A stretch of 64,000 bases of DNA from IMG/VR virus record IMGVR_UViG_3300008987_000001; one strand, 5' to 3'. Of this stretch, positions 1 to 64,000 are shown one piece after another; positions within the stretch are counted from its first letter, which is position 1; every line of letters starts with the position of its first letter. A model generated the notes under the pieces. It made no database searches. It was not told the origin of the DNA and saw only the letters and a list, made by a program, of their open reading frames with translations. The stretch is from a virus (lineage: Duplodnaviria > Heunggongvirae > Uroviricota > Caudoviricetes). Position numbers and translations under genes: made by a program.

Positions 1-183
1 TATATTTAAATGTTTACAACCTAATCCACTTACATCACTATACTCAACATTTCGTTCATGGAATATACTATCAAGTCCTAAATTACATAGATATCTAATA
101 GTTAATCGATCTTCAGTAAATTCCATGCAAAATACACAATCACTACAAGATTGCATCTCACGAGAGAGATTAGTATTGCTCAT
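1..183 (-). CDS. Small Cys-rich hypothetical protein, running off the left edge
   Basis: Manual translation MSNTNLSREMQSCSDCVFCMEF...LCNLG...GCKHLNI is open to position 1. Its ATG overlaps the TGA of the 180..572 ORF (ATGA coupling). Confidence 0.6.
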   Translation of the reverse strand, partial: MSNTNLSREMQSCSDCVFCMEFTEDRLTIRYLCNLGLDSIFHERNVEYSDVSGLGCKHLNI

Positions 184-572
184 TTTAATTTACCATCCAA
201 ATTAGTGTATGCACTATATATAAAAGATGGATGTGATTGATCTTCATGTTCTAACCATGATAATGCTGCAAAGGTTGGGATGTCAAACACGATAGTGAAC
301 TCACCCTTCACATGAGCATTGAATATTACTCCATGGCCCATGAGGATCCACCAGATAGCCTTGAGTTTTAATTTGGTTCTTACCCATAGAGTGATCTGTG
401 GCATACCAAACATTTCAGCAGTTGAATTATATGCTTGTTCAGGACTAATCCCATTTCTAATATTTGCATTACAATTGGGATCTACGTACACAGCAACATC
501 GTCTCCTTGTGAGGGTTTATTCTCTGATCTAACACCATCTTTACTTACATAAATTGTAATTTCATCAGTCAT
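180..572 (-). CDS. Hypothetical protein (130 aa)
   Basis: ORF track; coupled start/stop overlaps with both neighbours. Confidence 0.7.
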   Translation of the reverse strand: MTDEITIYVSKDGVRSENKPSQGDDVAVYVDPNCNANIRNGISPEQAYNSTAEMFGMPQITLWVRTKLKLKAIWWILMGHGVIFNAHVKGEFTIVFDIPTFAALSWLEHEDQSHPSFIYSAYTNLDGKLK

Positions 573-1053
573 AAGTGAATTCCCTCACTTTTATATATGT
601 CTTAATATAGTTTAAGGCTTCTTGTTCAGTATCAAAATACCTCGAAGTCCCAAAAAATTGATCACCATCGCTATTTACGATGATAAACATCTTACGGGGC
701 TTTACTTCATAACCTTTGCACACTTCCTTTGCAATGTCCCACATGGCTACAAATGGACAGGTAAATTCATCTATGTTTAGGCATTTACCATTATCAAGGA
801 TATATTTACATCGTAGTGATTTATATTTCTCTGGCATTGATGATTTCTCTCCTTTTAATTTAGCCTGTAATCGTTCCCTTGTATATGCTGCTAATTCATC
901 AAGGGTTAAATGAAACATACAACACCCCTCTTTATAACATGATTCACTTTGTAATGGATTTGTACATTCCCATGATGGATTGCATGTAATAAATATACAT
1001 TGGTTACATCGATTGGGTATATTTTTTCCTATATCAATTACACCCTTGCTCAT
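565..1053 (-). CDS. Cys-rich hypothetical protein (162 aa)
   Basis: ORF track; CxxC and CxxxxxC clusters; part of a coupled operon. Confidence 0.65.
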   Translation of the reverse strand: MSKGVIDIGKNIPNRCNQCIFITCNPSWECTNPLQSESCYKEGCCMFHLTLDELAAYTRERLQAKLKGEKSSMPEKYKSLRCKYILDNGKCLNIDEFTCPFVAMWDIAKEVCKGYEVKPRKMFIIVNSDGDQFFGTSRYFDTEQEALNYIKTYIKVREFTYD

Positions 1054-1253
1054 TTTATCAGTCCATTGCCTAACTTGGTAGTTTTAGCGACTATTTTCAT
1101 TCTGCGAAAACTCATACTCTTTTTCATCAATCCAACTTCACATAATGCATTGATTCGTTCATAATCATCATCGTCAATGTCTCTGGCAACATGATATTTC
1201 CGAAGCAATTCAATGTCGCGATCGATATCTAACATAATTAACTTATCATTCAT
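1050..1253 (-). CDS. Small wHTH-like hypothetical protein
   Basis: C-terminal LCEVGLMKK...AKTTKLG resembles a wHTH wing; ATGA overlap with the next gene. Confidence 0.5.
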   Translation of the reverse strand: MNDKLIMLDIDRDIELLRKYHVARDIDDDDYERINALCEVGLMKKSMSFRRMKIVAKTTKLGNGLIK

Positions 1254-1312
1254 AATATACTTTAGAGTAACTTACTTTGAAGTAACATAATTACATGTCA
1301 TAACTTATCCTT

Positions 1313-1480
1313 CTACTCATCACACAATCTATACGGAGAACAACAACCAGTCTGTTCAATCCAATCATTCAATTCCAGCCAATTACATCCACAATCATAA
1401 TAATCACAATAATGACACCCATTTGTAGGTTCTTGTGTCCTAATCTTCGGATCTAAAAAATTAATGAATTCATTACTCAT
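1313..1480 (-). CDS. Small Cys-rich protein (55 aa, below the ORF-track cut-off)
   Basis: Manual translation MSNEF...GCHYCDYYDCGCNW...GCCSPYRLCDE; ATG overlaps the TGA of 1477..1731. Confidence 0.55.
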   Translation of the reverse strand: MSNEFINFLDPKIRTQEPTNGCHYCDYYDCGCNWLELNDWIEQTGCCSPYRLCDE

Positions 1481-1731
1481 TTAATTTCCTCATAACTACA
1501 CATCATATATTCTACTTCTATTCCATCGCTTTCATAGTAATCACACCCATCTGCACAACTACCGATATCTACTAACTTGTTGATACAGGGGCACATAACA
1601 GTATAACATTGTAGTAATTTACTTGTACACCCCTCATAATACTCATCACAGAGTTGTTCGCAAAGTGTGATACTGTGGAGTTGATCACTCAATGGACAGT
1701 AAACAGCCTTGATAATTGGTATGTGAATCAT
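1477..1731 (-). CDS. Cys-rich protein with an internal duplication
   Basis: Two similar halves: YCP..D...I..C...CDEYYEG...CY and MCP..N...I..C...CDYYESDG...CSY. Confidence 0.65.
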   Translation of the reverse strand: MIHIPIIKAVYCPLSDQLHSITLCEQLCDEYYEGCTSKLLQCYTVMCPCINKLVDIGSCADGCDYYESDGIEVEYMMCSYEEIK

Positions 1732-1852
1732 TCCAACTCCTTAACCAATTCCAGCATCTCATTTAATTCAGACACCACTACAAACCCCATTGGTCCCATT
1801 GATTTGTGAAATTCAATCTTCTTTTCAATATGAGCAATCAACTCTAATTTAG

Positions 1853-2248
1853 TCATTCCTTGTCCTCCGGTTTGCGCAGGGATAACACATCATCAAGCGC
1901 TGCCAGATATCCTAACTCATATTCCTCGTTTTTGATATTACAGGTATCAATCATTATATTTATCGATTCAATTACCCCCGCTGGAAGGGTGTCGGGTTCA
2001 ACTGTTGCAAGACCTCTCCGGACAGATTCTGCCATTAATGATATGTTATCTATCGATGACAAATCACGTGTGGTGTGCCGGGTATTCCAACATTTTATAA
2101 TCACATCCCTTCCATCAAGCTCCGTATCAATTAAACATTCGTCATTTGAGCAACGGATAAACCAAAATGAGTTTGGATCGGTTGAATTTTGCATATGTAA
2201 CTCCGCTTTACTCCCGCAAAACGGACAGGGTTTTAATTCATTGGTCAT
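1853..2248 (-). CDS. Lar-family restriction alleviation protein-like (Zn ribbon)
   Basis: N-terminus ELKPCPFCGSKAEL...FIRCSNDEC...WNTR matches the Lar family pattern (LKPCPFCG...CxxC...WNxR). Confidence 0.7.
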   Translation of the reverse strand: MTNELKPCPFCGSKAELHMQNSTDPNSFWFIRCSNDECLIDTELDGRDVIIKCWNTRHTTRDLSSIDNISLMAESVRRGLATVEPDTLPAGVIESINIMIDTCNIKNEEYELGYLAALDDVLSLRKPEDKE

Positions 2249-2562
2249 TCTGCCACCTCTGCATCAAGTAATCTGGGAGGTCGTTTAACATGGCGAAGGA
2301 CATAATCACAGGTATAGTCAAATTCCCCTCCAGGTGTTTCCTTATGGTGGATTTCTTGGCATTGTTGCCTGATTTCCCCCCAACATATTCCTTCAACTTC
2401 TAATGCCCATCCTTCGGTTGATTCCTCACGGAATTCACCCAATGCATTGTTTGCCCGATCTATTGCGTCCTGCTTTTTCCAATGAGTTTTATATCCCTCA
2501 TCTGAAGACATCCCACACTCTGTAACATATGAAAAATATTTAGGGAGATTCCCGTGTGTCAT
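2245..2562 (-). CDS. Hypothetical phage protein (105 aa)
   Basis: ORF track; GTG start overlaps the upstream stop. Confidence 0.65.
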   Translation of the reverse strand: MTHGNLPKYFSYVTECGMSSDEGYKTHWKKQDAIDRANNALGEFREESTEGWALEVEGICWGEIRQQCQEIHHKETPGGEFDYTCDYVLRHVKRPPRLLDAEVAE

Positions 2563-3818
2563 GCCAACACCTGTTGCCCTGGTTCAACTGTCGAAGAAAC
2601 CTGGCCGTCACTGATTACAAACCCCATACTCCCGGTTTCGTCAACCGCTTCAATCCATACCTGCATCCCGTGTTTTGAAGCCATATCTGCGATAATTTCG
2701 CGAGATTTGCTATCAAGAAGTGAACCGTCCCGGATAAGCAACACTTTCAGAGAAGGATTCATACTGATTCCAATAGCAACCGATACCCGGATTTGTTCGG
2801 CTGAACTTGCCTGTTTCAGCGAAAACCCGTTAAATAAAACACCTGTTTCGTCAAATGAAAGCCCCTTAACCGGAAATTTAGCAGACTCAAGTGTGTCTTT
2901 TTTGTCCTGGTCAATATCCTGAATCTGTTCAATGATGCAATCTAAATCTGCCTCAATATCCTTGAGACGAATGGAAAGATCATTTCGCTGTTTTTTAATC
3001 CGAACGTTCTGATTGATTGATTCGATTGATGAGAGTTTTTCCTGTAAAGGGGCAATAGGTTCAGGATGAATTTCTGCAAGGCTCTTTTCCATTTCCTCTT
3101 GAGATATATAGAGTTCTTCGAGTTGACGCTGAAGGGATGATATTCTCTCTCTTTTTTCTTCAATGACTTTATTATTTAACAAAATTGCATTGAGAATGCT
3201 TTCCTTTTCAGATTCCTGAGATGAAGCGGTCTTAATCTGTTGTATCAAACCGGTTGCAGATATTTCTTCATCAGGAGTACCTTCAGGCACAGTGGAGAGT
3301 TCAGAAATCTGCATCTCGATTAATTTTTGTTTGGATGAGATCTGATTTTTTTCACGTAAGAGTTCTGATTTCTGGAAATCATATTCAGAGAAATCAATCC
3401 CTAACAAATCCATTAATGCTTGCCGCTGATCTCTCGGTTGCATCCGAATAAATTCCAGTGGGTCAAAACCTACCTGAGAAAAAAACTTATCCAGCATTGC
3501 CTGAGGAGATTTGTATACTGCTCCATCCTTACTTTCAACTTTGAGCTGGGAACCTGAAGGGGTCCATGTCCGGGTTACAATCATATCTCCTAGGTCAAGA
3601 GATACAGTTGCTTTCTTTTCTCCCTGGTGGATAGGTTCCGGGATCTGTCCTGACACATCCCGCCAGTTCAGGGCAGCACAAATAGCATTCAGGATAGATG
3701 ATTTCCCCTCTCCGTTTGCTCCGGTGATGTATACGATATCACCAGACGGTGAGATTGAGACTGCTTTCAGCCGCATGAAGTTTTCAGCGGTGAGTTTCAG
3801 GATCTTCCGGTCGGTCAT
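2559..3818 (-). CDS. SMC/Rad50/SbcC-like ABC ATPase with a short coiled coil
   Basis: Walker A GANGEGKSS, central coiled coil, signature-like ASSAEQ, Walker B/D-loop LLIRDGSLLD, and terminal WIE motif. Confidence 0.85.
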   Translation of the reverse strand: MTDRKILKLTAENFMRLKAVSISPSGDIVYITGANGEGKSSILNAICAALNWRDVSGQIPEPIHQGEKKATVSLDLGDMIVTRTWTPSGSQLKVESKDGAVYKSPQAMLDKFFSQVGFDPLEFIRMQPRDQRQALMDLLGIDFSEYDFQKSELLREKNQISSKQKLIEMQISELSTVPEGTPDEEISATGLIQQIKTASSQESEKESILNAILLNNKVIEEKRERISSLQRQLEELYISQEEMEKSLAEIHPEPIAPLQEKLSSIESINQNVRIKKQRNDLSIRLKDIEADLDCIIEQIQDIDQDKKDTLESAKFPVKGLSFDETGVLFNGFSLKQASSAEQIRVSVAIGISMNPSLKVLLIRDGSLLDSKSREIIADMASKHGMQVWIEAVDETGSMGFVISDGQVSSTVEPGQQVLA

Positions 3819-4288
3819 GTTTCCTCACCTGCAGGTTTTACAACCAAATCAGCAAATGATAAATCAGGGGCGTTTAATATTCGTATGCTGTCAGAATATC
3901 TTGAAATTGACTTTTTCCCAGGATAATCTGAATATTTGCATTGTCCCAGATTCATCCGGCAATAATTTTTATTACTTCCTGCAATACACCCGTTCAATTC
4001 ACATCTAGAATCAAAACCATTTGATGGGCGTTTATATCTCTCAATTAAGAAAGTCGGATATGGTTCATTACATTCAATAGATTCAGCATATCGTATTGCT
4101 TCATCCAGTCTCCAGAACAATCCTAATTGAGTAAGATCTCCTCCAAAAGTTCCATCATCAAATACCGAAACAGTCCAAGTATTTTTACCTAATCTATTTT
4201 GAGAATCCGGATGAACACATATTGTTCCGGGTTTTGGCCAATCTCTTTTTGAATCAAGCCAATCTCGAGAATAAAAAAATTTTATCAT
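3815..4288 (-). CDS. Hypothetical protein with a C-terminal Cys cluster
   Basis: ORF track; coupled to neighbours. Confidence 0.6.
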   Translation of the reverse strand: MIKFFYSRDWLDSKRDWPKPGTICVHPDSQNRLGKNTWTVSVFDDGTFGGDLTQLGLFWRLDEAIRYAESIECNEPYPTFLIERYKRPSNGFDSRCELNGCIAGSNKNYCRMNLGQCKYSDYPGKKSISRYSDSIRILNAPDLSFADLVVKPAGEET

Positions 4289-4473
4289 TCCTTCACCACC
4301 AGGATTTTACATGGGCCGTCTACAGTTACACCATACGTAATTCCATCCGGAATTCCTGTTAAATCCACACCTTCCCGGCTTTCTAGTTCTGCAACCAGCA
4401 CTGATGTAGGTATTTTTGCGATTCGTTTTCGCATCGCTACCATTTCAATTTCTTTAACTTCTTCAGGGGTCAT
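4285..4473 (-). CDS. Small phage protein with a PTxxLVxELExREGV motif
   Basis: IPTSVLVAELESREGV is paralogous to TTDRLVKELESREGV in 4796..4990. Confidence 0.65.
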   Translation of the reverse strand: MTPEEVKEIEMVAMRKRIAKIPTSVLVAELESREGVDLTGIPDGITYGVTVDGPCKILVVKE

Positions 4474-4489
4474 TTAATCCACCACCCAG

Positions 4490-4795
4490 TTATCTGTCTT
4501 CGTGCATTTCGATATGAATATTAGATAATTCTTCTAAATACTCTTCAGCGTCATTCTTTGCGGTGTATGTATCAGCAGTTGAAAATGATTTTATTACCAT
4601 ATTACCTGCCATAACATCATAACGAACCGGAATCTGATGCATAAACCATTGACAAAACATCCCTATCTTATCCTGAAACGGATAATTCGTGAACGGGCAC
4701 CGAACATATCCAATAGCCATACTCTCATTTACTACGTTATTGGCACATTGCGTCCCGTACCTAGCCCAAACACATTGAACGGGCTTATCTGGCAT
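4490..4795 (-). CDS. Cys-containing hypothetical protein
   Basis: ORF track; upstream GGTG SD. Confidence 0.6.
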   Translation of the reverse strand: MPDKPVQCVWARYGTQCANNVVNESMAIGYVRCPFTNYPFQDKIGMFCQWFMHQIPVRYDVMAGNMVIKSFSTADTYTAKNDAEEYLEELSNIHIEMHEDR

Positions 4796-4990
4796 TTAAT
4801 CCACCACCACTTCAAGTAGAATTTTATTTCCGGGTATTGTCTGACGATGTTTAAAAATATCTTCGCGTGTTGACCATTTAGGATATTTTGTTACCCCTTC
4901 CCGGCTTTCAAGTTCTTTTACTAACCGGTCTGTCGTAATTGTGCTCAATATACTTGATATTGTAAGTTCCATTGCCGGATCACCAGTCAT
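4796..4990 (-). CDS. Small phage protein, paralogue of 4285..4473 (likely start 4990)
   Basis: ELESREGV motif. ATG at 4990 overlaps the TGA of a 35-aa ORF at 4987..5094. Confidence 0.6.
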   Translation of the reverse strand: MTGDPAMELTISSILSTITTDRLVKELESREGVTKYPKWSTREDIFKHRQTIPGNKILLEVVVD

Positions 4991-5164
4991 TTGATTACCT
5001 CTAATATCCATGATGCAGGCATTCTTGTAGTATAATCAACATCCTTTTTTGTGGGGTCTGGTTTGAAAAATGGGCACAATTCATCATCGCTCATGTCATC
5101 ACCATTATCAAAATCACACCTGTAACAATCCCGAGTAAATATGCATATAGTAGATCAATGCATC

Positions 5165-5290
5165 TCATGGTATCAACCTGCATCCTTCCCCGTTCCCTGT
5201 CTGTATTTCCCCCCACGCCATGCACCGCTCTTTCTGACACATTACAAAATCACACCTACTCATAAACGGACAAATCTTCTCATCGCTCAT
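5165..5290 (-). CDS. 41-aa Cys4 microprotein
   Basis: Manual translation MSDEKICPFMSRCDFVMCQKERCMAWGEIQTGNGEGCRLIP; shares MSD.E.CPF with the ORF at 4987..5094. Confidence 0.55.
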   Translation of the reverse strand: MSDEKICPFMSRCDFVMCQKERCMAWGEIQTGNGEGCRLIP

Positions 5291-5393
5291 CGTCCCACCA
5301 TTAAACACCCGAAATAATATCCCACAAAAAACCCGCATAACCAGCCAAATACGCCGATACTAAAAATAACAACGTCGGTCATGATGATTTCTC

Positions 5394-5606
5394 TCATGGA
5401 TCATAAATACTAGTAAGCATTCGACCTACTTCTTTCTGAACCCATGTAGGATTTTCTTTTATTGATGTTTCAAGAAATTCCATTTCGGATTCACTTAACT
5501 TCTTTAAAATTATTCTAATTTTTGATTCATCAGATGCAAGGTTAGATCGTCGTCGCATCTCCTCTTTTAGTTCCTCAATCGGAATGTTTGATAAATCAAT
5601 TACCAT
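5394..5606 (-). CDS. Small hypothetical protein (DLSNIPIEELKEEMRRR N-terminus)
   Basis: ORF track; GAGGT SD. Confidence 0.65.
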   Translation of the reverse strand: MVIDLSNIPIEELKEEMRRRSNLASDESKIRIILKKLSESEMEFLETSIKENPTWVQKEVGRMLTSIYDP

Positions 5607-5851
5607 TATACCTCACCTAATACATGATCAATTTTATAATTAGTATTTAACACCCTTGCATTCCCACCATGTCCCTCCAATACATCGGCATTGTTCGGGA
5701 AGTTTAAGCGTAGTATAATTGGTCTTCCAGTGTTTACGCTGAATCGTATGGCTTCATACACATCAGCCCATGCTCGGACAGGTGGTTTAATGACACCTTC
5801 TGATTTATACTTGAGTAATTTTTTCATTGACGTGACGTGATACACTTTCAT
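5606..5851 (-). CDS. Hypothetical protein
   Basis: ORF track; TAATG overlaps on both sides. Confidence 0.65.
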   Translation of the reverse strand: MKVYHVTSMKKLLKYKSEGVIKPPVRAWADVYEAIRFSVNTGRPIILRLNFPNNADVLEGHGGNARVLNTNYKIDHVLGEV

Positions 5852-6063
5852 TAGCCATCACCCACATATACATTACAATCTCTAAATTTACCAATACTTT
5901 GATTAGGTTGATTAACTTCCCAATAGGCCACATAATTTTGTTCTATACATGACGTGCTATCAATATAACTTTGATACTCCCCTGCTTTATATAACCAACA
6001 ATAGCGTAAACATAATTCAGTGCGATTACAACCATTTCCATTACACAATGCTGTGTCCACCAT
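5851..6063 (-). CDS. Cys-rich phage protein (CxGxGCxxxxxCxRY)
   Basis: ALCNGNGCNRTELCLRY pattern. Confidence 0.6.
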   Translation of the reverse strand: MVDTALCNGNGCNRTELCLRYCWLYKAGEYQSYIDSTSCIEQNYVAYWEVNQPNQSIGKFRDCNVYVGDG

Positions 6064-6234
6064 TTAATATACCTCACCAATTTGTATATCAAAATGTTTA
6101 CAAAATGCAATAGTGATATTTCTACTTTCATACATATGATTTTCAGTAAATCTACAAATGCAATTAGATAATTCCATACATCTCTTTTGAGTTAATGGAC
6201 ACTTTACATCCTTTGCTAATCTTTCAGCAATCAT
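6064..6234 (-). CDS. Small Cys-rich protein (likely start 6234)
   Basis: MIAERLAKDVKCPLTQKRC...; ATG overlaps the upstream TGA. Confidence 0.55.
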   Translation of the reverse strand: MIAERLAKDVKCPLTQKRCMELSNCICRFTENHMYESRNITIAFCKHFDIQIGEVY

Positions 6235-6455
6235 TGAGCACCACACTTCCACTCATCATTATAGCCATTTAGATGGGGGCAATTTTCTGGGTACATAGTG
6301 GTTGTGTTGTAAGTTTGCTTTGTTATTCCACACATCTTATGAATAGATTCACAGTATGGATGAGATTCAAAGCAGGTAGTGCAGTTAAATGTTGTATCAA
6401 ATATCATATAACTATGCACCTGATAATCGTGTAATGTGACGTTGAAGCAATTCAC
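6231..6455 (-). CDS. Cys-rich hypothetical protein
   Basis: ORF track; CTTC...C...C...C pattern. Confidence 0.55.
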   Translation of the reverse strand: MNCFNVTLHDYQVHSYMIFDTTFNCTTCFESHPYCESIHKMCGITKQTYNTTTMYPENCPHLNGYNDEWKCGAQ

Positions 6456-6894
6456 TAATATAGTTCTGGTTAATCTGTTCTTTCTGTAAGAATGGAATCA
6501 ATTCCTCAACTGTATCAAACTTCACCATGTGACAAATATCATTAAGGAATTCAACTGAATCGTTATTATCTGTTAATCCATAGATAGATTGTAACCAATC
6601 ACACCCACTACATGATCCATAATATGAAGTTTTATAATAGTAATGCTCTCCATCATGACCTATACACGCCCATTCACCCTGATAATTATGATCATCTTCA
6701 CATTCCCAGTGTGGTATCTGTTCATTAACTCCTGCTAATATATCATCATACCATGCTGAAAAATCCATACCTTTGTTACCATTCCCCCAATCATAATGTT
6801 CCCAAAATGTATCAGGTAGATGATATGGTATATTATCTCTATGTAACTTTCCATCAACTAAACTAAATTTATGTGTTTGAACTAATTCTATCAT
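6412..6894 (-). CDS. Hypothetical protein (160 aa; YGSCSGCDW motif)
   Basis: ORF track; GGAG SD. Confidence 0.7.
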   Translation of the reverse strand: MIELVQTHKFSLVDGKLHRDNIPYHLPDTFWEHYDWGNGNKGMDFSAWYDDILAGVNEQIPHWECEDDHNYQGEWACIGHDGEHYYYKTSYYGSCSGCDWLQSIYGLTDNNDSVEFLNDICHMVKFDTVEELIPFLQKEQINQNYISELLQRHITRLSGA

Positions 6895-7085
6895 AAAGTG
6901 TTACTCCTTTTCAAATTTGGCCTTTAACTCTAGGTACTTTTTATACTCGGCATCATTATCACTCTTCATAATCTATATATTCTCCATCTTTAGTTACTTT
7001 AGATTTACTTAAGTAGACTTCTCCGAGATCGTTGCATAGAGGACAATGTTTTGATCGTCCTTTGCATCTTGGGCAGGTAACTCTG

Positions 7086-7391
7086 TTAATTATAATCACC
7101 TAATTTAATTTTCCCTGGCCACGTAACTGTTGATGACTGTTCAATGTTCAGGGTCATTTCAATTGTATCATTGATGCGTTCCATGACTTCCGGGATCGGT
7201 GGAAACTTATGCAATGTATATAATTGATAATCTACTTCATTGTATATATCAGTTATCAGAGTTATTGCATTATAGTAGTCTTGGATAGTTTCAACTTTCT
7301 TCATTGTAAGTAAATCCTTGAGATATGTATCAAGAATGCTCATGGATTTATTATATAATGGAAGGAGCGCAGGATCATATAGTTGGATCAT
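7086..7391 (-). CDS. Hypothetical protein (101 aa)
   Basis: ORF track; TATA-like TTTTTATATATT about 25 nt upstream. Confidence 0.65.
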   Translation of the reverse strand: MIQLYDPALLPLYNKSMSILDTYLKDLLTMKKVETIQDYYNAITLITDIYNEVDYQLYTLHKFPPIPEVMERINDTIEMTLNIEQSSTVTWPGKIKLGDYN

Positions 7392-7427
7392 ATTATCAAT
7401 ATATAAAAATTGCAGATAACTCTAGGA

Positions 7428-7697
7428 CTATCTCCATCCATAGAACCATTGATCAATGAGCCAAGGATACATTGGAACTATGCCAATTTTATTTAACCAA
7501 TAGTATGTTAGGAATATTCCAATGAGCATTACAAAGAAGTCTTCAATGTAATATACATGCTTCCCAGTGTTCAGATCTCTCACTTGGAATGCAGGTAACT
7601 TACATATAATAATGAGGATCCCAATGATTCCCCATAACCAGTAAGACCATTCAGGCATTGAGCCAGCAGGCATAAAAAGTGTCATATAGTGTATCAT
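7428..7697 (-). CDS. Small membrane protein with 2 predicted TM helices
   Basis: Hydrophobic segments WLWGIIGILIIIC and FFVMLIGIFLTYYWL. Confidence 0.65.
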   Translation of the reverse strand: MIHYMTLFMPAGSMPEWSYWLWGIIGILIIICKLPAFQVRDLNTGKHVYYIEDFFVMLIGIFLTYYWLNKIGIVPMYPWLIDQWFYGWR

Positions 7698-7918
7698 ACT
7701 CCATTGTTAGATAATTTTTCGCTAGGTAACTCTACGAAGTTTAGTTGACCATGGGGTGTAACTTGTAAAACTCTACCACAATCACATTCAAAAGATAAAT
7801 TATAAAAAAGTATACAATTCAACTGTCCATAAGTAAAGTTCCATTTAATGTTACAAGGACATGTTACGATAGTTGATACAAATTGCATGTTACATCTCCA
7901 ATTTTCACCAATTAACAT
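7694..7918 (-). CDS. Zn-ribbon hypothetical protein
   Basis: CPC...CDCG motifs. Confidence 0.55.
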   Translation of the reverse strand: MLIGENWRCNMQFVSTIVTCPCNIKWNFTYGQLNCILFYNLSFECDCGRVLQVTPHGQLNFVELPSEKLSNNGV

Positions 7919-7932
7919 CTCACTAGGTAATT

Positions 7933-8139
7933 CTACTTCCCATCATCAAGGAGGGTTTGTTCCAAGTAATTGATTCGATCAATTAACTTATCAATTTTCG
8001 CATTTTATTCATTAATCATTTCAACAAGCACTGCATCATTAAGTGTAAGTTTTTTTAGGATTGTTATAACTGATTTCATATGCAGTCATCTGCTGTTAAT
8101 TTGTTCAAAAAAACTTAATGTTCGTTCATTAATTTTCAT
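7933..8139 (-). pseudogene. Possible degraded coiled-coil ORF with two in-frame stops
   Basis: One frame reads MKINERTLSFFEQINSR*LHMKSVITILKK...INE*NAKIDKLIDRINYLEQTLLDDGK*, with TGA at 8086-8088 and TAA at 8005-8007. Confidence 0.3.
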
Positions 8140-8343
8140 AATAGATACCAGTAGGTTTTAATACGTTACAATTGAATTTCTTTGGGGTTTCGAAAGGGGC
8201 GAATGAAATGAAGTCCCTTCGTTTTTGCCGGGTAACTCTAAGGTAATTTTTAAACTAGGTATGGTCCTAAAAACCAGGTTAAAAATGAATAAGGGGTTGA
8301 TTTTTGAATAAAGGGTGAAAATTTTAAATAGAGTGTAGAGTCA

Positions 8344-8622
8344 TCACACACACTTTGGATCTGCTGCATGACTAAAAATCACCTCACGTATGGGAATGAT
8401 GCATGGTTTGGATTCATTACGAAGTTCACATACTACCTTGCTATGATCTGGTCGTGTGACCACAAGCCTATGCAAATCGAATGTGTATGATGTAGATTCG
8501 TCTATAAGGTCCACCAAGGACTTATACACATGATCAAATTTCGCAAAGTCATGAGTGTATGTTTTGATGGTGTCGTGTTTGTAATACTTTCTAGTGAGTC
8601 TGTAAGGCTTGTCAATGTTCAT
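8344..8622 (-). CDS. Hypothetical protein
   Basis: ORF track; GGAG SD. Confidence 0.65.
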   Translation of the reverse strand: MNIDKPYRLTRKYYKHDTIKTYTHDFAKFDHVYKSLVDLIDESTSYTFDLHRLVVTRPDHSKVVCELRNESKPCIIPIREVIFSHAADPKCV

Positions 8623-8764
8623 AAGGTATCCTCCAAAATAAGTTATGTGTCTTCTAATAACTTCACAATACTGATGATTTCTACATCACTTGCTTCATTG
8701 AGCACACAATGGATGTATTTCTCATCTGGGACTTTGAATACTTTGATATGTTTTACTTTGTATG

Positions 8765-8989
8765 TTACTTCAAATAATGGCATGGGTCATGATCTCCTTC
8801 AAATAGTGGTTGTAAGTTATGAGATGTGATGTATGTATCAATCTCTTGATCTGTTAGCACTTCTATGTTACACATATCTGTAAACACTGTTGACTCCATT
8901 GATGGAGTAGTGGATGTGTAAATTATAAGGATTGGCATGTGGTGTGACTCCTTCTTTATAAATGTAATAATATGCTTACCTATGGACAT
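8765..8989 (-). CDS. Hypothetical protein
   Basis: ORF track; the true start may be the internal MPIL codon. Confidence 0.5.
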   Translation of the reverse strand: MSIGKHIITFIKKESHHMPILIIYTSTTPSMESTVFTDMCNIEVLTDQEIDTYITSHNLQPLFEGDHDPCHYLK

Positions 8990-9338
8990 CTACATCGATC
9001 ATTATCGCATCATCACGGGGATCAATGTTAAGATGATATGTGGTGTTCAAGTGTTCAATAATGGTTTCTTCCACGTCACCCATGTCCATACCACGTGGAT
9101 CAATGTCGAGATCATCTTCGTATGTGATCATTGCTGTGAATGATCCATCTGGATTAGGTGTGATAGAATTCACTGTGTAGTCTGTGATTTCTATGCAGTC
9201 AGCGATCACTTGTATGTGATCATCCCCATCATCATTGTAAAAGGTGTATGGAAAGGTGATGCTGTATGATGCAGTGCGATCATGATCGCCCGGTAGACTT
9301 GATACTCCGGGTGGTAAATCCCATCCAAAATTTGTCAT
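8976..9338 (-). CDS. Acidic hypothetical protein (N-terminal WDLPPGV motif)
   Basis: ORF track; GGAGG SD. Confidence 0.7.
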   Translation of the reverse strand: MTNFGWDLPPGVSSLPGDHDRTASYSITFPYTFYNDDGDDHIQVIADCIEITDYTVNSITPNPDGSFTAMITYEDDLDIDPRGMDMGDVEETIIEHLNTTYHLNIDPRDDAIMIDVDVHR

Positions 9339-9546
9339 AGTGTTAATCCTCCTTAAAATTAATTATAACATAGTTAACTTTCTATACAAATGTAAGGTGA
9401 TTTTAGATCATTACAGGATCGAATAGTTGATGCATCAATAACTTCATAGTTGCCCTCTATATTGTATGAAATATATACAGTAGCATTATCTGGAACCATT
9501 GCTAAACGTTCTTTTAATTCAATTGCTAACATTTTAATCCTCCTTG

Positions 9547-9858
9547 TTAATGTGAGTGGTGTAAAAGTTGGTCAATCATACCTGCTATATTTTTAACTCG
9601 CACTTCTAATTTGTTTAATCTACTTTCAATTGTATCTGGTTGTTCAATTGGATTGTAATACTTGCACATGATAGGGGCTAGCCCATTAAACGAATCTCTA
9701 CTATAAAATGGACAGAGAGGTTTATAATGTGCAATTGGATGAACATCATGGTTACACTGTGATACTACATCTTCACAGTAACAATTTAGTCCAAATGGTA
9801 ACTATCTCGCATGTTTACATGGTAACGTATTATTACATGGTGGTATGCTATTAATCAT
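9547..9858 (-). pseudogene. Cys-rich ORF with an in-frame TAG at codon 19 (amber read-through or nonsense mutation)
   Basis: ATG at 9858 has a GGAG SD and an ATGA overlap. TAG at 9802-9804 is followed by 84 sense codons to TAA at 9547-9549. C-terminus PDTIESRLNKLEVRV is paralogous to PQTIEERLYMIEKRI of the upstream gene. Confidence 0.6.
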
Positions 9859-10091
9859 GGTAATTTCTCCTTTTTCATCATGTATTCATATAATACACAT
9901 ATTCGTTTTTCAATCATATAGAGTCGTTCTTCGATTGTTTGAGGTGGTAATTTTTTAAATGCTTTGCAATTGTGGAATGCAAAATCTTCACTAGTAAATG
10001 CACAACGGGGATGTTCCTTGTTAAAGATGTAGGCTGTGCATACTGGTGGTTTGCATGGCTCACATGTTTGATGTTCACAGAATTTCATCAT
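9855..10091 (-). CDS. Cys-rich protein with a C-terminal coiled coil
   Basis: ORF track; tandem paralogue of 9547..9858. Confidence 0.7.
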   Translation of the reverse strand: MMKFCEHQTCEPCKPPVCTAYIFNKEHPRCAFTSEDFAFHNCKAFKKLPPQTIEERLYMIEKRICVLYEYMMKKEKLP

Positions 10092-10303
10092 GGTAATTGG
10101 TTCCTTTGGTTTAAATAATTTACAAAAGCTCCTTAATAATATCAGTATAAAATGTCTTTTGATATATTCGTGGTGTAGTTATTGGTAGCAATTCCTCTAG
10201 TAGTTTAATTTTATACTCATCAGGTAGTTGTCTAATTAGACTGCATATAGTTTTATAATTAGGTGGGATAATGTCATTCATAATTTCTCACCCGTTAATT
10301 AAC

Positions 10304-10642
10304 TTAACAACTTTCAACGATGTTTTGCAATCTGTTTTTATACTCATTTACAAACGATTCTGTAAAATGAATGATACTTGGTATGTCTTTAATTGCATTT
10401 TTTAACTTATTATTTTCTTCAATTAATTCTCGATTCATCAAGATAATATCTATATTGTTATCTGTAAATTTATCTGTTGGATTATTTACAATAACGTTTA
10501 ACTTTTCTATTATCTCATGTTCTTTTTTAACTAAACCTTTATCATATACCGTTCCATGATAATCACTATACTCTATTTGATTTGTATGAGCATATACCAA
10601 ATCTACAATATCTTTCTTCTTAATGATTACATAATCAGTCAT
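10304..10642 (-). CDS. Hypothetical coiled-coil protein
   Basis: ORF track; coupled to the upstream gene. Confidence 0.65.
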   Translation of the reverse strand: MTDYVIIKKKDIVDLVYAHTNQIEYSDYHGTVYDKGLVKKEHEIIEKLNVIVNNPTDKFTDNNIDIILMNRELIEENNKLKNAIKDIPSIIHFTESFVNEYKNRLQNIVESC

Positions 10643-10847
10643 GATTGTCCTCTGGTCGGTAAGATGTCTTACTACGTTCGATCTCGTTAATGCATAGTTG
10701 TATACCTTCTAATACTCCTATGGTATTGTATGCCATACCGAAGTTACGTTCAGTGAGGTATGCATTCAGGAGTTCGATGGTGTTGTGGTATTCAGCATGT
10801 AGATTGATTAATAGATGATCAATGTAGTGTAATGTATCTGCCTTCAT
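10635..10847 (-). CDS. Hypothetical protein
   Basis: ORF track; GGTGA SD. Confidence 0.65.
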   Translation of the reverse strand: MKADTLHYIDHLLINLHAEYHNTIELLNAYLTERNFGMAYNTIGVLEGIQLCINEIERSKTSYRPEDNHD

Positions 10848-11001
10848 GATGATTCACCACACCTACACCCCTGTTCGATTGATAGTAAATCTGCACATTC
10901 GATGTGTTCATAGCGTTTCTTACCACTATCATCATGATATGTTACATGATTCTTTTTTGTGTTTACTGGTTCATTGCATACTGCACATTTAGGCATGGGG
11001 A

Positions 11002-11379
11002 TCATCTCTTATAATCGAGTTCCTTGTAATAGATTGGTTCCTCATCATTATAGTAAGCAATTTCATTACTGAATGATTCACCATCCCATACAAATTTAAA
11101 TTCATCAGTTACATCTTCTTCCCATGAGAGGTGTTCTACCCATTCAGAACCATTATGATAATAGAATGAACGAATTGCTTCAATGAGATTACCCATTTCA
11201 TAGTTGGCCTGTGGATCCTGATATGACCAACCATTCATGGTGCTCATTGGATCTGATTGGTTTGTATAACCTGTTTGGGGATTGAAAAAGTTAATGCTGA
11301 AGTCGAGTCCTTGTCCTTCCCATTCCACTTTGCATTCAATGGAATGGTTAAGATAGTTGAATGTTACATTTTGTTTCAT
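11002..11379 (-). CDS. Acidic, aromatic-rich hypothetical protein
   Basis: ORF track; GAGG SD. Confidence 0.7.
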   Translation of the reverse strand: MKQNVTFNYLNHSIECKVEWEGQGLDFSINFFNPQTGYTNQSDPMSTMNGWSYQDPQANYEMGNLIEAIRSFYYHNGSEWVEHLSWEEDVTDEFKFVWDGESFSNEIAYYNDEEPIYYKELDYKR

Positions 11380-11789
11380 AATGGTGCCTCACTCTTCTTT
11401 ATAATTTGGTTCAATGCCTAATGCCTCTGGCCCATAAAATGCACCACATACATGACAGTAGACTTCATAATCGCGTTTTCCACCACAATAATTTTGTTTA
11501 TATGTTAATTCTGTTCCACAATTTTCACAATAGTAATGTATCATAATCACTCCTCCTCATCATAAATTATACTCCCATCAATGAAATGTTTAAACCTGTA
11601 TGTCTTGAGTTCATTAAAGGCTGTGGTTACTCCATCTTTGATCTCGTCTTCGGTGAAATGAGGGTGGTTATGTTTAATGTTTTGTACAATTTTGTTAAAG
11701 GTTGTTTGGTTCATAGAGGATACTCCTTTTATAGATCTGTTCTGTGCTACTAAATTTTAGAATTGATACATTGTTAAATGATGTTTTGT

Positions 11790-12707
11790 TCATAATGGTG
11801 TGTTATTCATACTCATGGCAATTCTCATTCCTTTGCCGGTGAGTTGTCTACCACGTCCCGATTTTGTGATGATGCCTTCTTGGATGAGATAGACTTCCAT
11901 GTTCTCAATATTCTTACGACTATCGTTTAAGAGTCCCATGATGCTGTTGATACCTGCTGGCATGTTGTTCATGGTATGATACAGTATATGGATGTATTGC
12001 CTATCATCATAGGTAAGACCATTTTCATCAATACCTAGATTCTGTAATGCATTACGCATGTCTGTGGATGTTATGATGGTTAGATCGTGTAGTATGGCAT
12101 AATCCTTGATGTTTTTTGCAAATTGGACTGCGTGACGTGGGATGTATCGGGTTGCATTTGCCAGCATCTCAATTGCTTTAGATTCAATTGATAAAGAGTT
12201 CAAGTAGAGTGATAGCATCCCACACATTTCGCTATGAGTGTATGGAATGAGTTTGAGATTTAACTCATTTCGATTAACAAACGGGACCGATAACTTTTCA
12301 ATCATATTTGTTGCTGAAATGATCGAGATACGTTTTCCAATCTCAAATGGTTCGATACGTCCATCCCCATACCGGAGATAGACTTTACCTTCATCCATGA
12401 ATCTATACAATATGCTTTCAATTGTTGATGGATCAAGAGCATGGACTTCATCAAGGAACAATATACCTTTGTCTGGGACTTTAAGTAGTTGGTTGAGAAC
12501 ATTGGGGTTGGGTGTTGCACAATTAAGTTCAATAATGGGCACATTCATGGATTCAGCAATGATATAGGCTAGGGTAGTCTTTCCGCCGCCAGACACACCG
12601 GTAATTAACGTGTGGGGGAATGAGGTATCTTTTTTCTTTGCTACGATGATGCTATTTGAGATGGTTTGTTTCACCATATCATTACCAATAAATTGTTCAA
12701 GTTTCAT
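11790..12707 (-). CDS. ruvB: RuvB-like Holliday junction branch-migration AAA+ ATPase
   Basis: L.QFIG N-terminus, HTLITGVSGGGKTTLA (Walker A), LFLDEVH (Walker B), ISATN sensor, and C-terminal wHTH PAGI...E.YLIQEGII.K..RGRQLT, which aligns with bacterial RuvB (PVG...EPYLIQ.G...TPRGR). Confidence 0.9.
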   Translation of the reverse strand: MKLEQFIGNDMVKQTISNSIIVAKKKDTSFPHTLITGVSGGGKTTLAYIIAESMNVPIIELNCATPNPNVLNQLLKVPDKGILFLDEVHALDPSTIESILYRFMDEGKVYLRYGDGRIEPFEIGKRISIISATNMIEKLSVPFVNRNELNLKLIPYTHSEMCGMLSLYLNSLSIESKAIEMLANATRYIPRHAVQFAKNIKDYAILHDLTIITSTDMRNALQNLGIDENGLTYDDRQYIHILYHTMNNMPAGINSIMGLLNDSRKNIENMEVYLIQEGIITKSGRGRQLTGKGMRIAMSMNNTPL

Positions 12708-12931
12708 GATTTTACCTCAAAAATGTTTTTAGATGACCTCCTGCTTGGGTCTTTCTTTAACTCCTAATTCGTATAACTTTTCGATTGTGTAGCCTGATTC
12801 CTTTTGAACCCTAACACATTTGAGCAGGGCACATTTAGCAGGGTTGCATGGTTGGTGTGTTTCGTAAATACAGTATAATGTCATGATCTATTCTCTCCAA
12901 TAAGTATAAATGTTAGAACGTTGTTTAATAT

Positions 12932-12992
12932 GGTGCCCCAAAGGCGAAAGAGTAAGGAAGGAGATCTTCTTCTTTCTTGTTCTTTTGTCAAG
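12932..12992 (+). ncRNA. Putative small RNA, family member 1
   Basis: TATAAA at 12905; GGTGCCCC at 12932; AGTAAGGAAGGAGATCTTCTTC hairpin; T-tract; TTTTGTCAAG. Confidence 0.5.
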
Positions 12993-13742
12993 AGTGTAGG
13001 TGGGGCCTTGTTTTAGGGTCGATTCTTTGAGCAATGGATGATCGTGTCGATGTGTTCAGCGTTTCTGATGTAGATGTTTCCTTGGAGTAGGCTTTCTATT
13101 GAATCAATCATAGAGCCTAATAACTCAAGATCTGGATGCATCGTTTCTATTTCAAATGTAAGGGTAAGTTTCATAGTGTATTACCTCATGTTTGTGGATT
13201 TTAAAGGCTGTCATCGTCCCATACTGGTTCGTTTGCATATTCAATTAACTCTTCATCAAAGTTAAGTGGTTTCATAATGGCACCTCATTTACTTGTTTGA
13301 CTGTATAATACTTACCTTCTGGTTTATGAGTTTCTAATAGTTCCATAAAGTCAGATAGGTTTAGTTCTGATTCAATGTGCATAGTTACTTCATAATGGTT
13401 CATGATTCTGCCTCATACCTAATGCTGACTGTTCGTTCAGGGGTGCCAAGTTTGCCAGAGTAAGATATGACTATGTAGGTTGTGATGTCCTTGACAAATG
13501 ATTCTAGGTCAGTGTCGGTTGTTGGACCCTTGAAAGTTTTAGTTCTGATCATGATTCATCACTCGCTCCATTCGGCAAGGTTGGTGTCGATATCTAGGAA
13601 TTTTTGTTTGAGGGTTAGTGCTTCCTGTTTAATAGGATTGAAGTCTGCTCTAGTGCTGTAGTATGTTGAGAGTGCACTATTGATGAGTTGGACTTCATTA
13701 GTTGTAAGGGTTATGTTATGTATGCTCATGATTTGTGCTCCT

Positions 13743-14189
13743 TTAGATGTAACCGAGTTGTCTCATGCTGCTGATTCCTACCTTGCTAATTATTATGTGA
13801 TCGAGTAGTGATATACCGATGATGTCACCTGCTTGTTTTATCTGGTTTGTTACATCTATGTCTTGTTTTGATGGATCTAGGTTGCCAGATGGGTGGTTAT
13901 GGATTGCAATGATGGCCATAGCATTGTCTTTGATTGCTGCACGGTAGATTTCACGGGGATGGATAAGACTGTGGTTTAGAAGTCCTTTGGTGATAGTATG
14001 GGTCTTGATTACTTCTGATGCTCCATTAAGGGTGAGAATAGTAAAGTGCTCTACTGATTTAGATGCAAGGTCTACAATGCTCTTGATTTGTAAGACATCT
14101 TCTGGGACTGTGATAGATGGGTGTTTTGGGATAGAGTATCGGGTTATCATCTCTTCATAAACTGCTGATGGGAATGATTTAGGGCTCAT
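13743..14189 (-). CDS. radC: RadC-family JAB/MPN domain protein
   Basis: E.F..L.L, HPREIYRAAI, HNHPSG..PS..D and LLDHIII motifs. Confidence 0.92.
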   Translation of the reverse strand: MSPKSFPSAVYEEMITRYSIPKHPSITVPEDVLQIKSIVDLASKSVEHFTILTLNGASEVIKTHTITKGLLNHSLIHPREIYRAAIKDNAMAIIAIHNHPSGNLDPSKQDIDVTNQIKQAGDIIGISLLDHIIISKVGISSMRQLGYI

Positions 14190-14356
14190 GATTTGTGCTC
14201 CTTGTATTTAGAATTGTTCAATCGTCTTCACAATAGTCACATTCCCATTGTCCACCACGGTATGATGCGGTTCCATCTCCATTTGATACGAATGGACCAT
14301 AGGGTATCTGATGCATTTCATTGAATGGTTTAGTTTTACCACACAGATGGCATTTT

Positions 14357-14620
14357 TTATAACACATGATTACACCTGCATTTACACGCTGAATTGATCA
14401 TTTCATTTACATATGGATTCATGATGGGTGATACCATAGCGAATCGTTTACACCATTCCCATGAGTCTTCCAAGTCATATGGATCACTGATGATGATGTA
14501 GGGTGTTTCATAACCGATGGTGATGCTGAACCATCCATTGGAGCATGATGAAATGTAGTATATGATTTGAAGGGTGATCCCATTGATGGTGACTTGTCTG
14601 CATAGTTTAGAGTTGTTCAT
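14357..14620 (-). CDS. Hypothetical protein
   Basis: ORF track; GGAG SD. Confidence 0.55.
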   Translation of the reverse strand: MNNSKLCRQVTINGITLQIIYYISSCSNGWFSITIGYETPYIIISDPYDLEDSWEWCKRFAMVSPIMNPYVNEMINSACKCRCNHVL

Positions 14621-14826
14621 GAGTTAACTCCATTGCACATTGTTTCATGATACACCTCACTCCAGTTCATTTATAGATTCAATTTGAATGTCATCTTTGT
14701 CAATTTCTATCCAAGTGTTTAAATTTGAGTTTGATATAATTTCATGCACTTTTTCTTTTGATGATGCCTCCACATATGCTTCATAATGGAATGTCTGTGA
14801 TACAGTTACGAGATATACCACCATGT

Positions 14827-15084
14827 TTACTCCTTCTCATTTGTGATAGGCTTATCATTTGTGGTTGTGCCATACATACGGGTATTTGCATAGGCTCGTA
14901 ATTCGATTGCTGCATCAAGGGATTTTTTAAAGGCTTCTGGGTTGTTAAAGTTACCAGATACCTTGATTTCTCCCTGCCGACCCGGTGTGCCAATGGTTAG
15001 GGTTCCTTTACCATCATCATCAGTGATGTGCTCAATTTTAATGTTACGAAGAATGGATCTGTCTAATTTGTCAAAGAGGGACAT
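14827..15084 (-). CDS. Hypothetical protein (IGTP..QG.IKV.GNFNNPE motif)
   Basis: ORF track; GAGGT SD. Confidence 0.7.
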   Translation of the reverse strand: MSLFDKLDRSILRNIKIEHITDDDGKGTLTIGTPGRQGEIKVSGNFNNPEAFKKSLDAAIELRAYANTRMYGTTTNDKPITNEKE

Positions 15085-15095
15085 GTTGTGTTACC

Positions 15096-15305
15096 TCACT
15101 TAATTGATTTGAGTATGCGATCTTCTACTACGATTTGTGCATACCATTTACGTTCTGATTCAGATGGTCCAACAATTGCCCCCGTGTAAGTTTCAAGGGT
15201 TTTAAATTCAAATGGCGATGGTGAGATTACGTAACCAATCTCTTTACCTTTCATGTTTTTTAATGCTGTTTTAGTTTTGAAATATGATGAGAGGAATGCT
15301 GTCAT
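15096..15305 (-). CDS. Hypothetical protein (VGPSE.ERKWYAQI motif)
   Basis: ORF track; GGAG SD. Confidence 0.65.
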   Translation of the reverse strand: MTAFLSSYFKTKTALKNMKGKEIGYVISPSPFEFKTLETYTGAIVGPSESERKWYAQIVVEDRILKSIK

Positions 15306-16568
15306 GGGATTGTTACTCCTTAATATTAAATGTCTTTAACGGTTAATGGTTCTTCAGTCCATATCCATTTATGAATGTCATAACCTTTTAAACAACAAGA
15401 CGGTCTGCCATAATCATAAATATCATCTGCTGTTTCTGCAAAACATGGTTTACTGCATGATTTACATATCCATTTGCCATAATTTACTTTCATGAGGTGT
15501 TACTCCGCTTAATTGACAGTTTGACTTCATGATGGAAGTAGTAGGCTAACTAGACTGTATAATATATTGTAGGAAGGTGTTACTATTGCACCTACAATAC
15601 ACCGTAAAGGGGTTAGTTTAACAGAAATAGAGAAACAGAGGGATTGGCATAACAGTTTTTGTGCTTTACATCCGGAACCTGATAACGGATCAAATGCATA
15701 ATTGGAGTTGAACCAATATGTGCATAAAATATGATATGTGGAAGGTTAGGGCTTGGTGCTTTGTTTCATATGGGTGGATTTGAGTAATGGATCGGGCTGA
15801 ATGAGTGTGGTAGTTTTTATCACAGGGTTTCACCTGTAAGGGTAGTTATGGAATTGCACCATGTGAAACTATTCTACCTAAAATGTATTGGGGTGTGTTG
15901 TTTCATATAAATGAAGTTTAATGCTGGTGTGGTCATTTTATATGAGTTAGGGGTAAAAGAATGGCTACGGTTTAGTTTTTGACAAGGGTTTCGCCTTGAA
16001 ATATGTGGAAGGATGGATTGAACCTTCTGCACATATACTTTGTTCGATTGTCGATTAACCTCTTGCATCTATCACCGATAGACTCTAGGGGTTTTTAGTT
16101 GTTAGTTGTCGTGGGGTATACCGTTCGGATCTGGGTGTCTATGCTTCCAACAATCATTGGAGGGATACTAATGATATTTATCCACTATAATAGTTCTATT
16201 TTAGAACCTTCGTATAAGTGGTATCACTGACCATACCTATGTTGGTTCAGGGATAGACGATCCTAATTGGGTGTTTGCCTATATCACAAGGGGGAGTATA
16301 CCACGCTCATAGTCCCTTGCTCATCAGTGTAGCACACTTCATTGGTTGTTTCGAGCAACCTCCTGTGCACATACAATAGTTGACGTTTGAAGTATATAAT
16401 GATTGTGATTTTATATTGGGGGTTGTATATTTGTTTGTGGAAAGGTGATGATTTGTGGTGGAATAACCAGGATTTGGGGCCCTGGAGCAAAATAGAGGGT
16501 GATTTAAGTGTGGATTGGTTTAGTCATTAAGGATATACTGTCATATAAGTTGTAAAAACTAATACTTG

Positions 16569-16610
16569 GGTGCCCACACGATGAAAAGTATAGGAAGTAA
16601 TCTTTTTTAG
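16569..16610 (+). ncRNA. Putative small RNA, family member 2
   Basis: TATAAG at 16544; GTGCCCACACGATGAAAAGTATAGGAAG is near-identical to 45292-45318; ends at TCTTTTTT. Confidence 0.5.
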
Positions 16611-16637
16611 GTGATGAGTTACTATTTTAGTAATTGT

Positions 16638-17294
16638 TTAGTCTAAAGCGCAAATGTAATTACCGTATTGAGTGGCAATAGCGCAAGCAATTCCACTGTA
16701 AGTAATACTTCTCAACTTCCATCTATCGGCTGATGGTGCCATGTAGTGGCATTTGTTGGTTTGGTTTTTGGGTAAGGTATCCATGATGGCCTTGACATTG
16801 TTGGTTGGTTGTAATAATGGTAGATTCTTGAGCCATAAGCAGGTGGCTTTGGTTTCAGTGTGGCCAAATTGATAGGGTTGGATTATTTGACTATGATTCG
16901 CACCAATAAGGGCTTTAGCGTGCTTATGCATGATTGGGTTTTCGATGCAGATGTGTGGGATGTTTGCATTGTAGAGTGTTAAGAAGAAGTTGGCTGCTTC
17001 ATTGAGGTTGGACCATCGTTCTTCATTACGGGATTTATCCTTATTATATAACCAGCGCACGCCACTATTTGTGAGATACTGACAACTTGGATGAGCAATC
17101 ATGAGGTCATAGTCGTTGTTGAGGATATCACATACATCGCCTTGGTAATGGAGTGATGGATCTGTGTATTTGGTTGATTCACAGGGCAATAGATCACAAC
17201 TAATGGCATTGAAGCCCCGATCAAGGAATGCGTCTCTTACGGTTCCTGAAAATTCACATGCCACAAGGATCTTGGTGTCTGATGGTTCACGCAT
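16638..17294 (-). CDS. Phage C5 DNA-cytosine methyltransferase-like protein
   Basis: ILVACEFSG (motif I-like), SCDLLP, GDV, AHPSC (catalytic PC region), IENP (motif VI), QPYQFGH and K.TCLWL motifs. Confidence 0.7.
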   Translation of the reverse strand: MREPSDTKILVACEFSGTVRDAFLDRGFNAISCDLLPCESTKYTDPSLHYQGDVCDILNNDYDLMIAHPSCQYLTNSGVRWLYNKDKSRNEERWSNLNEAANFFLTLYNANIPHICIENPIMHKHAKALIGANHSQIIQPYQFGHTETKATCLWLKNLPLLQPTNNVKAIMDTLPKNQTNKCHYMAPSADRWKLRSITYSGIACAIATQYGNYICALD

Positions 17295-17439
17295 GAGGTA
17301 AATGTATAGAAGTGGAAGTATAAAAATAGATTGGTAGTGATCAATAATATGATTATGTAAAAGAGGTGCGGTGAGGTGGACTCACGTGCTGTAATGAGAA
17401 TACTCAAAGATATGGTCGTATAAAAGAGGTATGGTGTGG

Positions 17440-17685
17440 TTAGTCATTGTAATGGAAGTATTCAAACACATGACTAGTCATGATCTGATATGCCATATTG
17501 GTGTAGTAATCCTGAACTGCCAATGGAATTGTTATGTTCTCAAAATCTAATATGGTGGACTTGTTTAGATCATCTAGGTTGATGTTGAATGTGATGTGGG
17601 CTGTGGGGTTGAATCGGATGGTAAGTATGCCTTTGTTAGTTGAATCGTCTTGCTGATAGTCAATTGATACAGTGTTTATGGTCAT
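17440..17685 (-). CDS. Hypothetical protein
   Basis: ORF track; GGAG SD. Confidence 0.6.
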   Translation of the reverse strand: MTINTVSIDYQQDDSTNKGILTIRFNPTAHITFNINLDDLNKSTILDFENITIPLAVQDYYTNMAYQIMTSHVFEYFHYND

Positions 17686-17703
17686 GTTGTTATTGCTCCT
17701 TGG

Positions 17704-17910
17704 TTATATGTCATCTGGGTGGAATGATGCATTTCCACATTTAGGGCATATCATTGGTGGGATGGTTGGATCGCTGGTGATTATCGCTGTCCATTTGTCG
17801 AATTCAGAGTGTGAGCGTTTGTGACAGTGAGGACATGTGTAATAACAGGTATCTCCATCATCAGAGTCTACAATTGCTACTGGGAGACCATGATTAATTT
17901 CACTTGGCAT
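17704..17910 (-). CDS. Zn-ribbon protein (2x CxxC)
   Basis: CPHC...CPKCG; TATA upstream at about 17931. Confidence 0.65.
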   Translation of the reverse strand: MPSEINHGLPVAIVDSDDGDTCYYTCPHCHKRSHSEFDKWTAIITSDPTIPPMICPKCGNASFHPDDI

Positions 17911-17987
17911 ATAGGATAATGGGTGTTAAAAGTATATAATTGTTTGGGTTTTATATTGATGGGTTGTGAAAATAGAGGGGGGTGTGT

Positions 17988-18881
17988 TTATGTTTTGCTA
18001 ATGGGCTTATTGTATTCTTCGGTTGCTTCATCGACAAGGAGATCCATAAGTTCAAGGGTGTCACGATCTCGTTTGTTTAGGTAGTAATCAGATGCTTTGC
18101 GTTTCATGGAGTTTGTAATGGCTTTCATGCGAAGAGTTGGTGAGATTGTTACTTTAAAGATGTCACGGGCCTTTTGCTGCGCACTTCGCATATGTTTCTC
18201 AAGGATGAGGTTGATCATGTGATCGAATTTATCATCTGGATTCAGGAGCCTTGGAATTGCTTCATAATAGTTACCTTCTTCATCGGTATTTGGCTTCCGT
18301 GCCTGACATTGTGTGCAACAGTATCGTGACCCCATGTTAGTGACTGCTTTGAATACTGATTTGCAAGTGTTGCACCGATACCATAGAGGGGTGAGACCAC
18401 GGGCATGATTCGCACATGTTGATGAGCAGTAGATACCTTGTCCTTTCTTAACGCGGTGCATCTGGATGGTGAATTCTTTGTTACAAAAGGAGCATCTTCT
18501 TACTACATTCCCGCGTTTCCTCACGATAGTTGAATCATCAGGGGTCCGGTTACAACTATAGTATTCAGAGCGGCAAGAACGTGAGCAGAATTGCTTGGAC
18601 GATGAATGTGTCCATTCTGCTGCTCCACAATTCTCACAGATGCAGATACGTCCACCACCATTTGATCCGGGACCATACAATGGGTGTTCTTCTAAACCAA
18701 GAGATGCCAGATGGTATTCATGATTGACAAATCTTTTAGTGCCCTTGTTGAATTCATTTGCTAATTTCCAGAATTCTTTGCCTTTCAAATTCATGGTTCT
18801 CACAAATTGGTTGTCAGAGTATTTAAATGTTTTGGTCAGCGAAGCAAGGGGGTATTTTAGTGTTTTGTATAGATATTTCAA
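17988..18881 (-). CDS. Protein with 3 tandem CxxC..F...(F/Y)CSxxC treble-clef Zn-finger repeats
   Basis: CENCG...FCSRSC, CSFCNKEF...YCSSTC, CNTCKSVF...YCCTQC. Confidence 0.75.
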   Translation of the reverse strand: MKYLYKTLKYPLASLTKTFKYSDNQFVRTMNLKGKEFWKLANEFNKGTKRFVNHEYHLASLGLEEHPLYGPGSNGGGRICICENCGAAEWTHSSSKQFCSRSCRSEYYSCNRTPDDSTIVRKRGNVVRRCSFCNKEFTIQMHRVKKGQGIYCSSTCANHARGLTPLWYRCNTCKSVFKAVTNMGSRYCCTQCQARKPNTDEEGNYYEAIPRLLNPDDKFDHMINLILEKHMRSAQQKARDIFKVTISPTLRMKAITNSMKRKASDYYLNKRDRDTLELMDLLVDEATEEYNKPISKT

Positions 18882-18913
18882 CTATTATGAAACACCCTCT
18901 CTTTATAATGTAA

Positions 18914-19234
18914 ATGGGGGGTTGTGTTATGAATGATCCATATTTGAGACTTGATGAGGTTTTGGTTGTAAAGGATGATGTAAATGATATCTATGCATTA
19001 CGGGATGACATGTATAGAAATGGATATATAATGTATAATAGGCATGATTCTGATGGGAGTTATTGTTTTGTGAAAGAGAGTGTGCTTATTGAGTATGTGA
19101 GTGTATTGTGGGAACATATGAGGGTTGAGAATGTCATGGACCATGAAGAGGTGACCAAGTTAGAGTGTTTATTGAGAGATCCATTACGATATGAGTGGAA
19201 ATGGAAGAATTTTAGCAATAGAGGGGAATGGTAA
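18914..19234 (+). CDS. Hypothetical protein, inverted relative to the left arm
   Basis: ORF track; CCCTCTCTTTATAATGTAAA promoter-like motif at 18895-18914; true start probably ATG 18929. Confidence 0.55.
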   Translation: MGGCVMNDPYLRLDEVLVVKDDVNDIYALRDDMYRNGYIMYNRHDSDGSYCFVKESVLIEYVSVLWEHMRVENVMDHEEVTKLECLLRDPLRYEWKWKNFSNRGEW

Positions 19235-20329
19235 GGATTACTTTTTTTATACAATTATTTATTTGTTGAGTTCACCGATTGAACAATTATAAAGGATTGT
19301 CATGACTTAAGTTCACTGGGGTCGTCCTTATATATAAAGATTGTGTTGGTAAGTAAGGAAGTTGCTTCGTCAAGGCACTTTTGGGTGCAAAGTGGGGTGT
19401 GGTGAAATGCAAACTCGATGATTTGGGCTTGGTTACAAAAAATCCAACAAAGGGTTTATATACTATTAGTTACATACCTCTACAACAGGATAGATGAGAA
19501 TTAATATATATAGCGGGATGGTTTAAAATGTTGTTTTCTGTTATATGGATGTTAATTTTATATTGGGGGCGTATAGCCCTTCCAATTTTAAAAATGACAG
19601 ATAGTAGTAAGTGGTTTGTGCGATAAAATAAGGCTAAACTGGTTGTCCTTTGCCTTTTGCCCTATATATATATATATGAGGGCCCAAAACCGGGTTGTCT
19701 CCTTCCTCCGATTTCCAACCCATTTTGTTTACCTTTCAAAATTACGGGTATTTTAGTCATCTTTAAGTTGGCCAACCAGTTTAACTTTGAGAGATCCACT
19801 ACTTGAGAATAAGTGACGCCACGCTCAATTCCCACGTAAACTGGTGCGCTTCTGATTTCAAGACCAGAAATGATACCTGTGCAATATCACCGATCTCGCG
19901 ATCCAATTAGTGACAATTGCATTATTCTCGATTCGCTGATCGTGGTCCATTTCTCGCTTGAAAAAAAAAAAGTGCGTTGTTGTGATCTCGAACGGGCCGC
20001 TCCCCTAGATAAAATAACCCAAAAATCCTTTAAACCTCTTAAATTTTCTACAGACAATTTTTATGAAGACTTGGATTCTCCACCATTTAGGGCTTTAAAT
20101 CGAAAAATATAGAGCCCGGTATGGGCTTGAATTTTGAATATTCGATTTGATGTGAGATTATACAAAAACACTGATTTTAATTAGAGATTTTCACTAGCAA
20201 CAGAGTTGTGAAAAAAGTGACGCTGCTATCGTTTCAACATTTTTTGGTCACATGAGATCCGGAATGCGGTCCCATATGAAGCCCTTTTGCTGAACAAATG
20301 ATGGTGCAAAGAACAGGTTGTCTGATGCG

Positions 20330-20410
20330 CTTGACAAAGAAACAAGGGAAGAAGATTCCCCCGTGGTCAATGGAGTGATTTCTGCCCTGTGTTTGTCAGT
20401 CGGTGTCGAC
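20330..20410 (-). ncRNA. Putative small RNA, family member 3 (shares the 3' part only)
   Basis: TTATATATAA at 20431-20440; minus-strand GGGGGAATCTTCTTCCC hairpin, then TTTGTCAAG. Confidence 0.4.
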
Positions 20411-20460
20411 AATATACTTGGATCATAATGTTATATATAACTTGACATGCCAAAGGATCG

Positions 20461-20590
20461 CGGGTAACTTAAGGGTATTTTTGCCCGGTAACTCTATGGA
20501 TCTATCTACGATCGGATTAACGGTTAGATTACCGATAACTCTAACAAAAAATTTGCCGGTAACTTGGACGATAATTTCGCCGGTAACTCT
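20461..20590 (+). repeat. Five copies of (C)CG(G/A)TAACT(C/T)T with about 24-bp periodicity
   Basis: TAACT cores start at 20465, 20489, 20536, 20560 and 20584 (spacings 24, 47, 24, 24). Confidence 0.8.
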
Positions 20591-20757
20591 GATGTTTTTT
20601 TCGATGTTCGGATGGACGATCTGCCTGACGGTTCCACCGGAAAAACCTGGATTTCCACTGGAGTAACACGAAAATTTTTATTCGTATTAAAATATAAAAT
20701 GAGAAATATAAAATTATTTTTATAAAAGTATTAAAATATTAATTGACAAATATAAAC

Positions 20758-21247
20758 ATCAATGTACATATTTATACATATGCACATATATGATCATGGA
20801 TGTACAAAAATATACATATGTATAAAGATGGTTATCAATGTACACATTTATACATCATACGAATATGAAATTTTTACATACAAAGTATTACGAAAAAGTG
20901 AATTCGTATGATCATAAGAAATTGATATTTTGTAATACTCCGTAACACTAAAACATAAATTCGTATGATCATAACAATTGATGAATTCGTGTTATTTGTT
21001 GTTACGAAATGTATTAATCGTATGATCATAACAATTCATCATTTAGTATTATACAGTATGAATAAAGTTAAGATTAGTGTTACTGGTATCTTTTCTATAC
21101 TGATAACACGAATTGATCATTTAGTATGAAAGAATGTTACGAAAATTCAAATTAGTATGATCATACGATTTGATCAATTCGTATGAAATAGTATTATGTT
21201 TTTGAAAAATGTGTTACCAGTATCTTTTCTATATCAGTAATACGAAT
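20758..21247. repeat. AT-rich block with palindromic TATGATCATA repeats and duplicated elements
   Basis: AATTCGTATGATCATAA at 20901 and 20958, variants at 21016 and 21155; ATCAATGTACA(T/C)ATTTATACAT at 20758 and 20835; GTGTTAC..GTATCTTTTCTATA....TAA.ACGAAT at 21078 and 21211. Confidence 0.8.
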
Positions 21248-22135
21248 AGTTTTATTTTTCATACTTTATTTATGTATGGTCATAATGTTTTAGATGGTTC
21301 ATACTTTTTTAGACTTATCAAACATTTTTAGAATAATCTTAAATTTAATTATTTTTATAAAAGTCATCACAATATATAATGATTAATCATGATAGATTGG
21401 GGCTTCCCGTGCCGGTTTGTGACCATAGGTTCATGAATGTAATTCTCTGCGTGAATTCAATATTATTTTTGATTTGAGAGGTTGCACACCCATTGATTTC
21501 ATAGACTGTCTATATTGATGGATACTGCACACCCTTGTATGAATGCATGGCTACATTTATGATCAATCCTGATAGCCTTGTGGTGCGTTATGGTGCATTT
21601 TGGGATAGGTCAATAGGGCATTCTCCTATTTTATATATGTGAGTTATATATAATTGGTTTTATACTTCATACGATGTATTACGATTAGTTATATTGTTAT
21701 GCGTATTATATTAGTAGACCTGGATATAACCAGGATGAGCCTGGATTTCAATTTAGAGGTCAAATCGTTGTCAGATTATCATTTTTGATCGAAGAGTTTC
21801 AAATCACACATATACTATACGCATTTTTCGATTGAAGGTATATAAAGCCGATATCTATATATAGCATTGACGATAATCTTTATGGGTAGATGTTTAGCCT
21901 CGCACTGACATCTAGCACAACCCTTCTCCTGCTCCTCATGATGCATACTCTATGAGGGAGAAGTATACCGGCAAAAATCGAAGTAGGAGCGAATAGGATT
22001 CTTCTTTTGGGAACAGTCGATTTTTTAGCGCGTGATGACCTTAAGAGCCCTATCAATGGCCGAAAAGATTCAAAAATTAAACCTTATGCTTTTTCGCACA
22101 TAAAGCCTCTTTATCGGGCGTGGAGTGAAAGAAGT

Positions 22136-22330
22136 ATGCAAGTGTTCAAAAATGAAAAAAAGGCAAAATATGGAAATATCGAAATATGGAAATATATTTC
22201 CTATAATACCGACTGGGGAGTATATCTCTTTATTGGTGATGAATTGATCATGAGTAATTATTTTGAGACTGAAGAAGAAGCGGAGAAGAAATTTTTGTTG
22301 GTATGTGAAAAAATGGAAAGAGTGATTTAA
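22136..22330 (+). CDS. Small hypothetical protein (likely start 22136; YFETEEEA motif)
   Basis: ORF track 22007..22330; the N-terminal part lies in A-tract non-coding-like sequence. Confidence 0.55.
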   Translation: MQVFKNEKKAKYGNIEIWKYISYNTDWGVYLFIGDELIMSNYFETEEEAEKKFLLVCEKMERVI

Positions 22331-22481
22331 ATGATTATTGAAGGTTGCATAGGGTTTTTTACCCTAATGTTGTTTGGGTATATGAGCATAATCTATTTTC
22401 GGGTTATGCTCTTTCATCAGTATAGGTTTTAATTACCTTTTTGGGATTGAAGGTTAAAAATCCCACAAAAATGAAAAAGGA

Positions 22482-22913
22482 TTGATTAAAATGAGTAAAG
22501 ATGTTTTAATAAGAAAAATTCTCTCTGGAATGGAATATAAAGAAGATATCAGAAATGGAATATGGGTTAACAATAATGAAACCTATCAGGAGTTCTTCCA
22601 TCACTGTCATTCTGATATGCTTCCTGATGACCATAAGTATAGAATGATACATTCTATCCTTCAAGAAATGGATGATAATGAGGAGTATGAAGATCTTGAT
22701 ATCGATAATTTGATACCTATCTATACATATGAGTTAACCTCATGGCTCGAAAGCAACATATCACGCTTATCATACTGTGATGACTACCTTCAAGAGTATG
22801 GTGAAATATCAGATACCATAAGTCTCTTATCAGGTGGTTACATGATGGAATTACAAGAGGTCTATGGTCTGATTGTTGAATGGATTGATGATAACACTGA
22901 TGAGGAGGAATAA
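22482..22913 (+). CDS. Acidic Ocr (T7 gp0.3)-like DNA-mimic candidate
   Basis: Very D/E-rich; IDNLIPIYTYELTSW resembles Ocr ADNAVPHYYADIFSV; acidic tail DDNTDEEE. Confidence 0.5.
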   Translation: MIKMSKDVLIRKILSGMEYKEDIRNGIWVNNNETYQEFFHHCHSDMLPDDHKYRMIHSILQEMDDNEEYEDLDIDNLIPIYTYELTSWLESNISRLSYCDDYLQEYGEISDTISLLSGGYMMELQEVYGLIVEWIDDNTDEEE

Positions 22914-22914
22914 A

Positions 22915-23424
22915 ATGGTTAATTCAATTTTTGATGAAAAAATAGGGATTGAAGTGCGTTACGGCACTATTTACGGTAATGATGTGAGCTCTTTCGCACT
23001 TGATGACATAGTAACAAATGGAATAGACTTAAACCATGAAGAAGCACTAGAAACACTGAAAGAGGATTTTAAAAATCTCATTGATGAATTCCTATCTGAT
23101 AATTACCTAAATGATCATTATGTAGATATTGATCAGATGTTTGAAGGTATTGAGTCATCCTTCAATGATACCTATGAATCTAATGATTCAACATATCTGT
23201 ATGATCAGGATGGTTATATCATAGAGTTTCATACCTATGATAATAGCCTCATAATCCTGAAGTCTCCCTTTGTGTGTTATAGTGCACCATGTTCACCTTG
23301 TTTCCAAAATGGTGGCTATATCAAAGATAAAGGTAGTGTCTTATCATATTGCCTTGGTAGTGATTGGTATGATCAGGAATATCCTTGTGAGAATGAACCA
23401 ATTGCAATTGAGAAGGTGGTATAA
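22915..23424 (+). CDS. Acidic hypothetical protein with a CSPC motif (likely start 22915)
   Basis: D/E-rich; CYSAPCSPC...YCLG; GAGGAGG SD upstream of ATG 22915. Confidence 0.7.
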   Translation: MVNSIFDEKIGIEVRYGTIYGNDVSSFALDDIVTNGIDLNHEEALETLKEDFKNLIDEFLSDNYLNDHYVDIDQMFEGIESSFNDTYESNDSTYLYDQDGYIIEFHTYDNSLIILKSPFVCYSAPCSPCFQNGGYIKDKGSVLSYCLGSDWYDQEYPCENEPIAIEKVV

Positions 23425-24174
23425 ATGTCTAATGATATATTGACACGTGAAAAGAATGACAGACCGACAAATGAAGGAATGATAAGAGGGATTGAAATGA
23501 GTGAAATTATAAAAAGGATTCAAAATATGGATCATTTATCTTTTTGGTGCTATAATCATTATGATTCATCAATCAGAGACTATATTCAGGATATACCGGT
23601 AGATAAGTCTGTTTATTGGTCAGATCTTGAAAAGATTGATAATCCTGATTTATCTGATCTTGAGAATATATATCTCATGCATGACTATACCCAAATGGGT
23701 GATTACGGGGGTAGTTTGGTAGAAAAGGCCAATTACGAAGTATTGACTGATGAATATGGATTTATAAAAGTATTTGGTGGTTATGGATCAATTAGTTGTA
23801 TGATCAGTATACAAAGTCTGATCGATATGCCAGAAGATAAATCAGATGCCATATTGGACGTGTTAGAAGGATTATCAGATTATCCTTTGATTGATGATGA
23901 TGAATTAAATCAACAAGAACAAGAACAGATAGAAGAATCATGGAATAACTGGACAGAATATGATTTTAAGCGTGCAATAGGCGCTAAATTCGATATTGAC
24001 CTTGATGATTATGAATATGATGATTTAAGACCTTTATTCGATGAATTATCGAAAAAGGCTAATGAATATTGGATTAATGAGTCTGGTTATGATATGTGGA
24101 TCAATGTTGAAAAGGTAGTCAATGCGTTGACCTTTGAACAATTCAATCAATTTTTCAGGGTGATCAGTGAATGA
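23425..24174 (+). CDS. Highly acidic hypothetical protein (DYGGS.VEKAN...DYPLIDD motifs)
   Basis: ORF track; start directly abuts the previous stop. Confidence 0.75.
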   Translation: MSNDILTREKNDRPTNEGMIRGIEMSEIIKRIQNMDHLSFWCYNHYDSSIRDYIQDIPVDKSVYWSDLEKIDNPDLSDLENIYLMHDYTQMGDYGGSLVEKANYEVLTDEYGFIKVFGGYGSISCMISIQSLIDMPEDKSDAILDVLEGLSDYPLIDDDELNQQEQEQIEESWNNWTEYDFKRAIGAKFDIDLDDYEYDDLRPLFDELSKKANEYWINESGYDMWINVEKVVNALTFEQFNQFFRVISE

Positions 24175-24371
24175 ACAGCCATGAAATTGACAGGTTGCGC
24201 TCATCCTATCATTACTATAGAAAGAAACCTGATCTGTTGAGTATTTGCAGATCAGAAGTGATCAAGGAAGAAATAGAACGATTAAAGAGCATAAATAAGA
24301 CAGATCGTGAAAGTGAGAAGAAAAGGGTGTTTTTGAAACAATATCCGGAGTATAAGGAGAGGTTGAAATGA
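24171..24371 (+). CDS. Small basic hypothetical protein
   Basis: ORF track; ATGA overlap. Confidence 0.6.
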   Translation: MNSHEIDRLRSSYHYYRKKPDLLSICRSEVIKEEIERLKSINKTDRESEKKRVFLKQYPEYKERLK

Positions 24372-24604
24372 GAGATTATGTATTCGTCTATCTGGTGGAT
24401 CCATATGGCAACATACGGTTAAGGTATACAAGGTTTGATCGTATACCTATGAAATATCAATACGATATGAGGGATATAGAAGCGTATATGATGAAAAAGC
24501 ATGGAAAAGGTTATTCTTTCAAAGTATACGAAATATGGAAGAGTGACACGTTTGATCACTGGGATTATATGGCAAAAATGTATCCCAAAAATATAAGGGT
24601 ATAA
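24368..24604 (+). CDS. Hypothetical protein
   Basis: ORF track; ATGA overlap; GGAGG SD. Confidence 0.65.
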   Translation: MRDYVFVYLVDPYGNIRLRYTRFDRIPMKYQYDMRDIEAYMMKKHGKGYSFKVYEIWKSDTFDHWDYMAKMYPKNIRV

Positions 24605-24769
24605 TCATGACTGTTATACATCCAAAAAGGCCAAATAAAACCCTATATAGATTCTTAGGCTCATTTAGTTGTTTATCTGATTATCATGACTGGATGATGA
24701 GCAATTACATATTTGAGCATTATATCGTCAAAAAAGGGTTCAAAATTGAGTTATGGGAAAAGTGTTAAA

Positions 24770-24997
24770 ATGAAGTTATTCAATAAACAACCAATAAATA
24801 CCCCTAAAAAAGGTATTGAATTGAAATTTGAACATATCCGGAAACAATTCTATAGAGGAGTTGTTTTCTGGAATGGAGAAGAAATACAGTCTGTAATGTT
24901 AAAAGAGAGTGAAATTAAAGACTTCACTCAAAAATTTGAAAATTTGTTTAGATTTGACGATACAGATGCGTATATGGATTTAATCATGATTGATTAG
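24770..24997 (+). CDS. Hypothetical protein (likely start 24770)
   Basis: ORF track 24713..24997; a 53-aa ORF ends just before ATG 24770. Confidence 0.55.
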   Translation: MKLFNKQPINTPKKGIELKFEHIRKQFYRGVVFWNGEEIQSVMLKESEIKDFTQKFENLFRFDDTDAYMDLIMID

Positions 24998-25582
24998 ATC
25001 CAATTTTTTTTTCGATGTTGGACTGGAAATATAGGTGTTTCCACTGAAGACATCATAGAGGTATCTATATCATAATGAGATGTGATCATACCGATACAAG
25101 GGCAACATATGATCATGGATTTTAAGGGCCTTGTATGCAGACTCAAAAGGTTATACTGATCAAACCTCATGGCCATTGCCCGCCTGCCCTGCCTGCCTGT
25201 CCGAGGGAAGCAGAAGGTGGAAGGAATGATCCTATGTGGGGTATATATACTTTGTTATTTACTTCATGAAAGGTTAGATTTATATATGGGGGCAGTAACA
25301 CGCGGGCATCATTTCGTAACAATAAAGGTGCATGTTGTATTAGTATATATAGATGCCGACGCGCGGGCCCTGGTCATTCCGCGCTGGTTAACTAGGCGAA
25401 AAGTATATATAGAATAAAAAACACGAGTAGATCCGCTTCGGAATAGTGTAGCAGGTCATTCTACTTCGATTTCCATCCAATATAATCTGTCAAACGACTC
25501 CATAACATTTATCAAACGACAATACAATCATTCATTATGCATAAATTATATCATGTTACAAAACTGATGGGAGGAAAATATA

Positions 25583-25789
25583 TTGCTACTTACCTGTGAG
25601 TTTTGTCAAACGACTTTCGAAACATATCTCAATGAACTGAAACGTGGCCGTGGCCAATTTTGCTGCAGGAGTTGTGCTGGCAAATTCAAGCATAAAAAAC
25701 CACACCCAATGATCTGCAAAACCTGTGGTCGTTCATACATGTCTTACACAGGCAGATTATACTGCTCAAATAAATGTGCTGAAATATAA
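25583..25789 (+). CDS. Small double treble-clef Zn-finger protein
   Basis: CEFCQTTF...RGRGQFCCRSC and CKTCGRSY...YCSNKC; same repeat type as 17988..18881; GGAGG SD. Confidence 0.7.
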   Translation: MLLTCEFCQTTFETYLNELKRGRGQFCCRSCAGKFKHKKPHPMICKTCGRSYMSYTGRLYCSNKCAEI

Positions 25790-25920
25790 TATAGAGTGAA
25801 AATTAATATTACAATTCACAACCTAATCAAAACTACCCACAATCAATCATCTAACAATAATATTACAATTCACAATTTATCTACACCCCCTTTATACATG
25901 GTAAACCCACACCACTACTC

Positions 25921-26187
25921 ATGGACCTCATTACAATTTTAGGGGCAGCAGTTGTAGCAATCGGCGCAATCACCCCAATAATCGTGAAGTATTATAATCG
26001 GGCAGACAAATACCTCACCGTCCTTCAGATGTTCCTTGATGGGTACCGCGAGTTTCTGGTCGCACGTGCTGATGGGACCGTGTCCGACGAGGAATACATC
26101 AAACTCGGCAAAAAGTATGAATCACTTGTAATTGCAGTAGATCAAGCAATTGACATCCCAATCAACATCTTCCCAAAAAGTGAGTAA
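25921..26187 (+). CDS. Small N-terminally anchored membrane protein (holin-like candidate)
   Basis: N-terminal hydrophobic helix plus amphipathic helices; preceded by the late-type promoter CCCCCTTTATACATGGTAAA. Confidence 0.5.
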   Translation: MDLITILGAAVVAIGAITPIIVKYYNRADKYLTVLQMFLDGYREFLVARADGTVSDEEYIKLGKKYESLVIAVDQAIDIPINIFPKSE

Positions 26188-26361
26188 ACTTTAGATTATC
26201 ACCAACATTAATATATATGTGTAACAAGTATAGTCCATAGAACATTCATATTTGTTTCAAAAAATTAATATATGTGTAGTATATATACATATCGAGGCAA
26301 CGTATCCTCCATGGATACCAAACCCTTTGTACAAAGTATAAACTCTCGAGGTAACCAACTC

Positions 26362-26778
26362 ATGACTAACTTCATCATTAAAGGTATCGCACCAGATACT
26401 GAAAATGCAACTGTAAACACGACTAAACCTGGGAAAGGTCCACAGAAGACCCTCACCATGACCAAAATCCAGTTAGTTGGCAACGCAAATGGCAAACTGT
26501 TCCTTGCACTGGACGATGTAGATCCAACCACACCAAATGCAATTGGTATGATCTTTGATGGCCAACAGGTCCACATCCGTAAAAACAAGCCATTCATGTC
26601 CACTGACACTGCCGACGAAACTGAAGGTCGCACGAAAGCCTATGCCTTTGACATCCCAATGCGATTCATCGAAGGACCAGCAACCCACACCATTCAGTTC
26701 CTCCTTGGTACAATGCAGAATGAACAGTTCATTGAAGAATCTAAAAGTGAGATCTACAACCTGATCATCACCGAGTAG
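26362..26778 (+). CDS. Beta-rich hypothetical protein (likely start 26362)
   Basis: ORF track 26272..26778; GAGGT SD upstream of ATG 26362. Confidence 0.65.
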   Translation: MTNFIIKGIAPDTENATVNTTKPGKGPQKTLTMTKIQLVGNANGKLFLALDDVDPTTPNAIGMIFDGQQVHIRKNKPFMSTDTADETEGRTKAYAFDIPMRFIEGPATHTIQFLLGTMQNEQFIEESKSEIYNLIITE

Positions 26779-26931
26779 ACAAAATCCATTCTGCACCCTC
26801 TATTTTTCACACAACAAAACTTGAGTAGATATTACCAAACGATCACCCACACACATCCTTATATATAACCTATAACCAACTTGCTCCATCCACCCATTAA
26901 ACCTATATACTTCCCCGTCCTATATATCCAT

Positions 26932-27594
26932 ATGTTACTACCAGACATTATTGGATATACCGTTATGATATTCATCATACTATTTGCCTTTAGCCTCATC
27001 ACAGCCCGCTACGAGATCCTCATGGGGCTGATCCCCCTTGCAATCATACTGCACCTCATCTTTGCAACCTGTACCTTTTACATTCCACCAGACTCCTATG
27101 GCTACACTGATAACACCATTTACCCCCCAACCCACCAGTCCTTCAAATTCCCATGGGAGTCCATAACCATCATAAAGCATAAATACGCTGACATTAAACT
27201 TAAATTCACCACTCACACTTCCGACAACTACGAACTGGTCCACACCTTCGAACTGAACAGTTGGAAATGGGATCCGCGAATCTACCAGTCCAAATACTCC
27301 CATAACACCCAGAATTACATTGACCAAGAAGTTAAGCGCCTCTCACCAATCGTAGATCGTGTTATGTCAACCATTTCATCCCGATCATTCTATTACGATG
27401 GCGAAGGTGCCAACCAACAGATCCGTAAAGCCCTCATCCCCAACTTAAACCTCAATGGCCTCACATACGATCCCGGTCGTTACCAAACCGACGACTACAA
27501 ATTCATCAATTACTTTAGTGGAGGCACCGGATTAAACAAAATCGAGGACAAATACATCTGTGAAGAATACTGGGGCCTTTGCAATAGTATTTAA
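26932..27594 (+). CDS. Membrane protein, possibly SPFH/band-7-like
   Basis: Two N-terminal TM segments, then YIPPDSYGY (compare SPFH V.PG..GV) and helical segments; TATA about 30 nt upstream. Confidence 0.45.
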   Translation: MLLPDIIGYTVMIFIILFAFSLITARYEILMGLIPLAIILHLIFATCTFYIPPDSYGYTDNTIYPPTHQSFKFPWESITIIKHKYADIKLKFTTHTSDNYELVHTFELNSWKWDPRIYQSKYSHNTQNYIDQEVKRLSPIVDRVMSTISSRSFYYDGEGANQQIRKALIPNLNLNGLTYDPGRYQTDDYKFINYFSGGTGLNKIEDKYICEEYWGLCNSI

Positions 27595-27803
27595 CTTTAC
27601 CTAAAAATCAACTACTTTTATAATCGCCCACTTATTATATACAACCACAACTTTGCGCTACACTCTATCCATCACTTCAAATCACCCAAAATCTCACTAA
27701 TTCACCATAACATTTATATACTTAAACTACACACCATATAATGTCAAGGATGCGTGCGATTACAATTCGCCCCCCTTACATAGAACTAAAAGGACATATT
27801 ATC

Positions 27804-28007
27804 ATGACTCTACCAATTGCAACTACAGAACGTGTGATTCGTGAAGCAGGCGTCAGCCGTATCTCAAGTGAGGCAACCAAACTCATTATTGACAGTGCCG
27901 AATCATACATCAAATCCCTTGCTACCAGATCATACTCGTATGCAACCCATGCTGGCCGCAATACCCTCAAGGACAGTGACGTCAGGGCAGCCCTCGGCAT
28001 TGAGTAA
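27804..28007 (+). CDS. Archaeal histone (HMfA/HMfB family); alternative start 27741 adds 21 aa
   Basis: MTLPIATTERVIREAGVSRISSEA...HAGRNTLKDSDV is in register with HMfB (LPIA, R10, G16, R19, H49, G51, R52, T54, K56, D59). Confidence 0.92.
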   Translation: MTLPIATTERVIREAGVSRISSEATKLIIDSAESYIKSLATRSYSYATHAGRNTLKDSDVRAALGIE

Positions 28008-28113
28008 AGTGCTTAACTTTTAACCAAAGTCAATCAAGTTCATAGAGGTCCGTGATCAACCATAAATGATCACAAGACATTTTTATTACAATTTTATAAA
28101 AAAAGTAGTGTAA

Positions 28114-28455
28114 TTATTCGTCCATTGCTTCTTTTATACTTTCCACACTTCTCCACCCATCAATCAGTTCCATAACCTTCTCAAGGATATCCACACCAAT
28201 TCTACTCGGCTTATACAGCACATCCCGACCATGGCCAATTTTTGTGACGAATCCACCATCAATTAACTCCCTGACAACCTTTTCATGGCCAATTTTATCC
28301 TTTTCAATCGGCCCATCTTCATAGATCCGCACAAAAACATCAAACGTACGTCTATTCAATGCACAAAAAACGTCCCTATAATCTAAATAACTTCGCCTAC
28401 ACATAACTATATATAAATTGTATACATCAACTATATATACATATGCCAACAACAC
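28114..28455 (-). CDS. Winged helix-turn-helix transcription regulator
   Basis: Helical core, then LIDGGFVTK...VLYKPSRIGVDIL wing motif typical of archaeal wHTH proteins. Confidence 0.65.
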   Translation of the reverse strand: MLLAYVYIVDVYNLYIVMCRRSYLDYRDVFCALNRRTFDVFVRIYEDGPIEKDKIGHEKVVRELIDGGFVTKIGHGRDVLYKPSRIGVDILEKVMELIDGWRSVESIKEAMDE

Positions 28456-28645
28456 AAACTATATAAGTAGTAAGCCGCAACATATAGGCTCCATGTCCAC
28501 AGACCGAACAACTAACCGAGCAATCTTCTTGACCCTGCTCATATTCGCCCTAGGCATAATTCTGCACTGCACCGGCCATAACACGCACACCGCAGATCAA
28601 CCCACTATAAAAACGCCGCCCCTGAAAACAAGTTGGTCCACCATG

Positions 28646-28706
28646 CTTGACAAAAAAGAAGGAAGAGAAGAAGATCCCTTCCATGCTAATTTGTCCTGGG
28701 GGTACC
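28646..28706 (-). ncRNA. Putative small RNA, family member 4
   Basis: Minus strand CCCTTTATATA, then GGTACCCCC 28 nt later, GGAAGGGATCTTCTTC, T-tract and TTTTGTCAAG. Overlaps the 3' end of a weak plus-strand ORF (28418..28732). Confidence 0.45.
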
Positions 28707-28761
28707 ATATGAAACAGTTTTCCACTATATAAAGGGAGTGTTTAATGTTATGATCTATTTA

Positions 28762-29019
28762 TTAGTCAACTAGATCGAATGTCCAGCCACATGATTTACA
28801 TCGTGCATACTTACCTTTCATGAACAATTCATCAACATAAAGGGTCTGGTACTCATAACATCCACAATTTGGACATTTAATAGCATCAAACACTTCATTA
28901 TCAATAAGTTCAGCCTCATCTATATCATAAGGCTCAACATAACAGATGTAATCCCAAACACTAAATAGAATCCATACTATTGTAAATCCAACAAGTATGC
29001 CAATTATAATACCAATCAT
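28762..29019 (-). CDS. Membrane-anchored Zn-ribbon protein
   Basis: N-terminal TM helix; CPNCG...CKSCG. Confidence 0.65.
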   Translation of the reverse strand: MIGIIIGILVGFTIVWILFSVWDYICYVEPYDIDEAELIDNEVFDAIKCPNCGCYEYQTLYVDELFMKGKYARCKSCGWTFDLVD

Positions 29020-29250
29020 ATGGTGATATTATACGAACACTTATATAAATGATATGCAAATAATAGATGTTATTTCTAAACTATCCATTGGGATGAACCA
29101 GATGGATAGCCCCACACATTTTCGCACCACATATAGTGATGTTACACTAATATATAGGGCGTATAATTGGATAAATCCATTGATATATTTAAAATGAGGT
29201 GGAAGTGAACAAACATAACAATTATATATGAGTAGAGCAAAATCAACCCT

Positions 29251-29790
29251 ATGGTGTTCATTCAATCCCAAGAATACGTTAATGCATTTGGGAAGCCATC
29301 AAAAAATGTGATCTGTTTGGAAGGACAAACCGATTATCGTATATCTCATAATCAGGAAACAGGCAAATATGATGTAACGATTGTGATGGGCGACTATGAC
29401 AAATATATATTTAGTGCAGATACCGAGGGAGATTGCACCAAAATACTTCAGAACATCTTTACACATCACTCACAGAAGGATCCAAGTACCATCTATGATG
29501 TAAATGCCTTTATGATTCCAACCATGGAGGAAGAAACCACTCTCGAAGAGATCGAAGAGATGATGATTAGTGTGCTTGAATTCCATGGATACAAGGGATT
29601 AGCAGAAGCATGGGAAGCCAAATTGGATGAAGTGTACATTGAGCAATCTGAACCCAATGGCACATCTCCACTAATGACAAATGAACGAGGGGAGATGTGT
29701 GTTGATAATATACAAGTGAATATGGTCACTCCACCAACACCCACTCTTACTGCACACACCACTGATCACAAATACATCCATTATAACTAG
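29251..29790 (+). CDS. Hypothetical protein (179 aa)
   Basis: ORF track; TATA about 25 nt upstream. Confidence 0.65.
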   Translation: MVFIQSQEYVNAFGKPSKNVICLEGQTDYRISHNQETGKYDVTIVMGDYDKYIFSADTEGDCTKILQNIFTHHSQKDPSTIYDVNAFMIPTMEEETTLEEIEEMMISVLEFHGYKGLAEAWEAKLDEVYIEQSEPNGTSPLMTNERGEMCVDNIQVNMVTPPTPTLTAHTTDHKYIHYN

Positions 29791-29798
29791 GTAACATT

Positions 29799-30395
29799 AT
29801 GCACACACCATTAGACGATATAGCCATAGAAGATGATGATTTCGCAATAAGAAAACACTTACATCGAGATGAATGCCCTATATGCAGGGCCGGTGCCTTT
29901 GGAATGAAATTTACCCGTGATTTCCACACCAGACCAGACGTACATGCTCGTGATTTAGCAGTCCATTTTAATATGACTGAAGAAGAGGTCATGGATCACA
30001 TAAATTGCCACGAATTAGTGGTATCTATACAACCAACCTCAACTGGGGAGATGAAAAAGAAGGTATCAAGTCCTGACTTTTACCTTGATGAAATAAGTAC
30101 ATTATATACAGCAATAAAAGACTGCTTTGAATACATCAATCAGGATAAAGACTCCTACGATAGTATCAAGATCCAACAACTCACCACCCTAACAAAGGAT
30201 CTCAAGGAATCATTGAAATTAATGGCAGAATTACAGGGACGATTAAAAGGTCCAGGTGATGCTCAGAATAAGGTATTAAAGGTTGAAGGTGACTTGAATT
30301 TAGTAATGGGGATTTTATCAGGTGGTACGTTGTGTCCTCATTGTGAGGAGAAGGTAATGAAAAAGCTTGAGAAGGTTGAACATCTCCTAGATTAA
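29799..30395 (+). CDS. Probable terminase small subunit
   Basis: Directly upstream of TerL; N-terminal CPIC...HTH...H..H; central helices; C-terminal CPHC. Confidence 0.6.
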   Translation: MHTPLDDIAIEDDDFAIRKHLHRDECPICRAGAFGMKFTRDFHTRPDVHARDLAVHFNMTEEEVMDHINCHELVVSIQPTSTGEMKKKVSSPDFYLDEISTLYTAIKDCFEYINQDKDSYDSIKIQQLTTLTKDLKESLKLMAELQGRLKGPGDAQNKVLKVEGDLNLVMGILSGGTLCPHCEEKVMKKLEKVEHLLD

Positions 30396-30431
30396 CTATA
30401 TAACTTTTTAAGGTCAATATGTATTGTATAT

Positions 30432-33218
30432 ATGTCATCTGAAAATCTTTCTCTAAAGGAACGGTTGGAGTTTGCAAAAACCGTAAGCCACGGAAGAAAG
30501 GATCCTGTATGGTTTTTGAAAGATATTATTGGTTGGACTTCTATTTTCCCTATGCAAGAGGAAATAGTTAGACGCTTCTATCAAAATAAGTACGATCCTT
30601 CCTTACAAAAGTATAAAAAGTTAATAGCAAGGTGTGGTCAGAGGTGTTTATCTGGCGATTCTCATGTATATACAAATCATGGATTAATACAAATTAAGGA
30701 TTTATATACAAATAATGACGATGTCCAAGTATATAATGGAAATGCTTGGGTATCACCATCTGAAGTGATATTTGCTGGTAAAAAATCATTATTTAAAATA
30801 ACTACTGAATATGGATTTTCTATAGAATGTAGCGAAGATCATAAATTTTATACATACAATGGTAGAAAACTTGAGTGGAAATCATTAAAAGATATTAAAA
30901 TAGGGGAAGATTGTTTACAAGTTGTAAAGGGGTTGCATTGTAGTGGAACTGATCAAATATCTGACAAAATGTGGAGAGATTTTAAAGCATTTACTAACCA
31001 AAATAAAACAAAATATATTCTACCTGACAAAATAACTCCGGAGTTAGCATCAGTAATGGGTATGTTAATTGCAGATGGTGATATTGCAAATAAAGGGAAA
31101 ATACGATTTACAAAGGGTGATAGAAGTTTAATAGATTTTTATGTAAATGGGATGAAGCATCAATTTAATTTAAATTGTAATGAGTATTATAAAGAAGGAA
31201 ATACTCAAAGTATTGAGATATATAGCGAAGTAGTAAGACATTTTTTATACTGTGTGGGATTGGACTTCACGATATCTTCAACTAAACATATTCCACATTG
31301 TATATTAAATGGTACAAAAGAAATACAAGTTGCATTTTTATCTGGATATTTTTCATGTGATGGGAATGTTCAAGAATCTAAATCTGGAAAATCAAAGAAA
31401 TGTAGAGTAACATCTACTACTGTATCAAAGCAATTAGCATTTGAATTACAGGGCATGTTGCTTGGGCTCGGAATAATTTCATCTATATCTATAAGCAAAT
31501 CTGTAGAATTTGGCAGTCGTATAAAGCGAGACAATGATGCATTTACATTAAATATATTTGGAAAGGAAATACTTGCATTCTATGATAATATAAAATTAAT
31601 TTCTACTACTAAACAAGAAAAATTTAACAGTGTATATCTATCTCAAAAAAGTAAACGAGTAAAAGGTAGATATTTACCCATCTGTAAAGATCTTTTACAT
31701 GAGTGTTTTGAATACCATTCTTCATTAAGACATATGTGGAAAAAAGATTCAAAGGAGTTTCTCATAGATAAGCATAAAGATTTGTATAATGGCGGTTCTG
31801 ATATAGTAGATCAGTTGATAAAAGAAGATAATATCTTTGTGATGGTCAAATCTATACAGGATCTTGATGCATGTATAGATATGTATGATCTTCATGTCCC
31901 AGAAGGTAATTGTTATGTTGCAAATGGATTTTTGACTCATAACAGTGGGAAGACAGTTCTAGGCTCAAAGATTGCTATTTATGAATTTTTTGAATTAGTG
32001 TCATTAGATAATCCTGCAGAATACTATGGACTGATTAAAAATCAGGAAATAGCAATAAATTGTATTGCTGCTGGCAAAGAACAGGCATTAGAAGGTATGT
32101 TTTCACTGATGCGAAATGATATAGAAGAGAATGAATGGTTCAATCAATGGTTTGATCTCAAGATAACTGAAGGGAAAATAACATGCGATAAGAAGCATGT
32201 TTATGCAAAGGTGGCCGCAGCACGCGCTGATTCGGGATCTGGTACTGGTACAACGTCCAAATTATCATTGCTTGACGAAGTGGACTTATTTCAACGAACA
32301 GACTCTAAAGTTGGTTCAGAAGTAGTTATATCAAAAGCACTCAATGCAACTAAAACACTTGGACTTGATGGTAAATTTGTAGCAATTAGTTCTACTCAAT
32401 TTACGGATGGTGCAATCACAAAACTATATATGGATGGTCAAAATGAGACAGATACTCTAGTATATAATTTACCCACATGGATTATGAATCCAAAATTTAC
32501 GAAAGAAACATTAATGGAAGAGTACAGATACAAAATGCACATGTTTTGGAGAGATTTTGCGAATCAACCAGAAGTATCTGGTGGTTTGATGTTTCCAAAT
32601 GGCGTTAAGTTTAATAAAAATATTCCAAATGTATTCTTCGCAGATGAACAAATCGTTGATGAATATGCTCAACATTATCACGTAATTTCGTTGGATCCAG
32701 CATTTAGGAACGATGCATTTGGAATAGCATGTGGTTATGTAGATGGTAATAATATTGTTATTGACGGTGCTAGGAAATATACAAAAGAACACGAAACAGA
32801 AGCATTTATAAAACCATCTGATATGGAAAATGAGATAGAGCGTTGGGTTGAAAGATTGAACGTAACTACATTGCTTTTTGATGCTGATATTATATTAAAC
32901 ATTGTTGAAAAAGCACAAGATCAATGGGGGATTACTACTATAAAAAATATAGTTGGTGAAAAAGAATATGGGATGTGGCTTAGTTTAAATGATGGAATTG
33001 GAGAATATAATCTCGACATTACTTATGATGAGTATGCAAAGAGAGAGGCGGAACAATTAGTAAAATCACAATTACCAAGTGGTAAAATACGGGTGGATCA
33101 CCCATTTTCAGGATCTAAAGATGTTGCAGACTCTATTTGTCAAACAATTTACTTTTTAAGCCAGAACAATACAGGCAATACTTGGAATCCTATTGGGCAT
33201 CTGGCAGCAATGCGATGA
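30432..33218 (+). CDS. terL: Terminase large subunit, intein-containing
   Basis: The spliced Walker A reads GQR|SGKT; Walker B LLDEVD; ISS coupling motif; RNase H-like SLDPA...D and terminal D.AD. Confidence 0.92.
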   Translation: MSSENLSLKERLEFAKTVSHGRKDPVWFLKDIIGWTSIFPMQEEIVRRFYQNKYDPSLQKYKKLIARCGQRCLSGDSHVYTNHGLIQIKDLYTNNDDVQVYNGNAWVSPSEVIFAGKKSLFKITTEYGFSIECSEDHKFYTYNGRKLEWKSLKDIKIGEDCLQVVKGLHCSGTDQISDKMWRDFKAFTNQNKTKYILPDKITPELASVMGMLIADGDIANKGKIRFTKGDRSLIDFYVNGMKHQFNLNCNEYYKEGNTQSIEIYSEVVRHFLYCVGLDFTISSTKHIPHCILNGTKEIQVAFLSGYFSCDGNVQESKSGKSKKCRVTSTTVSKQLAFELQGMLLGLGIISSISISKSVEFGSRIKRDNDAFTLNIFGKEILAFYDNIKLISTTKQEKFNSVYLSQKSKRVKGRYLPICKDLLHECFEYHSSLRHMWKKDSKEFLIDKHKDLYNGGSDIVDQLIKEDNIFVMVKSIQDLDACIDMYDLHVPEGNCYVANGFLTHNSGKTVLGSKIAIYEFFELVSLDNPAEYYGLIKNQEIAINCIAAGKEQALEGMFSLMRNDIEENEWFNQWFDLKITEGKITCDKKHVYAKVAAARADSGSGTGTTSKLSLLDEVDLFQRTDSKVGSEVVISKALNATKTLGLDGKFVAISSTQFTDGAITKLYMDGQNETDTLVYNLPTWIMNPKFTKETLMEEYRYKMHMFWRDFANQPEVSGGLMFPNGVKFNKNIPNVFFADEQIVDEYAQHYHVISLDPAFRNDAFGIACGYVDGNNIVIDGARKYTKEHETEAFIKPSDMENEIERWVERLNVTTLLFDADIILNIVEKAQDQWGITTIKNIVGEKEYGMWLSLNDGIGEYNLDITYDEYAKREAEQLVKSQLPSGKIRVDHPFSGSKDVADSICQTIYFLSQNNTGNTWNPIGHLAAMR
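30645..31943 (+). mobile_element. Intein (433 aa) with a LAGLIDADG homing endonuclease
   Basis: Begins CLSGDSHV and ends YVANGFLTHN, followed by Ser; LAGLIDADG motifs VMGMLIADG and FLSGYFSCDG. Confidence 0.95.
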
Positions 33219-33257
33219 TCCACATCATTATATAATGTAAATCCTGACAACCTCATA

Positions 33258-34850
33258 ATGTCTAATAAGCCCAGACCTAAAAAACGCACCACTCATCATT
33301 TTAGTGCTCCTGCTTCAAATAAACTTCCCACTCAAAATTTCACAAACCCTGCAGTGGCAGGTGCAGCAGCACAACAGTCAAATAATAGTGAGTTTGTCAA
33401 CTTTCTCAATGGAATAAGCAATTTCCACGAGATGACCCGTGATACCCTCGTTGAGCATCTATATACAACTGAACCAGAGATCGCCACTGCAGTTGATAGT
33501 TTTGCATTAATGGTAAGAAATGCCTTCCAATTTTTTGATATCGTCAATTATAATGAGATTGATAACATCCCAGACACCCTGACTATTGATGATGCGACCC
33601 TTGACTTCACCAAAGGCAAAGATCTGGCCAAAGAAATGATTGATGTTGCCAATGCTATAGGTCGTGAACAGGATATCAAATCATTATATGAACAGTATGC
33701 CGCCATACTCAAGTTACATGGTACCTTATTTTTACTTGTTAATGACAATGGGAGCCTTACCCAATTACCCAACGATCACGTTACTATCATCGATAATACT
33801 GATAGAATACAGGGCCTTGGATCTTATGGAAACACTGAATACGAAGACCTCATCACCGAAGCAAATTATCTGGTACTCGATGAAAACCTTAATACCCAGA
33901 GGATCTATCCACGGGGCAAGTTCATAATTGTAAAGTTCCATGACACCCCTATATACATTGAGGATTCCAAGGGACGAGTCACATACGGTATTTATGGAGT
34001 CTCACCATTACGCAGAGCAATCATTCCTGTGTGGTATAGGCGTATTGTGATGTCAAATGATGCACTTTGGAGATACAAAGCGGTCCCTCGTATGCTTCAT
34101 CAACTCGATGCCAGTTCATTTAACACATCTAATTTCACCGGGTCAGCACGTTTACGAATGGAACAGGCACAGTCAGCAGCATCTGCAGCAATTGAAGCAC
34201 ATAAAGCAGCAATGGAAGAGATTGTTCCAGATCAGTCCATTGTAACCCTTACTACCACTGATGTTAAGATGATCGAGCCATCAAGTGCAACCCATCTTGA
34301 AACCAATGCAGTAATTGATCAGATGACCGATAGCATATTTAGTGCCATTGGACTCCCACGATCCATTATTCAGGGCATGTCATCCTCTAATTACGCAGGA
34401 GAACTGGTAATATACTCTCATGCAAATGACAAGATTAGTCAGATTGCAAATAAAATCAGTCGTGCTGTTCTCATTGCAATGAAGCGTAAACTCATCAAGA
34501 TGAACCCGGAATATCCAATAGATCTCCTTGACATTAAAATAAGTTATGATTTATCCGCGAATGACTTGGAATCAGCCAAAATTGCCCAACTTATGGAATC
34601 CATGAATAAATTCACGGATGATGAAATTCGTGCCAAGATGAAATACAAACCGATGACTGATGAACAGCGTGAAGAAATCGAAAAACGTAAAGAATCAGAA
34701 AATAACGAATCAGCACTACTCAATAATGGTGGACAATTGGGCGCAACATCCGATGGCAAAGTGAATTACCCAACCACTGCCACCTCAAAAAACCAGCAAC
34801 CCACAGATGGTGCCCAATCAAAAATCAACGATGCATTGGGTTATGAATAA
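33258..34850 (+). CDS. Portal protein
   Basis: 530 aa, immediately after TerL; YGVSPL motif; helical content; low-complexity C-terminal tail. Confidence 0.8.
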   Translation: MSNKPRPKKRTTHHFSAPASNKLPTQNFTNPAVAGAAAQQSNNSEFVNFLNGISNFHEMTRDTLVEHLYTTEPEIATAVDSFALMVRNAFQFFDIVNYNEIDNIPDTLTIDDATLDFTKGKDLAKEMIDVANAIGREQDIKSLYEQYAAILKLHGTLFLLVNDNGSLTQLPNDHVTIIDNTDRIQGLGSYGNTEYEDLITEANYLVLDENLNTQRIYPRGKFIIVKFHDTPIYIEDSKGRVTYGIYGVSPLRRAIIPVWYRRIVMSNDALWRYKAVPRMLHQLDASSFNTSNFTGSARLRMEQAQSAASAAIEAHKAAMEEIVPDQSIVTLTTTDVKMIEPSSATHLETNAVIDQMTDSIFSAIGLPRSIIQGMSSSNYAGELVIYSHANDKISQIANKISRAVLIAMKRKLIKMNPEYPIDLLDIKISYDLSANDLESAKIAQLMESMNKFTDDEIRAKMKYKPMTDEQREEIEKRKESENNESALLNNGGQLGATSDGKVNYPTTATSKNQQPTDGAQSKINDALGYE

Positions 34851-35044
34851 TCATCCCCACTACCTTTATATATTGATAAATATTCCATGTTATTGCGACA
34901 TGACGGGTCGTGCGTAGCAAGATTCTCCGCCTTTTCCGAGTATTTAGTTACTCGCAGGGACAACTCTTCTCAAGCTAGTCTTGACAGTGGGTATGATAAG
35001 GCTGCTCCCCTATCATAACCTTTTGATAACGTGCACTTTCTCCA

Positions 35045-35063
35045 CCCCCTTTATATATGGTAA
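35045..35063 (+). promoter_or_regulatory. Late promoter motif CCCCCTTTATATATGGTAAA
   Basis: Recurs before many structural genes, with ATG about 33 nt after the TATA. Confidence 0.7.
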
Positions 35064-35082
35064 ATCACTTCCATTTTGGAGA

Positions 35083-36288
35083 ATGTCTAGCACTAAAGAG
35101 TTTTCATCCTATACGATTGAATCGCCCCTCGTAATGGTGGGTGAATTCAAGGATTCTAATGGTAGAAACCTCAAAATTACGCCTGAAGTAGCCAATGACA
35201 TTTACAAAAATCTGAATGGGACTGCACCGCTTAAAGATGTTCACATGGACGGATCTCCCATCGGTACAATTCAAAAATATGTGCTCAAGGATGATGGAAT
35301 TTATCAAAAATCTGTCATAACTGATGTACAACGATTTGAATCACGATATAAGGATGGTCACTTTTATATTAGTCCGGAAATCGATGTAGAGTCCGATGAA
35401 TCAGGAAATGTAACATCTGCGAAAGTAACAGGTGCAGCCTTGACGGCAAATCCAGGTATGATACAGGAAAAACCAATGATTACTCGTCATTATTTCGAAG
35501 CCCAAAGTGAATCCAATGATAACCAATCATGGACAGAGCCACTTGGTGAGTTGAAAAGCACAATAAACACTCTAAATGACACCCTTTCGACATTCGGAGA
35601 TAAGGTCAAAAGTATGAATAATACACCACAGCAAAGTGCCCCTGCACAGCCATCTGAACAGCCACCAGCAAGTGCAGAGAAATTAAACCTCTCGGTTGAT
35701 GATCTTGCGAAGCTTGTAAACGATGCAGTTGAGAAACGTGTCGCTTCCATGCAATCGCCTAAAACTCCTGAAGCAAGTGAAACCGCTAATGATGTTCAGC
35801 CAAATCCAGCACCGACTGATGAACTTGCCAAAAAGTACGCTGATATGATGGGAGAACTTGACAATCTCAAGAAAACCCAGGAAAAAGTGTACGTTAAGCA
35901 ACTCAACGCCATTGTAGCCGAGATGAAATCCCTAGGGATTGAACATCCGGAAAAGATGGCACCAGATGGTCTGTCAACTGAGCAGAAGATCACTATCCTT
36001 GAGTCAATCAAGGAGAACTTTGCAAAGAACTCTCCAATGTCGGCTCCGCTTCAGGAACCCCTTGCAGGATCATCCAGTGGAAATCCAAAGAAACCAAATG
36101 CACTCACCGTAGATGACGTATTAGTTCATTTCGACGATGTGTTTGGCTCAACTGATGGAAATGGAAGCATACGCAATGATCCTGAAATGAGACATAAACT
36201 TGGCAAATTATCAGATCCGGATCTGATGAGAAAATACAATATGAACGTGCTGTTTGACCAGAATGGCAACTATATTGGACCATTATAA
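35083..36288 (+). CDS. Prohead protease / scaffolding protein (likely start 35083)
   Basis: N-terminal protease-like motifs (DVH...IG, YISPE, GAALTANP) and a C-terminal P/Q/A-rich coiled-coil scaffold; late promoter 33 nt upstream of 35083. Confidence 0.75.
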   Translation: MSSTKEFSSYTIESPLVMVGEFKDSNGRNLKITPEVANDIYKNLNGTAPLKDVHMDGSPIGTIQKYVLKDDGIYQKSVITDVQRFESRYKDGHFYISPEIDVESDESGNVTSAKVTGAALTANPGMIQEKPMITRHYFEAQSESNDNQSWTEPLGELKSTINTLNDTLSTFGDKVKSMNNTPQQSAPAQPSEQPPASAEKLNLSVDDLAKLVNDAVEKRVASMQSPKTPEASETANDVQPNPAPTDELAKKYADMMGELDNLKKTQEKVYVKQLNAIVAEMKSLGIEHPEKMAPDGLSTEQKITILESIKENFAKNSPMSAPLQEPLAGSSSGNPKKPNALTVDDVLVHFDDVFGSTDGNGSIRNDPEMRHKLGKLSDPDLMRKYNMNVLFDQNGNYIGPL

Positions 36289-36295
36289 AAAGTAA

Positions 36296-36880
36296 GTGAT
36301 TAAAATGAAGATTCCGAACATCCTTGGTATCGGTTTCCGTGTTGTCTCTAAAAATGGAGAACAGCAGGAAGCAAACAAGATTACCAATATGACCTATGCA
36401 ACCCCGTATCAGATTGCATACGAGGGACTGCTCCTTGAGACCGATAAACTCTCAAGTGCATATGATGCAGATGCGACCCCAACACAGTGTGTGGCAACCC
36501 CTGCGGCAGATGGAGAATACATTGACGGCTGGGCATACATCAGTACCTACGCACCACATCCGCTTCCGGGTGGATCAAACGTTCTCTATCCACTCACTGC
36601 AAATGTCGGTGATTCTGGATATGCAGAGGACTATGCAAACTGGGCAAATGTTACCGTAGCACCCCTGATTCCGGGACAGCTTATTGGTATACCAGTATAT
36701 GCAGCAGAAAACATGGCTTATGCCAATGAAGTTGCCGCAGCAACCGGTGGATACTGTAAGGTAGCCGCATCTGGCGAGTGGGTCATTGGTAAAGTTGAAT
36801 GGGCCGCAGATAACTCCGCTGGAGCATCAGGTGCAAAGACCGCTTCTGTACGTGTCTGTCACCAGTATAAGAAAGCCTGA
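36296..36880 (+). CDS. Head decoration/cement protein candidate
   Basis: Between scaffold and MCP; Ala/Gly-rich beta-type sequence. Confidence 0.55.
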   Translation: MIKMKIPNILGIGFRVVSKNGEQQEANKITNMTYATPYQIAYEGLLLETDKLSSAYDADATPTQCVATPAADGEYIDGWAYISTYAPHPLPGGSNVLYPLTANVGDSGYAEDYANWANVTVAPLIPGQLIGIPVYAAENMAYANEVAAATGGYCKVAASGEWVIGKVEWAADNSAGASGAKTASVRVCHQYKKA

Positions 36881-36890
36881 GGTGAATTAA

Positions 36891-37841
36891 ATGGTAGATA
36901 AACATATTATAGGAACCAATGTATCTGTTGGCGATGGTGTTCTTAAAGCAGGTACCCTCAGTTTAACTCAGCTCATTGACCTCACCTCATACGAGCAGAT
37001 GGAGTTTTACGGAGCCGCATCTTTCAAAAACGTTAATACCCTTGACGTTCATCGTGAATTCACGAAACGCTACACTGGTGGTGTATTCGATTCATCTGAA
37101 GGTGGATTCGTACCATACAGCACCGACGATGTATTCGAGAAATACATTCATCTGACTAAATCACGGTTTGCAACAAAGCTCACTGATGAGTCCAAGATTC
37201 GTCGGGACATGCCTTTCCAGATGAACAGTGCTCTCAACCGTGCTGCAGAAACCTTCGCAAACAAGCGTGATCTTGATATTCTCGCAGCAGTCAAGAACGG
37301 ATATGGTGTAACCAAGGCAGCAAGTGCCCTATGGAGTGCAGCCGGTGCAGATCCTCTCGGTGATCTCGGTGGACTCTTTGATGAACTCTTCAGCAAAGAT
37401 GATGTCAGTGTTCGTGAAGACGATATCAATAACATGATCATCTATTACCCGCTGAAGCTTTACTCACAGATCCGTGAACCAGCACGCCTTATGTCTGCAA
37501 CCTCACAGGTCGCAAGCCGTATTCAGGTCAATACAACTGACATGGAATGGTCTAACCAGACTTACGGAGTTACATGGGTAGGCAGCACCAAGCTCAACTA
37601 TCTTGGTAATGCATATGCAGTTATTCCAACCCCTGACAAGACCCTTGATCACTACACCTATGTAGGTTCAGATATTCCTGGCGTTGAGCGTACCCGTGAT
37701 GTCTACAGTGGTTCTGAAATGATGGTCCATACCAAGTACTTCGGTTCCATGGTAATTCCAGAAGCGGAAGACCTCCTTACCAGCAACTACCGTATCATGC
37801 GGATCAGTGGTGTCTGTTCAGCAAGCACCTTCACTCCCTGA
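36891..37841 (+). CDS. Major capsid protein (HK97 fold)
   Basis: 316 aa; position; LN.AAE.FA..RD..IL.A motif; strongly biased codon usage of a highly expressed gene. Confidence 0.8.
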   Translation: MVDKHIIGTNVSVGDGVLKAGTLSLTQLIDLTSYEQMEFYGAASFKNVNTLDVHREFTKRYTGGVFDSSEGGFVPYSTDDVFEKYIHLTKSRFATKLTDESKIRRDMPFQMNSALNRAAETFANKRDLDILAAVKNGYGVTKAASALWSAAGADPLGDLGGLFDELFSKDDVSVREDDINNMIIYYPLKLYSQIREPARLMSATSQVASRIQVNTTDMEWSNQTYGVTWVGSTKLNYLGNAYAVIPTPDKTLDHYTYVGSDIPGVERTRDVYSGSEMMVHTKYFGSMVIPEAEDLLTSNYRIMRISGVCSASTFTP

Positions 37842-37856
37842 TAACCCCCTTTTTTA

Positions 37857-38714
37857 TTATCTATAGCACGTAAGATCTTCCAATTTACGTTGATAGAACT
37901 CAAATATATTACGTGGCATACTGTTAAAATGTTTACGTGCTTCCTCATTAACATATTTTGCTACTTTAGGCATTGCCATCTTAACATCTTTGAACTGTTC
38001 AATTCCAAGATCGGCTAAAACTTTATCAATTGCACCATAAACTTCACTATCTGGTAATACAGGTAATTGAATGGCCCCATCTTTTATATCACGTGGTATT
38101 TTATCCAATTTGACAGTATCATGCTTTTCTTTAACTGCCAACATCCCAAATGAATAACTTGGATTATACGATTTTATGACAAATCCTTCAATTTCTGGAT
38201 GATCATTTAACATCTGATCTCGATATTCATACAATTCATCCAATTGAGTATGTCTCGTAATAACTTCAACTTCAATGCACTCAATGTTAAAATGATGACA
38301 CTGCTGATGTAATACTATATGTGGTGTAAATTGCCCAGTTTTTGTTGTATATAAGTCAAATGCAACAAATCTAGCATCGTCATAGTGAGCAATTCTTGTA
38401 GGTGACTTGCCCTTTGACATTAATTCACCAAATAATACATATTCACTTCCCCAATTTGAGGTATCTTCCAACAGATCCTTCACATTATCAAGTAACCCAT
38501 CTATACCTGCAGCAGTTGCTAGCATATCAGGTGATGCTAATGGTAAGTTGCGGGATCCCATGCATAAATTATGTTCACTATCAAGATAAAATCGAACATT
38601 AGAACCATCCCACTTTGGTTGCCATAATAGTTCTTCGCCTAATATCATACCCGGTCCAGGATATAACATCGCAATTCGATTCAAATGTGGGTATTTAAGT
38701 TCTGATAACTCCAT
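37857..38714 (-). CDS. ATP-dependent RNA ligase (Rnl2-like nucleotidyltransferase)
   Basis: Motif I PKWDGSN, III LFGEL, IIIa FVAFDL, IV EGFVIK, V AVKEK; helical C-terminal domain; no OB-fold. Confidence 0.8.
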   Translation of the reverse strand: MELSELKYPHLNRIAMLYPGPGMILGEELLWQPKWDGSNVRFYLDSEHNLCMGSRNLPLASPDMLATAAGIDGLLDNVKDLLEDTSNWGSEYVLFGELMSKGKSPTRIAHYDDARFVAFDLYTTKTGQFTPHIVLHQQCHHFNIECIEVEVITRHTQLDELYEYRDQMLNDHPEIEGFVIKSYNPSYSFGMLAVKEKHDTVKLDKIPRDIKDGAIQLPVLPDSEVYGAIDKVLADLGIEQFKDVKMAMPKVAKYVNEEARKHFNSMPRNIFEFYQRKLEDLTCYR

Positions 38715-38763
38715 AATATAATATATATTTTACATCTATATATATTTAATCACCTACAGCATA

Positions 38764-38782
38764 CCCTTTATATATTGTCAAG
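38764..38782 (+). promoter_or_regulatory. Late promoter motif CCCTTTATATATTGTCAAG
   Basis: 30 nt upstream of ATG 38797. Confidence 0.7.
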
Positions 38783-38796
38783 AGGGACGCGATTCC

Positions 38797-39228
38797 ATGG
38801 AATTAGATACCCTGATATATAAACTACGGGATAAACTAAATGAGATAGGCATTGATCAATATGATGATAGATTAGCATACCGCGATCTTGAACATGCATA
38901 TGACACGCTTCTTATGATTGGTGATATGCTTGAAGTGGATATCACTGACACTACTGCATACCCCACATACAAAGTAGAGCGCTGCACTATCACTGTTGGA
39001 ACATATCATGCATACCGCAACTACACCAGACTTGCCGAAAAACAGATAGGTGCTCTCCCACAAGGTGCCCCACTAATTGTCGGTTATGATGTAATTGATG
39101 CGAAAAACTGCTTAACCCTACTATTTGGCGTCACATTCACCGATGAATTGATCCCAGAGATCGTAGAACACAACATGAATCCAGTGGTTGCCGGATCAAT
39201 GGGACCATCAATCCTTGATTATGAGTAA
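38797..39228 (+). CDS. Head-tail adaptor candidate
   Basis: Position after MCP; size; late promoter 30 nt upstream. Confidence 0.55.
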   Translation: MELDTLIYKLRDKLNEIGIDQYDDRLAYRDLEHAYDTLLMIGDMLEVDITDTTAYPTYKVERCTITVGTYHAYRNYTRLAEKQIGALPQGAPLIVGYDVIDAKNCLTLLFGVTFTDELIPEIVEHNMNPVVAGSMGPSILDYE

Positions 39229-39230
39229 GC

Positions 39231-40232
39231 ATGGTAGCAACAACATCTAAATTTAAACGACAGAGACCGGGAACAGCGACCCGTGAGTTCGTCTTAAATG
39301 TAGATCCCATTGTATTCAGGTCAAAACCATCAAAAAATAATGATATCAGGAGCATAATGGTATCAAAAAACGTATATTTTTACTCATCAGCAAAGTATAG
39401 AGTCCCTGCATCTTATAAATCTGAAGCAATACTCGTAGGACTCATGTCACAGCATATCCTTGGACTTATCCAGAAAGAAGCACAAAGACTCATGAAATTC
39501 TGGTACAACAATGTAAATATGTATTTTAATCGAAGGGCATATGGTATGGGACATGCTGGGGGACCAATGCGTGTAAAACGCCCACAATTAGGCAAAGTAA
39601 AGAACAACTACATTGCAAACTCCAGACAACACACAGGACAATTACGTCGCTCATTAACCCTCCGAACCATAAACATATACGGTGCTCAACTATATGCTCG
39701 TTCTGTCCATGCAAAAACAGATAATCGTGATTACATCGAAATACTAATGCATGGAGCAAAAGGTGGAGGAGCCTATAACCCAGCACTAGATCACCGTGTT
39801 AACCATGGAAGATGGGGTGGGATCCCTTCAACTTATTGGATGAGTTGGCAGCATCGATTCATGAGAGAAATCAGGAATTCGGAGACACGTATCCAGATCC
39901 AGATCGAAGCATATGTCGAAAAGATGCAAGTGTTAAGCAAGAAACAGATCAAGGCCGCTCGTGAAGGGTATAAATCCCGTGAATTTGACCGCGTGACCAC
40001 TGAAGATATGAAAAATATGCGTATAGAACTCGGTAAATCAAAATACAAGATCAATCAGGGACTTGAACCAATGACCGAAGAATATGCATATGATGAGACA
40101 TGGGAAGGCATGAAAGCCAAGTATTACGCAAAACAAATTGACAAAAATCCACTGACTGCTGCAATTGCTCAACCAGCCCAACTCAACGAAATCATCAAAC
40201 GTGCCCGCCGCAACAACAAAAGGGCCAGATAG
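39231..40232 (+). CDS. Basic neck/tail-completion protein (HK97 gp10-like core)
   Basis: HTGQLRRSL motif, YI..L..G.GG and terminal REIR helix; very R/K-rich. Confidence 0.5.
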   Translation: MVATTSKFKRQRPGTATREFVLNVDPIVFRSKPSKNNDIRSIMVSKNVYFYSSAKYRVPASYKSEAILVGLMSQHILGLIQKEAQRLMKFWYNNVNMYFNRRAYGMGHAGGPMRVKRPQLGKVKNNYIANSRQHTGQLRRSLTLRTINIYGAQLYARSVHAKTDNRDYIEILMHGAKGGGAYNPALDHRVNHGRWGGIPSTYWMSWQHRFMREIRNSETRIQIQIEAYVEKMQVLSKKQIKAAREGYKSREFDRVTTEDMKNMRIELGKSKYKINQGLEPMTEEYAYDETWEGMKAKYYAKQIDKNPLTAAIAQPAQLNEIIKRARRNNKRAR

Positions 40233-40327
40233 TGGAGGATAAGTAATAGTAGATATATTAATACCCCCCATTAATATTTGCACACCCCCTCATTATATAT
40301 AACTATGGGTAATAGTAAAATTGCCAC

Positions 40328-40723
40328 ATGGTTAAGAGAATCAGGCGAATTGCTGATTGTAAGACTGAAGTTGAGAAATCATTACGTGCATTAGGCTATG
40401 ACACCAACCCAGCAGATCAGAACTCCCTACATAACAAGGAATGTGTAGTGCTATATGATACCATAGATACCGAAGTATTTACCCAAGAAGAATACGATCA
40501 CAAAGTATACATCACCATTGATCTATGCATCGATAATAATAATGAGATCCCAGACACGATCATTGAGATTGTAAAAAATGTAACTGATGATGTGGAAGAA
40601 TCAGAAGTCCCATGGTGTACATCATTCCAATTTACAAACACTTCCATTACAAAACTAGGAACTACACATCTTGCTCACCTCATCGCTTATTATGAACCAA
40701 TTATCGATTGGGTAACAAGTTAA
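40328..40723 (+). CDS. Tail terminator candidate
   Basis: Acidic 131-aa protein immediately upstream of the tail tube gene. Confidence 0.55.
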   Translation: MVKRIRRIADCKTEVEKSLRALGYDTNPADQNSLHNKECVVLYDTIDTEVFTQEEYDHKVYITIDLCIDNNNEIPDTIIEIVKNVTDDVEESEVPWCTSFQFTNTSITKLGTTHLAHLIAYYEPIIDWVTS

Positions 40724-40748
40724 TATTAAACACCCCACACTATTTATA

Positions 40749-40770
40749 CCCCCTTTATATATTGTCAAAA
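40749..40770 (+). promoter_or_regulatory. Late promoter motif CCCCCTTTATATATTGTCAAAA (major tail tube gene)
   Basis: Best match to the consensus. Confidence 0.7.
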
Positions 40771-40821
40771 GCAGCGTTTTATCGAGCCTCTACAACCTAG
40801 CGCTAGAGGAGGTATAGAACC

Positions 40822-41979
40822 ATGGTTAATAAGCGAGAAATTTGTATCACGCAGGATCCCTTTGCATACGATGCAACTGAAATCGATTCTTATAATATCC
40901 TTGATGGATACAATGTAAGCACCGATCTTCTTGAGTATCAGGATGCAGGACATGCGGATAGTGAAACATTCAAAACACTTCGTGTTCAGTCACAGGACGA
41001 GCGGGTAAGCCGTGAGACCATTATCGAAGAATCAACTGATCAGGTCGCCGCAGCATCTATCTTTGGTGGAACCATCAATTTAACTGGTGGATTTACTGGA
41101 GCATGGAGAGGTTACGACTTCCACAGTTCAGGTCTTCTCATGGGTATCATGGGCTACCAGACCGTAGCAACTGTAGCAAACCCTGCTGGATCTTATGAAG
41201 CAAGTGGATTTGCCACAGGACATCGATATGAATTCGCAATGGTCCCATCCACACTTGCTATCAAGATTGTCGATGAACAGGCAAACGCTGGTGGTGGAGT
41301 TACCCGTGTCTACCGTGGCGTAGGAATTACACAGGCAAACATCAGTCTGCGAGCCAAGCAGTATGTCACAATGGATGCCCAGTGGATGGCACGTCGTGTC
41401 GAAGTATTCGATCTTCCATACCCATCATCTACCGAACCAAGTGGAGATCCGGCACTGTTCTATAATGCAGTGTTAAAGTGGACCCCAACTGGTGGATCCG
41501 TTGAAACCTTCAAATGTCAGGAATTCACTATGAATGTCAACCGTCCAATCGACACTGACGATTTCATGATCGGTTCACAGTTCCTGAACAGTTTAACCTA
41601 CAACGGCCTGACTGATCTTGGTGGTAACATTACGCTCTCTCCATCTGACTGGGACAAACTCCGTGCCATGATGGCAGGAACCACTGACGATACCATTAAC
41701 ACCCTTGATGAAGGTCGCAGAGAATTCTTTGGTGAAGTAACCAACACAACCACGACCACTGTCCTTGCAAACGATATCCCAAGTGGAAAACTTGAGATCT
41801 TCCTGCATAAGCCAGATGGTTCACAGGTAGTCGGTAAAATCACTGCAGATGTCTGTAAACTGACCGAAGCAAGTGCAAGTGCACAGGGTCGTCAGAAATA
41901 CACTAAAACCGTTAACTGGAAAGCAGTCATCAACAACACCAACAAATTCTATGTTGATGTCTGGGAACCAACTGCATAA
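40822..41979 (+). CDS. Major tail tube protein
   Basis: 385 aa; MCP-like codon bias; TAIK..DE...RVYRG and FTMNVNRP...GGNITL motifs; own promoter. Confidence 0.75.
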   Translation: MVNKREICITQDPFAYDATEIDSYNILDGYNVSTDLLEYQDAGHADSETFKTLRVQSQDERVSRETIIEESTDQVAAASIFGGTINLTGGFTGAWRGYDFHSSGLLMGIMGYQTVATVANPAGSYEASGFATGHRYEFAMVPSTLAIKIVDEQANAGGGVTRVYRGVGITQANISLRAKQYVTMDAQWMARRVEVFDLPYPSSTEPSGDPALFYNAVLKWTPTGGSVETFKCQEFTMNVNRPIDTDDFMIGSQFLNSLTYNGLTDLGGNITLSPSDWDKLRAMMAGTTDDTINTLDEGRREFFGEVTNTTTTTVLANDIPSGKLEIFLHKPDGSQVVGKITADVCKLTEASASAQGRQKYTKTVNWKAVINNTNKFYVDVWEPTA

Positions 41980-41983
41980 TAAT

Positions 41984-42000
41984 CATCCATCTTTTTTTTA
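41984..42000 (+). terminator. Archaeal oligo-T terminator after the major tail tube gene
   Basis: CATCCATCTTTTTTTTA directly after the stop; a similar CCCCCTTTTTTATT follows the MCP gene at about 37845. Confidence 0.5.
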
Positions 42001-42053
42001 CACTCCTATATTATATAAATAGTAAAGTATCGAACAGTTTTGGAGATGCTTTA

Positions 42054-42836
42054 TTGACTCGTGGTATATCAATAACAATGGATGGATCATCTGCCGTATC
42101 ACTTCCTGTAATAAATGCTTCAATATCATATAGTCAGGAAGTTGCTAACGAACCATCAATTACCGGAATTGGAAATGAAAATATATATACTGGTGTCATA
42201 AGTGGTATACAGGGCAGTTTTAGTGGTACATTGCGACCAGATTTTGCAACTTATCTTGTCGATATGATAGAATCCCCCACACAATCACCAAAAACATTCA
42301 TAGTTCAGGATGATAGTGGGACTGGGTTCACCGTAATAGATGGATACCTGACTGTTGCAGAAATATCAGTCAAAGTTGGAGAACTAGTTAAGATATCATG
42401 TGAATTCGTGGGTCGTGACATTAAAAGAGAAGGGACTGTCGATCCAGCATCATATTCAGATAGTGGACCAACGCCTTATTATCTAGTAGGATCGTCCAGT
42501 TACTCTGCTATGTCTATAAAGATTGAACGGCCATATGCTGCAAATATATTCGTTCTAGGAGAATCGTCAACATATGGAGGAGTATCCCATAAACCATCAA
42601 AATATATATACCAGTCAGGAGACATGTCCATTGGTGGATCATATACATTGGCACAGCGAACTGCAAACCCAAGTTTAGCATCAATAGCATCCATGAATCT
42701 GGTATGCAATGGTATCACGTTCACTATAAATGGAATGAAAATAATAACGGCAAATTCAATCACTATAAATGGAAGAGGTCTTGTAAATAAGACATATGAT
42801 TGGAAAGCATCATCCCTATCACTTACCATAACATAG
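42054..42836 (+). CDS. Tail tube-like paralogue 2 (TTG start)
   Basis: MTRGIS N-terminus matches MARGIS of paralogue 3; SIKIERP...FVLG...YQSG...GGSYTL. Confidence 0.65.
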   Translation: MTRGISITMDGSSAVSLPVINASISYSQEVANEPSITGIGNENIYTGVISGIQGSFSGTLRPDFATYLVDMIESPTQSPKTFIVQDDSGTGFTVIDGYLTVAEISVKVGELVKISCEFVGRDIKREGTVDPASYSDSGPTPYYLVGSSSYSAMSIKIERPYAANIFVLGESSTYGGVSHKPSKYIYQSGDMSIGGSYTLAQRTANPSLASIASMNLVCNGITFTINGMKIITANSITINGRGLVNKTYDWKASSLSLTIT

Positions 42837-42884
42837 ATATATATAATGTAAATGTGCATTCGCCTCAATAAGAGGCAATAAAAT

Positions 42885-43625
42885 ATGGCACGAGGAATAT
42901 CAGTCGGTGGTACATCATTACCAGTCACTGACGCATCATTAAGTTTTTCAAAAGATCCAATATTTGAACAATCAATGAGTGGTCTTGGTGGAGAAACCCT
43001 ATATAGTGGAGTTATTGGTTCGGTCCAAGGTTCATTCAGTGGTGCAATGCGAGAAGATGTTGTAAATGCTGCAAAAACAATATTAGAGGTATCACCCGCG
43101 ACAACAACAATCATTGTATTAGGAGAAGGTGGAGCACTCACCGCATCAAGTTGCTACATCTCATCATTGGAGATTGCAGTAAAAGCAGGAGAACTTGCTA
43201 AAATATCAGCATCATTTGTCGGGCAATCTGTCGCTGCTGGAGGATCTGTTGGATCTGCTGATTATTCTGGAGAAGTCCCAGTGTTTTATAACTCATCAAC
43301 TGACTTTGGAACTTGCTCTGGCTTCAGTATTAAGATTGATCGCCCATATAGTGCAGATGATTTCGTCCTTGGTGATCAAACTGGTATTTCTCAATCAATA
43401 TATCAAAGTGGAGAAACAAAAGTCACAGGAACCATAACATTATCACAAACTGCTGCAGTAACTACTAGTGATCAAGCATCATTAAGTTTCACTCTTGGAT
43501 CATTTACTATTGGTGTCGCAAATGCAGCCGTGAATACTGGTGCCGAAGTATCAGTGAATGGTAGGGGACTCGTAGGCAAAACATATAGTTGGGCTGCTGC
43601 ATCAGATGATGTGACCATAACATGA
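42885..43625 (+). CDS. Tail tube-like paralogue 3
   Basis: FSIKIDRP..ADDFVLG...YQSG...TGTITL. Confidence 0.65.
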   Translation: MARGISVGGTSLPVTDASLSFSKDPIFEQSMSGLGGETLYSGVIGSVQGSFSGAMREDVVNAAKTILEVSPATTTIIVLGEGGALTASSCYISSLEIAVKAGELAKISASFVGQSVAAGGSVGSADYSGEVPVFYNSSTDFGTCSGFSIKIDRPYSADDFVLGDQTGISQSIYQSGETKVTGTITLSQTAAVTTSDQASLSFTLGSFTIGVANAAVNTGAEVSVNGRGLVGKTYSWAAASDDVTIT

Positions 43626-43724
43626 AGTTTTAACTTAACCCAATTATATTTATGAGGTATAAAACTTAATGGCATCATGTAATAATTATATAAACACAGT
43701 TATATTTGTGGGGTACAAAACTTA

Positions 43725-44591
43725 ATGTCAACTATACGTGGCTTGGCACTTGATACTACCGGTATTGCTATAACGGATGGTTCATACCAAGTCAATCGTA
43801 ATTTAATCAGTGAAGATGCTGCCAATATACCAGGGGAGCCCCAAATATACGGCGGTATCTATGCTGTAAATGGCTCATTCAGTGCTGCATATCGCCCACA
43901 AACACTCAATACATTCATTGAGAGTGGCATACTTGGTAAAACTGGGGGTGGTGTATCAGATACATTCACCCATTATGACATCACACTTGGCAACGAACTA
44001 GACAAAACATGGACATTTGCATCATGTGCCCTAACAAGTTGCGAGATATCCATGCAGGCTGGTCAATACAGTAAGTGCAATTTCGAGTGGATCGGTACCT
44101 ATAAGAAGTTAACAGACACCACGATCCCAGCAGCAGATTACACCAAAGAACCAACGCTATTCTACAATGCCTATTTAGATAACATAAAGTGCAGAGGTAT
44201 CACTTTCAGAATAGATCGTCCATTGGGTGCAGATGATACCATTCTGGGATCCGAGTATAGCCAGAGCCTTGTACAAACAGACAATCTCACTGTTGGAGGA
44301 ACTATCACCTTATCAAACAAAGATTACACTTTACTTGACGAAGTATTATACACCACAGATGAAGCAAATTGGAACAACGATGATCCCAAGAACAACACAA
44401 CCTACTTTGGAGATCTCACTGTAAAGTTTAGAAACCCCGCAGGAACCATCGATATGTGCGAAATATACATTGACGAGATCCACGTTCAGGAACTTGATGT
44501 GTCTGTAACCGGATTACAACGATTCGAGAAAACTATCCAGTGGAAGGCAAAAACCACAGATACACTCGGAATAACCTTTACAACCCCATAA
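43725..44591 (+). CDS. Tail tube-like paralogue 4
   Basis: ITFRIDRP..ADDTILG...GGTITLS; C-terminal G...FEKTIQWKA resembles the C-terminus of the major tube protein (G...YTKTVNWKA). Confidence 0.65.
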   Translation: MSTIRGLALDTTGIAITDGSYQVNRNLISEDAANIPGEPQIYGGIYAVNGSFSAAYRPQTLNTFIESGILGKTGGGVSDTFTHYDITLGNELDKTWTFASCALTSCEISMQAGQYSKCNFEWIGTYKKLTDTTIPAADYTKEPTLFYNAYLDNIKCRGITFRIDRPLGADDTILGSEYSQSLVQTDNLTVGGTITLSNKDYTLLDEVLYTTDEANWNNDDPKNNTTYFGDLTVKFRNPAGTIDMCEIYIDEIHVQELDVSVTGLQRFEKTIQWKAKTTDTLGITFTTP

Positions 44592-44645
44592 ACCAACTAT
44601 TTTTACACACTATTAACACTATGCTCACTCTTTATATAAGGTAAA

Positions 44646-45038
44646 ATGGTAGCATTGGGCATGGTAAAGAAATCTAGTGGTCCAAAAGAGATTACAGTAA
44701 AAACCGACAATGACACATATACACTAAAAGTCCCAACTGGAGCACTCGGCTGGAAACACTTCAGATTACTCATGGAGATTGAGAACGAACGCCGCAATTC
44801 AATCGTCGAGAAACGCCCAAATCCTGAAACAGGTGAACTTGAAGACGTTATGCTTCCAAATCCAAAGTTAGATGAACTCATGATAACTGTCATGGACAAA
44901 TGGATGGATCAAATCATGCCACACATCTGTATAAGCCACGATTTTGAAGAAATACCATGGGTCGAAATTTTGGTTATATTTAACAGCATATGCTCCAATT
45001 CGTCAATCGACACGAGCAACTTTCGCGATCTTCAGTAA
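44646..45038 (+). CDS. Tail assembly chaperone (lambda gpG-like; start may be 44661)
   Basis: Between tube genes and TMP; overlapped by a +1-frame ORF. Confidence 0.7.
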   Translation: MVALGMVKKSSGPKEITVKTDNDTYTLKVPTGALGWKHFRLLMEIENERRNSIVEKRPNPETGELEDVMLPNPKLDELMITVMDKWMDQIMPHICISHDFEEIPWVEILVIFNSICSNSSIDTSNFRDLQ

Positions 45039-45261
45039 TCAGGAATATCTTGACGGCACATATCAATTTCTCGATCCTGATGAATATGAAGATAGAACGG
45101 ATGAATACCTCCAAGCAATTGGATTTTTGGCCCTCATGAGTGGGAGATTACCATCAGAAATATTCGACGACGATAACTGGAATGAAACAATTCTCTTCAA
45201 CCTTCGCGTATCAAACAGTGTATTCCGCGTAATCCTCGATGTGCTGAAATTACGCATGTGA
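45021..45261 (+). CDS. Frameshift-accessed C-terminal part of the tail assembly chaperone (gpT-like)
   Basis: TTT_CGC at 45021-45026 just before the gpG stop; the +1 frame is open to 45261 with protein-like sequence AIFSNQEYLDG...ALMSGRLPSEIF. Confidence 0.6.
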
Positions 45262-45291
45262 ACATTTATATACTAGCACAACATATATAAT

Positions 45292-45347
45292 GTGCCCACA
45301 ACGACAAAGTATAGGAGGGAGACCTTCTTCCTCTTTATTTTGTTAAG
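45292..45347 (+). ncRNA. Putative small RNA, family member 5
   Basis: TTTATATA at 45265; GTGCCCACAACGACAAAGTATAGGAGGGAGACCTTCTTCC; TTTTGTTAAG. Confidence 0.5.
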
Positions 45348-45590
45348 CATCTATTGTTCCGTTATGAAGCCCGCCTGTCCACCGCGTTAAGCACCGCCTC
45401 GCAATGTCAAATCTACAAGAATAGCGACCCGACCCAGCCACTCTTGACAAAATGAAAAGATAAAAGGAGTGTCCAATTCCAATTATCTGGGTTTCAAATT
45501 TTTGTCATTGTCCTGGTCAGACAAGTATACATTGTACATACTATTATATAAGTGTTTTGTAATTATACCATTTCTCATATATAACACTTT

Positions 45591-45608
45591 CCCTTTATAT
45601 ATTGTAAA
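45591..45608 (+). promoter_or_regulatory. Late promoter motif CCCTTTATATATTGTAAA (TMP gene)
   Basis: 32 nt upstream of ATG 45626. Confidence 0.7.
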
Positions 45609-45625
45609 GTAATATACAATCACTT

Positions 45626-48600
45626 ATGGCTGATCGTGCAACAATTGACACAATGAATAAAGTGCTGGATAATTTATTCGGGGGTAAGAAATATGCAGGT
45701 GGAACTCCTCAAGGTGTAAGTCCACCGGGTCGTGGTAATCCTACACAATCTCAAGATAGACTCAAAGAATATGTTGATGAGTTATTGTTAGCAGGAATGA
45801 ATCCACGTGAAGTATCCAATATGCTTGCATCATCCCATGCTACTATGAAGGGTAGAGCATCTGATGAGTTATATATTAAGCAGATGACTAATGATCTGCA
45901 AAAGCATGTACAGTCAAGGCAGCAACCATTAAAACCAGAGATTCAGTCATTTCAAGCATCAAGAAATCCCACAGTGTCAAACTTTTTGAAAATAGCAGCA
46001 ACGAAAGGCCATACTGTTGATATTGATAATGTAATTAAGGCATTTGGAATTAATGATCCGAGAATGGTAGAATCGTATAAAAATGAAGCATATGCAGCAC
46101 GATCACAAAATGCATTTCCAAGATTGATAAATTTTCTTAAGCAATTTCAAAATGATCCAGCCAAACTTGCATCCACATTACGTACGTTGAAACAGGTAAA
46201 AACTAATAATCCGATATTTGAGCAGATATCTGGGATACCACAGTTAGGAAATACTGTAGCACGCCAAGTAAGAATGCTTGTAAAAGCAACTGAAACTGGA
46301 CTTGGATCTTCTGGTATGGGATTAAGTCAGTCCCAAATGCGAAATTATACAAAATCATCTACACCATTAGCCAATCTTTCATCCATCTCATTACCAAGCA
46401 ATCCAGCAGCATCAACACAGCGATTAGCAGCACAGTTTGTTGCAGAACAGAAGCGTCAACAGGCCATGCAACAGGCATCAAGTGTGGGTCAATCAATAAG
46501 CCGAACGAATTTTCTCAAATCATTATCAAGACAATCCAAGGCACCAAGTCAGCCTGTTATGCCAAATTTAAACTTCATGGGTTCACGGGGTACCCACCCA
46601 GTTAATCTACGTGACAAATTGATGTCAAGTTCAGCAGGTCGATGGCTTGGTTCCAAAAGTGATCAAATTAAACGAGTTGGAGAATCAGTAGGGTTTGGTC
46701 TTGGAACCGGAGCATTAGGTTATGGTGCATTCCAATTAGCAAATATTGGCAGTCAGGCCATTGGTGCATTTGGCAGTGATATTGCAAGGATGCTGATGGG
46801 CTTTAATCGAGGCGGATCGATCCCATCCTATGCATATGGTGGGGATCCACTTCGGAATATCCATTTAACGAAGTCCCCAGAGTCAGCATCTAAATTGATT
46901 GGTTCAAATGTAGTAAATTCATTACAATCTGATGCAAATAGCACAGGACTATATGGATTACTTCAATCAATGATAAAGTCTGGCTCAACTGATGCTTCAT
47001 TCCGTGGTTTATTCTACAGAAAGGGGTTAGATGCTAATACATGGGTGGAAAAAGTCCATCAGATGAAATTACAACAAGCATCAACCTTCATGAATGGGTA
47101 CTTTGCTAGTGGTGGGCAAATCCCGAAATATATGGCTGGTACACCCAATGGCACCCCATTTAACTTCAGGCACTTCAATATCGGTCGTAATAGTAAGTTC
47201 ATTAAGCAGATGTATGATGCCAGTGCTCCATTGATGAATGATTCTGATGGTCAGTATCAGATGTTCAGGGCCATTGAAAATAAAAAGATGGGGCCCAAGG
47301 ATTTTGGATTATTCACTGCACAACATGGTGTAAATCCAGTTAGTGCCTTAAGTTATCAGTCTGATGGTAGCGGTATCGAGATGACTGATCTTGGTACCCA
47401 CCCAGCATTTCAGGGTAAGGGATTAGCCACCTCACTTATTAGCAAACTATTTGATCAAGGGCAGTCCATGGGTGTTGATTCTGCATATTGGAGTGCAAAG
47501 GATGATAATTCAGCAGGATTTTACAATCATTTAGGTGCAAATAACGAGGGCAATAATTCATTCTCATTTGATTTATCCAAATGGAAAGGTCGCTTTGCAT
47601 TCGGCGGTGACACATTCAATAGTCCATTAGCAAATGGTCCCAATGCTCAATTAAGTGCTGATGCTGTGAAACGCCTACAATTATTACGTATTCGTGCCCA
47701 ATCAGGCCAACGTTTAGCCAATCTTCGTGATCAGGCTCAACTCAACATGCAATTGGGTAATACCAGTTTATTCCGGTCACCTAACACTGCAGCAGGCGTG
47801 ATCAATGAACGGGTCATTCGCAATTTGCAATCACGATTCAGTGGACAGCCCATGGGTAAATTTGCTACCGGTGGATCCATCTACGGCCCTGCAGATATAC
47901 CCATGTTGAGTGGTTTATTAGCCCCCGATCAACAAGAACATGTATCTCGCTCCATGGATATTGCTCATGGGATATTTGGACAGATGGGTAAAACCAAGTT
48001 AAATCCACATGTCCTTGATCAAGCCTTACAACTTCACGATATTGCCAAGGAAGCAGATCCAGCCAAACATGGAAACTTTGCCTCACGATTCATCAAACAG
48101 TCTAATATACTGAAGGGATCACCCTATGAAAGCCTTGTATCATTCCTTGTTGATAAGCATCAAGGGACAAACATGCCCAAGATATCAGGCTTTGGTAAAG
48201 GTGATCAAAAGCAACTCAAGGGCCTCATCCCACTCATGCGGATTGCTGATACGTTATCCCGTGGTACATTTGATCAACTGCCTATATCCTTTGGTAAGTC
48301 TGGAAAGATGAAACTGGCTGATGTCGATCTTGGTTTGTCTAAAAAGAAGATGTCAAGACTCCAAACCAGCATCAACGCATATAACAAGAATGCAATGGGA
48401 TATGCAACGGGTGGGCCATCATATAACAACCCTATTCGTGTATCTGATGGTGAGTTAGCCATACCACGTGGGATGGTTGATAAGATTGGGCTATCTGCAC
48501 TTCGTCGGATCAATGCAGGTGATATGTCAGCCATTGGATCATTTGCATCTGGCGGTTTAATGGAATTTAATGGGCCAGGTACAGGCACGAGTGATTCAAT

Positions 48601-51600
48601 TCTCACTGATGCTGATAGAGGACCAAAGGGTCAAGATGCCAGTGATATTGGCTTTATTATTAGGCGAACTTCATCTGATCGGCTGAAGTCGATTGTAGGT
48701 CGGGCAATGGGTGGCATCATTCCGGGCTATGCTGGAGGAGATGGAGTTGCTGGGAATACCAATGATGTATTTAAAGATCTGCTAAATACTGATCCAGTGA
48801 AGGATTATGCTGCTGCAAAGGTTAAATCGGGTCGTAAATATGAATATGTTGGGAATCATTTTTCTAATATATTAGATTTTATTCCGAAACGCTCTGAAAT
48901 GTTTGGTGGAACTGGAAGTGCATTGACAGAGGCTCTTAAGGGTTACACTGAAACCGGTGGTCTTACTGAAAACATTGCAAAACAGATTGGTAAGGTGTTT
49001 GATGCACAGGGTGGTGCTGGACTTGATCTCTCTGCATTTTCAAAAATAGCATTCACTGATAAGAATGTGGTTGATGCCATAACAAAACTCATTAAGACTG
49101 GCAGTAACACAAATCCAAACAAGATATTTAATAGTGCATACAAGGGAATGCAGGGTGCATATGGCATTGATCCAGCAGAAGTAACAGATTTGCAACAGTC
49201 GATGTCGAGTGAGAAGAATGTAACTGATAAGGTCACTAATAAGAAAAAGGAACAGATTAGGGCTATTGATGAAGTTATAAAGGCAATGAAGAATGAACGT
49301 GGTGGGATGTATCGTGGAAATGTTCGATACATTGATCACGGCCCATTTGGCGAGAACGATCTTCGTAACCTCGGGGACTATGTACCAAGTAGGACAGAAC
49401 TTACATCAGAGCAGGACAGACTTGGATTCGCCAGAAAAGAACCAATGGGTATCACTCAATGGTATAATAAGCATTTTGCAGGGTTACTCACTGATATTGG
49501 CAAACAGATGTTCAATCCAACTGAACAACAGACTCGTTTCCAAACCCAGATCAAGATGCCAATCTTCATGGATAATATCCCAAATCAGGATGGTATGGGT
49601 CAGGATATCCAAGATCATCTGGATGCATCATTCAAAGAGTTTGAAGGATTTGATAATGTAGTTCGTGATGCACTTAAGAGCACATTTGGGCAATATGTCG
49701 GTGATAGAAATATAGACGATCTTGTTAAGATTTCCAAAACTACTGAAGATGGTCTGGTAAATATCCCCATTGGTACACGGGCTGAATTGTACGAGAAGGG
49801 AACTACAACTCATGATGGAATTCGTGTTGGTGCTGCAAATGATGAGAATGTAGAAAAACCAAACAAGATGGAGTATGCTACATCTAAACAGACTTCTGGA
49901 GTTATAACTATTGAATTTACTCCGGAAATGCAAAAGTTGGCAAAGTCTGGAAATTTTAATCTTGCAGAGGTATTAAATCAAGTTATTCAGCAGGTGACTC
50001 CAAGAACTGGGCCATTAACTCGTACGATTGGTGGAGAAGATAAGGATATTGTAAAGGCACCAAGTGTTGGGACAAAGGTGATGTCAGAACTCGTAAATAA
50101 GACGGGTATGACGAATACTGGCCTGTATAAAATGGGTGATATATTAAGAGGATTATCATGGCGGTTTGCATCTCTTGGTATGTCAGCAATGGGAGTTTAC
50201 TTCTCCATACAGGGCCTAATGATGACCTTCCAACAAGGTCTTGGTGCTATCACAACACCCCTTGCTGATATCGAAGCCTTAATGAAGAACATTGGTATGT
50301 CTACTGCCTTTGGCGACGGCATAATGAATGCATCCAAGGCAATGGACAAACTTAATATTGGAAAGGATGACTTCATTGAGGGATGGAAAAATCTCACTAA
50401 TATACAAGGCACGATTCAAACATTATTCGCATCAATTGGTACCAAAGTATTTGGTGGTGAGCATGGTAAGAAGTTCACAGATGAGTTACTTACCGGAGTA
50501 TCAGATGCATTCAAAGAACTGGATAATCAGGATATTAGTGGAACAATCCGTGATCTATTAACGTCAATTGTAAGTTCATTACCCGCAATATTACCAGCAA
50601 TTAAGTCAATCACTGGGATGCTCCAGACCCTTGCAGAAAACAAGTTCCTAATTGAATGGGGTGCTCAATTGATGATGATCAGTTTGGTCATGCAGCCAAT
50701 AGCATCAGGACTTGCAGCAATTGTAACTATTGGTGGTGGTGTTGCTACATTTGGAAACTTATTCTCTGTATTTGGAAAAGCATTATGGGGAGTTGCAGCA
50801 GGTTCACAGGCAGCAGGACTTGGACTTCAGGCAATGGCACTTCGTGTTGGAGCACTTGCAACTGGTGTAGCAGGGCTCGTATTATTATATGAAGTAATTG
50901 CGAACATTGTCAATGCATTAAATCTTCTTGGCGATTTCAAACTTCCAACACTCACAGGTTTCGCATTAAATGCAATAAGCGGGGGCTCGTTACAGGGCTT
51001 TGCGAATGGTGGGGTGGTTCAGTCTGAAGGCTATGACATGGTGCCGGGGCATCCTGATGACACTGTTATCACTGCCAAAGCAGGCGAAATTGTCGTTGAT
51101 CCAAAGAAACGACAGGGTTTTGCGAATGCACCGGGGTTATTACCAAGTGACGTTGTTCGGCAAATGAATGATACTCTTCCTGCAGTTGAACAGTCTGATA
51201 GATATAACAAACAAATAGATGTTGCAGAAGATACCTTGCATTTCAGTGGAGTTACTGCTGATATCTTTGATGATGTTCACGAAGGAAGTACTCTTGCTGT
51301 TACTGTTAAGAATTGGCCCACAACATGGGGCAATGAAAATGGCGAAGGTAATGAGTTACCATTCGATCTTGGGAGTATATTACCAGCGAAACTACATGGA
51401 TTTAGATATAATGAGAATCCAAATGCAGGGAATCCAAATACAAATCTAACAGGTGTACAAACTGGTATTAACCCACTTGGATGGTTAGCAAATCTTATTG
51501 GTTGGAATCCTATATCTACCAATGTAATAAGTTTCAATGATAGGGGCAATGATAAAGCAAATGATAAGGCGAATGTAACACCAAATGAATCCTTATTAGC

Positions 51601-54600
51601 ATATTTGAGGGAGATGTTTGACGAACTCCTTAATATTGCAACTAAATCCCTTAGTAAAGTGCATGATGTATTTATGAGTGCATTTGATGGAATGTATGAG
51701 GCTGCTGAAAGATTCAAAACAAAGATTGGTGACCTTACCATTGCATTATCAAATCTCACCATTATAGATAGTATTATAAGTGGTCTTGGGAAAGCAAAGA
51801 CATTTGTAACGAGCAATGCTGGGAATATTATAAAGGATGTTCCGGGTGCAATAAAGAATATTCCAAGCACCATTTCTGGAATGGGAAAAAACATTCTGTC
51901 TGGTTTCAATTATAACTATGATGATGTAAAGTATAATTATGCTGGATATCGTAAGTGGGGAGATGTTTCTGATTATGGTCCAAGTAATACAAAAACTACT
52001 ACGTGGTGGGACCAGTTCAAAAATGGTAAGTATGTATATCCACAGCAGCCATCTCCAACTACGGGAAACAAAATAAAGGTACCGAAGTATACTAACCACG
52101 GAAAGCAGATGTGGCCCGGATATGAAAGTTATGTTCCGGACTGGGTTGATTGGTTCCAAGTTGGTAGAACGATGGTCACCAGTAATGAAGATCCGTATGC
52201 AGTTGCTTTAGGTACCGCTTCAATGACTGCTGGAAACTGGGCTACTGGGAAAGCACTTGGTGGAACTCAACGTGTTGCACAATCACTTCCAGCATGGCTT
52301 GCAAAACTTGTGGGATCTGGCACGACTCGTAATTTGGTAGGAAGTTCTCTTGGAAAGGGTGCTTCAGCACTTGGAGCAATGGGAACTAGTGCTATGCAGA
52401 TCATTGCACAGCCAGAAGTTGTAATTGGTGCAAGTCTTGCAGAAGGCCAGATGTCTATGGACAAGTTCCGTAGTGGAACATCTGCTGCTGAATTACAGAG
52501 TGAGGATTCCAAGTATAATGCAGTATCTGGTGTTGTTACTGGTGGAATGATTGAAGCAGGGTTTGGTAAGGGAATCGAAGTATTATCAGATCACTTCGGT
52601 AAATCTGAAGAACAGATGCGCAAGGAGATCAACAATAGTTGGGCATCAGATATTGGGCTCAATGGGGTATATAAATGGTTTGCTGGCCTTGGAGACATGG
52701 AAAAAGGCGGTAAACTTGTTGAAGGGTTTGGTGAGAAAGCAAAGGGTGGAAATCTTGCAGTAAGTGATATCCTACGTGATATTATCCCTGATAACCTGAA
52801 AGTTGAGAATGTTCCATTACTTGGTACATTAAGTGCAGAAGGAGCAGCAACTTCTATAAATGAAAGTATATATGATCTTGTGGCTGCACTTGCAAACCTT
52901 AATGTTACGAGTGTTGTCGGTGCTGGAACTGCTGCAATTGGACTTGGTGCTTCTGGAGTAGAACTTGCAGGAAATACTGCACAAATGGTTGGTGAGAATC
53001 CATATACATCCGCTCAACTTGGTATCACTGCTGCAATCCCATTACTGGGTCCATTTATCGCTGCATTGGGAATGCCACAAACCACCGAATGGATGACTGA
53101 TAGAGGTTATGGAACTACTGATATAACACCGATCGCTGATACCGAGTTATTACCTACTGCAATAATGGATGCCAATGTACCTGTTGTTATTGGATTGGAT
53201 GCTGTTAATCAATCAATCACAACTGGAAATGCTGCTATGCAATTATCACTTGATGTGATTGCACAAAACACAGCGACTCCAATAATTATAGAGCAACGAG
53301 CACAACAAGCATTAGCAAATGGTGGGGTGATTGGTGGTAAATCTACATCAACTATTGATGATAAACTCATTGCAGGTGAAGAAGGTGAGTTCATTGTTCG
53401 TAAAGATGTTGCTCAAAAATATGGAGCACAACTTCATGCATTAAATTCCACCGGAAAATGGCCAAAGGGTTATGCTGCTGGTGGAATTTTAGGAAATTTA
53501 AAGACATTATATCATCCTACATTTGGTGCAAATAATGTATATAATTCATTACAAGATACTATATTTAAAGAATTACAAAGTCAATACAAAGAAGGAATGA
53601 AAATTCAATATAACTTTGTAAAAACTGCACCACAAGAATTCAGAAATGTGATTAATAATGCAATGAAAACAATGCCACTTGAAATGAAACAAGCATTAGC
53701 GGCATCTGGTAAGAAGTTGACATTTTCAGACGAACAAACGTTCGGTGGTAAATATATAAAATCACTTTCAGATAGTGGTACAACTGGTAGTGTTAGATAT
53801 GGCGCAACTGCAGATAATATATTTGTAAAACACGCTGGAAGAACTGAAATTCAACAAATGCGAACTGCGTTACATGAAATGATACATTCCACGTTTAATT
53901 CTGCTGGAAAAAATGCTCAAAATCTATTTACAAAAAGTATAGAACGAAAAGGTTATAGCACTGGATCTAATTATTGGTTCAAACCTACAGAAATTGCAGC
54001 AAGATCATCCCATGCAATAACACCAAATTCACAATTTAAAGATGCATTTAAAGCATCATTTAGTATGACAAAAAAATCTATAGATGATTCTATTAAAAGT
54101 ATAATGAATTCAGGTGTGAAGATCAAGGTTTCATCCATTGAGAAGCCAATCATTGAAACATTCAATAAAATTGGATCTGCTATCGATAATGTGGTAACAA
54201 AATTACCTAAATCAATTAAATTGCCAAATCTTTCAAGTATCGAGAAACCCATAGTAAATGTAATGAATAGTGTGGGTGCCACTATTGATAATGCAGTGAA
54301 GAAGGGATCGAACATATTTGGAAAGAGTAAACTAGTAGATCCCACTAGTATGCTGAAGATGAATACAGATATGATCTATAAAGAAGGTAAAGGTCTTCTT
54401 ATGGAATCCAGTAGTCCTGCTGCAATTTTAACACCGGGTGATTTCAAAGGATTTTCTGATTATTTAGATAAAAATTCTGGCGGAGAGGGATCAATATACA
54501 TTCCACAATCACCACTCGAACAAATAATGCGACAATTCAATGAAGGGATTGCAGACAGTATATATGGTGTACGGAAGAATACATCAGAAGCAAGTAATTA

Positions 54601-55273
54601 CCCCACTATAGATATTGTTGGGGTATATGATTTTAACGCAGCAATTGATGATGCGACAAAATCTGTTCAACAATTTTATACTGTAATACCAAGCCAATCT
54701 GGTATTGATACATCAAAATGGGAATGGAGAGGCAAAGTTCAGCAACCAACAACTGGCATTGATACTTCTGGCTGGTCATGGGGATACAATAATAGTGAGA
54801 TGGAACGACAACTTGCAGCATATGAACAGCAAATGAATGCTCCAATGTATTCATATCAGGATTTAGAAGAAAGATCTAAAACTTATGGTAAGATATATAC
54901 AGCACCAAACATGGATAGTGGATGGTGGAGCCAGAACATGGATCCAACTAAAACATTTTCATCAGATGCACAGAGAGCATTATATGAAGCATCAAATAGT
55001 GCTTATGTTGGTAAGTATGGTGATTATTACACTGATCCAAATGGCAATAAGTATAGCTTTATGACTAATGATGATCATATGTCTGCTATACAGTCACCTG
55101 CTGCATCATATAACAATCAGAATGCTGTAGCATCTACAACTACCCAACCAATTACTGTGCAGATAACTGTAAGTGGTGATGAATTAGCAACTAAAGGATA
55201 CGTTGAGAAAACATTACAGGTTGAAGTGCCGAATATTATGAGGGCAAATCAACCAAGGATTTCTGGACATTAA
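45626..55273 (+). CDS. Tape measure protein (3215 aa) with embedded GNAT, HD and zincin domains
   Basis: Position after the chaperones; hydrophobic A/G-rich central helices; repeated (F/Y)AxGG and GE..V motifs; enzyme motifs listed under findings. Confidence 0.88.
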   Translation: MADRATIDTMNKVLDNLFGGKKYAGGTPQGVSPPGRGNPTQSQDRLKEYVDELLLAGMNPREVSNMLASSHATMKGRASDELYIKQMTNDLQKHVQSRQQPLKPEIQSFQASRNPTVSNFLKIAATKGHTVDIDNVIKAFGINDPRMVESYKNEAYAARSQNAFPRLINFLKQFQNDPAKLASTLRTLKQVKTNNPIFEQISGIPQLGNTVARQVRMLVKATETGLGSSGMGLSQSQMRNYTKSSTPLANLSSISLPSNPAASTQRLAAQFVAEQKRQQAMQQASSVGQSISRTNFLKSLSRQSKAPSQPVMPNLNFMGSRGTHPVNLRDKLMSSSAGRWLGSKSDQIKRVGESVGFGLGTGALGYGAFQLANIGSQAIGAFGSDIARMLMGFNRGGSIPSYAYGGDPLRNIHLTKSPESASKLIGSNVVNSLQSDANSTGLYGLLQSMIKSGSTDASFRGLFYRKGLDANTWVEKVHQMKLQQASTFMNGYFASGGQIPKYMAGTPNGTPFNFRHFNIGRNSKFIKQMYDASAPLMNDSDGQYQMFRAIENKKMGPKDFGLFTAQHGVNPVSALSYQSDGSGIEMTDLGTHPAFQGKGLATSLISKLFDQGQSMGVDSAYWSAKDDNSAGFYNHLGANNEGNNSFSFDLSKWKGRFAFGGDTFNSPLANGPNAQLSADAVKRLQLLRIRAQSGQRLANLRDQAQLNMQLGNTSLFRSPNTAAGVINERVIRNLQSRFSGQPMGKFATGGSIYGPADIPMLSGLLAPDQQEHVSRSMDIAHGIFGQMGKTKLNPHVLDQALQLHDIAKEADPAKHGNFASRFIKQSNILKGSPYESLVSFLVDKHQGTNMPKISGFGKGDQKQLKGLIPLMRIADTLSRGTFDQLPISFGKSGKMKLADVDLGLSKKKMSRLQTSINAYNKNAMGYATGGPSYNNPIRVSDGELAIPRGMVDKIGLSALRRINAGDMSAIGSFASGGLMEFNGPGTGTSDSILTDADRGPKGQDASDIGFIIRRTSSDRLKSIVGRAMGGIIPGYAGGDGVAGNTNDVFKDLLNTDPVKDYAAAKVKSGRKYEYVGNHFSNILDFIPKRSEMFGGTGSALTEALKGYTETGGLTENIAKQIGKVFDAQGGAGLDLSAFSKIAFTDKNVVDAITKLIKTGSNTNPNKIFNSAYKGMQGAYGIDPAEVTDLQQSMSSEKNVTDKVTNKKKEQIRAIDEVIKAMKNERGGMYRGNVRYIDHGPFGENDLRNLGDYVPSRTELTSEQDRLGFARKEPMGITQWYNKHFAGLLTDIGKQMFNPTEQQTRFQTQIKMPIFMDNIPNQDGMGQDIQDHLDASFKEFEGFDNVVRDALKSTFGQYVGDRNIDDLVKISKTTEDGLVNIPIGTRAELYEKGTTTHDGIRVGAANDENVEKPNKMEYATSKQTSGVITIEFTPEMQKLAKSGNFNLAEVLNQVIQQVTPRTGPLTRTIGGEDKDIVKAPSVGTKVMSELVNKTGMTNTGLYKMGDILRGLSWRFASLGMSAMGVYFSIQGLMMTFQQGLGAITTPLADIEALMKNIGMSTAFGDGIMNASKAMDKLNIGKDDFIEGWKNLTNIQGTIQTLFASIGTKVFGGEHGKKFTDELLTGVSDAFKELDNQDISGTIRDLLTSIVSSLPAILPAIKSITGMLQTLAENKFLIEWGAQLMMISLVMQPIASGLAAIVTIGGGVATFGNLFSVFGKALWGVAAGSQAAGLGLQAMALRVGALATGVAGLVLLYEVIANIVNALNLLGDFKLPTLTGFALNAISGGSLQGFANGGVVQSEGYDMVPGHPDDTVITAKAGEIVVDPKKRQGFANAPGLLPSDVVRQMNDTLPAVEQSDRYNKQIDVAEDTLHFSGVTADIFDDVHEGSTLAVTVKNWPTTWGNENGEGNELPFDLGSILPAKLHGFRYNENPNAGNPNTNLTGVQTGINPLGWLANLIGWNPISTNVISFNDRGNDKANDKANVTPNESLLAYLREMFDELLNIATKSLSKVHDVFMSAFDGMYEAAERFKTKIGDLTIALSNLTIIDSIISGLGKAKTFVTSNAGNIIKDVPGAIKNIPSTISGMGKNILSGFNYNYDDVKYNYAGYRKWGDVSDYGPSNTKTTTWWDQFKNGKYVYPQQPSPTTGNKIKVPKYTNHGKQMWPGYESYVPDWVDWFQVGRTMVTSNEDPYAVALGTASMTAGNWATGKALGGTQRVAQSLPAWLAKLVGSGTTRNLVGSSLGKGASALGAMGTSAMQIIAQPEVVIGASLAEGQMSMDKFRSGTSAAELQSEDSKYNAVSGVVTGGMIEAGFGKGIEVLSDHFGKSEEQMRKEINNSWASDIGLNGVYKWFAGLGDMEKGGKLVEGFGEKAKGGNLAVSDILRDIIPDNLKVENVPLLGTLSAEGAATSINESIYDLVAALANLNVTSVVGAGTAAIGLGASGVELAGNTAQMVGENPYTSAQLGITAAIPLLGPFIAALGMPQTTEWMTDRGYGTTDITPIADTELLPTAIMDANVPVVIGLDAVNQSITTGNAAMQLSLDVIAQNTATPIIIEQRAQQALANGGVIGGKSTSTIDDKLIAGEEGEFIVRKDVAQKYGAQLHALNSTGKWPKGYAAGGILGNLKTLYHPTFGANNVYNSLQDTIFKELQSQYKEGMKIQYNFVKTAPQEFRNVINNAMKTMPLEMKQALAASGKKLTFSDEQTFGGKYIKSLSDSGTTGSVRYGATADNIFVKHAGRTEIQQMRTALHEMIHSTFNSAGKNAQNLFTKSIERKGYSTGSNYWFKPTEIAARSSHAITPNSQFKDAFKASFSMTKKSIDDSIKSIMNSGVKIKVSSIEKPIIETFNKIGSAIDNVVTKLPKSIKLPNLSSIEKPIVNVMNSVGATIDNAVKKGSNIFGKSKLVDPTSMLKMNTDMIYKEGKGLLMESSSPAAILTPGDFKGFSDYLDKNSGGEGSIYIPQSPLEQIMRQFNEGIADSIYGVRKNTSEASNYPTIDIVGVYDFNAAIDDATKSVQQFYTVIPSQSGIDTSKWEWRGKVQQPTTGIDTSGWSWGYNNSEMERQLAAYEQQMNAPMYSYQDLEERSKTYGKIYTAPNMDSGWWSQNMDPTKTFSSDAQRALYEASNSAYVGKYGDYYTDPNGNKYSFMTNDDHMSAIQSPAASYNNQNAVASTTTQPITVQITVSGDELATKGYVEKTLQVEVPNIMRANQPRISGH

Positions 55274-55275
55274 CA

Positions 55276-55300
55276 CCCCCCTCTTTTATATATTGTAAAA
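55276..55300 (+). promoter_or_regulatory. Late promoter motif CCCCCCTCTTTTATATATTGTAAAA
   Basis: About 31 nt upstream of ATG 55316. Confidence 0.7.
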
Positions 55301-55315
55301 CATGCAATATACACA

Positions 55316-55792
55316 ATGACCATCACCATCACCGAGAAGTTTCTAAGCATTACAATGGAGCATGATGGGTATACTGGATGGAAAGGATATGATTATACTG
55401 ATGGAGCGACTCATGAAGTCAATGCATCCATCTATATATTATCAAGAGAAGTAGAAAGTAAATCAATACCATCATATAGTCAGACAGTGGCTCCAATATC
55501 TTATACGATGGGTAAAAAACCAGAAAAAATAAAGATAGAAGGTCCACTATGCCTAGTAACCAATGTATCAACATATATAAGTCAATTTGCTGCACATCGA
55601 AATTTAAATACAATATATAATGTGTTTTTACCATGTTCAATTGTAACTGTGGAATGTACATATAATAGTGCAATTTCTGGTTTTTGGATAGTGGAAAGTT
55701 TCAAAATTAAGAGGGATGTTAAAAATCGTGAATGGATATTTTTTGAACTCGTTGTTGATAAGTGGTATGCTACGCCGGGAGTGAATGGATAA
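55316..55792 (+). CDS. Distal tail (Dit-like) protein candidate
   Basis: First gene after TMP; beta-rich; G.K...I.IEG...W.VESF...F.L pattern. Confidence 0.5.
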   Translation: MTITITEKFLSITMEHDGYTGWKGYDYTDGATHEVNASIYILSREVESKSIPSYSQTVAPISYTMGKKPEKIKIEGPLCLVTNVSTYISQFAAHRNLNTIYNVFLPCSIVTVECTYNSAISGFWIVESFKIKRDVKNREWIFFELVVDKWYATPGVNG

Positions 55793-57477
55793 TGGCAGCA
55801 ACATGCACTATACAGTTTGTTCTTGAAAAGAAGGATAGCACCACAGGGAAGTCTACATGGGCAGGGGATGGAACTGCCACTATATCAGTAGAAGATGTTA
55901 GTGTATCAACCATGTCAAATATCCAGACAATTAATGATGGGGATGAGCCCACAATAATACCATTTGGAGTAAAAGAACGAACTGCGACACTAACTGGAAC
56001 AATGTATAATACCTCAATGAATGGTCCCAATTACATAAACAAAATGGATCCTATATATGTAGATTCACTAGGAACAATCGCAGCACGGGGTATTAGAGTA
56101 AATGATCCAACAAATATTCCAGAACTTGGAACCGCAGTATGGAAGATAAATAAATGGGATTATGAAGGAGATGCGTCGAAAGGGAGTCAATGGAAATTTA
56201 GATTATCCTTATCATATGCATGGGATCCATCGATAAATGAAATACAGTTATTTGCTGATGGGGTTGGTAACAACACTCCTGAAAGTGTCAGGTTCTTTGC
56301 AAAACTAAAAAGTGGTGGTAGTCTTGTTCAAATATACAATACCAGAATAGATGGGACACTGCATGATCTGAATAGGGCAAAATTTGAAACATACAATACC
56401 ACATTCAGTAAAGGTAACCACATACAAATAATGTGTGAAACAAGTAGCACGCCTGTATTTTATGGAATAGTAATAGATAAACGGAATAATACCAGCGGAA
56501 ATGTTGTATATGATTGCACTGAAATTGCAACGTTATTATATAGAAAGCCATGTGCAAAGATTAAGCCCGGACTGTTTAAACCCCGTATAAGGATACCAAA
56601 TCCATTTGAAAAGAAATATCTTAAACTTCAGCAATTTGTTTCAACAATCCTTAAATTCTATAATGATGGGCCTTTAGAAGGATATTCTCCGGGAAATGGA
56701 TATTGCTCCAGTAGTGCAATTTTTGAAAGTGAATATTTGCCAGGTAGAACTGGATCATACATTGCCCCACAAATATTATCCGGAATGACAGTTGGAAAGG
56801 CCCTTGATAATTTACTCTGTGAACAATGTGGGCTCTATATTTGGTATGCAAATGATACAGGGAGAATGGAATATGGATTTCAACGCAATTCAATTACCAT
56901 GGATTTATCCAAAGAATATATTATGTACAGTGAACAAGTTGCTTCACAGGGAGAAGATTACGAAGCAGATGGCGTAATACTAATGGATAATAGTGCCAAT
57001 CAACCAACCAGATGGCCAGTTGGTATCGATAACAGCGGATCATTTGTACAGTATAAATTCAATAGTGATCTTACCAATGAACAACTCACATCAATTGCCC
57101 AAAGAATATACAGCGATCTAAAACAGAATAGAGATACATTCAAGGTAAAGTTTCCGCCCGGTACAGTTCGATATAAAGAAGGGGATTCATTTACCGGACT
57201 TGGTGATTCAACAGTAACTCCAAATATGCCATATAGAGGTGGGACTGATGAAGATCCGACAGATAGACCGGGTGATTCAGTTTGGCAAATAAAAGAGATA
57301 ACTATCACATCAGACTATACTGAATGTTTAGTAGGATCTTCATATTACAGTGTGTTTGACATTTATAGAACAGCACTACAAAAATATGATGGGTGCCCAG
57401 CCCCAACCGAAACAAAGGATAAAGAAACAAATACCTATGCATTACCTGCACGTAGTGAATCATCAACAGAGGAATAA
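55792..57477 (+). CDS. Baseplate hub / tail tip protein (likely start 55792)
   Basis: TAATG overlap; N-terminal half resembles the preceding gene; C-terminal W.I.EITI...ECLVG hub-like end. Confidence 0.55.
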   Translation: MAATCTIQFVLEKKDSTTGKSTWAGDGTATISVEDVSVSTMSNIQTINDGDEPTIIPFGVKERTATLTGTMYNTSMNGPNYINKMDPIYVDSLGTIAARGIRVNDPTNIPELGTAVWKINKWDYEGDASKGSQWKFRLSLSYAWDPSINEIQLFADGVGNNTPESVRFFAKLKSGGSLVQIYNTRIDGTLHDLNRAKFETYNTTFSKGNHIQIMCETSSTPVFYGIVIDKRNNTSGNVVYDCTEIATLLYRKPCAKIKPGLFKPRIRIPNPFEKKYLKLQQFVSTILKFYNDGPLEGYSPGNGYCSSSAIFESEYLPGRTGSYIAPQILSGMTVGKALDNLLCEQCGLYIWYANDTGRMEYGFQRNSITMDLSKEYIMYSEQVASQGEDYEADGVILMDNSANQPTRWPVGIDNSGSFVQYKFNSDLTNEQLTSIAQRIYSDLKQNRDTFKVKFPPGTVRYKEGDSFTGLGDSTVTPNMPYRGGTDEDPTDRPGDSVWQIKEITITSDYTECLVGSSYYSVFDIYRTALQKYDGCPAPTETKDKETNTYALPARSESSTEE

Positions 57478-57479
57478 AA

Positions 57480-59396
57480 ATGGGATTAGACGTAACCATA
57501 ACTGATAAGACAGTTGAATGTGTTTTATCATGGGCAGAATACTATTTAAGTGTACAGTATTGGTTATTTAGTGATGGAACCCGTATAAGTGGTGGAGGAA
57601 CATCTGTATCCCATACCTTCGAATCATATGGGAATCAATCAGTATCTGTTACATTTACTATAGATGCCGGATGGGGAACAAGAACATATACATGGACAAA
57701 TTCTTTCATTCTAAATGATCCGAATGAGGGGTCCGGAGATGGTATAAATTCACTTGATGTTTTTCATGAAAAACCCATTATAATCCCTGCTGAATGCACT
57801 GGTGACATACGACTAACTGCAAATGTCGAGGAATTAGAAGAACCAGAATTATCCACTAAAACGGATTATACCAGTACCATAACATCATTTGTAAACCTCA
57901 TCAATGTCGAAATTGGCGGGGGTTCTTCCATAACATTTGAAATTGATAAAGATACCACATTAGAAACAAGTATAGAATCTGGAGAAGTATCAGATTGTAA
58001 TGTGTTGAATCTGGAATGTATCCCTGCATTTTATACCGGTGGACAAGTATACTGTCAATTTAGTATAGGTGAAACTGATGATGACGATGGTGAATTTGAT
58101 GTAAAATGGGACATGGGTATGATGTTTCCAAGTATGCCCACTTGGTATGAAGGAAACTTATCATATGATTCCCAGATAATCAAGAATATTATAAATTCAG
58201 ATAATAGCGAAATAAATTTCCCAAGCAGCGCAGAATACACTCGATATGATCATACGTTCAATATTGATGGATGGTCTGAAATGCCACCATTTGAACTTAC
58301 ATGGTATAATGATCCAAAGTTGGGTTATGCAATCAAGCGAGCGTGTTTATCACCACCCACATTTAAATTCACCTTAACAAATGAACATACAAGTAGAGTG
58401 TTACTAAATAATGTAACTATTCGCTGGTCATGGAACTTTAATCCATCTGATATTTTTATGAATATGCGAACAGAAGGTGATAAACGCAAAAAACAAAAGC
58501 GAATGTATACATTACCAAAGGGATCAGATGCCACACGTCTCGAAGGGCTTGATTATCCAATATTTGCATTAGTTGATGGATATAAACGCAGCGATCCACC
58601 CGAAGTAATCAAAGTGTACGGACAATGGAATGAATATAATGAGGATGGGGATTATTATTTCCCAACCACTGTATTATTAGACCCAGTTGAAGGAATGAGT
58701 GGTCCTGACTTTGCAACTTGTTTATTCAAATCCACTGATCATAAATTAAAATCTGCTGATTTCATAAGAATCGTAGATAATGGATGGATGAATGGTGATG
58801 GGCCAATAGTCATTACAGCACCTGATGTTGCAGCATCTGAACATTATAGAAATGTTGATGTTACTATAAAAGATGATAAAACATCAGATGATCAGAGTGC
58901 AATATTCATAGTTACTACTACCCCAAATACATCAGTTGATGACAATATCACTACAGATGAACTCAATACATATATGAGTAAAGTGCATTTCTTAAACACA
59001 GAATACGACTATGCTACAAGTGTAGAGATTCCACGAAGTGCTATAAATCCAATATTTTATGAGACATTATGGAAAACTTATGATAAGGCCCCAATACTTG
59101 AATCAATTAGTGAAGAGCCATTATATTACGTGAATTTTAGTATAAATAACTATCCAAAACTTGTCCCAATACGAAATGGACAAACATTAGAATTTAGCGA
59201 TTCATTAACTCATGCAGCAGATGGTATTCGTTCTGGAACTATATTTTATATTGATGGAAAAACTCAAAACATAATTAATATACAGAACCCCACAAAGCAT
59301 AAATATAAGGTAAAGTTTCATTACGAATACGATGTTTATAAGCATGTATATGTCATCACTGCAGACGATATACCCGGATTTACCACGGAGGATTAA
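57480..59396 (+). CDS. Tail protein with an N-terminal PKD/Ig-like domain
   Basis: YWLFSDG......VSHTFESYG...V.VT PKD signature. Confidence 0.6.
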   Translation: MGLDVTITDKTVECVLSWAEYYLSVQYWLFSDGTRISGGGTSVSHTFESYGNQSVSVTFTIDAGWGTRTYTWTNSFILNDPNEGSGDGINSLDVFHEKPIIIPAECTGDIRLTANVEELEEPELSTKTDYTSTITSFVNLINVEIGGGSSITFEIDKDTTLETSIESGEVSDCNVLNLECIPAFYTGGQVYCQFSIGETDDDDGEFDVKWDMGMMFPSMPTWYEGNLSYDSQIIKNIINSDNSEINFPSSAEYTRYDHTFNIDGWSEMPPFELTWYNDPKLGYAIKRACLSPPTFKFTLTNEHTSRVLLNNVTIRWSWNFNPSDIFMNMRTEGDKRKKQKRMYTLPKGSDATRLEGLDYPIFALVDGYKRSDPPEVIKVYGQWNEYNEDGDYYFPTTVLLDPVEGMSGPDFATCLFKSTDHKLKSADFIRIVDNGWMNGDGPIVITAPDVAASEHYRNVDVTIKDDKTSDDQSAIFIVTTTPNTSVDDNITTDELNTYMSKVHFLNTEYDYATSVEIPRSAINPIFYETLWKTYDKAPILESISEEPLYYVNFSINNYPKLVPIRNGQTLEFSDSLTHAADGIRSGTIFYIDGKTQNIINIQNPTKHKYKVKFHYEYDVYKHVYVITADDIPGFTTED

Positions 59397-59401
59397 TCAT
59401 C

Positions 59402-59947
59402 ATGGAAAGTAAAGGTGCATTCACAGATAAACTGGAACTATATAGAATTGATGGGAATTTAGATACATCACGACCAATCACAGCATCAGACCTAACTACA
59501 TTTGGGCATAAAGATATTGAAACAAAAGTATATTTGAATCCGCTTGAAAAAGTGCTAAAAGCATTAGGGCTCTATAGATGTATTGATGATGCATTAACTG
59601 ACTATGCAGTTGCTGATTTTGCTACATACATCTCTACCACCTATGGATATGCCAGTGTTGGAACTGATGGGACTGATGGGACAGTATACAGCTTAACGGA
59701 TCTCAAGAGCCCGGTTATGACCCGTGTATCATGTACCAAGTCATTTGACACCACATATAGCACCAATGATACTGCTGTATTCACTGCAATTACCACAGCA
59801 ACCAGTGATTACACCCTCTGTGAATTTGGACTACATGATGCTGAAACTGCAGGTAATATGGGAGCACGGCAGGTTTCATGTACATGGGATGTTGTAAATG
59901 GTGAGACATTTGGAATGATTTGGCGAGTGGTTGCCTCACGAGGTTGA
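59402..59947 (+). CDS. Tail/baseplate-associated structural protein
   Basis: EFGL.DA..AGNM.AR...GETF...W motif typical of tail-fibre-adjacent genes. Confidence 0.55.
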   Translation: MESKGAFTDKLELYRIDGNLDTSRPITASDLTTFGHKDIETKVYLNPLEKVLKALGLYRCIDDALTDYAVADFATYISTTYGYASVGTDGTDGTVYSLTDLKSPVMTRVSCTKSFDTTYSTNDTAVFTAITTATSDYTLCEFGLHDAETAGNMGARQVSCTWDVVNGETFGMIWRVVASRG

Positions 59948-59951
59948 TACC

Positions 59952-60245
59952 ATGGCAGTCAGTGATATGGTCTATGATCAAGTTACCATTCTTAATGGAC
60001 AATCAATGGACATTGCACCAAGTGTAAGTGGTCATGAATGGGTAGTCCATAATATATCAATCCCCTTTGGAAGTGCCTGTGAATTCTATCATACCGATGG
60101 CACCAATAATATACTAATCATGAATATTGCATCATCATTGTTATCTTATAATTTCCATTGCAATACATCCAGTTACTATACTTTAAAGAACGTAAGTGGT
60201 TCAACTATCTATGCATCATATGATGGGGCTGTAATGAATGAATGA
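59952..60245 (+). CDS. Small beta-rich tail-associated protein (likely start MAVSD)
   Basis: ORF track 59931..60245; GAGG SD upstream of ATG 59952. Confidence 0.55.
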   Translation: MAVSDMVYDQVTILNGQSMDIAPSVSGHEWVVHNISIPFGSACEFYHTDGTNNILIMNIASSLLSYNFHCNTSSYYTLKNVSGSTIYASYDGAVMNE

Positions 60246-60303
60246 GTGGTGATATAGATGAATTCATATATTGAGTTAATACCAATAATAGGAGACATTA
60301 CTC

Positions 60304-62349
60304 ATGTTACGGCCACTTGATAACATACTTATTGATACTATAACCAACTTCACCACTCACGATCCAATCATACCGTATGGTGTATTTGCAGTAAATTCTG
60401 ATGGAAGTGGATTTAAGTTGGGTGATGGTACCAATGTATGGAGTGCTTTATCATATCAAGGATCAAGTGCCATACGCAATAAACAGGTCCAATCAAGTCG
60501 TGAGCCTGCAAACAACGAACTATTACTCTTTTGTGAAGCAACCGATAAATGGATCTATCGACTCCAGCATTGTTTTGACACAGTTACCAACTGGGAATCA
60601 TCAACCAGTGTATTTCCAACAAGCACATTGCTCGTCGAAACTGCAGATTTAACTGGTATACCAACTGGTAGGTTCAAGATAGGCGACGGAGCAACTTCAT
60701 TCCCAACATTGCCATGGTTTGGCGCTGATTTTGCTACAAGTGATTTCAGTGTTGGTGAGTCAATTGAGTTTAACGGTACATACTTTGAGCCTGCTACTTA
60801 CTTGAAACCTACTGAATTGCAAAGTGCTACGACACCCACTGGATTATTCCATCGCGATGATGGGACATGGGCCGAGATGACTGTTATCGAGCACCTTGAC
60901 TCTATCGAATCGGACTACGCATCATTTGGCACAGTTTACGTTGGTGGATTCCCCACAGAAGCAACAACAGTTACACTTACATCAGATGGAACCGACTTAT
61001 TCAGCGATGGCAACAAAGTATGGACCGAGTATAATGATGGAACTGGTAGTGGATTAGATGCAGATACTCTTGATGGTCATCATTCAACTGCCTTTGCGAC
61101 TGGGCCAGTAAGTGCCACAGAAGGTAACCTCGTGGCATTTGGAGCATCGCCTAATATACTGGTGGATAGCACGTATGCTCCATCATCATTCGCAGCATCA
61201 TCACATATCCAATTTGCCACAACAATTGAAGCATTGGAATTGGGCACTACAACCTATGATGATTTACAAGACTGGATAAACACTACACAATCAGCAGGTC
61301 GTATAACTGGGGGAGTGTTATCTGCTCATTCACCAGCAGACGGAACACTTGATATCAGCGCATTAAAGGGTTTTGTCAAAGTTAATGACTCTGATATAGC
61401 AGAAACACGATTCTTTGACTTTGCATCAACTACTATATCACTTACTGATGATCGCACCAATTATATTTATGTAGATTATAATAGTGGGAGTCCAACAGCA
61501 TTCGCAACAACTAATAGATCCAGTATCAATCATACGACCCAATTTACATTAGGTCGTGCATTTAGAGATGGTGATGATGTACAGGTATTGCAATCTGGTA
61601 TCAATTTATATAATAGGACGAGATTGACACATGAAAAGTGGATTGATACATTCGGTGGGGTTAGTTATGCAAATGGACTATTAGTAACATGTACCGGACT
61701 TAAACCAGCAGTTTCAGCAGGGACATTGTATGCAGGAAGCAATAAATTATCATTGGATGCACTTGATTGTAATGTATCTGATACATTTACTGCGTATTAT
61801 ACAACAGATAGTGGATCAACGTGGACTACCCAGACAAGTCAGACATCTCTGAATGCCACCCAGTATAATGATATAACAACAGGGCTTGCAACATTAGATA
61901 ATAATCAGTATGGTGTCCAATGGTTATACATTTGTCCTGATGGGTGTTTAGCAGTGTTATATGGACAGGATTCATATACCCTTTCTGAAGCACAGGCATT
62001 AACTACCCCGCCATCATCCCTTCCAAATTTCCTTAATGAATGGACAAAACTTGCAGCGAAAATCATCATTGCAAAGAGTGCAACATCTGTATACAGCACC
62101 ACTCATGCATGGAGCACCGTATTTCCAGTTCAATCACCTGGTGATCACAATTCACTTGCTGGACTCCAAGGTGGCACATCATCCGAATATTATCATTTGA
62201 CTGCAACCGAGTATAATACTACAGTTCCAAAGTACTATGGAAGTTTAGCAAGTGTGCCTGCTACATATAAGGCAGGGGACGAATATTACAACACTGGTGA
62301 TTCCAAGTTCTACAAGTATAATGGAACTGATTGGATTGCCCTGAATTAA
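60304..62349 (+). CDS. Tail fibre with two N-terminal Mtd_N/hyaluronidase-like repeats
   Basis: GFKLGDG...WSALSY and RFKIGDG...FPTLPW; GSGLDADTLDG motif; C-terminal GDEYYNT....YKYNGTDW. Confidence 0.75.
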   Translation: MLRPLDNILIDTITNFTTHDPIIPYGVFAVNSDGSGFKLGDGTNVWSALSYQGSSAIRNKQVQSSREPANNELLLFCEATDKWIYRLQHCFDTVTNWESSTSVFPTSTLLVETADLTGIPTGRFKIGDGATSFPTLPWFGADFATSDFSVGESIEFNGTYFEPATYLKPTELQSATTPTGLFHRDDGTWAEMTVIEHLDSIESDYASFGTVYVGGFPTEATTVTLTSDGTDLFSDGNKVWTEYNDGTGSGLDADTLDGHHSTAFATGPVSATEGNLVAFGASPNILVDSTYAPSSFAASSHIQFATTIEALELGTTTYDDLQDWINTTQSAGRITGGVLSAHSPADGTLDISALKGFVKVNDSDIAETRFFDFASTTISLTDDRTNYIYVDYNSGSPTAFATTNRSSINHTTQFTLGRAFRDGDDVQVLQSGINLYNRTRLTHEKWIDTFGGVSYANGLLVTCTGLKPAVSAGTLYAGSNKLSLDALDCNVSDTFTAYYTTDSGSTWTTQTSQTSLNATQYNDITTGLATLDNNQYGVQWLYICPDGCLAVLYGQDSYTLSEAQALTTPPSSLPNFLNEWTKLAAKIIIAKSATSVYSTTHAWSTVFPVQSPGDHNSLAGLQGGTSSEYYHLTATEYNTTVPKYYGSLASVPATYKAGDEYYNTGDSKFYKYNGTDWIALN

Positions 62350-62394
62350 TAACCTTTTTATACTACAACATCTCATTCTATATAAAGGATTGTT

Positions 62395-63123
62395 ATGCCA
62401 ACACATGTAAGTGGAACGTTCACTATACCAGAAGATGCACTTGTGGGAATGTATAACTTTACTGCAAGTGGTGGAGGAATATCATGTATTCATGACCTTG
62501 CATTTGCTATTTCAAATTTAAATATATTATCGATTTTTCCAAATTTTTTAAGTTTCCAGAATCAAGGAGATAATTATCATGAAATATCATTAACTGGTGA
62601 CAACGCTTTTGTAATGGGAGAACCGGTTTATATAGAAATATTTAGAGATGGTTATCCTACTATTAAAAACAGTACCGAATACTACGTTTCTTGTTGGGTT
62701 CAAAATGAAAATTTAGTTACTGATATAGGATTTACTGTTTTAGAGTTTTCTCCTGGTGGATATTGGAATTTACGAGTAACTCATATGGGTGCTACCATTA
62801 CCATAGAAAATGCAATAGAGTTTGTTGTTGATCTTAAACCACAAATATCAATATTTTATCATGATCCAGAATTTAATGAAGGTGTTACTGTTTCAGGAGA
62901 AATTCATGGACTTGGATTTACACCTGATATGACTGGATATATGACAGATTGGAGTGAAACTGAATATGTACCATGCAATGTAAATGCTATTGATACGCAA
63001 CACGCAATTATGTCTGTAACAATTCCAGATGGAACATATGGGCAATATTGGAAATTATATCTAAACAATGGAAATTTAATGTATCCCCCAAAAACGTATA
63101 GAATAGGTGGCCCATTGGAATGA
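62395..63123 (+). CDS. Ig-like (IPT/TIG-type) adhesin candidate
   Basis: Tandem beta-sandwich patterns (I.G.GF, TIP.G..G.YW.L.L.N). Confidence 0.5.
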   Translation: MPTHVSGTFTIPEDALVGMYNFTASGGGISCIHDLAFAISNLNILSIFPNFLSFQNQGDNYHEISLTGDNAFVMGEPVYIEIFRDGYPTIKNSTEYYVSCWVQNENLVTDIGFTVLEFSPGGYWNLRVTHMGATITIENAIEFVVDLKPQISIFYHDPEFNEGVTVSGEIHGLGFTPDMTGYMTDWSETEYVPCNVNAIDTQHAIMSVTIPDGTYGQYWKLYLNNGNLMYPPKTYRIGGPLE

Positions 63124-64000
63124 CAGTCACTGGTACTGAACAACGAGTATATGGAACATTAGTTGGTGGATGTATCATTGACTTGCATCGCTTTGCATTA
63201 GTTTTGGGTAGTCAAACTGCTGCTCCAATATCAAGTGGCCTTACATTTAGTCAGGAATTTGCAGCACCCGGAGACGAACTTACATTTGATTTATATACTG
63301 ACGATACTGCAATTAGCACTCCAACCGTATCATTGACTGGGCCAAGCACAATATATGCTACCGATGTTACATACGAATCATTTACAGTAATCTATGCTGA
63401 TGAAACCCCATACAAACAATGTGGTTACAAATATGATGGGTACTTAACATTGTTTTTATCAATTTCGGGTGCTTCTGTGTATGCTGCTGTTGAGGTGTAC
63501 ATCTGTAAGAATGATAATAAGCGAATTGTGCTGGAAACCTATGGCGAAGTGGCTAAAACTGTCACTGGTGGAATGGCATTATGGTTCAATAAAGGGGTTG
63601 ACAAACATTATGCAACTCGTGGTGACTTTCCTGAAACTGGATCCGAGAATGTGAATTATATTAACGATCAATACGATGATTGGTATATCTGGAACGGATC
63701 AGCCTATTATATAGGATCGTGTTGGGTAAAACTTAACTCCACCACCAGCGATGTTAAAATGCCCTATGCAAAGACATCATATACTTTTAAGGAAACCAAA
63801 CGTAATGGATCCATCACTATTGATTGTTGTAAAAAGTGTCCAAGTTGTGGATGTAAAGCGTGTTCAGTGCAGTTTTATGTAATGCTTCGAGGAACATCTA
63901 CAAAGATATATCCAACCTCTACGTTGATGTATGGATATCACGACCCACCATATGGGAATCAATCATGTTTATGGAAAATTTCTACAGTTCCTGTAATGAC
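63120..64000 (+). CDS. Putative tail/adhesin protein, truncated by the window end
   Basis: Manual translation from ATG 63120 (ATGA overlap) is open to 64000: MTVTGTEQRVYG...CCKKCPSCGCKAC... Confidence 0.7.
   Translation, partial: MTVTGTEQRVYGTLVGGCIIDLHRFALVLGSQTAAPISSGLTFSQEFAAPGDELTFDLYTDDTAISTPTVSLTGPSTIYATDVTYESFTVIYADETPYKQCGYKYDGYLTLFLSISGASVYAAVEVYICKNDNKRIVLETYGEVAKTVTGGMALWFNKGVDKHYATRGDFPETGSENVNYINDQYDDWYIWNGSAYYIGSCWVKLNSTTSDVKMPYAKTSYTFKETKRNGSITIDCCKKCPSCGCKACSVQFYVMLRGTSTKIYPTSTLMYGYHDPPYGNQSCLWKISTVPVM

Follow-up and report, generated by a model that had tools for sequence, protein, structure and literature searches.

Promoter-driven hairpin units in an uncultivated tailed archaeal virus as probable sources of short non-coding RNAs

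The units and their surroundings

The window, i.e., the whole 64,000-nt stretch analysed here, comes from an uncultivated tailed archaeal virus and contains several tiny stand-alone units in which a promoter is followed by a long hairpin and then by T-runs. All six loci listed in a preliminary description were found where it had placed them. They are designated A to F and form two subtypes: A, C, and D are copies of one unit (type 1), of which B is a degenerate version, while E and F make up type 2.

12904-13014, plus strand: unit A (type 1), TATA box GTATAAAT at 12904-12911, start box ATGGTGCCCC from 12931
12943-12989, plus strand: hairpin of unit A, 22 bp with 6 G:U pairs and loop UCU, then AAG; T-run at 13008-13014
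16542-16608, plus strand: unit B (degenerate type 1), TATA box CATATAAG at 16542-16549, start box GGGTGCCCAC at 16568-16577, T6 at 16603-16608
20332-20440, minus strand: unit E (type 2), TATA box TTATATAT at about 20440-20431, mini-hairpin GUCG-ACAC-CGAC at 20410-20399
20397-20332, minus strand: long hairpin of unit E, 24 bp with internal loops, loop CAUUGACCA, then AAG
28625-28733, minus strand: unit C (type 1), TATA box TTTATATA at 28733-28726, start box ATGGTACCCCC from 28708, hairpin at 28695-28649
near 28628-28625 and 28613-28609, minus strand: 3' end of unit C, AAG after the hairpin, then T-runs
45265-45350, plus strand: unit D (type 1), TATA box TTTATATA at 45265-45272, start box ATGTGCCCAC from 45290
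45303-45344, plus strand: hairpin of unit D, 19 bp with 4 G:U pairs, then AAG
45351-45444: spacer between D and F, GC-richer, with a conserved GTCCAC box at 45377-45382 on the plus strand
45445-45551, minus strand: unit F (type 2), TATA box TTATATAA at 45551-45544, 5' mini-hairpin at 45522-45510
45507-45445, minus strand: long hairpin of unit F, apical loop AUUGGACAC at 45477-45469, then AAG

Units A, B, and F run antisense to the operons around them, in agreement with the placement described earlier. Unit A lies within a minus-strand early operon, just upstream, in the sense of that operon, of a 51-aa ORF and a RuvB-like gene (11790-12707); its orthologue in the related virus G001 (33783-33870, minus strand) is likewise antisense and directly upstream of the RuvB-like gene of that virus. 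Unit B is antisense to a minus-strand gene (16638-17294), and an AT-rich iteron region (20690-21250) lies about 300 nt to the right of E. Unit C, whose TATA box is preceded by a C-rich upstream box of the late-promoter family, shares its strand with a Zn-ribbon ORF (28762-29019) and with a wHTH gene (28114-28455) that has its own promoter. Its probable orthologue in G001 (16990-17110, plus strand) precedes the homologous wHTH gene, from which an inserted 281-aa gene separates it.

The TATA box of D directly follows the stop codon of the tail-chaperone gene. Unit F is convergent with D and antisense to the late operon, and at 45594 the tape-measure promoter stands back-to-back with it. In all relatives compared, the D/F pair is flanked by the chaperone gene and the tape-measure gene. 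The slot that the pair encloses is empty in the window, while it holds a 121-aa ORF in L064 and a 401-aa multi-HTH gene in L060. More generally, A, C, D, and F have orthologues at the same positions and in the same orientations in related metagenomic viruses, and those of D keep its place in G001, L062, L063, L064, and L066-L074. The units adjoin indels, with which a DNA-level role as cassette boundaries would fit too.

Promoter, start box, and 3' motif

Every unit of the window has a canonical archaeal TATA box 25-29 nt before its start box, and the unit promoters consist of an A-rich or C-rich box followed by TTTATATA. In A, C, and D, the start box is ATGGTGCC/ATGTGCC and follows the TATA box at 25-27 nt. 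Type 1 units have a C/A-rich 5' end of 10-14 nt, followed by a single hairpin of 17-22 bp, AAG, and a U-run that a short G-rich linker separates from AAG. The G:U-rich hairpin has a purine-rich 5' arm, a pyrimidine-rich 3' arm, and a conserved base, GACAAA/UUUGUC. Type 2 units start instead with a mini-hairpin of 3-4 bp (GUCG-N4-CGAC), which precedes an interrupted hairpin of 22-26 bp. The 5' region of E matches the F-type units of relatives (TGTCGCACCCGAC), and the two halves of the hairpin base of F (GACAAAA/UUUUGUC) are 47 nt apart, arm spacing among the units ranging from 3 to 47 nt.

The preliminary description had noted, at four loci, a TATA box followed by GT(G/A)CCC. This pairing is indeed over-represented: a TATA box with GTRCCC 19-24 nt downstream occurs six times in the window, at five distinct places of which four are the named loci, compared with a mean of 1.43 in shuffled sequences, and six was reached by only 1 shuffle in 100. 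GTRCCC by itself, however, is not enriched in the window (29 observed versus 30.7 expected) and largely corresponds to the local initiator box. An additional promoter at 16400 on the minus strand carries the same box, which thus says little about RNA function. The shared 3' end TTTTGT(C/T)AAG fares better, with four occurrences (A, C, D, and F) for 0.40 expected, a number reached in 0 of 100 shuffles; its counterpart in E is CTTTGTCAAG.

Other elements of that description need to be redrawn. The purine-rich element and the pyrimidine tract, noted as separate features, are present but are really the 5' and 3' arms of one 17-22 bp hairpin. The loci at 20330 and 45443 had been added for a common 3' end: F does carry TTTTGTYAAG, but E and F constitute a distinct subtype with promoters of their own. 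As to the near-identity reported between the loci at 16570 and 45292, the 5' halves of B and D do match at about 24 of 29 positions, but with two indels, and B has no long hairpin (5-bp stem, -1.0 kcal/mol, z +0.24). A covariance model, one of the checks suggested for the family, was trained on A and C (self-scores of 87.6 and 82.8 bits, respectively) and recovers D (36.9 bits, E 1e-6); it is weak on E (12.5 bits, E 0.7) and F (E 3.5), and does not detect B.

No U-run abuts the stem, the next one being located 15-25 nt further 3'. These U-runs are short (U4-U6), and D, E, and F have no clear one in the window, so that longer transcripts are possible. Pairing of the 5' end with the 3' linker received weak support (permutation p 0.08).

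Folding, covariation, and coding potential

Folding was assessed on 19 units, taken from the window and from related viruses. Of these, 18 fold as one long hairpin, with z-scores from -1.8 to -7.0 (in the window, -3.7 for A, -3.15 for C, and -3.74 for D) and as many as 6 G:U pairs in a stem. The strand read from the promoter gives the stabler hairpin in 14 of the 19 units (mean difference -6.2 kcal/mol, Wilcoxon p 0.001), as exemplified by A, at -23.5 kcal/mol versus -6.5 on the opposite strand.

Compensatory changes support the hairpins of D and F. Across six orthologues of D, 90.2% of the cells are paired, versus 57-66% when the partners are slid, and both sides have changed at 4 pairs (8 cells). 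The corresponding values for seven orthologues of F are 79.8% versus 46-57%, with both sides changed at 9 pairs (18 cells). In either case, the covariation score was reached by 0 of 500 shuffles. All seven F orthologues fold as a single hairpin, whose apical loop UGGACA is invariant. Both conservation in relatives and covariation, which the preliminary description had put forward as checks, were thus observed.

The ORFs that begin at the start site are not conserved, their frame and length varying among D orthologues (4 to 27 codons), in line with the earlier view that none of the units has a convincing ORF. Rfam returned no match at the gathering score and only noise (E of at least 0.2), which is consistent with a family not previously described. 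The suggested search for targets was less fruitful, as no trans target with at least 11 nt of complementarity was found in the window, and no partner protein was recognisable among the ORFs scanned.

Interpretation and alternative explanations

Together, the matched mutations and the fixed positions in relatives indicate that the units most likely make short non-coding RNAs. The earlier proposal of a multicopy viral sRNA family thus holds as regards a promoter-driven, structured, non-coding, and conserved family, but the specific roles proposed with it stay hypothetical. Judging from sequence, we favour, at somewhat better than even chances, the view that A-F are autonomous units transcribed into hairpin RNAs of ~40-100 nt, with a probable local function as antisense or boundary elements at the junctions of variable gene slots. 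Each RNA would start at the local initiator box, about 25-29 nt after the TATA box, and a U-run would stop the archaeal polymerase, yielding a discrete small RNA. These RNAs, or the act of transcribing them, may then work locally. A and F would fire against the neighbouring operon in the manner of short cis-antisense RNAs such as lambda oop or P22 sar, and read-through transcripts could make a kissing-loop contact with the YUNR-like loop of F. Since D and F bracket the variable-cargo slot between the chaperone and tape-measure genes, they would punctuate and insulate transcription at module junctions. This local antisense or insulating role is proposed from position and orientation alone.

A possible, though clearly less probable, explanation is that the units are cassettes whose promoter and stem-loop insulate transcription and whose repeats, through recombination, shuffle accessory genes between viruses, the short RNA being a by-product, a role described for the promoter-early stem-loops (PeSLs) of T4-type phages (PMC2839356). 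The variable content of the D/F slot is as expected of such cassettes, as are the additional 281-aa gene at the C locus of G001, the additional 51-aa ORF at the A locus of the window, and a unit of L064 that precedes a reverse-oriented gene after the portal gene. In addition, paralogues of the same genome are near-identical in their promoter and 5' region (about 40 nt between the A and C units of G001; also B and D), which is what gene conversion would give. However, the stem-loop of a PeSL is located inside the promoter or upstream of it and stops incoming transcription, whereas the hairpins of the present units always follow the start site, and A, F, and the A orthologue of G001 have no upstream gene on their strand. 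The hairpins are moreover strand-asymmetric, and their stems diverge strongly yet stay paired while the F loop is invariant, which points to selection on the folded strand and not on DNA identity. The same strand asymmetry bears on palindromes acting at the DNA level, as protein-binding or recombination sites (attC-, REP-, or MITE-like) or as single-stranded-DNA hairpins: the G:U-rich stems fold much more weakly when the opposite strand is taken, and it is the strand read from the promoter that is favoured, although single-stranded DNA of that strand might fold in the same way. The perfect palindrome AGATCT at the centres of A and its G001 orthologue, the inverted D/F pair flanking a variable-cargo slot, GTTAAGC at the end of D, which fits the integron core pattern GTTRRRY, and the GTCCAC boxes recurring on one strand of the spacer would all suit such sites. 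Nevertheless, this explanation is very unlikely: arm spacing is variable, the window ORFs that were scanned showed no recognisable recombinase, transposase, or reverse transcriptase, and the D/F position is stable across relatives with only 41% tube-protein identity.

Translation of the units is highly improbable. An ATG is present at the predicted start of A, C, D, and several relatives, and could open a short peptide (MVPQRRKSKEGDLLLSCSFVKSVGGALF at A, for instance; 18 codons in D, 28 in A, 52 in C), leaderless mRNAs being common among archaea. But the D orthologues would encode 4, 7, 18, 22, or 27 codons of unrelated sequence, A and C read their shared nucleotides in different frames, the conservation of D tracks base pairing and not codons, and B and the type 2 units lack such an ATG. 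It is also unlikely that the hairpin serves long sense or antisense transcripts as a 5' leader, with read-through controlled by U-run termination or a put-like action. D, E, and F of the window have no strong U-run after the hairpin, same-strand genes lie downstream of C (wHTH), of the G001 counterpart of C (281-aa), of the L064 unit L064_3149 (105-aa), and of F in L060 (401-aa), and long counter-transcripts are documented for halovirus HF2 (PMC8707807). These downstream genes nonetheless carry their own TATA box at a spacing that implies a short or absent leader, long read-through from the convergent D and F would collide, and a U5-U6 run is found within 15-30 nt of the hairpin in most relatives, preceded in G001 by a small GC stem. 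Finally, the RNAs might act in trans as decoys or against host defence, by mimicking host CRISPR repeats (Racr-like), by titrating ribosomes as SD/anti-SD mimics, or by sponging a host RNA-binding protein. Several copies would supply dosage, the promoters are strong, the stem base, AAG, C/A-rich 5' end, and UGGACA loop are conserved, and the inner stem, with its pairing of AGGAGG and CCUCU, looks like an SD:anti-SD duplex. Such a function is decidedly unlikely: stems of 17-26 bp and variable sequence bear no resemblance to CRISPR repeats, pairing within the stem sequesters the SD-like purines, and a purely trans-acting gene would not need the conserved positions and orientations.

Comparison with known systems

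The lambda oop RNA (77 nt) and the P22 sar RNA are cis-antisense RNAs of temperate phages, with their own promoter, one or two hairpins, and a terminator, that are directed against an operon. The units described here similarly have a dedicated promoter and a predicted hairpin-dominated product of tens of nt, and A, B, F, and the A orthologue of G001 lie on the opposite strand, in or between genes. They differ from oop and sar in belonging to an archaeal system (TATA box, oligo-U stop), in being present in at least five copies and two subtypes per genome, and in their much longer, purine/pyrimidine-asymmetric stems. C and D, moreover, share the strand of their neighbours.

Stable hairpins with U-runs in and after the 3' arm also recall intrinsic and archaeal oligo-T terminators, and D sits where a tube and chaperone transcript could end. 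They are nonetheless not simply terminators of upstream genes, given that A, F, and the A orthologue of G001 have no coding sequence before them on their own strand and that no U-run abuts the stem. Unlike terminators, the hairpins have their own promoter 10-14 nt upstream, their 17-26 bp go far beyond what termination needs, and the loop sequence of F is conserved.

Among archaeal tailed viruses, halovirus HF2 has Class I and II intergenic repeats, promoter elements of 58 and 29 bp that are, like the present units, intergenic, promoter-bearing, and kept in sequence and position among relatives; the part of that report drawn on here mentions long transcripts, with neither a short product nor a transcribed long hairpin among what it describes (Russ, Pfeiffer and Dyall-Smith, 2021, PMC8707807). 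The PeSLs of the T4-type phages RB49 and phi1 (Arbiol et al., 2010, PMC2839356) are likewise dispersed repeats, in which a strong host-type promoter is joined to a stable stem-loop with G-T pairs, and are concentrated beside variable accessory genes, although a few lie inside conserved modules. Each PeSL terminates incoming transcription by its stem-loop and drives the next ORF via a Shine-Dalgarno site (PMC2839356). In contrast, the hairpins described here follow their own promoter with no ORF directly after them, several of the units oppose neighbouring genes, and the stems covary, one of the loops being invariant.

Genome setting

The window comes from the genome of a tailed virus with archaeal features. 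Its left arm (1-20000), which includes RuvB-like and RadC-like genes, is transcribed leftward, and its right arm is a late operon on the plus strand that encodes, among others, the tube proteins. The small units considered here and the main features around them are located as follows.

Units and surrounding features of the window
12904-13014 (+), unit A, type 1
16542-16608 (+), unit B, type 1
20440-20332 (-), unit E, type 2
20690-21250, AT-rich iteron region, between the leftward and rightward gene arms
27741-28007, histone-fold gene
28733-28625 (-), unit C, type 1
30432-33218 (+), large terminase, intein-bearing, late operon
33258-34850 (+), portal, late operon
44646-45261 (+), tail chaperone pair, late operon
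45265-45350 (+), unit D, type 1
45551-45445 (-), unit F, type 2
from 45626 (+), tape-measure gene, 3,215 aa, late operon

The iteron region is made of five 57-nt tandem units, repeats of 38-44 nt and large inverted repeats, and resembles an origin of replication or a control region. The chaperone pair consists of two ORFs that overlap in different frames (44646-45038 and 44944-45261) directly before the tape-measure gene, a layout usual for a tail chaperone produced via programmed frameshifting. Within the late structural operon, an RNA-ligase-family gene on the opposite strand (37857-38714, -) resembles an inserted accessory gene. Several 4-bp palindromes are strongly avoided window-wide (AGCT, 14 versus 222 expected; CTAG, 58; GTAC, 88; GCGC and CGCG, 26 each versus 83) and others are over-represented (GATC, 352; TGCA, 422), which suggests that host restriction systems exert pressure on this genome. 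A Lar-like restriction-alleviation domain is encoded at 1853-2248 (-). No tRNA was found in the window.

Promoters and start box

The window uses TATA-type promoters, among them a repeated family that reads CCCCCTTTATATAT(G/T)GTAAA. The preliminary description had placed four TATA-driven loci with GT(G/A)CCC in this genome, and two more units sharing their 3' end, as a family of viral small RNAs, and all six were found at the coordinates assigned to them. GTRCCC is not enriched on its own, but a TATA box followed 19-24 nt later by GTRCCC occurs six times in the window versus 1.43 expected, a number reached in one of 100 shuffles. The TTTTGTYAAG motif is found four times versus 0.40 expected, and no shuffle reaches four; GTGGAC and AAGNATGGT show no window-wide enrichment.

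The start box takes the forms ATGGTGCC, ATGTGCC and GTATGTGC, at the position expected for an archaeal start site. The box is also present at another promoter of the window (TATA 16400, minus strand; box 16373), and so serves at least in part as a general initiator. This last promoter is a strong one, with GTATGTGCAC as its start box, and is followed by a C/A-rich stretch of ~850 nt in which no ORF is convincing (only frames of 47-68 aa, of odd composition), the next small genes beginning at 15493. The region 15495-16400 (-), for which blastn gave no match in the related metagenomic virus contig G001, may represent either a long leader or a long non-coding RNA. In addition, a repeat of 28-52 nt is present in three copies (16367-16418, 17907-17958 and 19542-19569) and reads on the minus strand as a promoter module, CCCCCAATATAAAA then ATTATATAC, after which GTATGTGC comes next in the 16367-16418 copy. 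This repeat is probably a second promoter class, used for leftward operons.

Hairpin anatomy and two subtypes

Downstream of the start box, the plan of a unit is a long hairpin, AAG and T-runs, the hairpin always beginning 10-14 nt 3' of the predicted start. The purine-rich element and pyrimidine tract initially described as successive motifs are both present, as the two arms of this one hairpin. In unit A it comprises 22 uninterrupted pairs, including 6 G:U, and in units C and D 17 and 19 pairs, respectively; folding z-scores for A, C and D range from -3.2 to -3.7 for full units and from -4.6 to -5.5 for hairpins alone. GATC at the hairpin tips is not special, as this tetranucleotide is over-represented throughout the window.

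MAFFT alignments of the hairpins slipped out of register and RNAalifold run on them was uninformative; a covariance model and our own mapping of pairs to columns were used in their place. Generic hairpin scans had too low a specificity, and a regular expression for type 2 units was overly strict. When searched against the window, a model built from A and C recovered D at 36.9 bits (E 1e-6), detected E and F weakly and did not find B. Unit B, first presented as near-identical to D over about 27 nt, does keep the promoter and start box and matches the D 5' half at about 24 of 29 positions, but lacks the long hairpin, having only a 5-bp stem followed by T6; it is treated as a decayed copy. Units E and F share the hairpin base GACAAA/UUUGUC with the others but form a second subtype with its own TATA box 29 nt upstream, then a mini-hairpin of 3-4 bp and a long interrupted hairpin. 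The mini-hairpin GUCG-N4-CGAC is common to E and to three related contigs (L062, L066 and L069), and G001 displays a matched change, GUCU...AGAC. Pairing of the 5' end with the 3' linker into a closing helix has weak support.

Relatives and fixed positions

G001, an IMG/VR contig, was found via its portal protein (72% identity) and is collinear with the window across the late operon. Contigs L060-L065 were found via the tube protein encoded at 43725-44591 (41-70% identity), and a metagenome scan added L066-L078, the majority from digester or sludge samples. Other searches brought no relatives: an exact-pattern scan of IMG/VR with the unit 3' half gave 53 single matches, all unrelated to the window, the D/F region had no blastn match among GenBank phages, and nothing useful came from the RuvB-like protein against viral contigs or the portal protein against genome contigs.

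The conservation expected of a genuine family was observed, with orthologous units at fixed positions in these relatives. Every contig spanning the chaperone to tape-measure interval carries D, F or both. G001 has an antisense unit directly 5' of its RuvB-like gene, like A, and both overlap the intercistronic region 5' of that gene, short of its start codon. A second G001 unit lies upstream of a wHTH gene, like C, with a 281-aa gene inserted between, and a convergent type 2 pair (25584/25969) occupies the neighbourhood corresponding to E. In L064, an additional unit follows the portal gene, before a reverse-oriented 105-aa gene. Of the several units first described as antisense to the surrounding operon, A, B and F are indeed directed against adjacent genes, as is the G001 counterpart of A. 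Units of the same genome have near-identical promoters and 5' regions and orthologues differ, a pattern that fits concerted evolution or a genome-specific partner.

Units D and F point towards each other across a slot whose contents vary by genome, as listed here; indels adjoin A and C too.

Contents of the slot between D and F
Window, 45351-45444: 94 nt, with a conserved GTCCAC box
G001, L062, L066 and L069: ~150-190 nt
L067: ~105 nt
L064 and L077: a 121-aa ORF
L060 and L061: a 401-aa multi-HTH gene; D lost

The 401-aa gene (11560-12765, minus strand, in L060; also in L061) has four HTH-type matches (HTH_Tnp_1, Sigma70_r4, HTH_7 and HTH_23) and a Cys-rich C-terminus, and might encode a DNA-binding protein of mobile-element or homing type. 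In every relative (L055, L060, L062, L066, L067 and L069), the plus strand of the spacer that separates the chaperone and tape-measure genes carries two to four copies of GTCCA(C/G); the window box is at 45377-45382. One copy is the complement of the F loop, and the motif could be a protein-binding box or RNA contact site.

Strand-specific structure and covariation

One long hairpin is present in 18 of the 19 units from the window and its relatives, and for 14 of the 19 it is the promoter strand that folds more stably (mean difference -6.2 kcal/mol; Wilcoxon p 0.001). Among six D orthologues, 90.2% of cells pair, versus 57-66% with partners slid by 1-3 columns, and four pairs (8 cells) are altered on both sides, e.g., C-G to U-A at the stem base. 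For seven F orthologues the values are 79.8% versus 46-57%, with nine pairs (18 cells) changed on both sides. The covariation scores of D and F were each reached by 0 of 500 shuffles, counts that are supportive rather than proof because the sequences are few (six and seven) and the structure was derived from them. The apical loop of F, UGGACA, is kept in all seven orthologues, the stems differing; its start, YUGG, is one that we take to resemble YUNR, a U-turn motif that is a feature of antisense recognition loops. These results support selection on the structure, on one strand.

Predicted products and their possible role

Between the stem and the next U-run come AAG and a linker of 15-25 nt. 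In G001 this run is a U6 preceded by a small GC stem, which suggests that the RNA ends there, at ~85 nt. In the window, the products of A and C would be ~84 nt long and that of B ~41 nt; D, E and F have no clear stop, so that longer products are possible. The promoter signals and U-runs fit a predicted cis-antisense small RNA, which would have its own promoter, a length below ~100 nt and a terminator, and would overlap a functional site in the mRNA of the opposite strand and alter the fate of that mRNA. A search for trans targets in the window gave only cross-matches between units.

The unit family is real, structured, strand-specific and conserved, and most likely represents putative small non-coding RNA genes of two subtypes. 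As noted at first, there is no convincing ORF, the start-box ATG opening no conserved frame. From this ATG, the D orthologues run for 4 to 27 codons in differing frames and give unrelated peptides, and the nucleotides shared by A and C are read in different frames; small leaderless protein genes are accordingly an unlikely reading. Stem and U-run could also make a plain terminator of the upstream gene, a reading rejected because A, F and the G001 counterpart of A have no same-strand gene upstream and the U-run does not adjoin the stem. The convergent D/F pair with its changing cargo recalls a transposon or MITE; this was rejected because its position is stable in distant relatives and its arms face inward behind promoters.

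The position and orientation of the putative RNA genes speak for a local function, which would be that of antisense or boundary elements where modules meet. A broader and rather improbable extension is a virus-wide system of RNA punctuation made up of the two subtypes. Short hairpin RNAs would be made constitutively from strong promoters at fixed junctions and would catch read-through transcripts from the opposite strand by way of conserved unpaired motifs, the C/A-rich 5' end and the UGGACA kissing loop; alternatively, their partner might be an RNA-binding or defence protein of the host. In both cases, operon boundaries would be set or the genome protected, and the swapping of accessory genes in bracketed slots permitted. 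Such a system, if true, would be new for archaeal viruses.

To our knowledge, almost nothing has been reported on the non-coding RNAs that tailed viruses of archaea make, and least of all for the archaea of anaerobic digesters. The units, whose promoters are clear, whose stems covary and whose positions are fixed across at least eight distinct related genomes, are concrete, testable candidates. They bear on which RNAs are made, on where archaeal transcription stops, and on the part that antisense or convergent mini-genes play in shaping operon boundaries and slots for accessory genes. The chaperone/tape-measure slot offers cargo genes a natural place of insertion, which is of use in understanding such viruses and, later, in engineering them.

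Comparison with known systems

The main rival to small RNA genes is a cassette role like that of the PeSLs of T4-type phages, in which a stem-loop placed within or ahead of the promoter halts transcription arriving from upstream and the next ORF is expressed from that promoter via an SD site (PMC2839356). Promoter and stem-loop are combined here too: the units are dispersed repeats that join a host-type promoter to a stable stem-loop (A, C, D, E, F and those of the relatives). PeSLs also lie preferentially beside variable accessory genes, with recombination between copies; a variable neighbourhood may be shared by the units, the D/F cargo differing among relatives and indels lying beside A and C. 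However, the hairpin is 3' of the start, no SD-led ORF comes next, and A, B and F oppose adjacent genes, an arrangement different from the one that defines PeSLs, to which the units are therefore not assigned. The intergenic repeats of HF2 are conserved promoter repeats of an archaeal virus, and the abstract on them describes neither a transcribed hairpin nor a short product (PMC8707807).

The Rfam comparison initially proposed gave no family match, either at gathering score over the whole window or in permissive scans, where only noise appeared (E at least 0.2; miRNA-precursor, ctRNA and other small hairpin models). The long variable stems make membership of the RNA anti-CRISPRs (solitary repeat units that mimic the host's CRISPR repeat in sequence and fold) unlikely. 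DNA hairpin sites of the integron attC or REP type, which would have a cognate recombinase or transposase nearby and conserved core sites at both ends, are unlikely as well: Pfam scans of 46 window ORFs found no recombinase family, GTTRRRY fits some units only and no inverse core was seen. The nearest functional analogues of the units would be short antisense RNAs of phages that have a promoter and a terminator of their own, such as oop of lambda and sar of P22.

Follow-up and report, generated by a model that had tools for sequence, protein, structure and literature searches.

The closest described counterparts of the protein considered here are the archaeal histones HMfB and HMfA from Methanothermus fervidus and HPhA from Pyrococcus horikoshii (structures 1a7w, 5t5k, 1b67 and 1ku5), which belong to the same length class (68-70 aa, compared to 67 aa). 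The published criteria of hypernucleosome formation are the dimer-dimer interface residues L46, H49, D59 and L62, the small residue G16 at the stacking interface, and the pairs K30-E61, E34-R65 and R48-D14 (Henneman et al. 2018, PMC6136690). Residue 53 is among the main contributors to DNA binding, archaeal histone paralogues co-assemble, and an acidic or hydrophobic residue in position 49 is the marker of capstones, among them Msp_0383 and Msm_1260, whose substitutions in the dimer-dimer interface could limit oligomer growth (Stevens et al. 2020, PMC7776873). Tailed archaeal histones are represented by HA of Heimdallarchaeota LC_3 and by proteins from Huberarchaea and Bathyarchaeota B23, their tails containing lysines and resembling H4 tails in length and composition (PMC6136690).

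Histones of this kind have already been catalogued in prokaryotic viruses. In particular, the survey of Liu et al. (hLife 2025, PMC13681535) describes HMf-like viral histone-fold proteins (MFVHFP) in Caudoviricetes predicted to infect archaea, giving no functional data for this class. The protein described below is of this published type, consisting of a single histone fold of the archaeal type and being encoded in the genome of a tailed virus of prokaryotes, while the "phage histone" of Schwab et al. (PMC11390915) is a different protein with a truncated alpha3. Its clade may be absent from the catalogue of Liu et al., since a pattern scan of IMG/VR, the outcome of which depends on the chosen patterns, found no relatives of this histone.

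The analyzed stretch of DNA (64,000 nucleotides, referred to as the window) is, judging by its gene content, a large tailed virus of archaea. It encodes a large terminase (a 928-aa protein at 30432, phrog_17415) split by an intein that carries a LAGLIDADG endonuclease, a tail-tube protein at 40822 (PF18906), a tape measure protein of 3,215 aa at 45626, and a 316-aa protein at 36891 identified as Phage_capsid_4 on the matching public contig. The promoters of the window contain archaeal TATA boxes, and the ribosome-binding sites of genes within operons are GGTGA, GGAGG or GAGGT. A megablast search with 20 kb around the histone gene against a phage database gave no match. The window contains a single histone gene, according to a six-frame HMM search, located upstream of the large terminase gene, some 2.4 kb from it, and forming a monocistronic unit with its own promoter and leader (Table 1). 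The explanation that we favour, with moderate confidence, is that this unit encodes an untailed HMf-type histone from a virus-specific clade, adjacent to the packaging genes and serving as a weaker-binding intracellular DNA-binding factor.

Table 1. Features of the histone locus (coordinates of the window)
Feature	Coordinates	Strand	Remarks
BRE/TATA promoter of the histone gene, AACATTTATATAC	27709..27721	+	core invariant in 6/6 aligned loci
Initiator-like motif ATATAATGT	27736..27744	+	contains ATG 27741; predicted transcription start
5'-proximal leader hairpin	27741..27781	+	MFE -9.8 kcal/mol, z -2.4
21 codons of the proposed tail	27741..27803	+	most likely untranslated leader
Shine-Dalgarno-like AAGGA	27790..27794	+	9 nt before ATG 27804
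Histone coding sequence	27804..28007	+	67 aa and stop; PF00808; gapless alignment to HMfB
Inverted repeat GTGATCA/TGATCAC, followed by T5 and T4 tracts	28052..28095		read from the sequence, between convergent genes
Small winged-helix DNA-binding protein (predicted), ~84-96 aa	28114..28404	-	AF2 model, Foldseek

The open reading frame at 27741..28007 of the plus strand comprises 88 codons, and its internal ATG at 27804 yields a protein of 67 aa. Both forms match PF00808, the CBF/NF-Y and archaeal histone family (curated gathering cut-off 21.4 bits), with E-values 2.6e-14 for the 88-aa form and 1.1e-14 for the 67-aa form. In the latter case the match scores 54.9 bits and covers the entire profile (positions 1-65 of 65), while in the 88-aa form it begins only at residue 22. 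A PHROG scan of the histone gave nothing useful. Among solved structures, phmmer identified HPhA (1ku5, E 1e-11) and HMfB (1a7w/5t5k, E 8e-8), as well as HMfA. The alignment with HMfB is gapless, residues 1-63 matching residues 1-63, and thus the HMfB numbering is directly applicable to the viral protein. In this numbering R10, G16, R19, H49, R52, T54, K56 and D59 are the same as in HMfB, whereas Y46 (Leu in HMfB, Phe in HPhA), N53 (Lys in HMfB) and A62 (Leu in HMfB) differ; further differences from HMfB are the absence of a basic C-terminus, the net charge of +1, and the location of the gene in a viral genome. The first-pass annotation, made from the sequence of the window, had called this protein a virus-encoded archaeal histone, which is borne out by the PF00808 match, the HMfB register and the tailed-virus genes on the same contig. 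Its residue readings (R10, R19, T54, K56, G16, H49 and D59 as kept; Y46, A62 and N53 as altered) are all correct in the HMfB register.

The AF2 model of the monomer (mean pLDDT 71) has helices at residues 5-14, 22-49 and 57-64, which is the canonical histone fold as modelled, with a central alpha2 of 28 residues and a full-length alpha3; the helix layout and the length of alpha2 are shared with HMfB, HMfA and HPhA. In the complex prediction with four copies, a handshake homodimer, also as in these proteins, obtained the score of 0.86 (0.27 for the best control), the runs agreeing in at least 96% of contacts, and the pLDDT of the partners being at least 88. In the calibration of the tool this mark was reached by 20 of 30 solved pairs and by 1 of 23 single chains, counts that hold only roughly here, and the high score of the handshake dimer probably reflects its likeness to solved histone dimers. 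Confident contacts in the four-copy prediction are confined to the handshake dimer, and the prediction is silent on the four-helix bundle; AlphaFold predictions of tetramers are ambiguous even for HMfB (PMC13260811).

As to the interfaces between dimers, H49 and D59 are kept, with Tyr in position 46 and Ala in position 62. G16 is invariant in the alignment A2. The stacking pairs of HMfB are not conserved: the window protein has D30/R61, S34/G65 and T48/E14 in place of K30-E61, E34-R65 and R48-D14, and the only possible stacking pair, D30/R61, is charge-swapped, positions 30 and 61 varying freely in the clade. H49 is present in the window protein and in 11 of its 12 clade relatives, the exception being L020 with Asn. 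The latter protein also has Val in position 62, and R10 is replaced by Gly in P0010, so that the key residues are not uniformly constrained in the clade.

Among 183 aligned histone-fold domains from the search matches, including those of the clade, position 46 is occupied by Leu in 69, by Tyr in 38 and by Phe in 25. Position 62 is occupied by Leu in 70 domains and by Ala in 34, and position 53 by Lys in 106 and by Asn in 17. Given these frequencies, Y46 and A62 are ordinary variation. Tyr also occurs in the equivalent of position 46 in eukaryotic H4. Within the clade, position 46 is occupied by Tyr, Phe or Leu, A62 is found in 12 of 13 members, and Asn or Ser in position 53 in all 13. The clade histones lack a basic C-terminus, and their net charge is 0 to +1 in 12 of 13 members (+3 in L020), compared to the median charge of +3 and pI of 9.3 for the 69 other singlet histones among the matches. 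Hence, from the alignments, the distinctive feature of the clade is the combination of residues in positions 46, 53 and 62 with the absence of a basic C-terminus and a near-zero charge. Since residue 53 is a main contributor to DNA binding, the loss of K53 should weaken electrostatic binding and reduce stacking. We infer that these proteins would bind DNA more weakly or, instead of long stable hypernucleosomes, form short complexes with loose stacking; tetramerisation is probably retained.

The same features could be read in another way, namely that the protein is a capstone-like or poison subunit, which would enter heterodimers or heterotetramers with the host histones and, owing to Y46, A62, N53 and the lack of stacking pairs, cap or destabilise host hypernucleosomes, opening or disorganising host chromatin. 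The residues typical of the clade (Tyr, Phe or Leu in position 46, A62, and Asn or Ser in position 53), the near-zero charge without a basic C-terminus, and the fact that, of the three stacking pairs of HMfB, only one could form at best and is not conserved (by the criteria of PMC6136690), are in agreement with this explanation, as is the co-assembly of archaeal histone paralogues (PMC7776873). However, the published capstone marker lies in position 49, and the viral histone keeps both H49 and D59, the changes being confined to the hydrophobic positions that flank them, 46 and 62, unlike Msp_0383 and Msm_1260; therefore, the capstone status suggested in the first-pass annotation is not supported. 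Moreover, the chromosomal histone HPhA has Phe in position 46, the frequencies of Tyr, Phe and Ala given above point to ordinary variation, and with at most 49% identity to any cellular histone, heterodimerisation with host proteins is uncertain. We consider this explanation unlikely. Remodelling of host chromatin, which had been proposed along with it, may still be a function of the viral histone.

A more elaborate variant, which we regard as distinctly improbable, is a dedicated anti-chromatin factor. Here the near-uncharged histone would join host histones via the H49-D59 bundle and, lacking K53, the stacking pairs and the leucines in positions 46 and 62, would loosen or end hypernucleosomes, with a non-late promoter, a structured leader under regulation and the invariably linked winged-helix protein as a partner.

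The start of the protein depends on how the DNA upstream of ATG 27804 is interpreted. The TATA box TTTATATA begins at 27713, and its core AAC(A/C)TTTATATA is invariant in the relatives, where it is located 69-100 nt upstream of the histone ATG; the promoter is kept in every relative whose contig reaches that far. At about 26-28 nt from the start of the TATA box the relatives have the motif TA(A/C/G)TGT, which corresponds to the initiator-like motif of the window. In four relatives the ATG found at 27741 is replaced by CTG, GTG or TTG, and both the motif and the hairpin persist. The copy of the promoter at 45261 is likewise followed, at equal distance, by ATATAATGT, leading into a small non-coding hairpin unit, and the sister copies of this unit have no ATG at the position of the motif.

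The leader structure was assessed by thermodynamic folding of individual sequences, nine in number, from about six lineages. All nine tested leaders fold into a single 5' hairpin, beginning within a few nucleotides of the leader start, with z-scores from -1.9 to -3.5 relative to shuffled controls, and the inner stems are wholly different in sequence between lineages. RNAalifold applied to the MAFFT alignment of the leaders yielded no consensus structure, since the hairpins vary in length and sequence, and no Rfam family matched the leader. In most relatives AGAGGA, GAGGA, AGGAG or GGAG is found 7-10 nt ahead of the corresponding ATG, with no clear site in L017; the AAGGA of the window is weaker than the sites of the relatives. 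The layout of a TATA box, a long leader and a Shine-Dalgarno-like site is also observed at the tail-tube gene at 40822.

The first-pass annotation had proposed a possible leaderless start at ATG 27741, which would add a basic tail of 21 aa. The tail sequence was given correctly as the translation of 27741-27803, and several observations could be cited in favour of a tailed isoform. The frame is open from 27726, containing in-frame ATGs at 27741 and 27750 (the latter would give an 85-aa protein), gene callers picked an 85-aa or 88-aa histone product on the JGI public contig, and the Shine-Dalgarno-like site before 27804 is weak in the window. The distance of 28 nt between the start of the TATA box and ATG 27741 was also stated correctly and is near that of leaderless genes, although the latter is 30-32 nt in this genome, both in the structural block (genes at 38797, 45626 and 55316) and, on the minus strand, at 28762 (30 nt).

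Comparison of the DNA upstream of the histone start (MTLP) in eleven relatives argues against the tail, as an N-terminal extension cannot be encoded in nine of them, one contig (L020) does not reach far enough upstream for a verdict, and one relative has an unrelated extension. Seven relatives have an in-frame stop codon 2-12 codons upstream of the histone start: 5-7 codons upstream in L001, L002, L003 and L004, two codons in L019 and L021, and 12 codons in L020, where the initiator-like motif contains an out-of-frame ATG followed by TAG and only about 92 nt of contig precede the histone ATG, too few to reach a TATA box. In two more relatives the only in-frame starts are GTG and TTG. In L005, which has no in-frame ATG, these are located at or upstream of the promoter, and in L018, where the histone frame is open to the contig start, upstream of it; the start-proximal ATG of L018 opens an ORF of 13 codons ending with TGA. 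The unrelated extension, that of L017, consists of 13 codons from a GTG and corresponds to the 89-aa call P0009. The 21-aa tail of the window is encoded by none of the eleven relatives, and indels between the window and the relatives within 27741-27803 are not multiples of three.

Moreover, the 5' arm of the hairpin contains both in-frame ATGs, the first of which is a part of the initiator-like motif. The encoded tail would be rich in Ile and Arg with one lysine, unlike the lysine-containing Heimdall-type tails (PMC6136690), and the open upstream frame is the only feature it shares with tailed archaeal histones. As the extension is not encodable in nine of eleven relatives, the hairpin is conserved, and the motif is shared with a non-coding unit, the tail is unsupported. 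In all likelihood, the 21-codon stretch is an mRNA leader that folds and is not translated, and the histone most likely begins, without a tail, at ATG 27804. A minor 88-aa isoform may exist besides the 67-aa form, but we give a tailed histone little credence.

The promoter also bears on the timing of expression. It belongs to the class AACMTTTAWATAC, which has 7 sites in the window with 1.0 expected, including an identical 13-mer at 45261, and also precedes two leftward genes and a small-RNA-like unit. The promoters of the structural module form a different class, CCTTTATATATTGT, with 6 sites compared to 0.1 expected, all located between 34863 and 55296, and leaderless structural genes use this class. 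The resemblance to late genes that had been claimed for the histone is thus unsupported, and the "late gene" label was rejected.

This difference is also relevant to the suggestion, made in the first-pass annotation as well, that the histone compacts the viral genome; in the virion it would be packaged with the viral DNA or condense it in the capsid. The proximity of the gene to that of the large terminase, kept in the relatives, agrees with such a role. However, this virus encodes a terminase along with the usual head and tail genes, the histone has hardly any net charge, and its promoter is not of the structural-module class. In tailed viruses naked DNA is driven through the portal by the terminase. 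As the DNA is packaged by the terminase and the protein is nearly uncharged, compaction in the capsid would be highly improbable, and a virion role was rejected.

Relatives of the histone were collected in several searches. A word-indexed search found seven of them with 63-90% identity, all called at 67-69 aa. When 1.84 billion cluster representatives were searched exhaustively with phmmer, only three matches reached E<=1e-10, two of which, P0009 (66% identity) and P0010 (56%), belong to the clade, the third, P0011 (39%), being a doublet; other histones in this search show at most 48% identity. The named genomes reached by a pattern scan of genomes, which likewise depends on the chosen patterns, are those of a Micrarchaeota MAG, of methanogen MAGs and of Asgard archaea with doublets, at identities of 37-49%. 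Of 401 genomes sampled from the methanogen-containing phylum to which a Methanosarcinaceae MAG belongs, a histone match was found in 336, the best one at 49% identity. The ten nearest histones outside the clade are metagenomic singletons in nine cases and a protein from a Methanofastidiosa MAG in one case. In the tree of 155 histone-fold domains the clade of the window forms one group (SH-aLRT 90) with one long-branch intruder. Comparison of the coding sequence with those of three relatives gives 6/5/25, 8/9/30 and 9/9/35 substitutions in the first, second and third codon positions, respectively, and this third-position bias indicates purifying selection.

The gene order is also preserved. The gene upstream of the histone in L003 and L005 is homologous to the ORF 26881-27594 of the window. 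L019 and L020 have the same order as the window, namely the histone gene, the winged-helix gene, genes encoding proteins of 179-184 aa and 198-199 aa, and the large-terminase gene, the last one being recognised by a domain match only in L019. The neighbours from the other side of the histone are present in L019 and L021 as well. Pfam and PHROG scans of the upstream neighbour proteins gave nothing useful. By these data, the histone clade is a small, virus-specific one residing on virus-like contigs with a common gene order, and the histone is a long-standing viral gene, not a recent copy of a host gene. Near-identity to a host histone, which the first-pass annotation had named as refuting its reading, was not observed among the cellular histones found. 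Recent capture from a host was rejected, as the best cellular identity found is 49%, the clade is distinct, synteny is kept, and purifying selection acts on the coding sequence; for the same reasons, a histone gene taken up passively from a host and serving no function specific to the virus is barely tenable. An ancient capture with later specialisation would agree with the favoured explanation.

The convergent gene downstream of the histone encodes the predicted winged-helix protein, whose AF2 model (pLDDT 83.5) resembles, according to Foldseek, AspA (the centromere-binding protein of pNOB8) and regulators of the MarR and ArsR types, these similarities being weak (E ~7e-3). Pfam and PHROG scans of this protein gave no match. 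It has 17 homologous clusters with 65-94% identity (65-85% for near full-length matches) and represents a family wider than the histone family as seen by the word search. The winged-helix gene adjoins the histone gene or is near it in L017-L021. The repeat between the two genes, common to both of them, is a putative bidirectional terminator, a role deduced from its sequence because the scan for bacterial-type terminators found nothing.

Taken together, the favoured explanation of an untailed, weaker-binding viral histone would operate as follows. The promoter would direct transcription of a structured 5' leader of about 64 nt with a Shine-Dalgarno-like site, from which the 67-residue HMf-type histone would be translated, starting at ATG 27804. 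The protein would form the usual handshake homodimer, as modelled. Binding and bending of DNA are expected, since the arginines R10 and R19, which would contact the minor groove, the loop-2 residues R52, T54 and K56, the pairs R52-D59 and H49-D59, and G16 are all kept. In the infected cell the histone would most likely bind viral or host DNA as an architectural or regulatory factor, possibly together with the neighbouring winged-helix protein. The analysis shows the gene, its fold, the conservation of its start, the clade, the synteny and the purifying selection, while the oligomeric behaviour and the role in infection are inferred from these.

In the absence of relatives, an open 5' leader is easily annotated as a histone tail, as was done by the gene callers on the public contig. 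Archaeal-type histones in prokaryotic viruses have been catalogued recently, with no function demonstrated for any of them. The clade described here is well suited for experiment, its histone being only 67 residues long, virus-specific, encoded next to the packaging genes, and different from HMfB in defined ways (Y46, N53, A62 and no net charge). At stake is whether viral histones organise the DNA of the virus itself or interfere with the chromatin of the host.

Residues of key importance are not constant across the members of the histone clade (positions follow HMfB). In particular, the histone of locus L020 (3462-3665, minus strand) has an altered tetramer pair, with H49N and Val in position 62, while R10G in P0010, the clade histone of locus L018 (158-370), leads to the loss of one minor-groove arginine. 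The more distant P0011, a metagenomic protein of 206 aa that ranks third among all matches in the library, consists of two histone folds (a doublet) and is extended at its C-terminus by some 70 residues. As its two folds are nearly identical to each other in sequence, this comparison suggests a very recent tandem duplication.

A predicted 5'-proximal hairpin was found in every histone leader folded (nine, among those of the window and of the relatives' loci L001-L005 and L017-L021), with z ranging from -1.9 to -3.5. The sequence of its inner stems varies from lineage to lineage, and a search of Rfam yielded no match for the hairpin. At the other end of the gene, the stretch past the stop codon (pattern …CAAAGTCAAT…TTCATAG.GGT.CCG…) is about as well conserved as the coding sequence among four relatives, and may represent either an element of the 3' UTR or a portion of a shared putative terminator.

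Features of the window (positions in nt)
Feature	Position	Strand	Remarks
Leader hairpin of histone mRNA, 5'-proximal	27741-27781	+	predicted fold
Conserved stretch (~40 nt) directly past histone stop codon	28008-28050	+	shared with L001-L004
Predicted small winged-helix protein gene	28114-28404	-	conserved, convergent to histone gene; neighbour also in L017-L021
85-aa protein gene	28762-29019	-	N-terminal transmembrane segment, four-cysteine zinc ribbon
Large terminase subunit gene, split by intein	30432-33218	+	intein with endonuclease: PF14890, PF14528
CCTTTATATATTGT promoter sites	34863, 35048, 38765, 40752, 45592, 55283	+	structural module
AACMTTTAWATAC promoter sites named	27709, 45261, 62351	+	
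AACMTTTAWATAC promoter sites named	17932, 18819	-	

The winged-helix neighbour belongs to no family in Pfam or PHROG, and its closest folds, as modelled, appear to be AspA (the pNOB8 centromere-binding protein), MarR and ArsR. Its detectable family is broader than that of the histone, comprising 17 homologous clusters with identity of 65-94% (65-85% for near full-length matches). The zinc-ribbon gene has the winged-helix gene on one side and the packaging genes on the other; in L019-L021, its position is taken by similarly sized genes. The terminase intein carries a LAGLIDADG homing endonuclease, whereas the terminase of the L019 relative (499 aa) is apparently intein-free.

Two distinct promoter classes were observed in the window. 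The CCTTTATATATTGT class (6 occurrences vs 0.1 expected) is confined to the structural module, while AACMTTTAWATAC promoters (7 vs 1.0 expected) are located at the histone gene and at leftward genes, as well as at a small-RNA-like unit. Together, the two classes look like a temporal promoter code.
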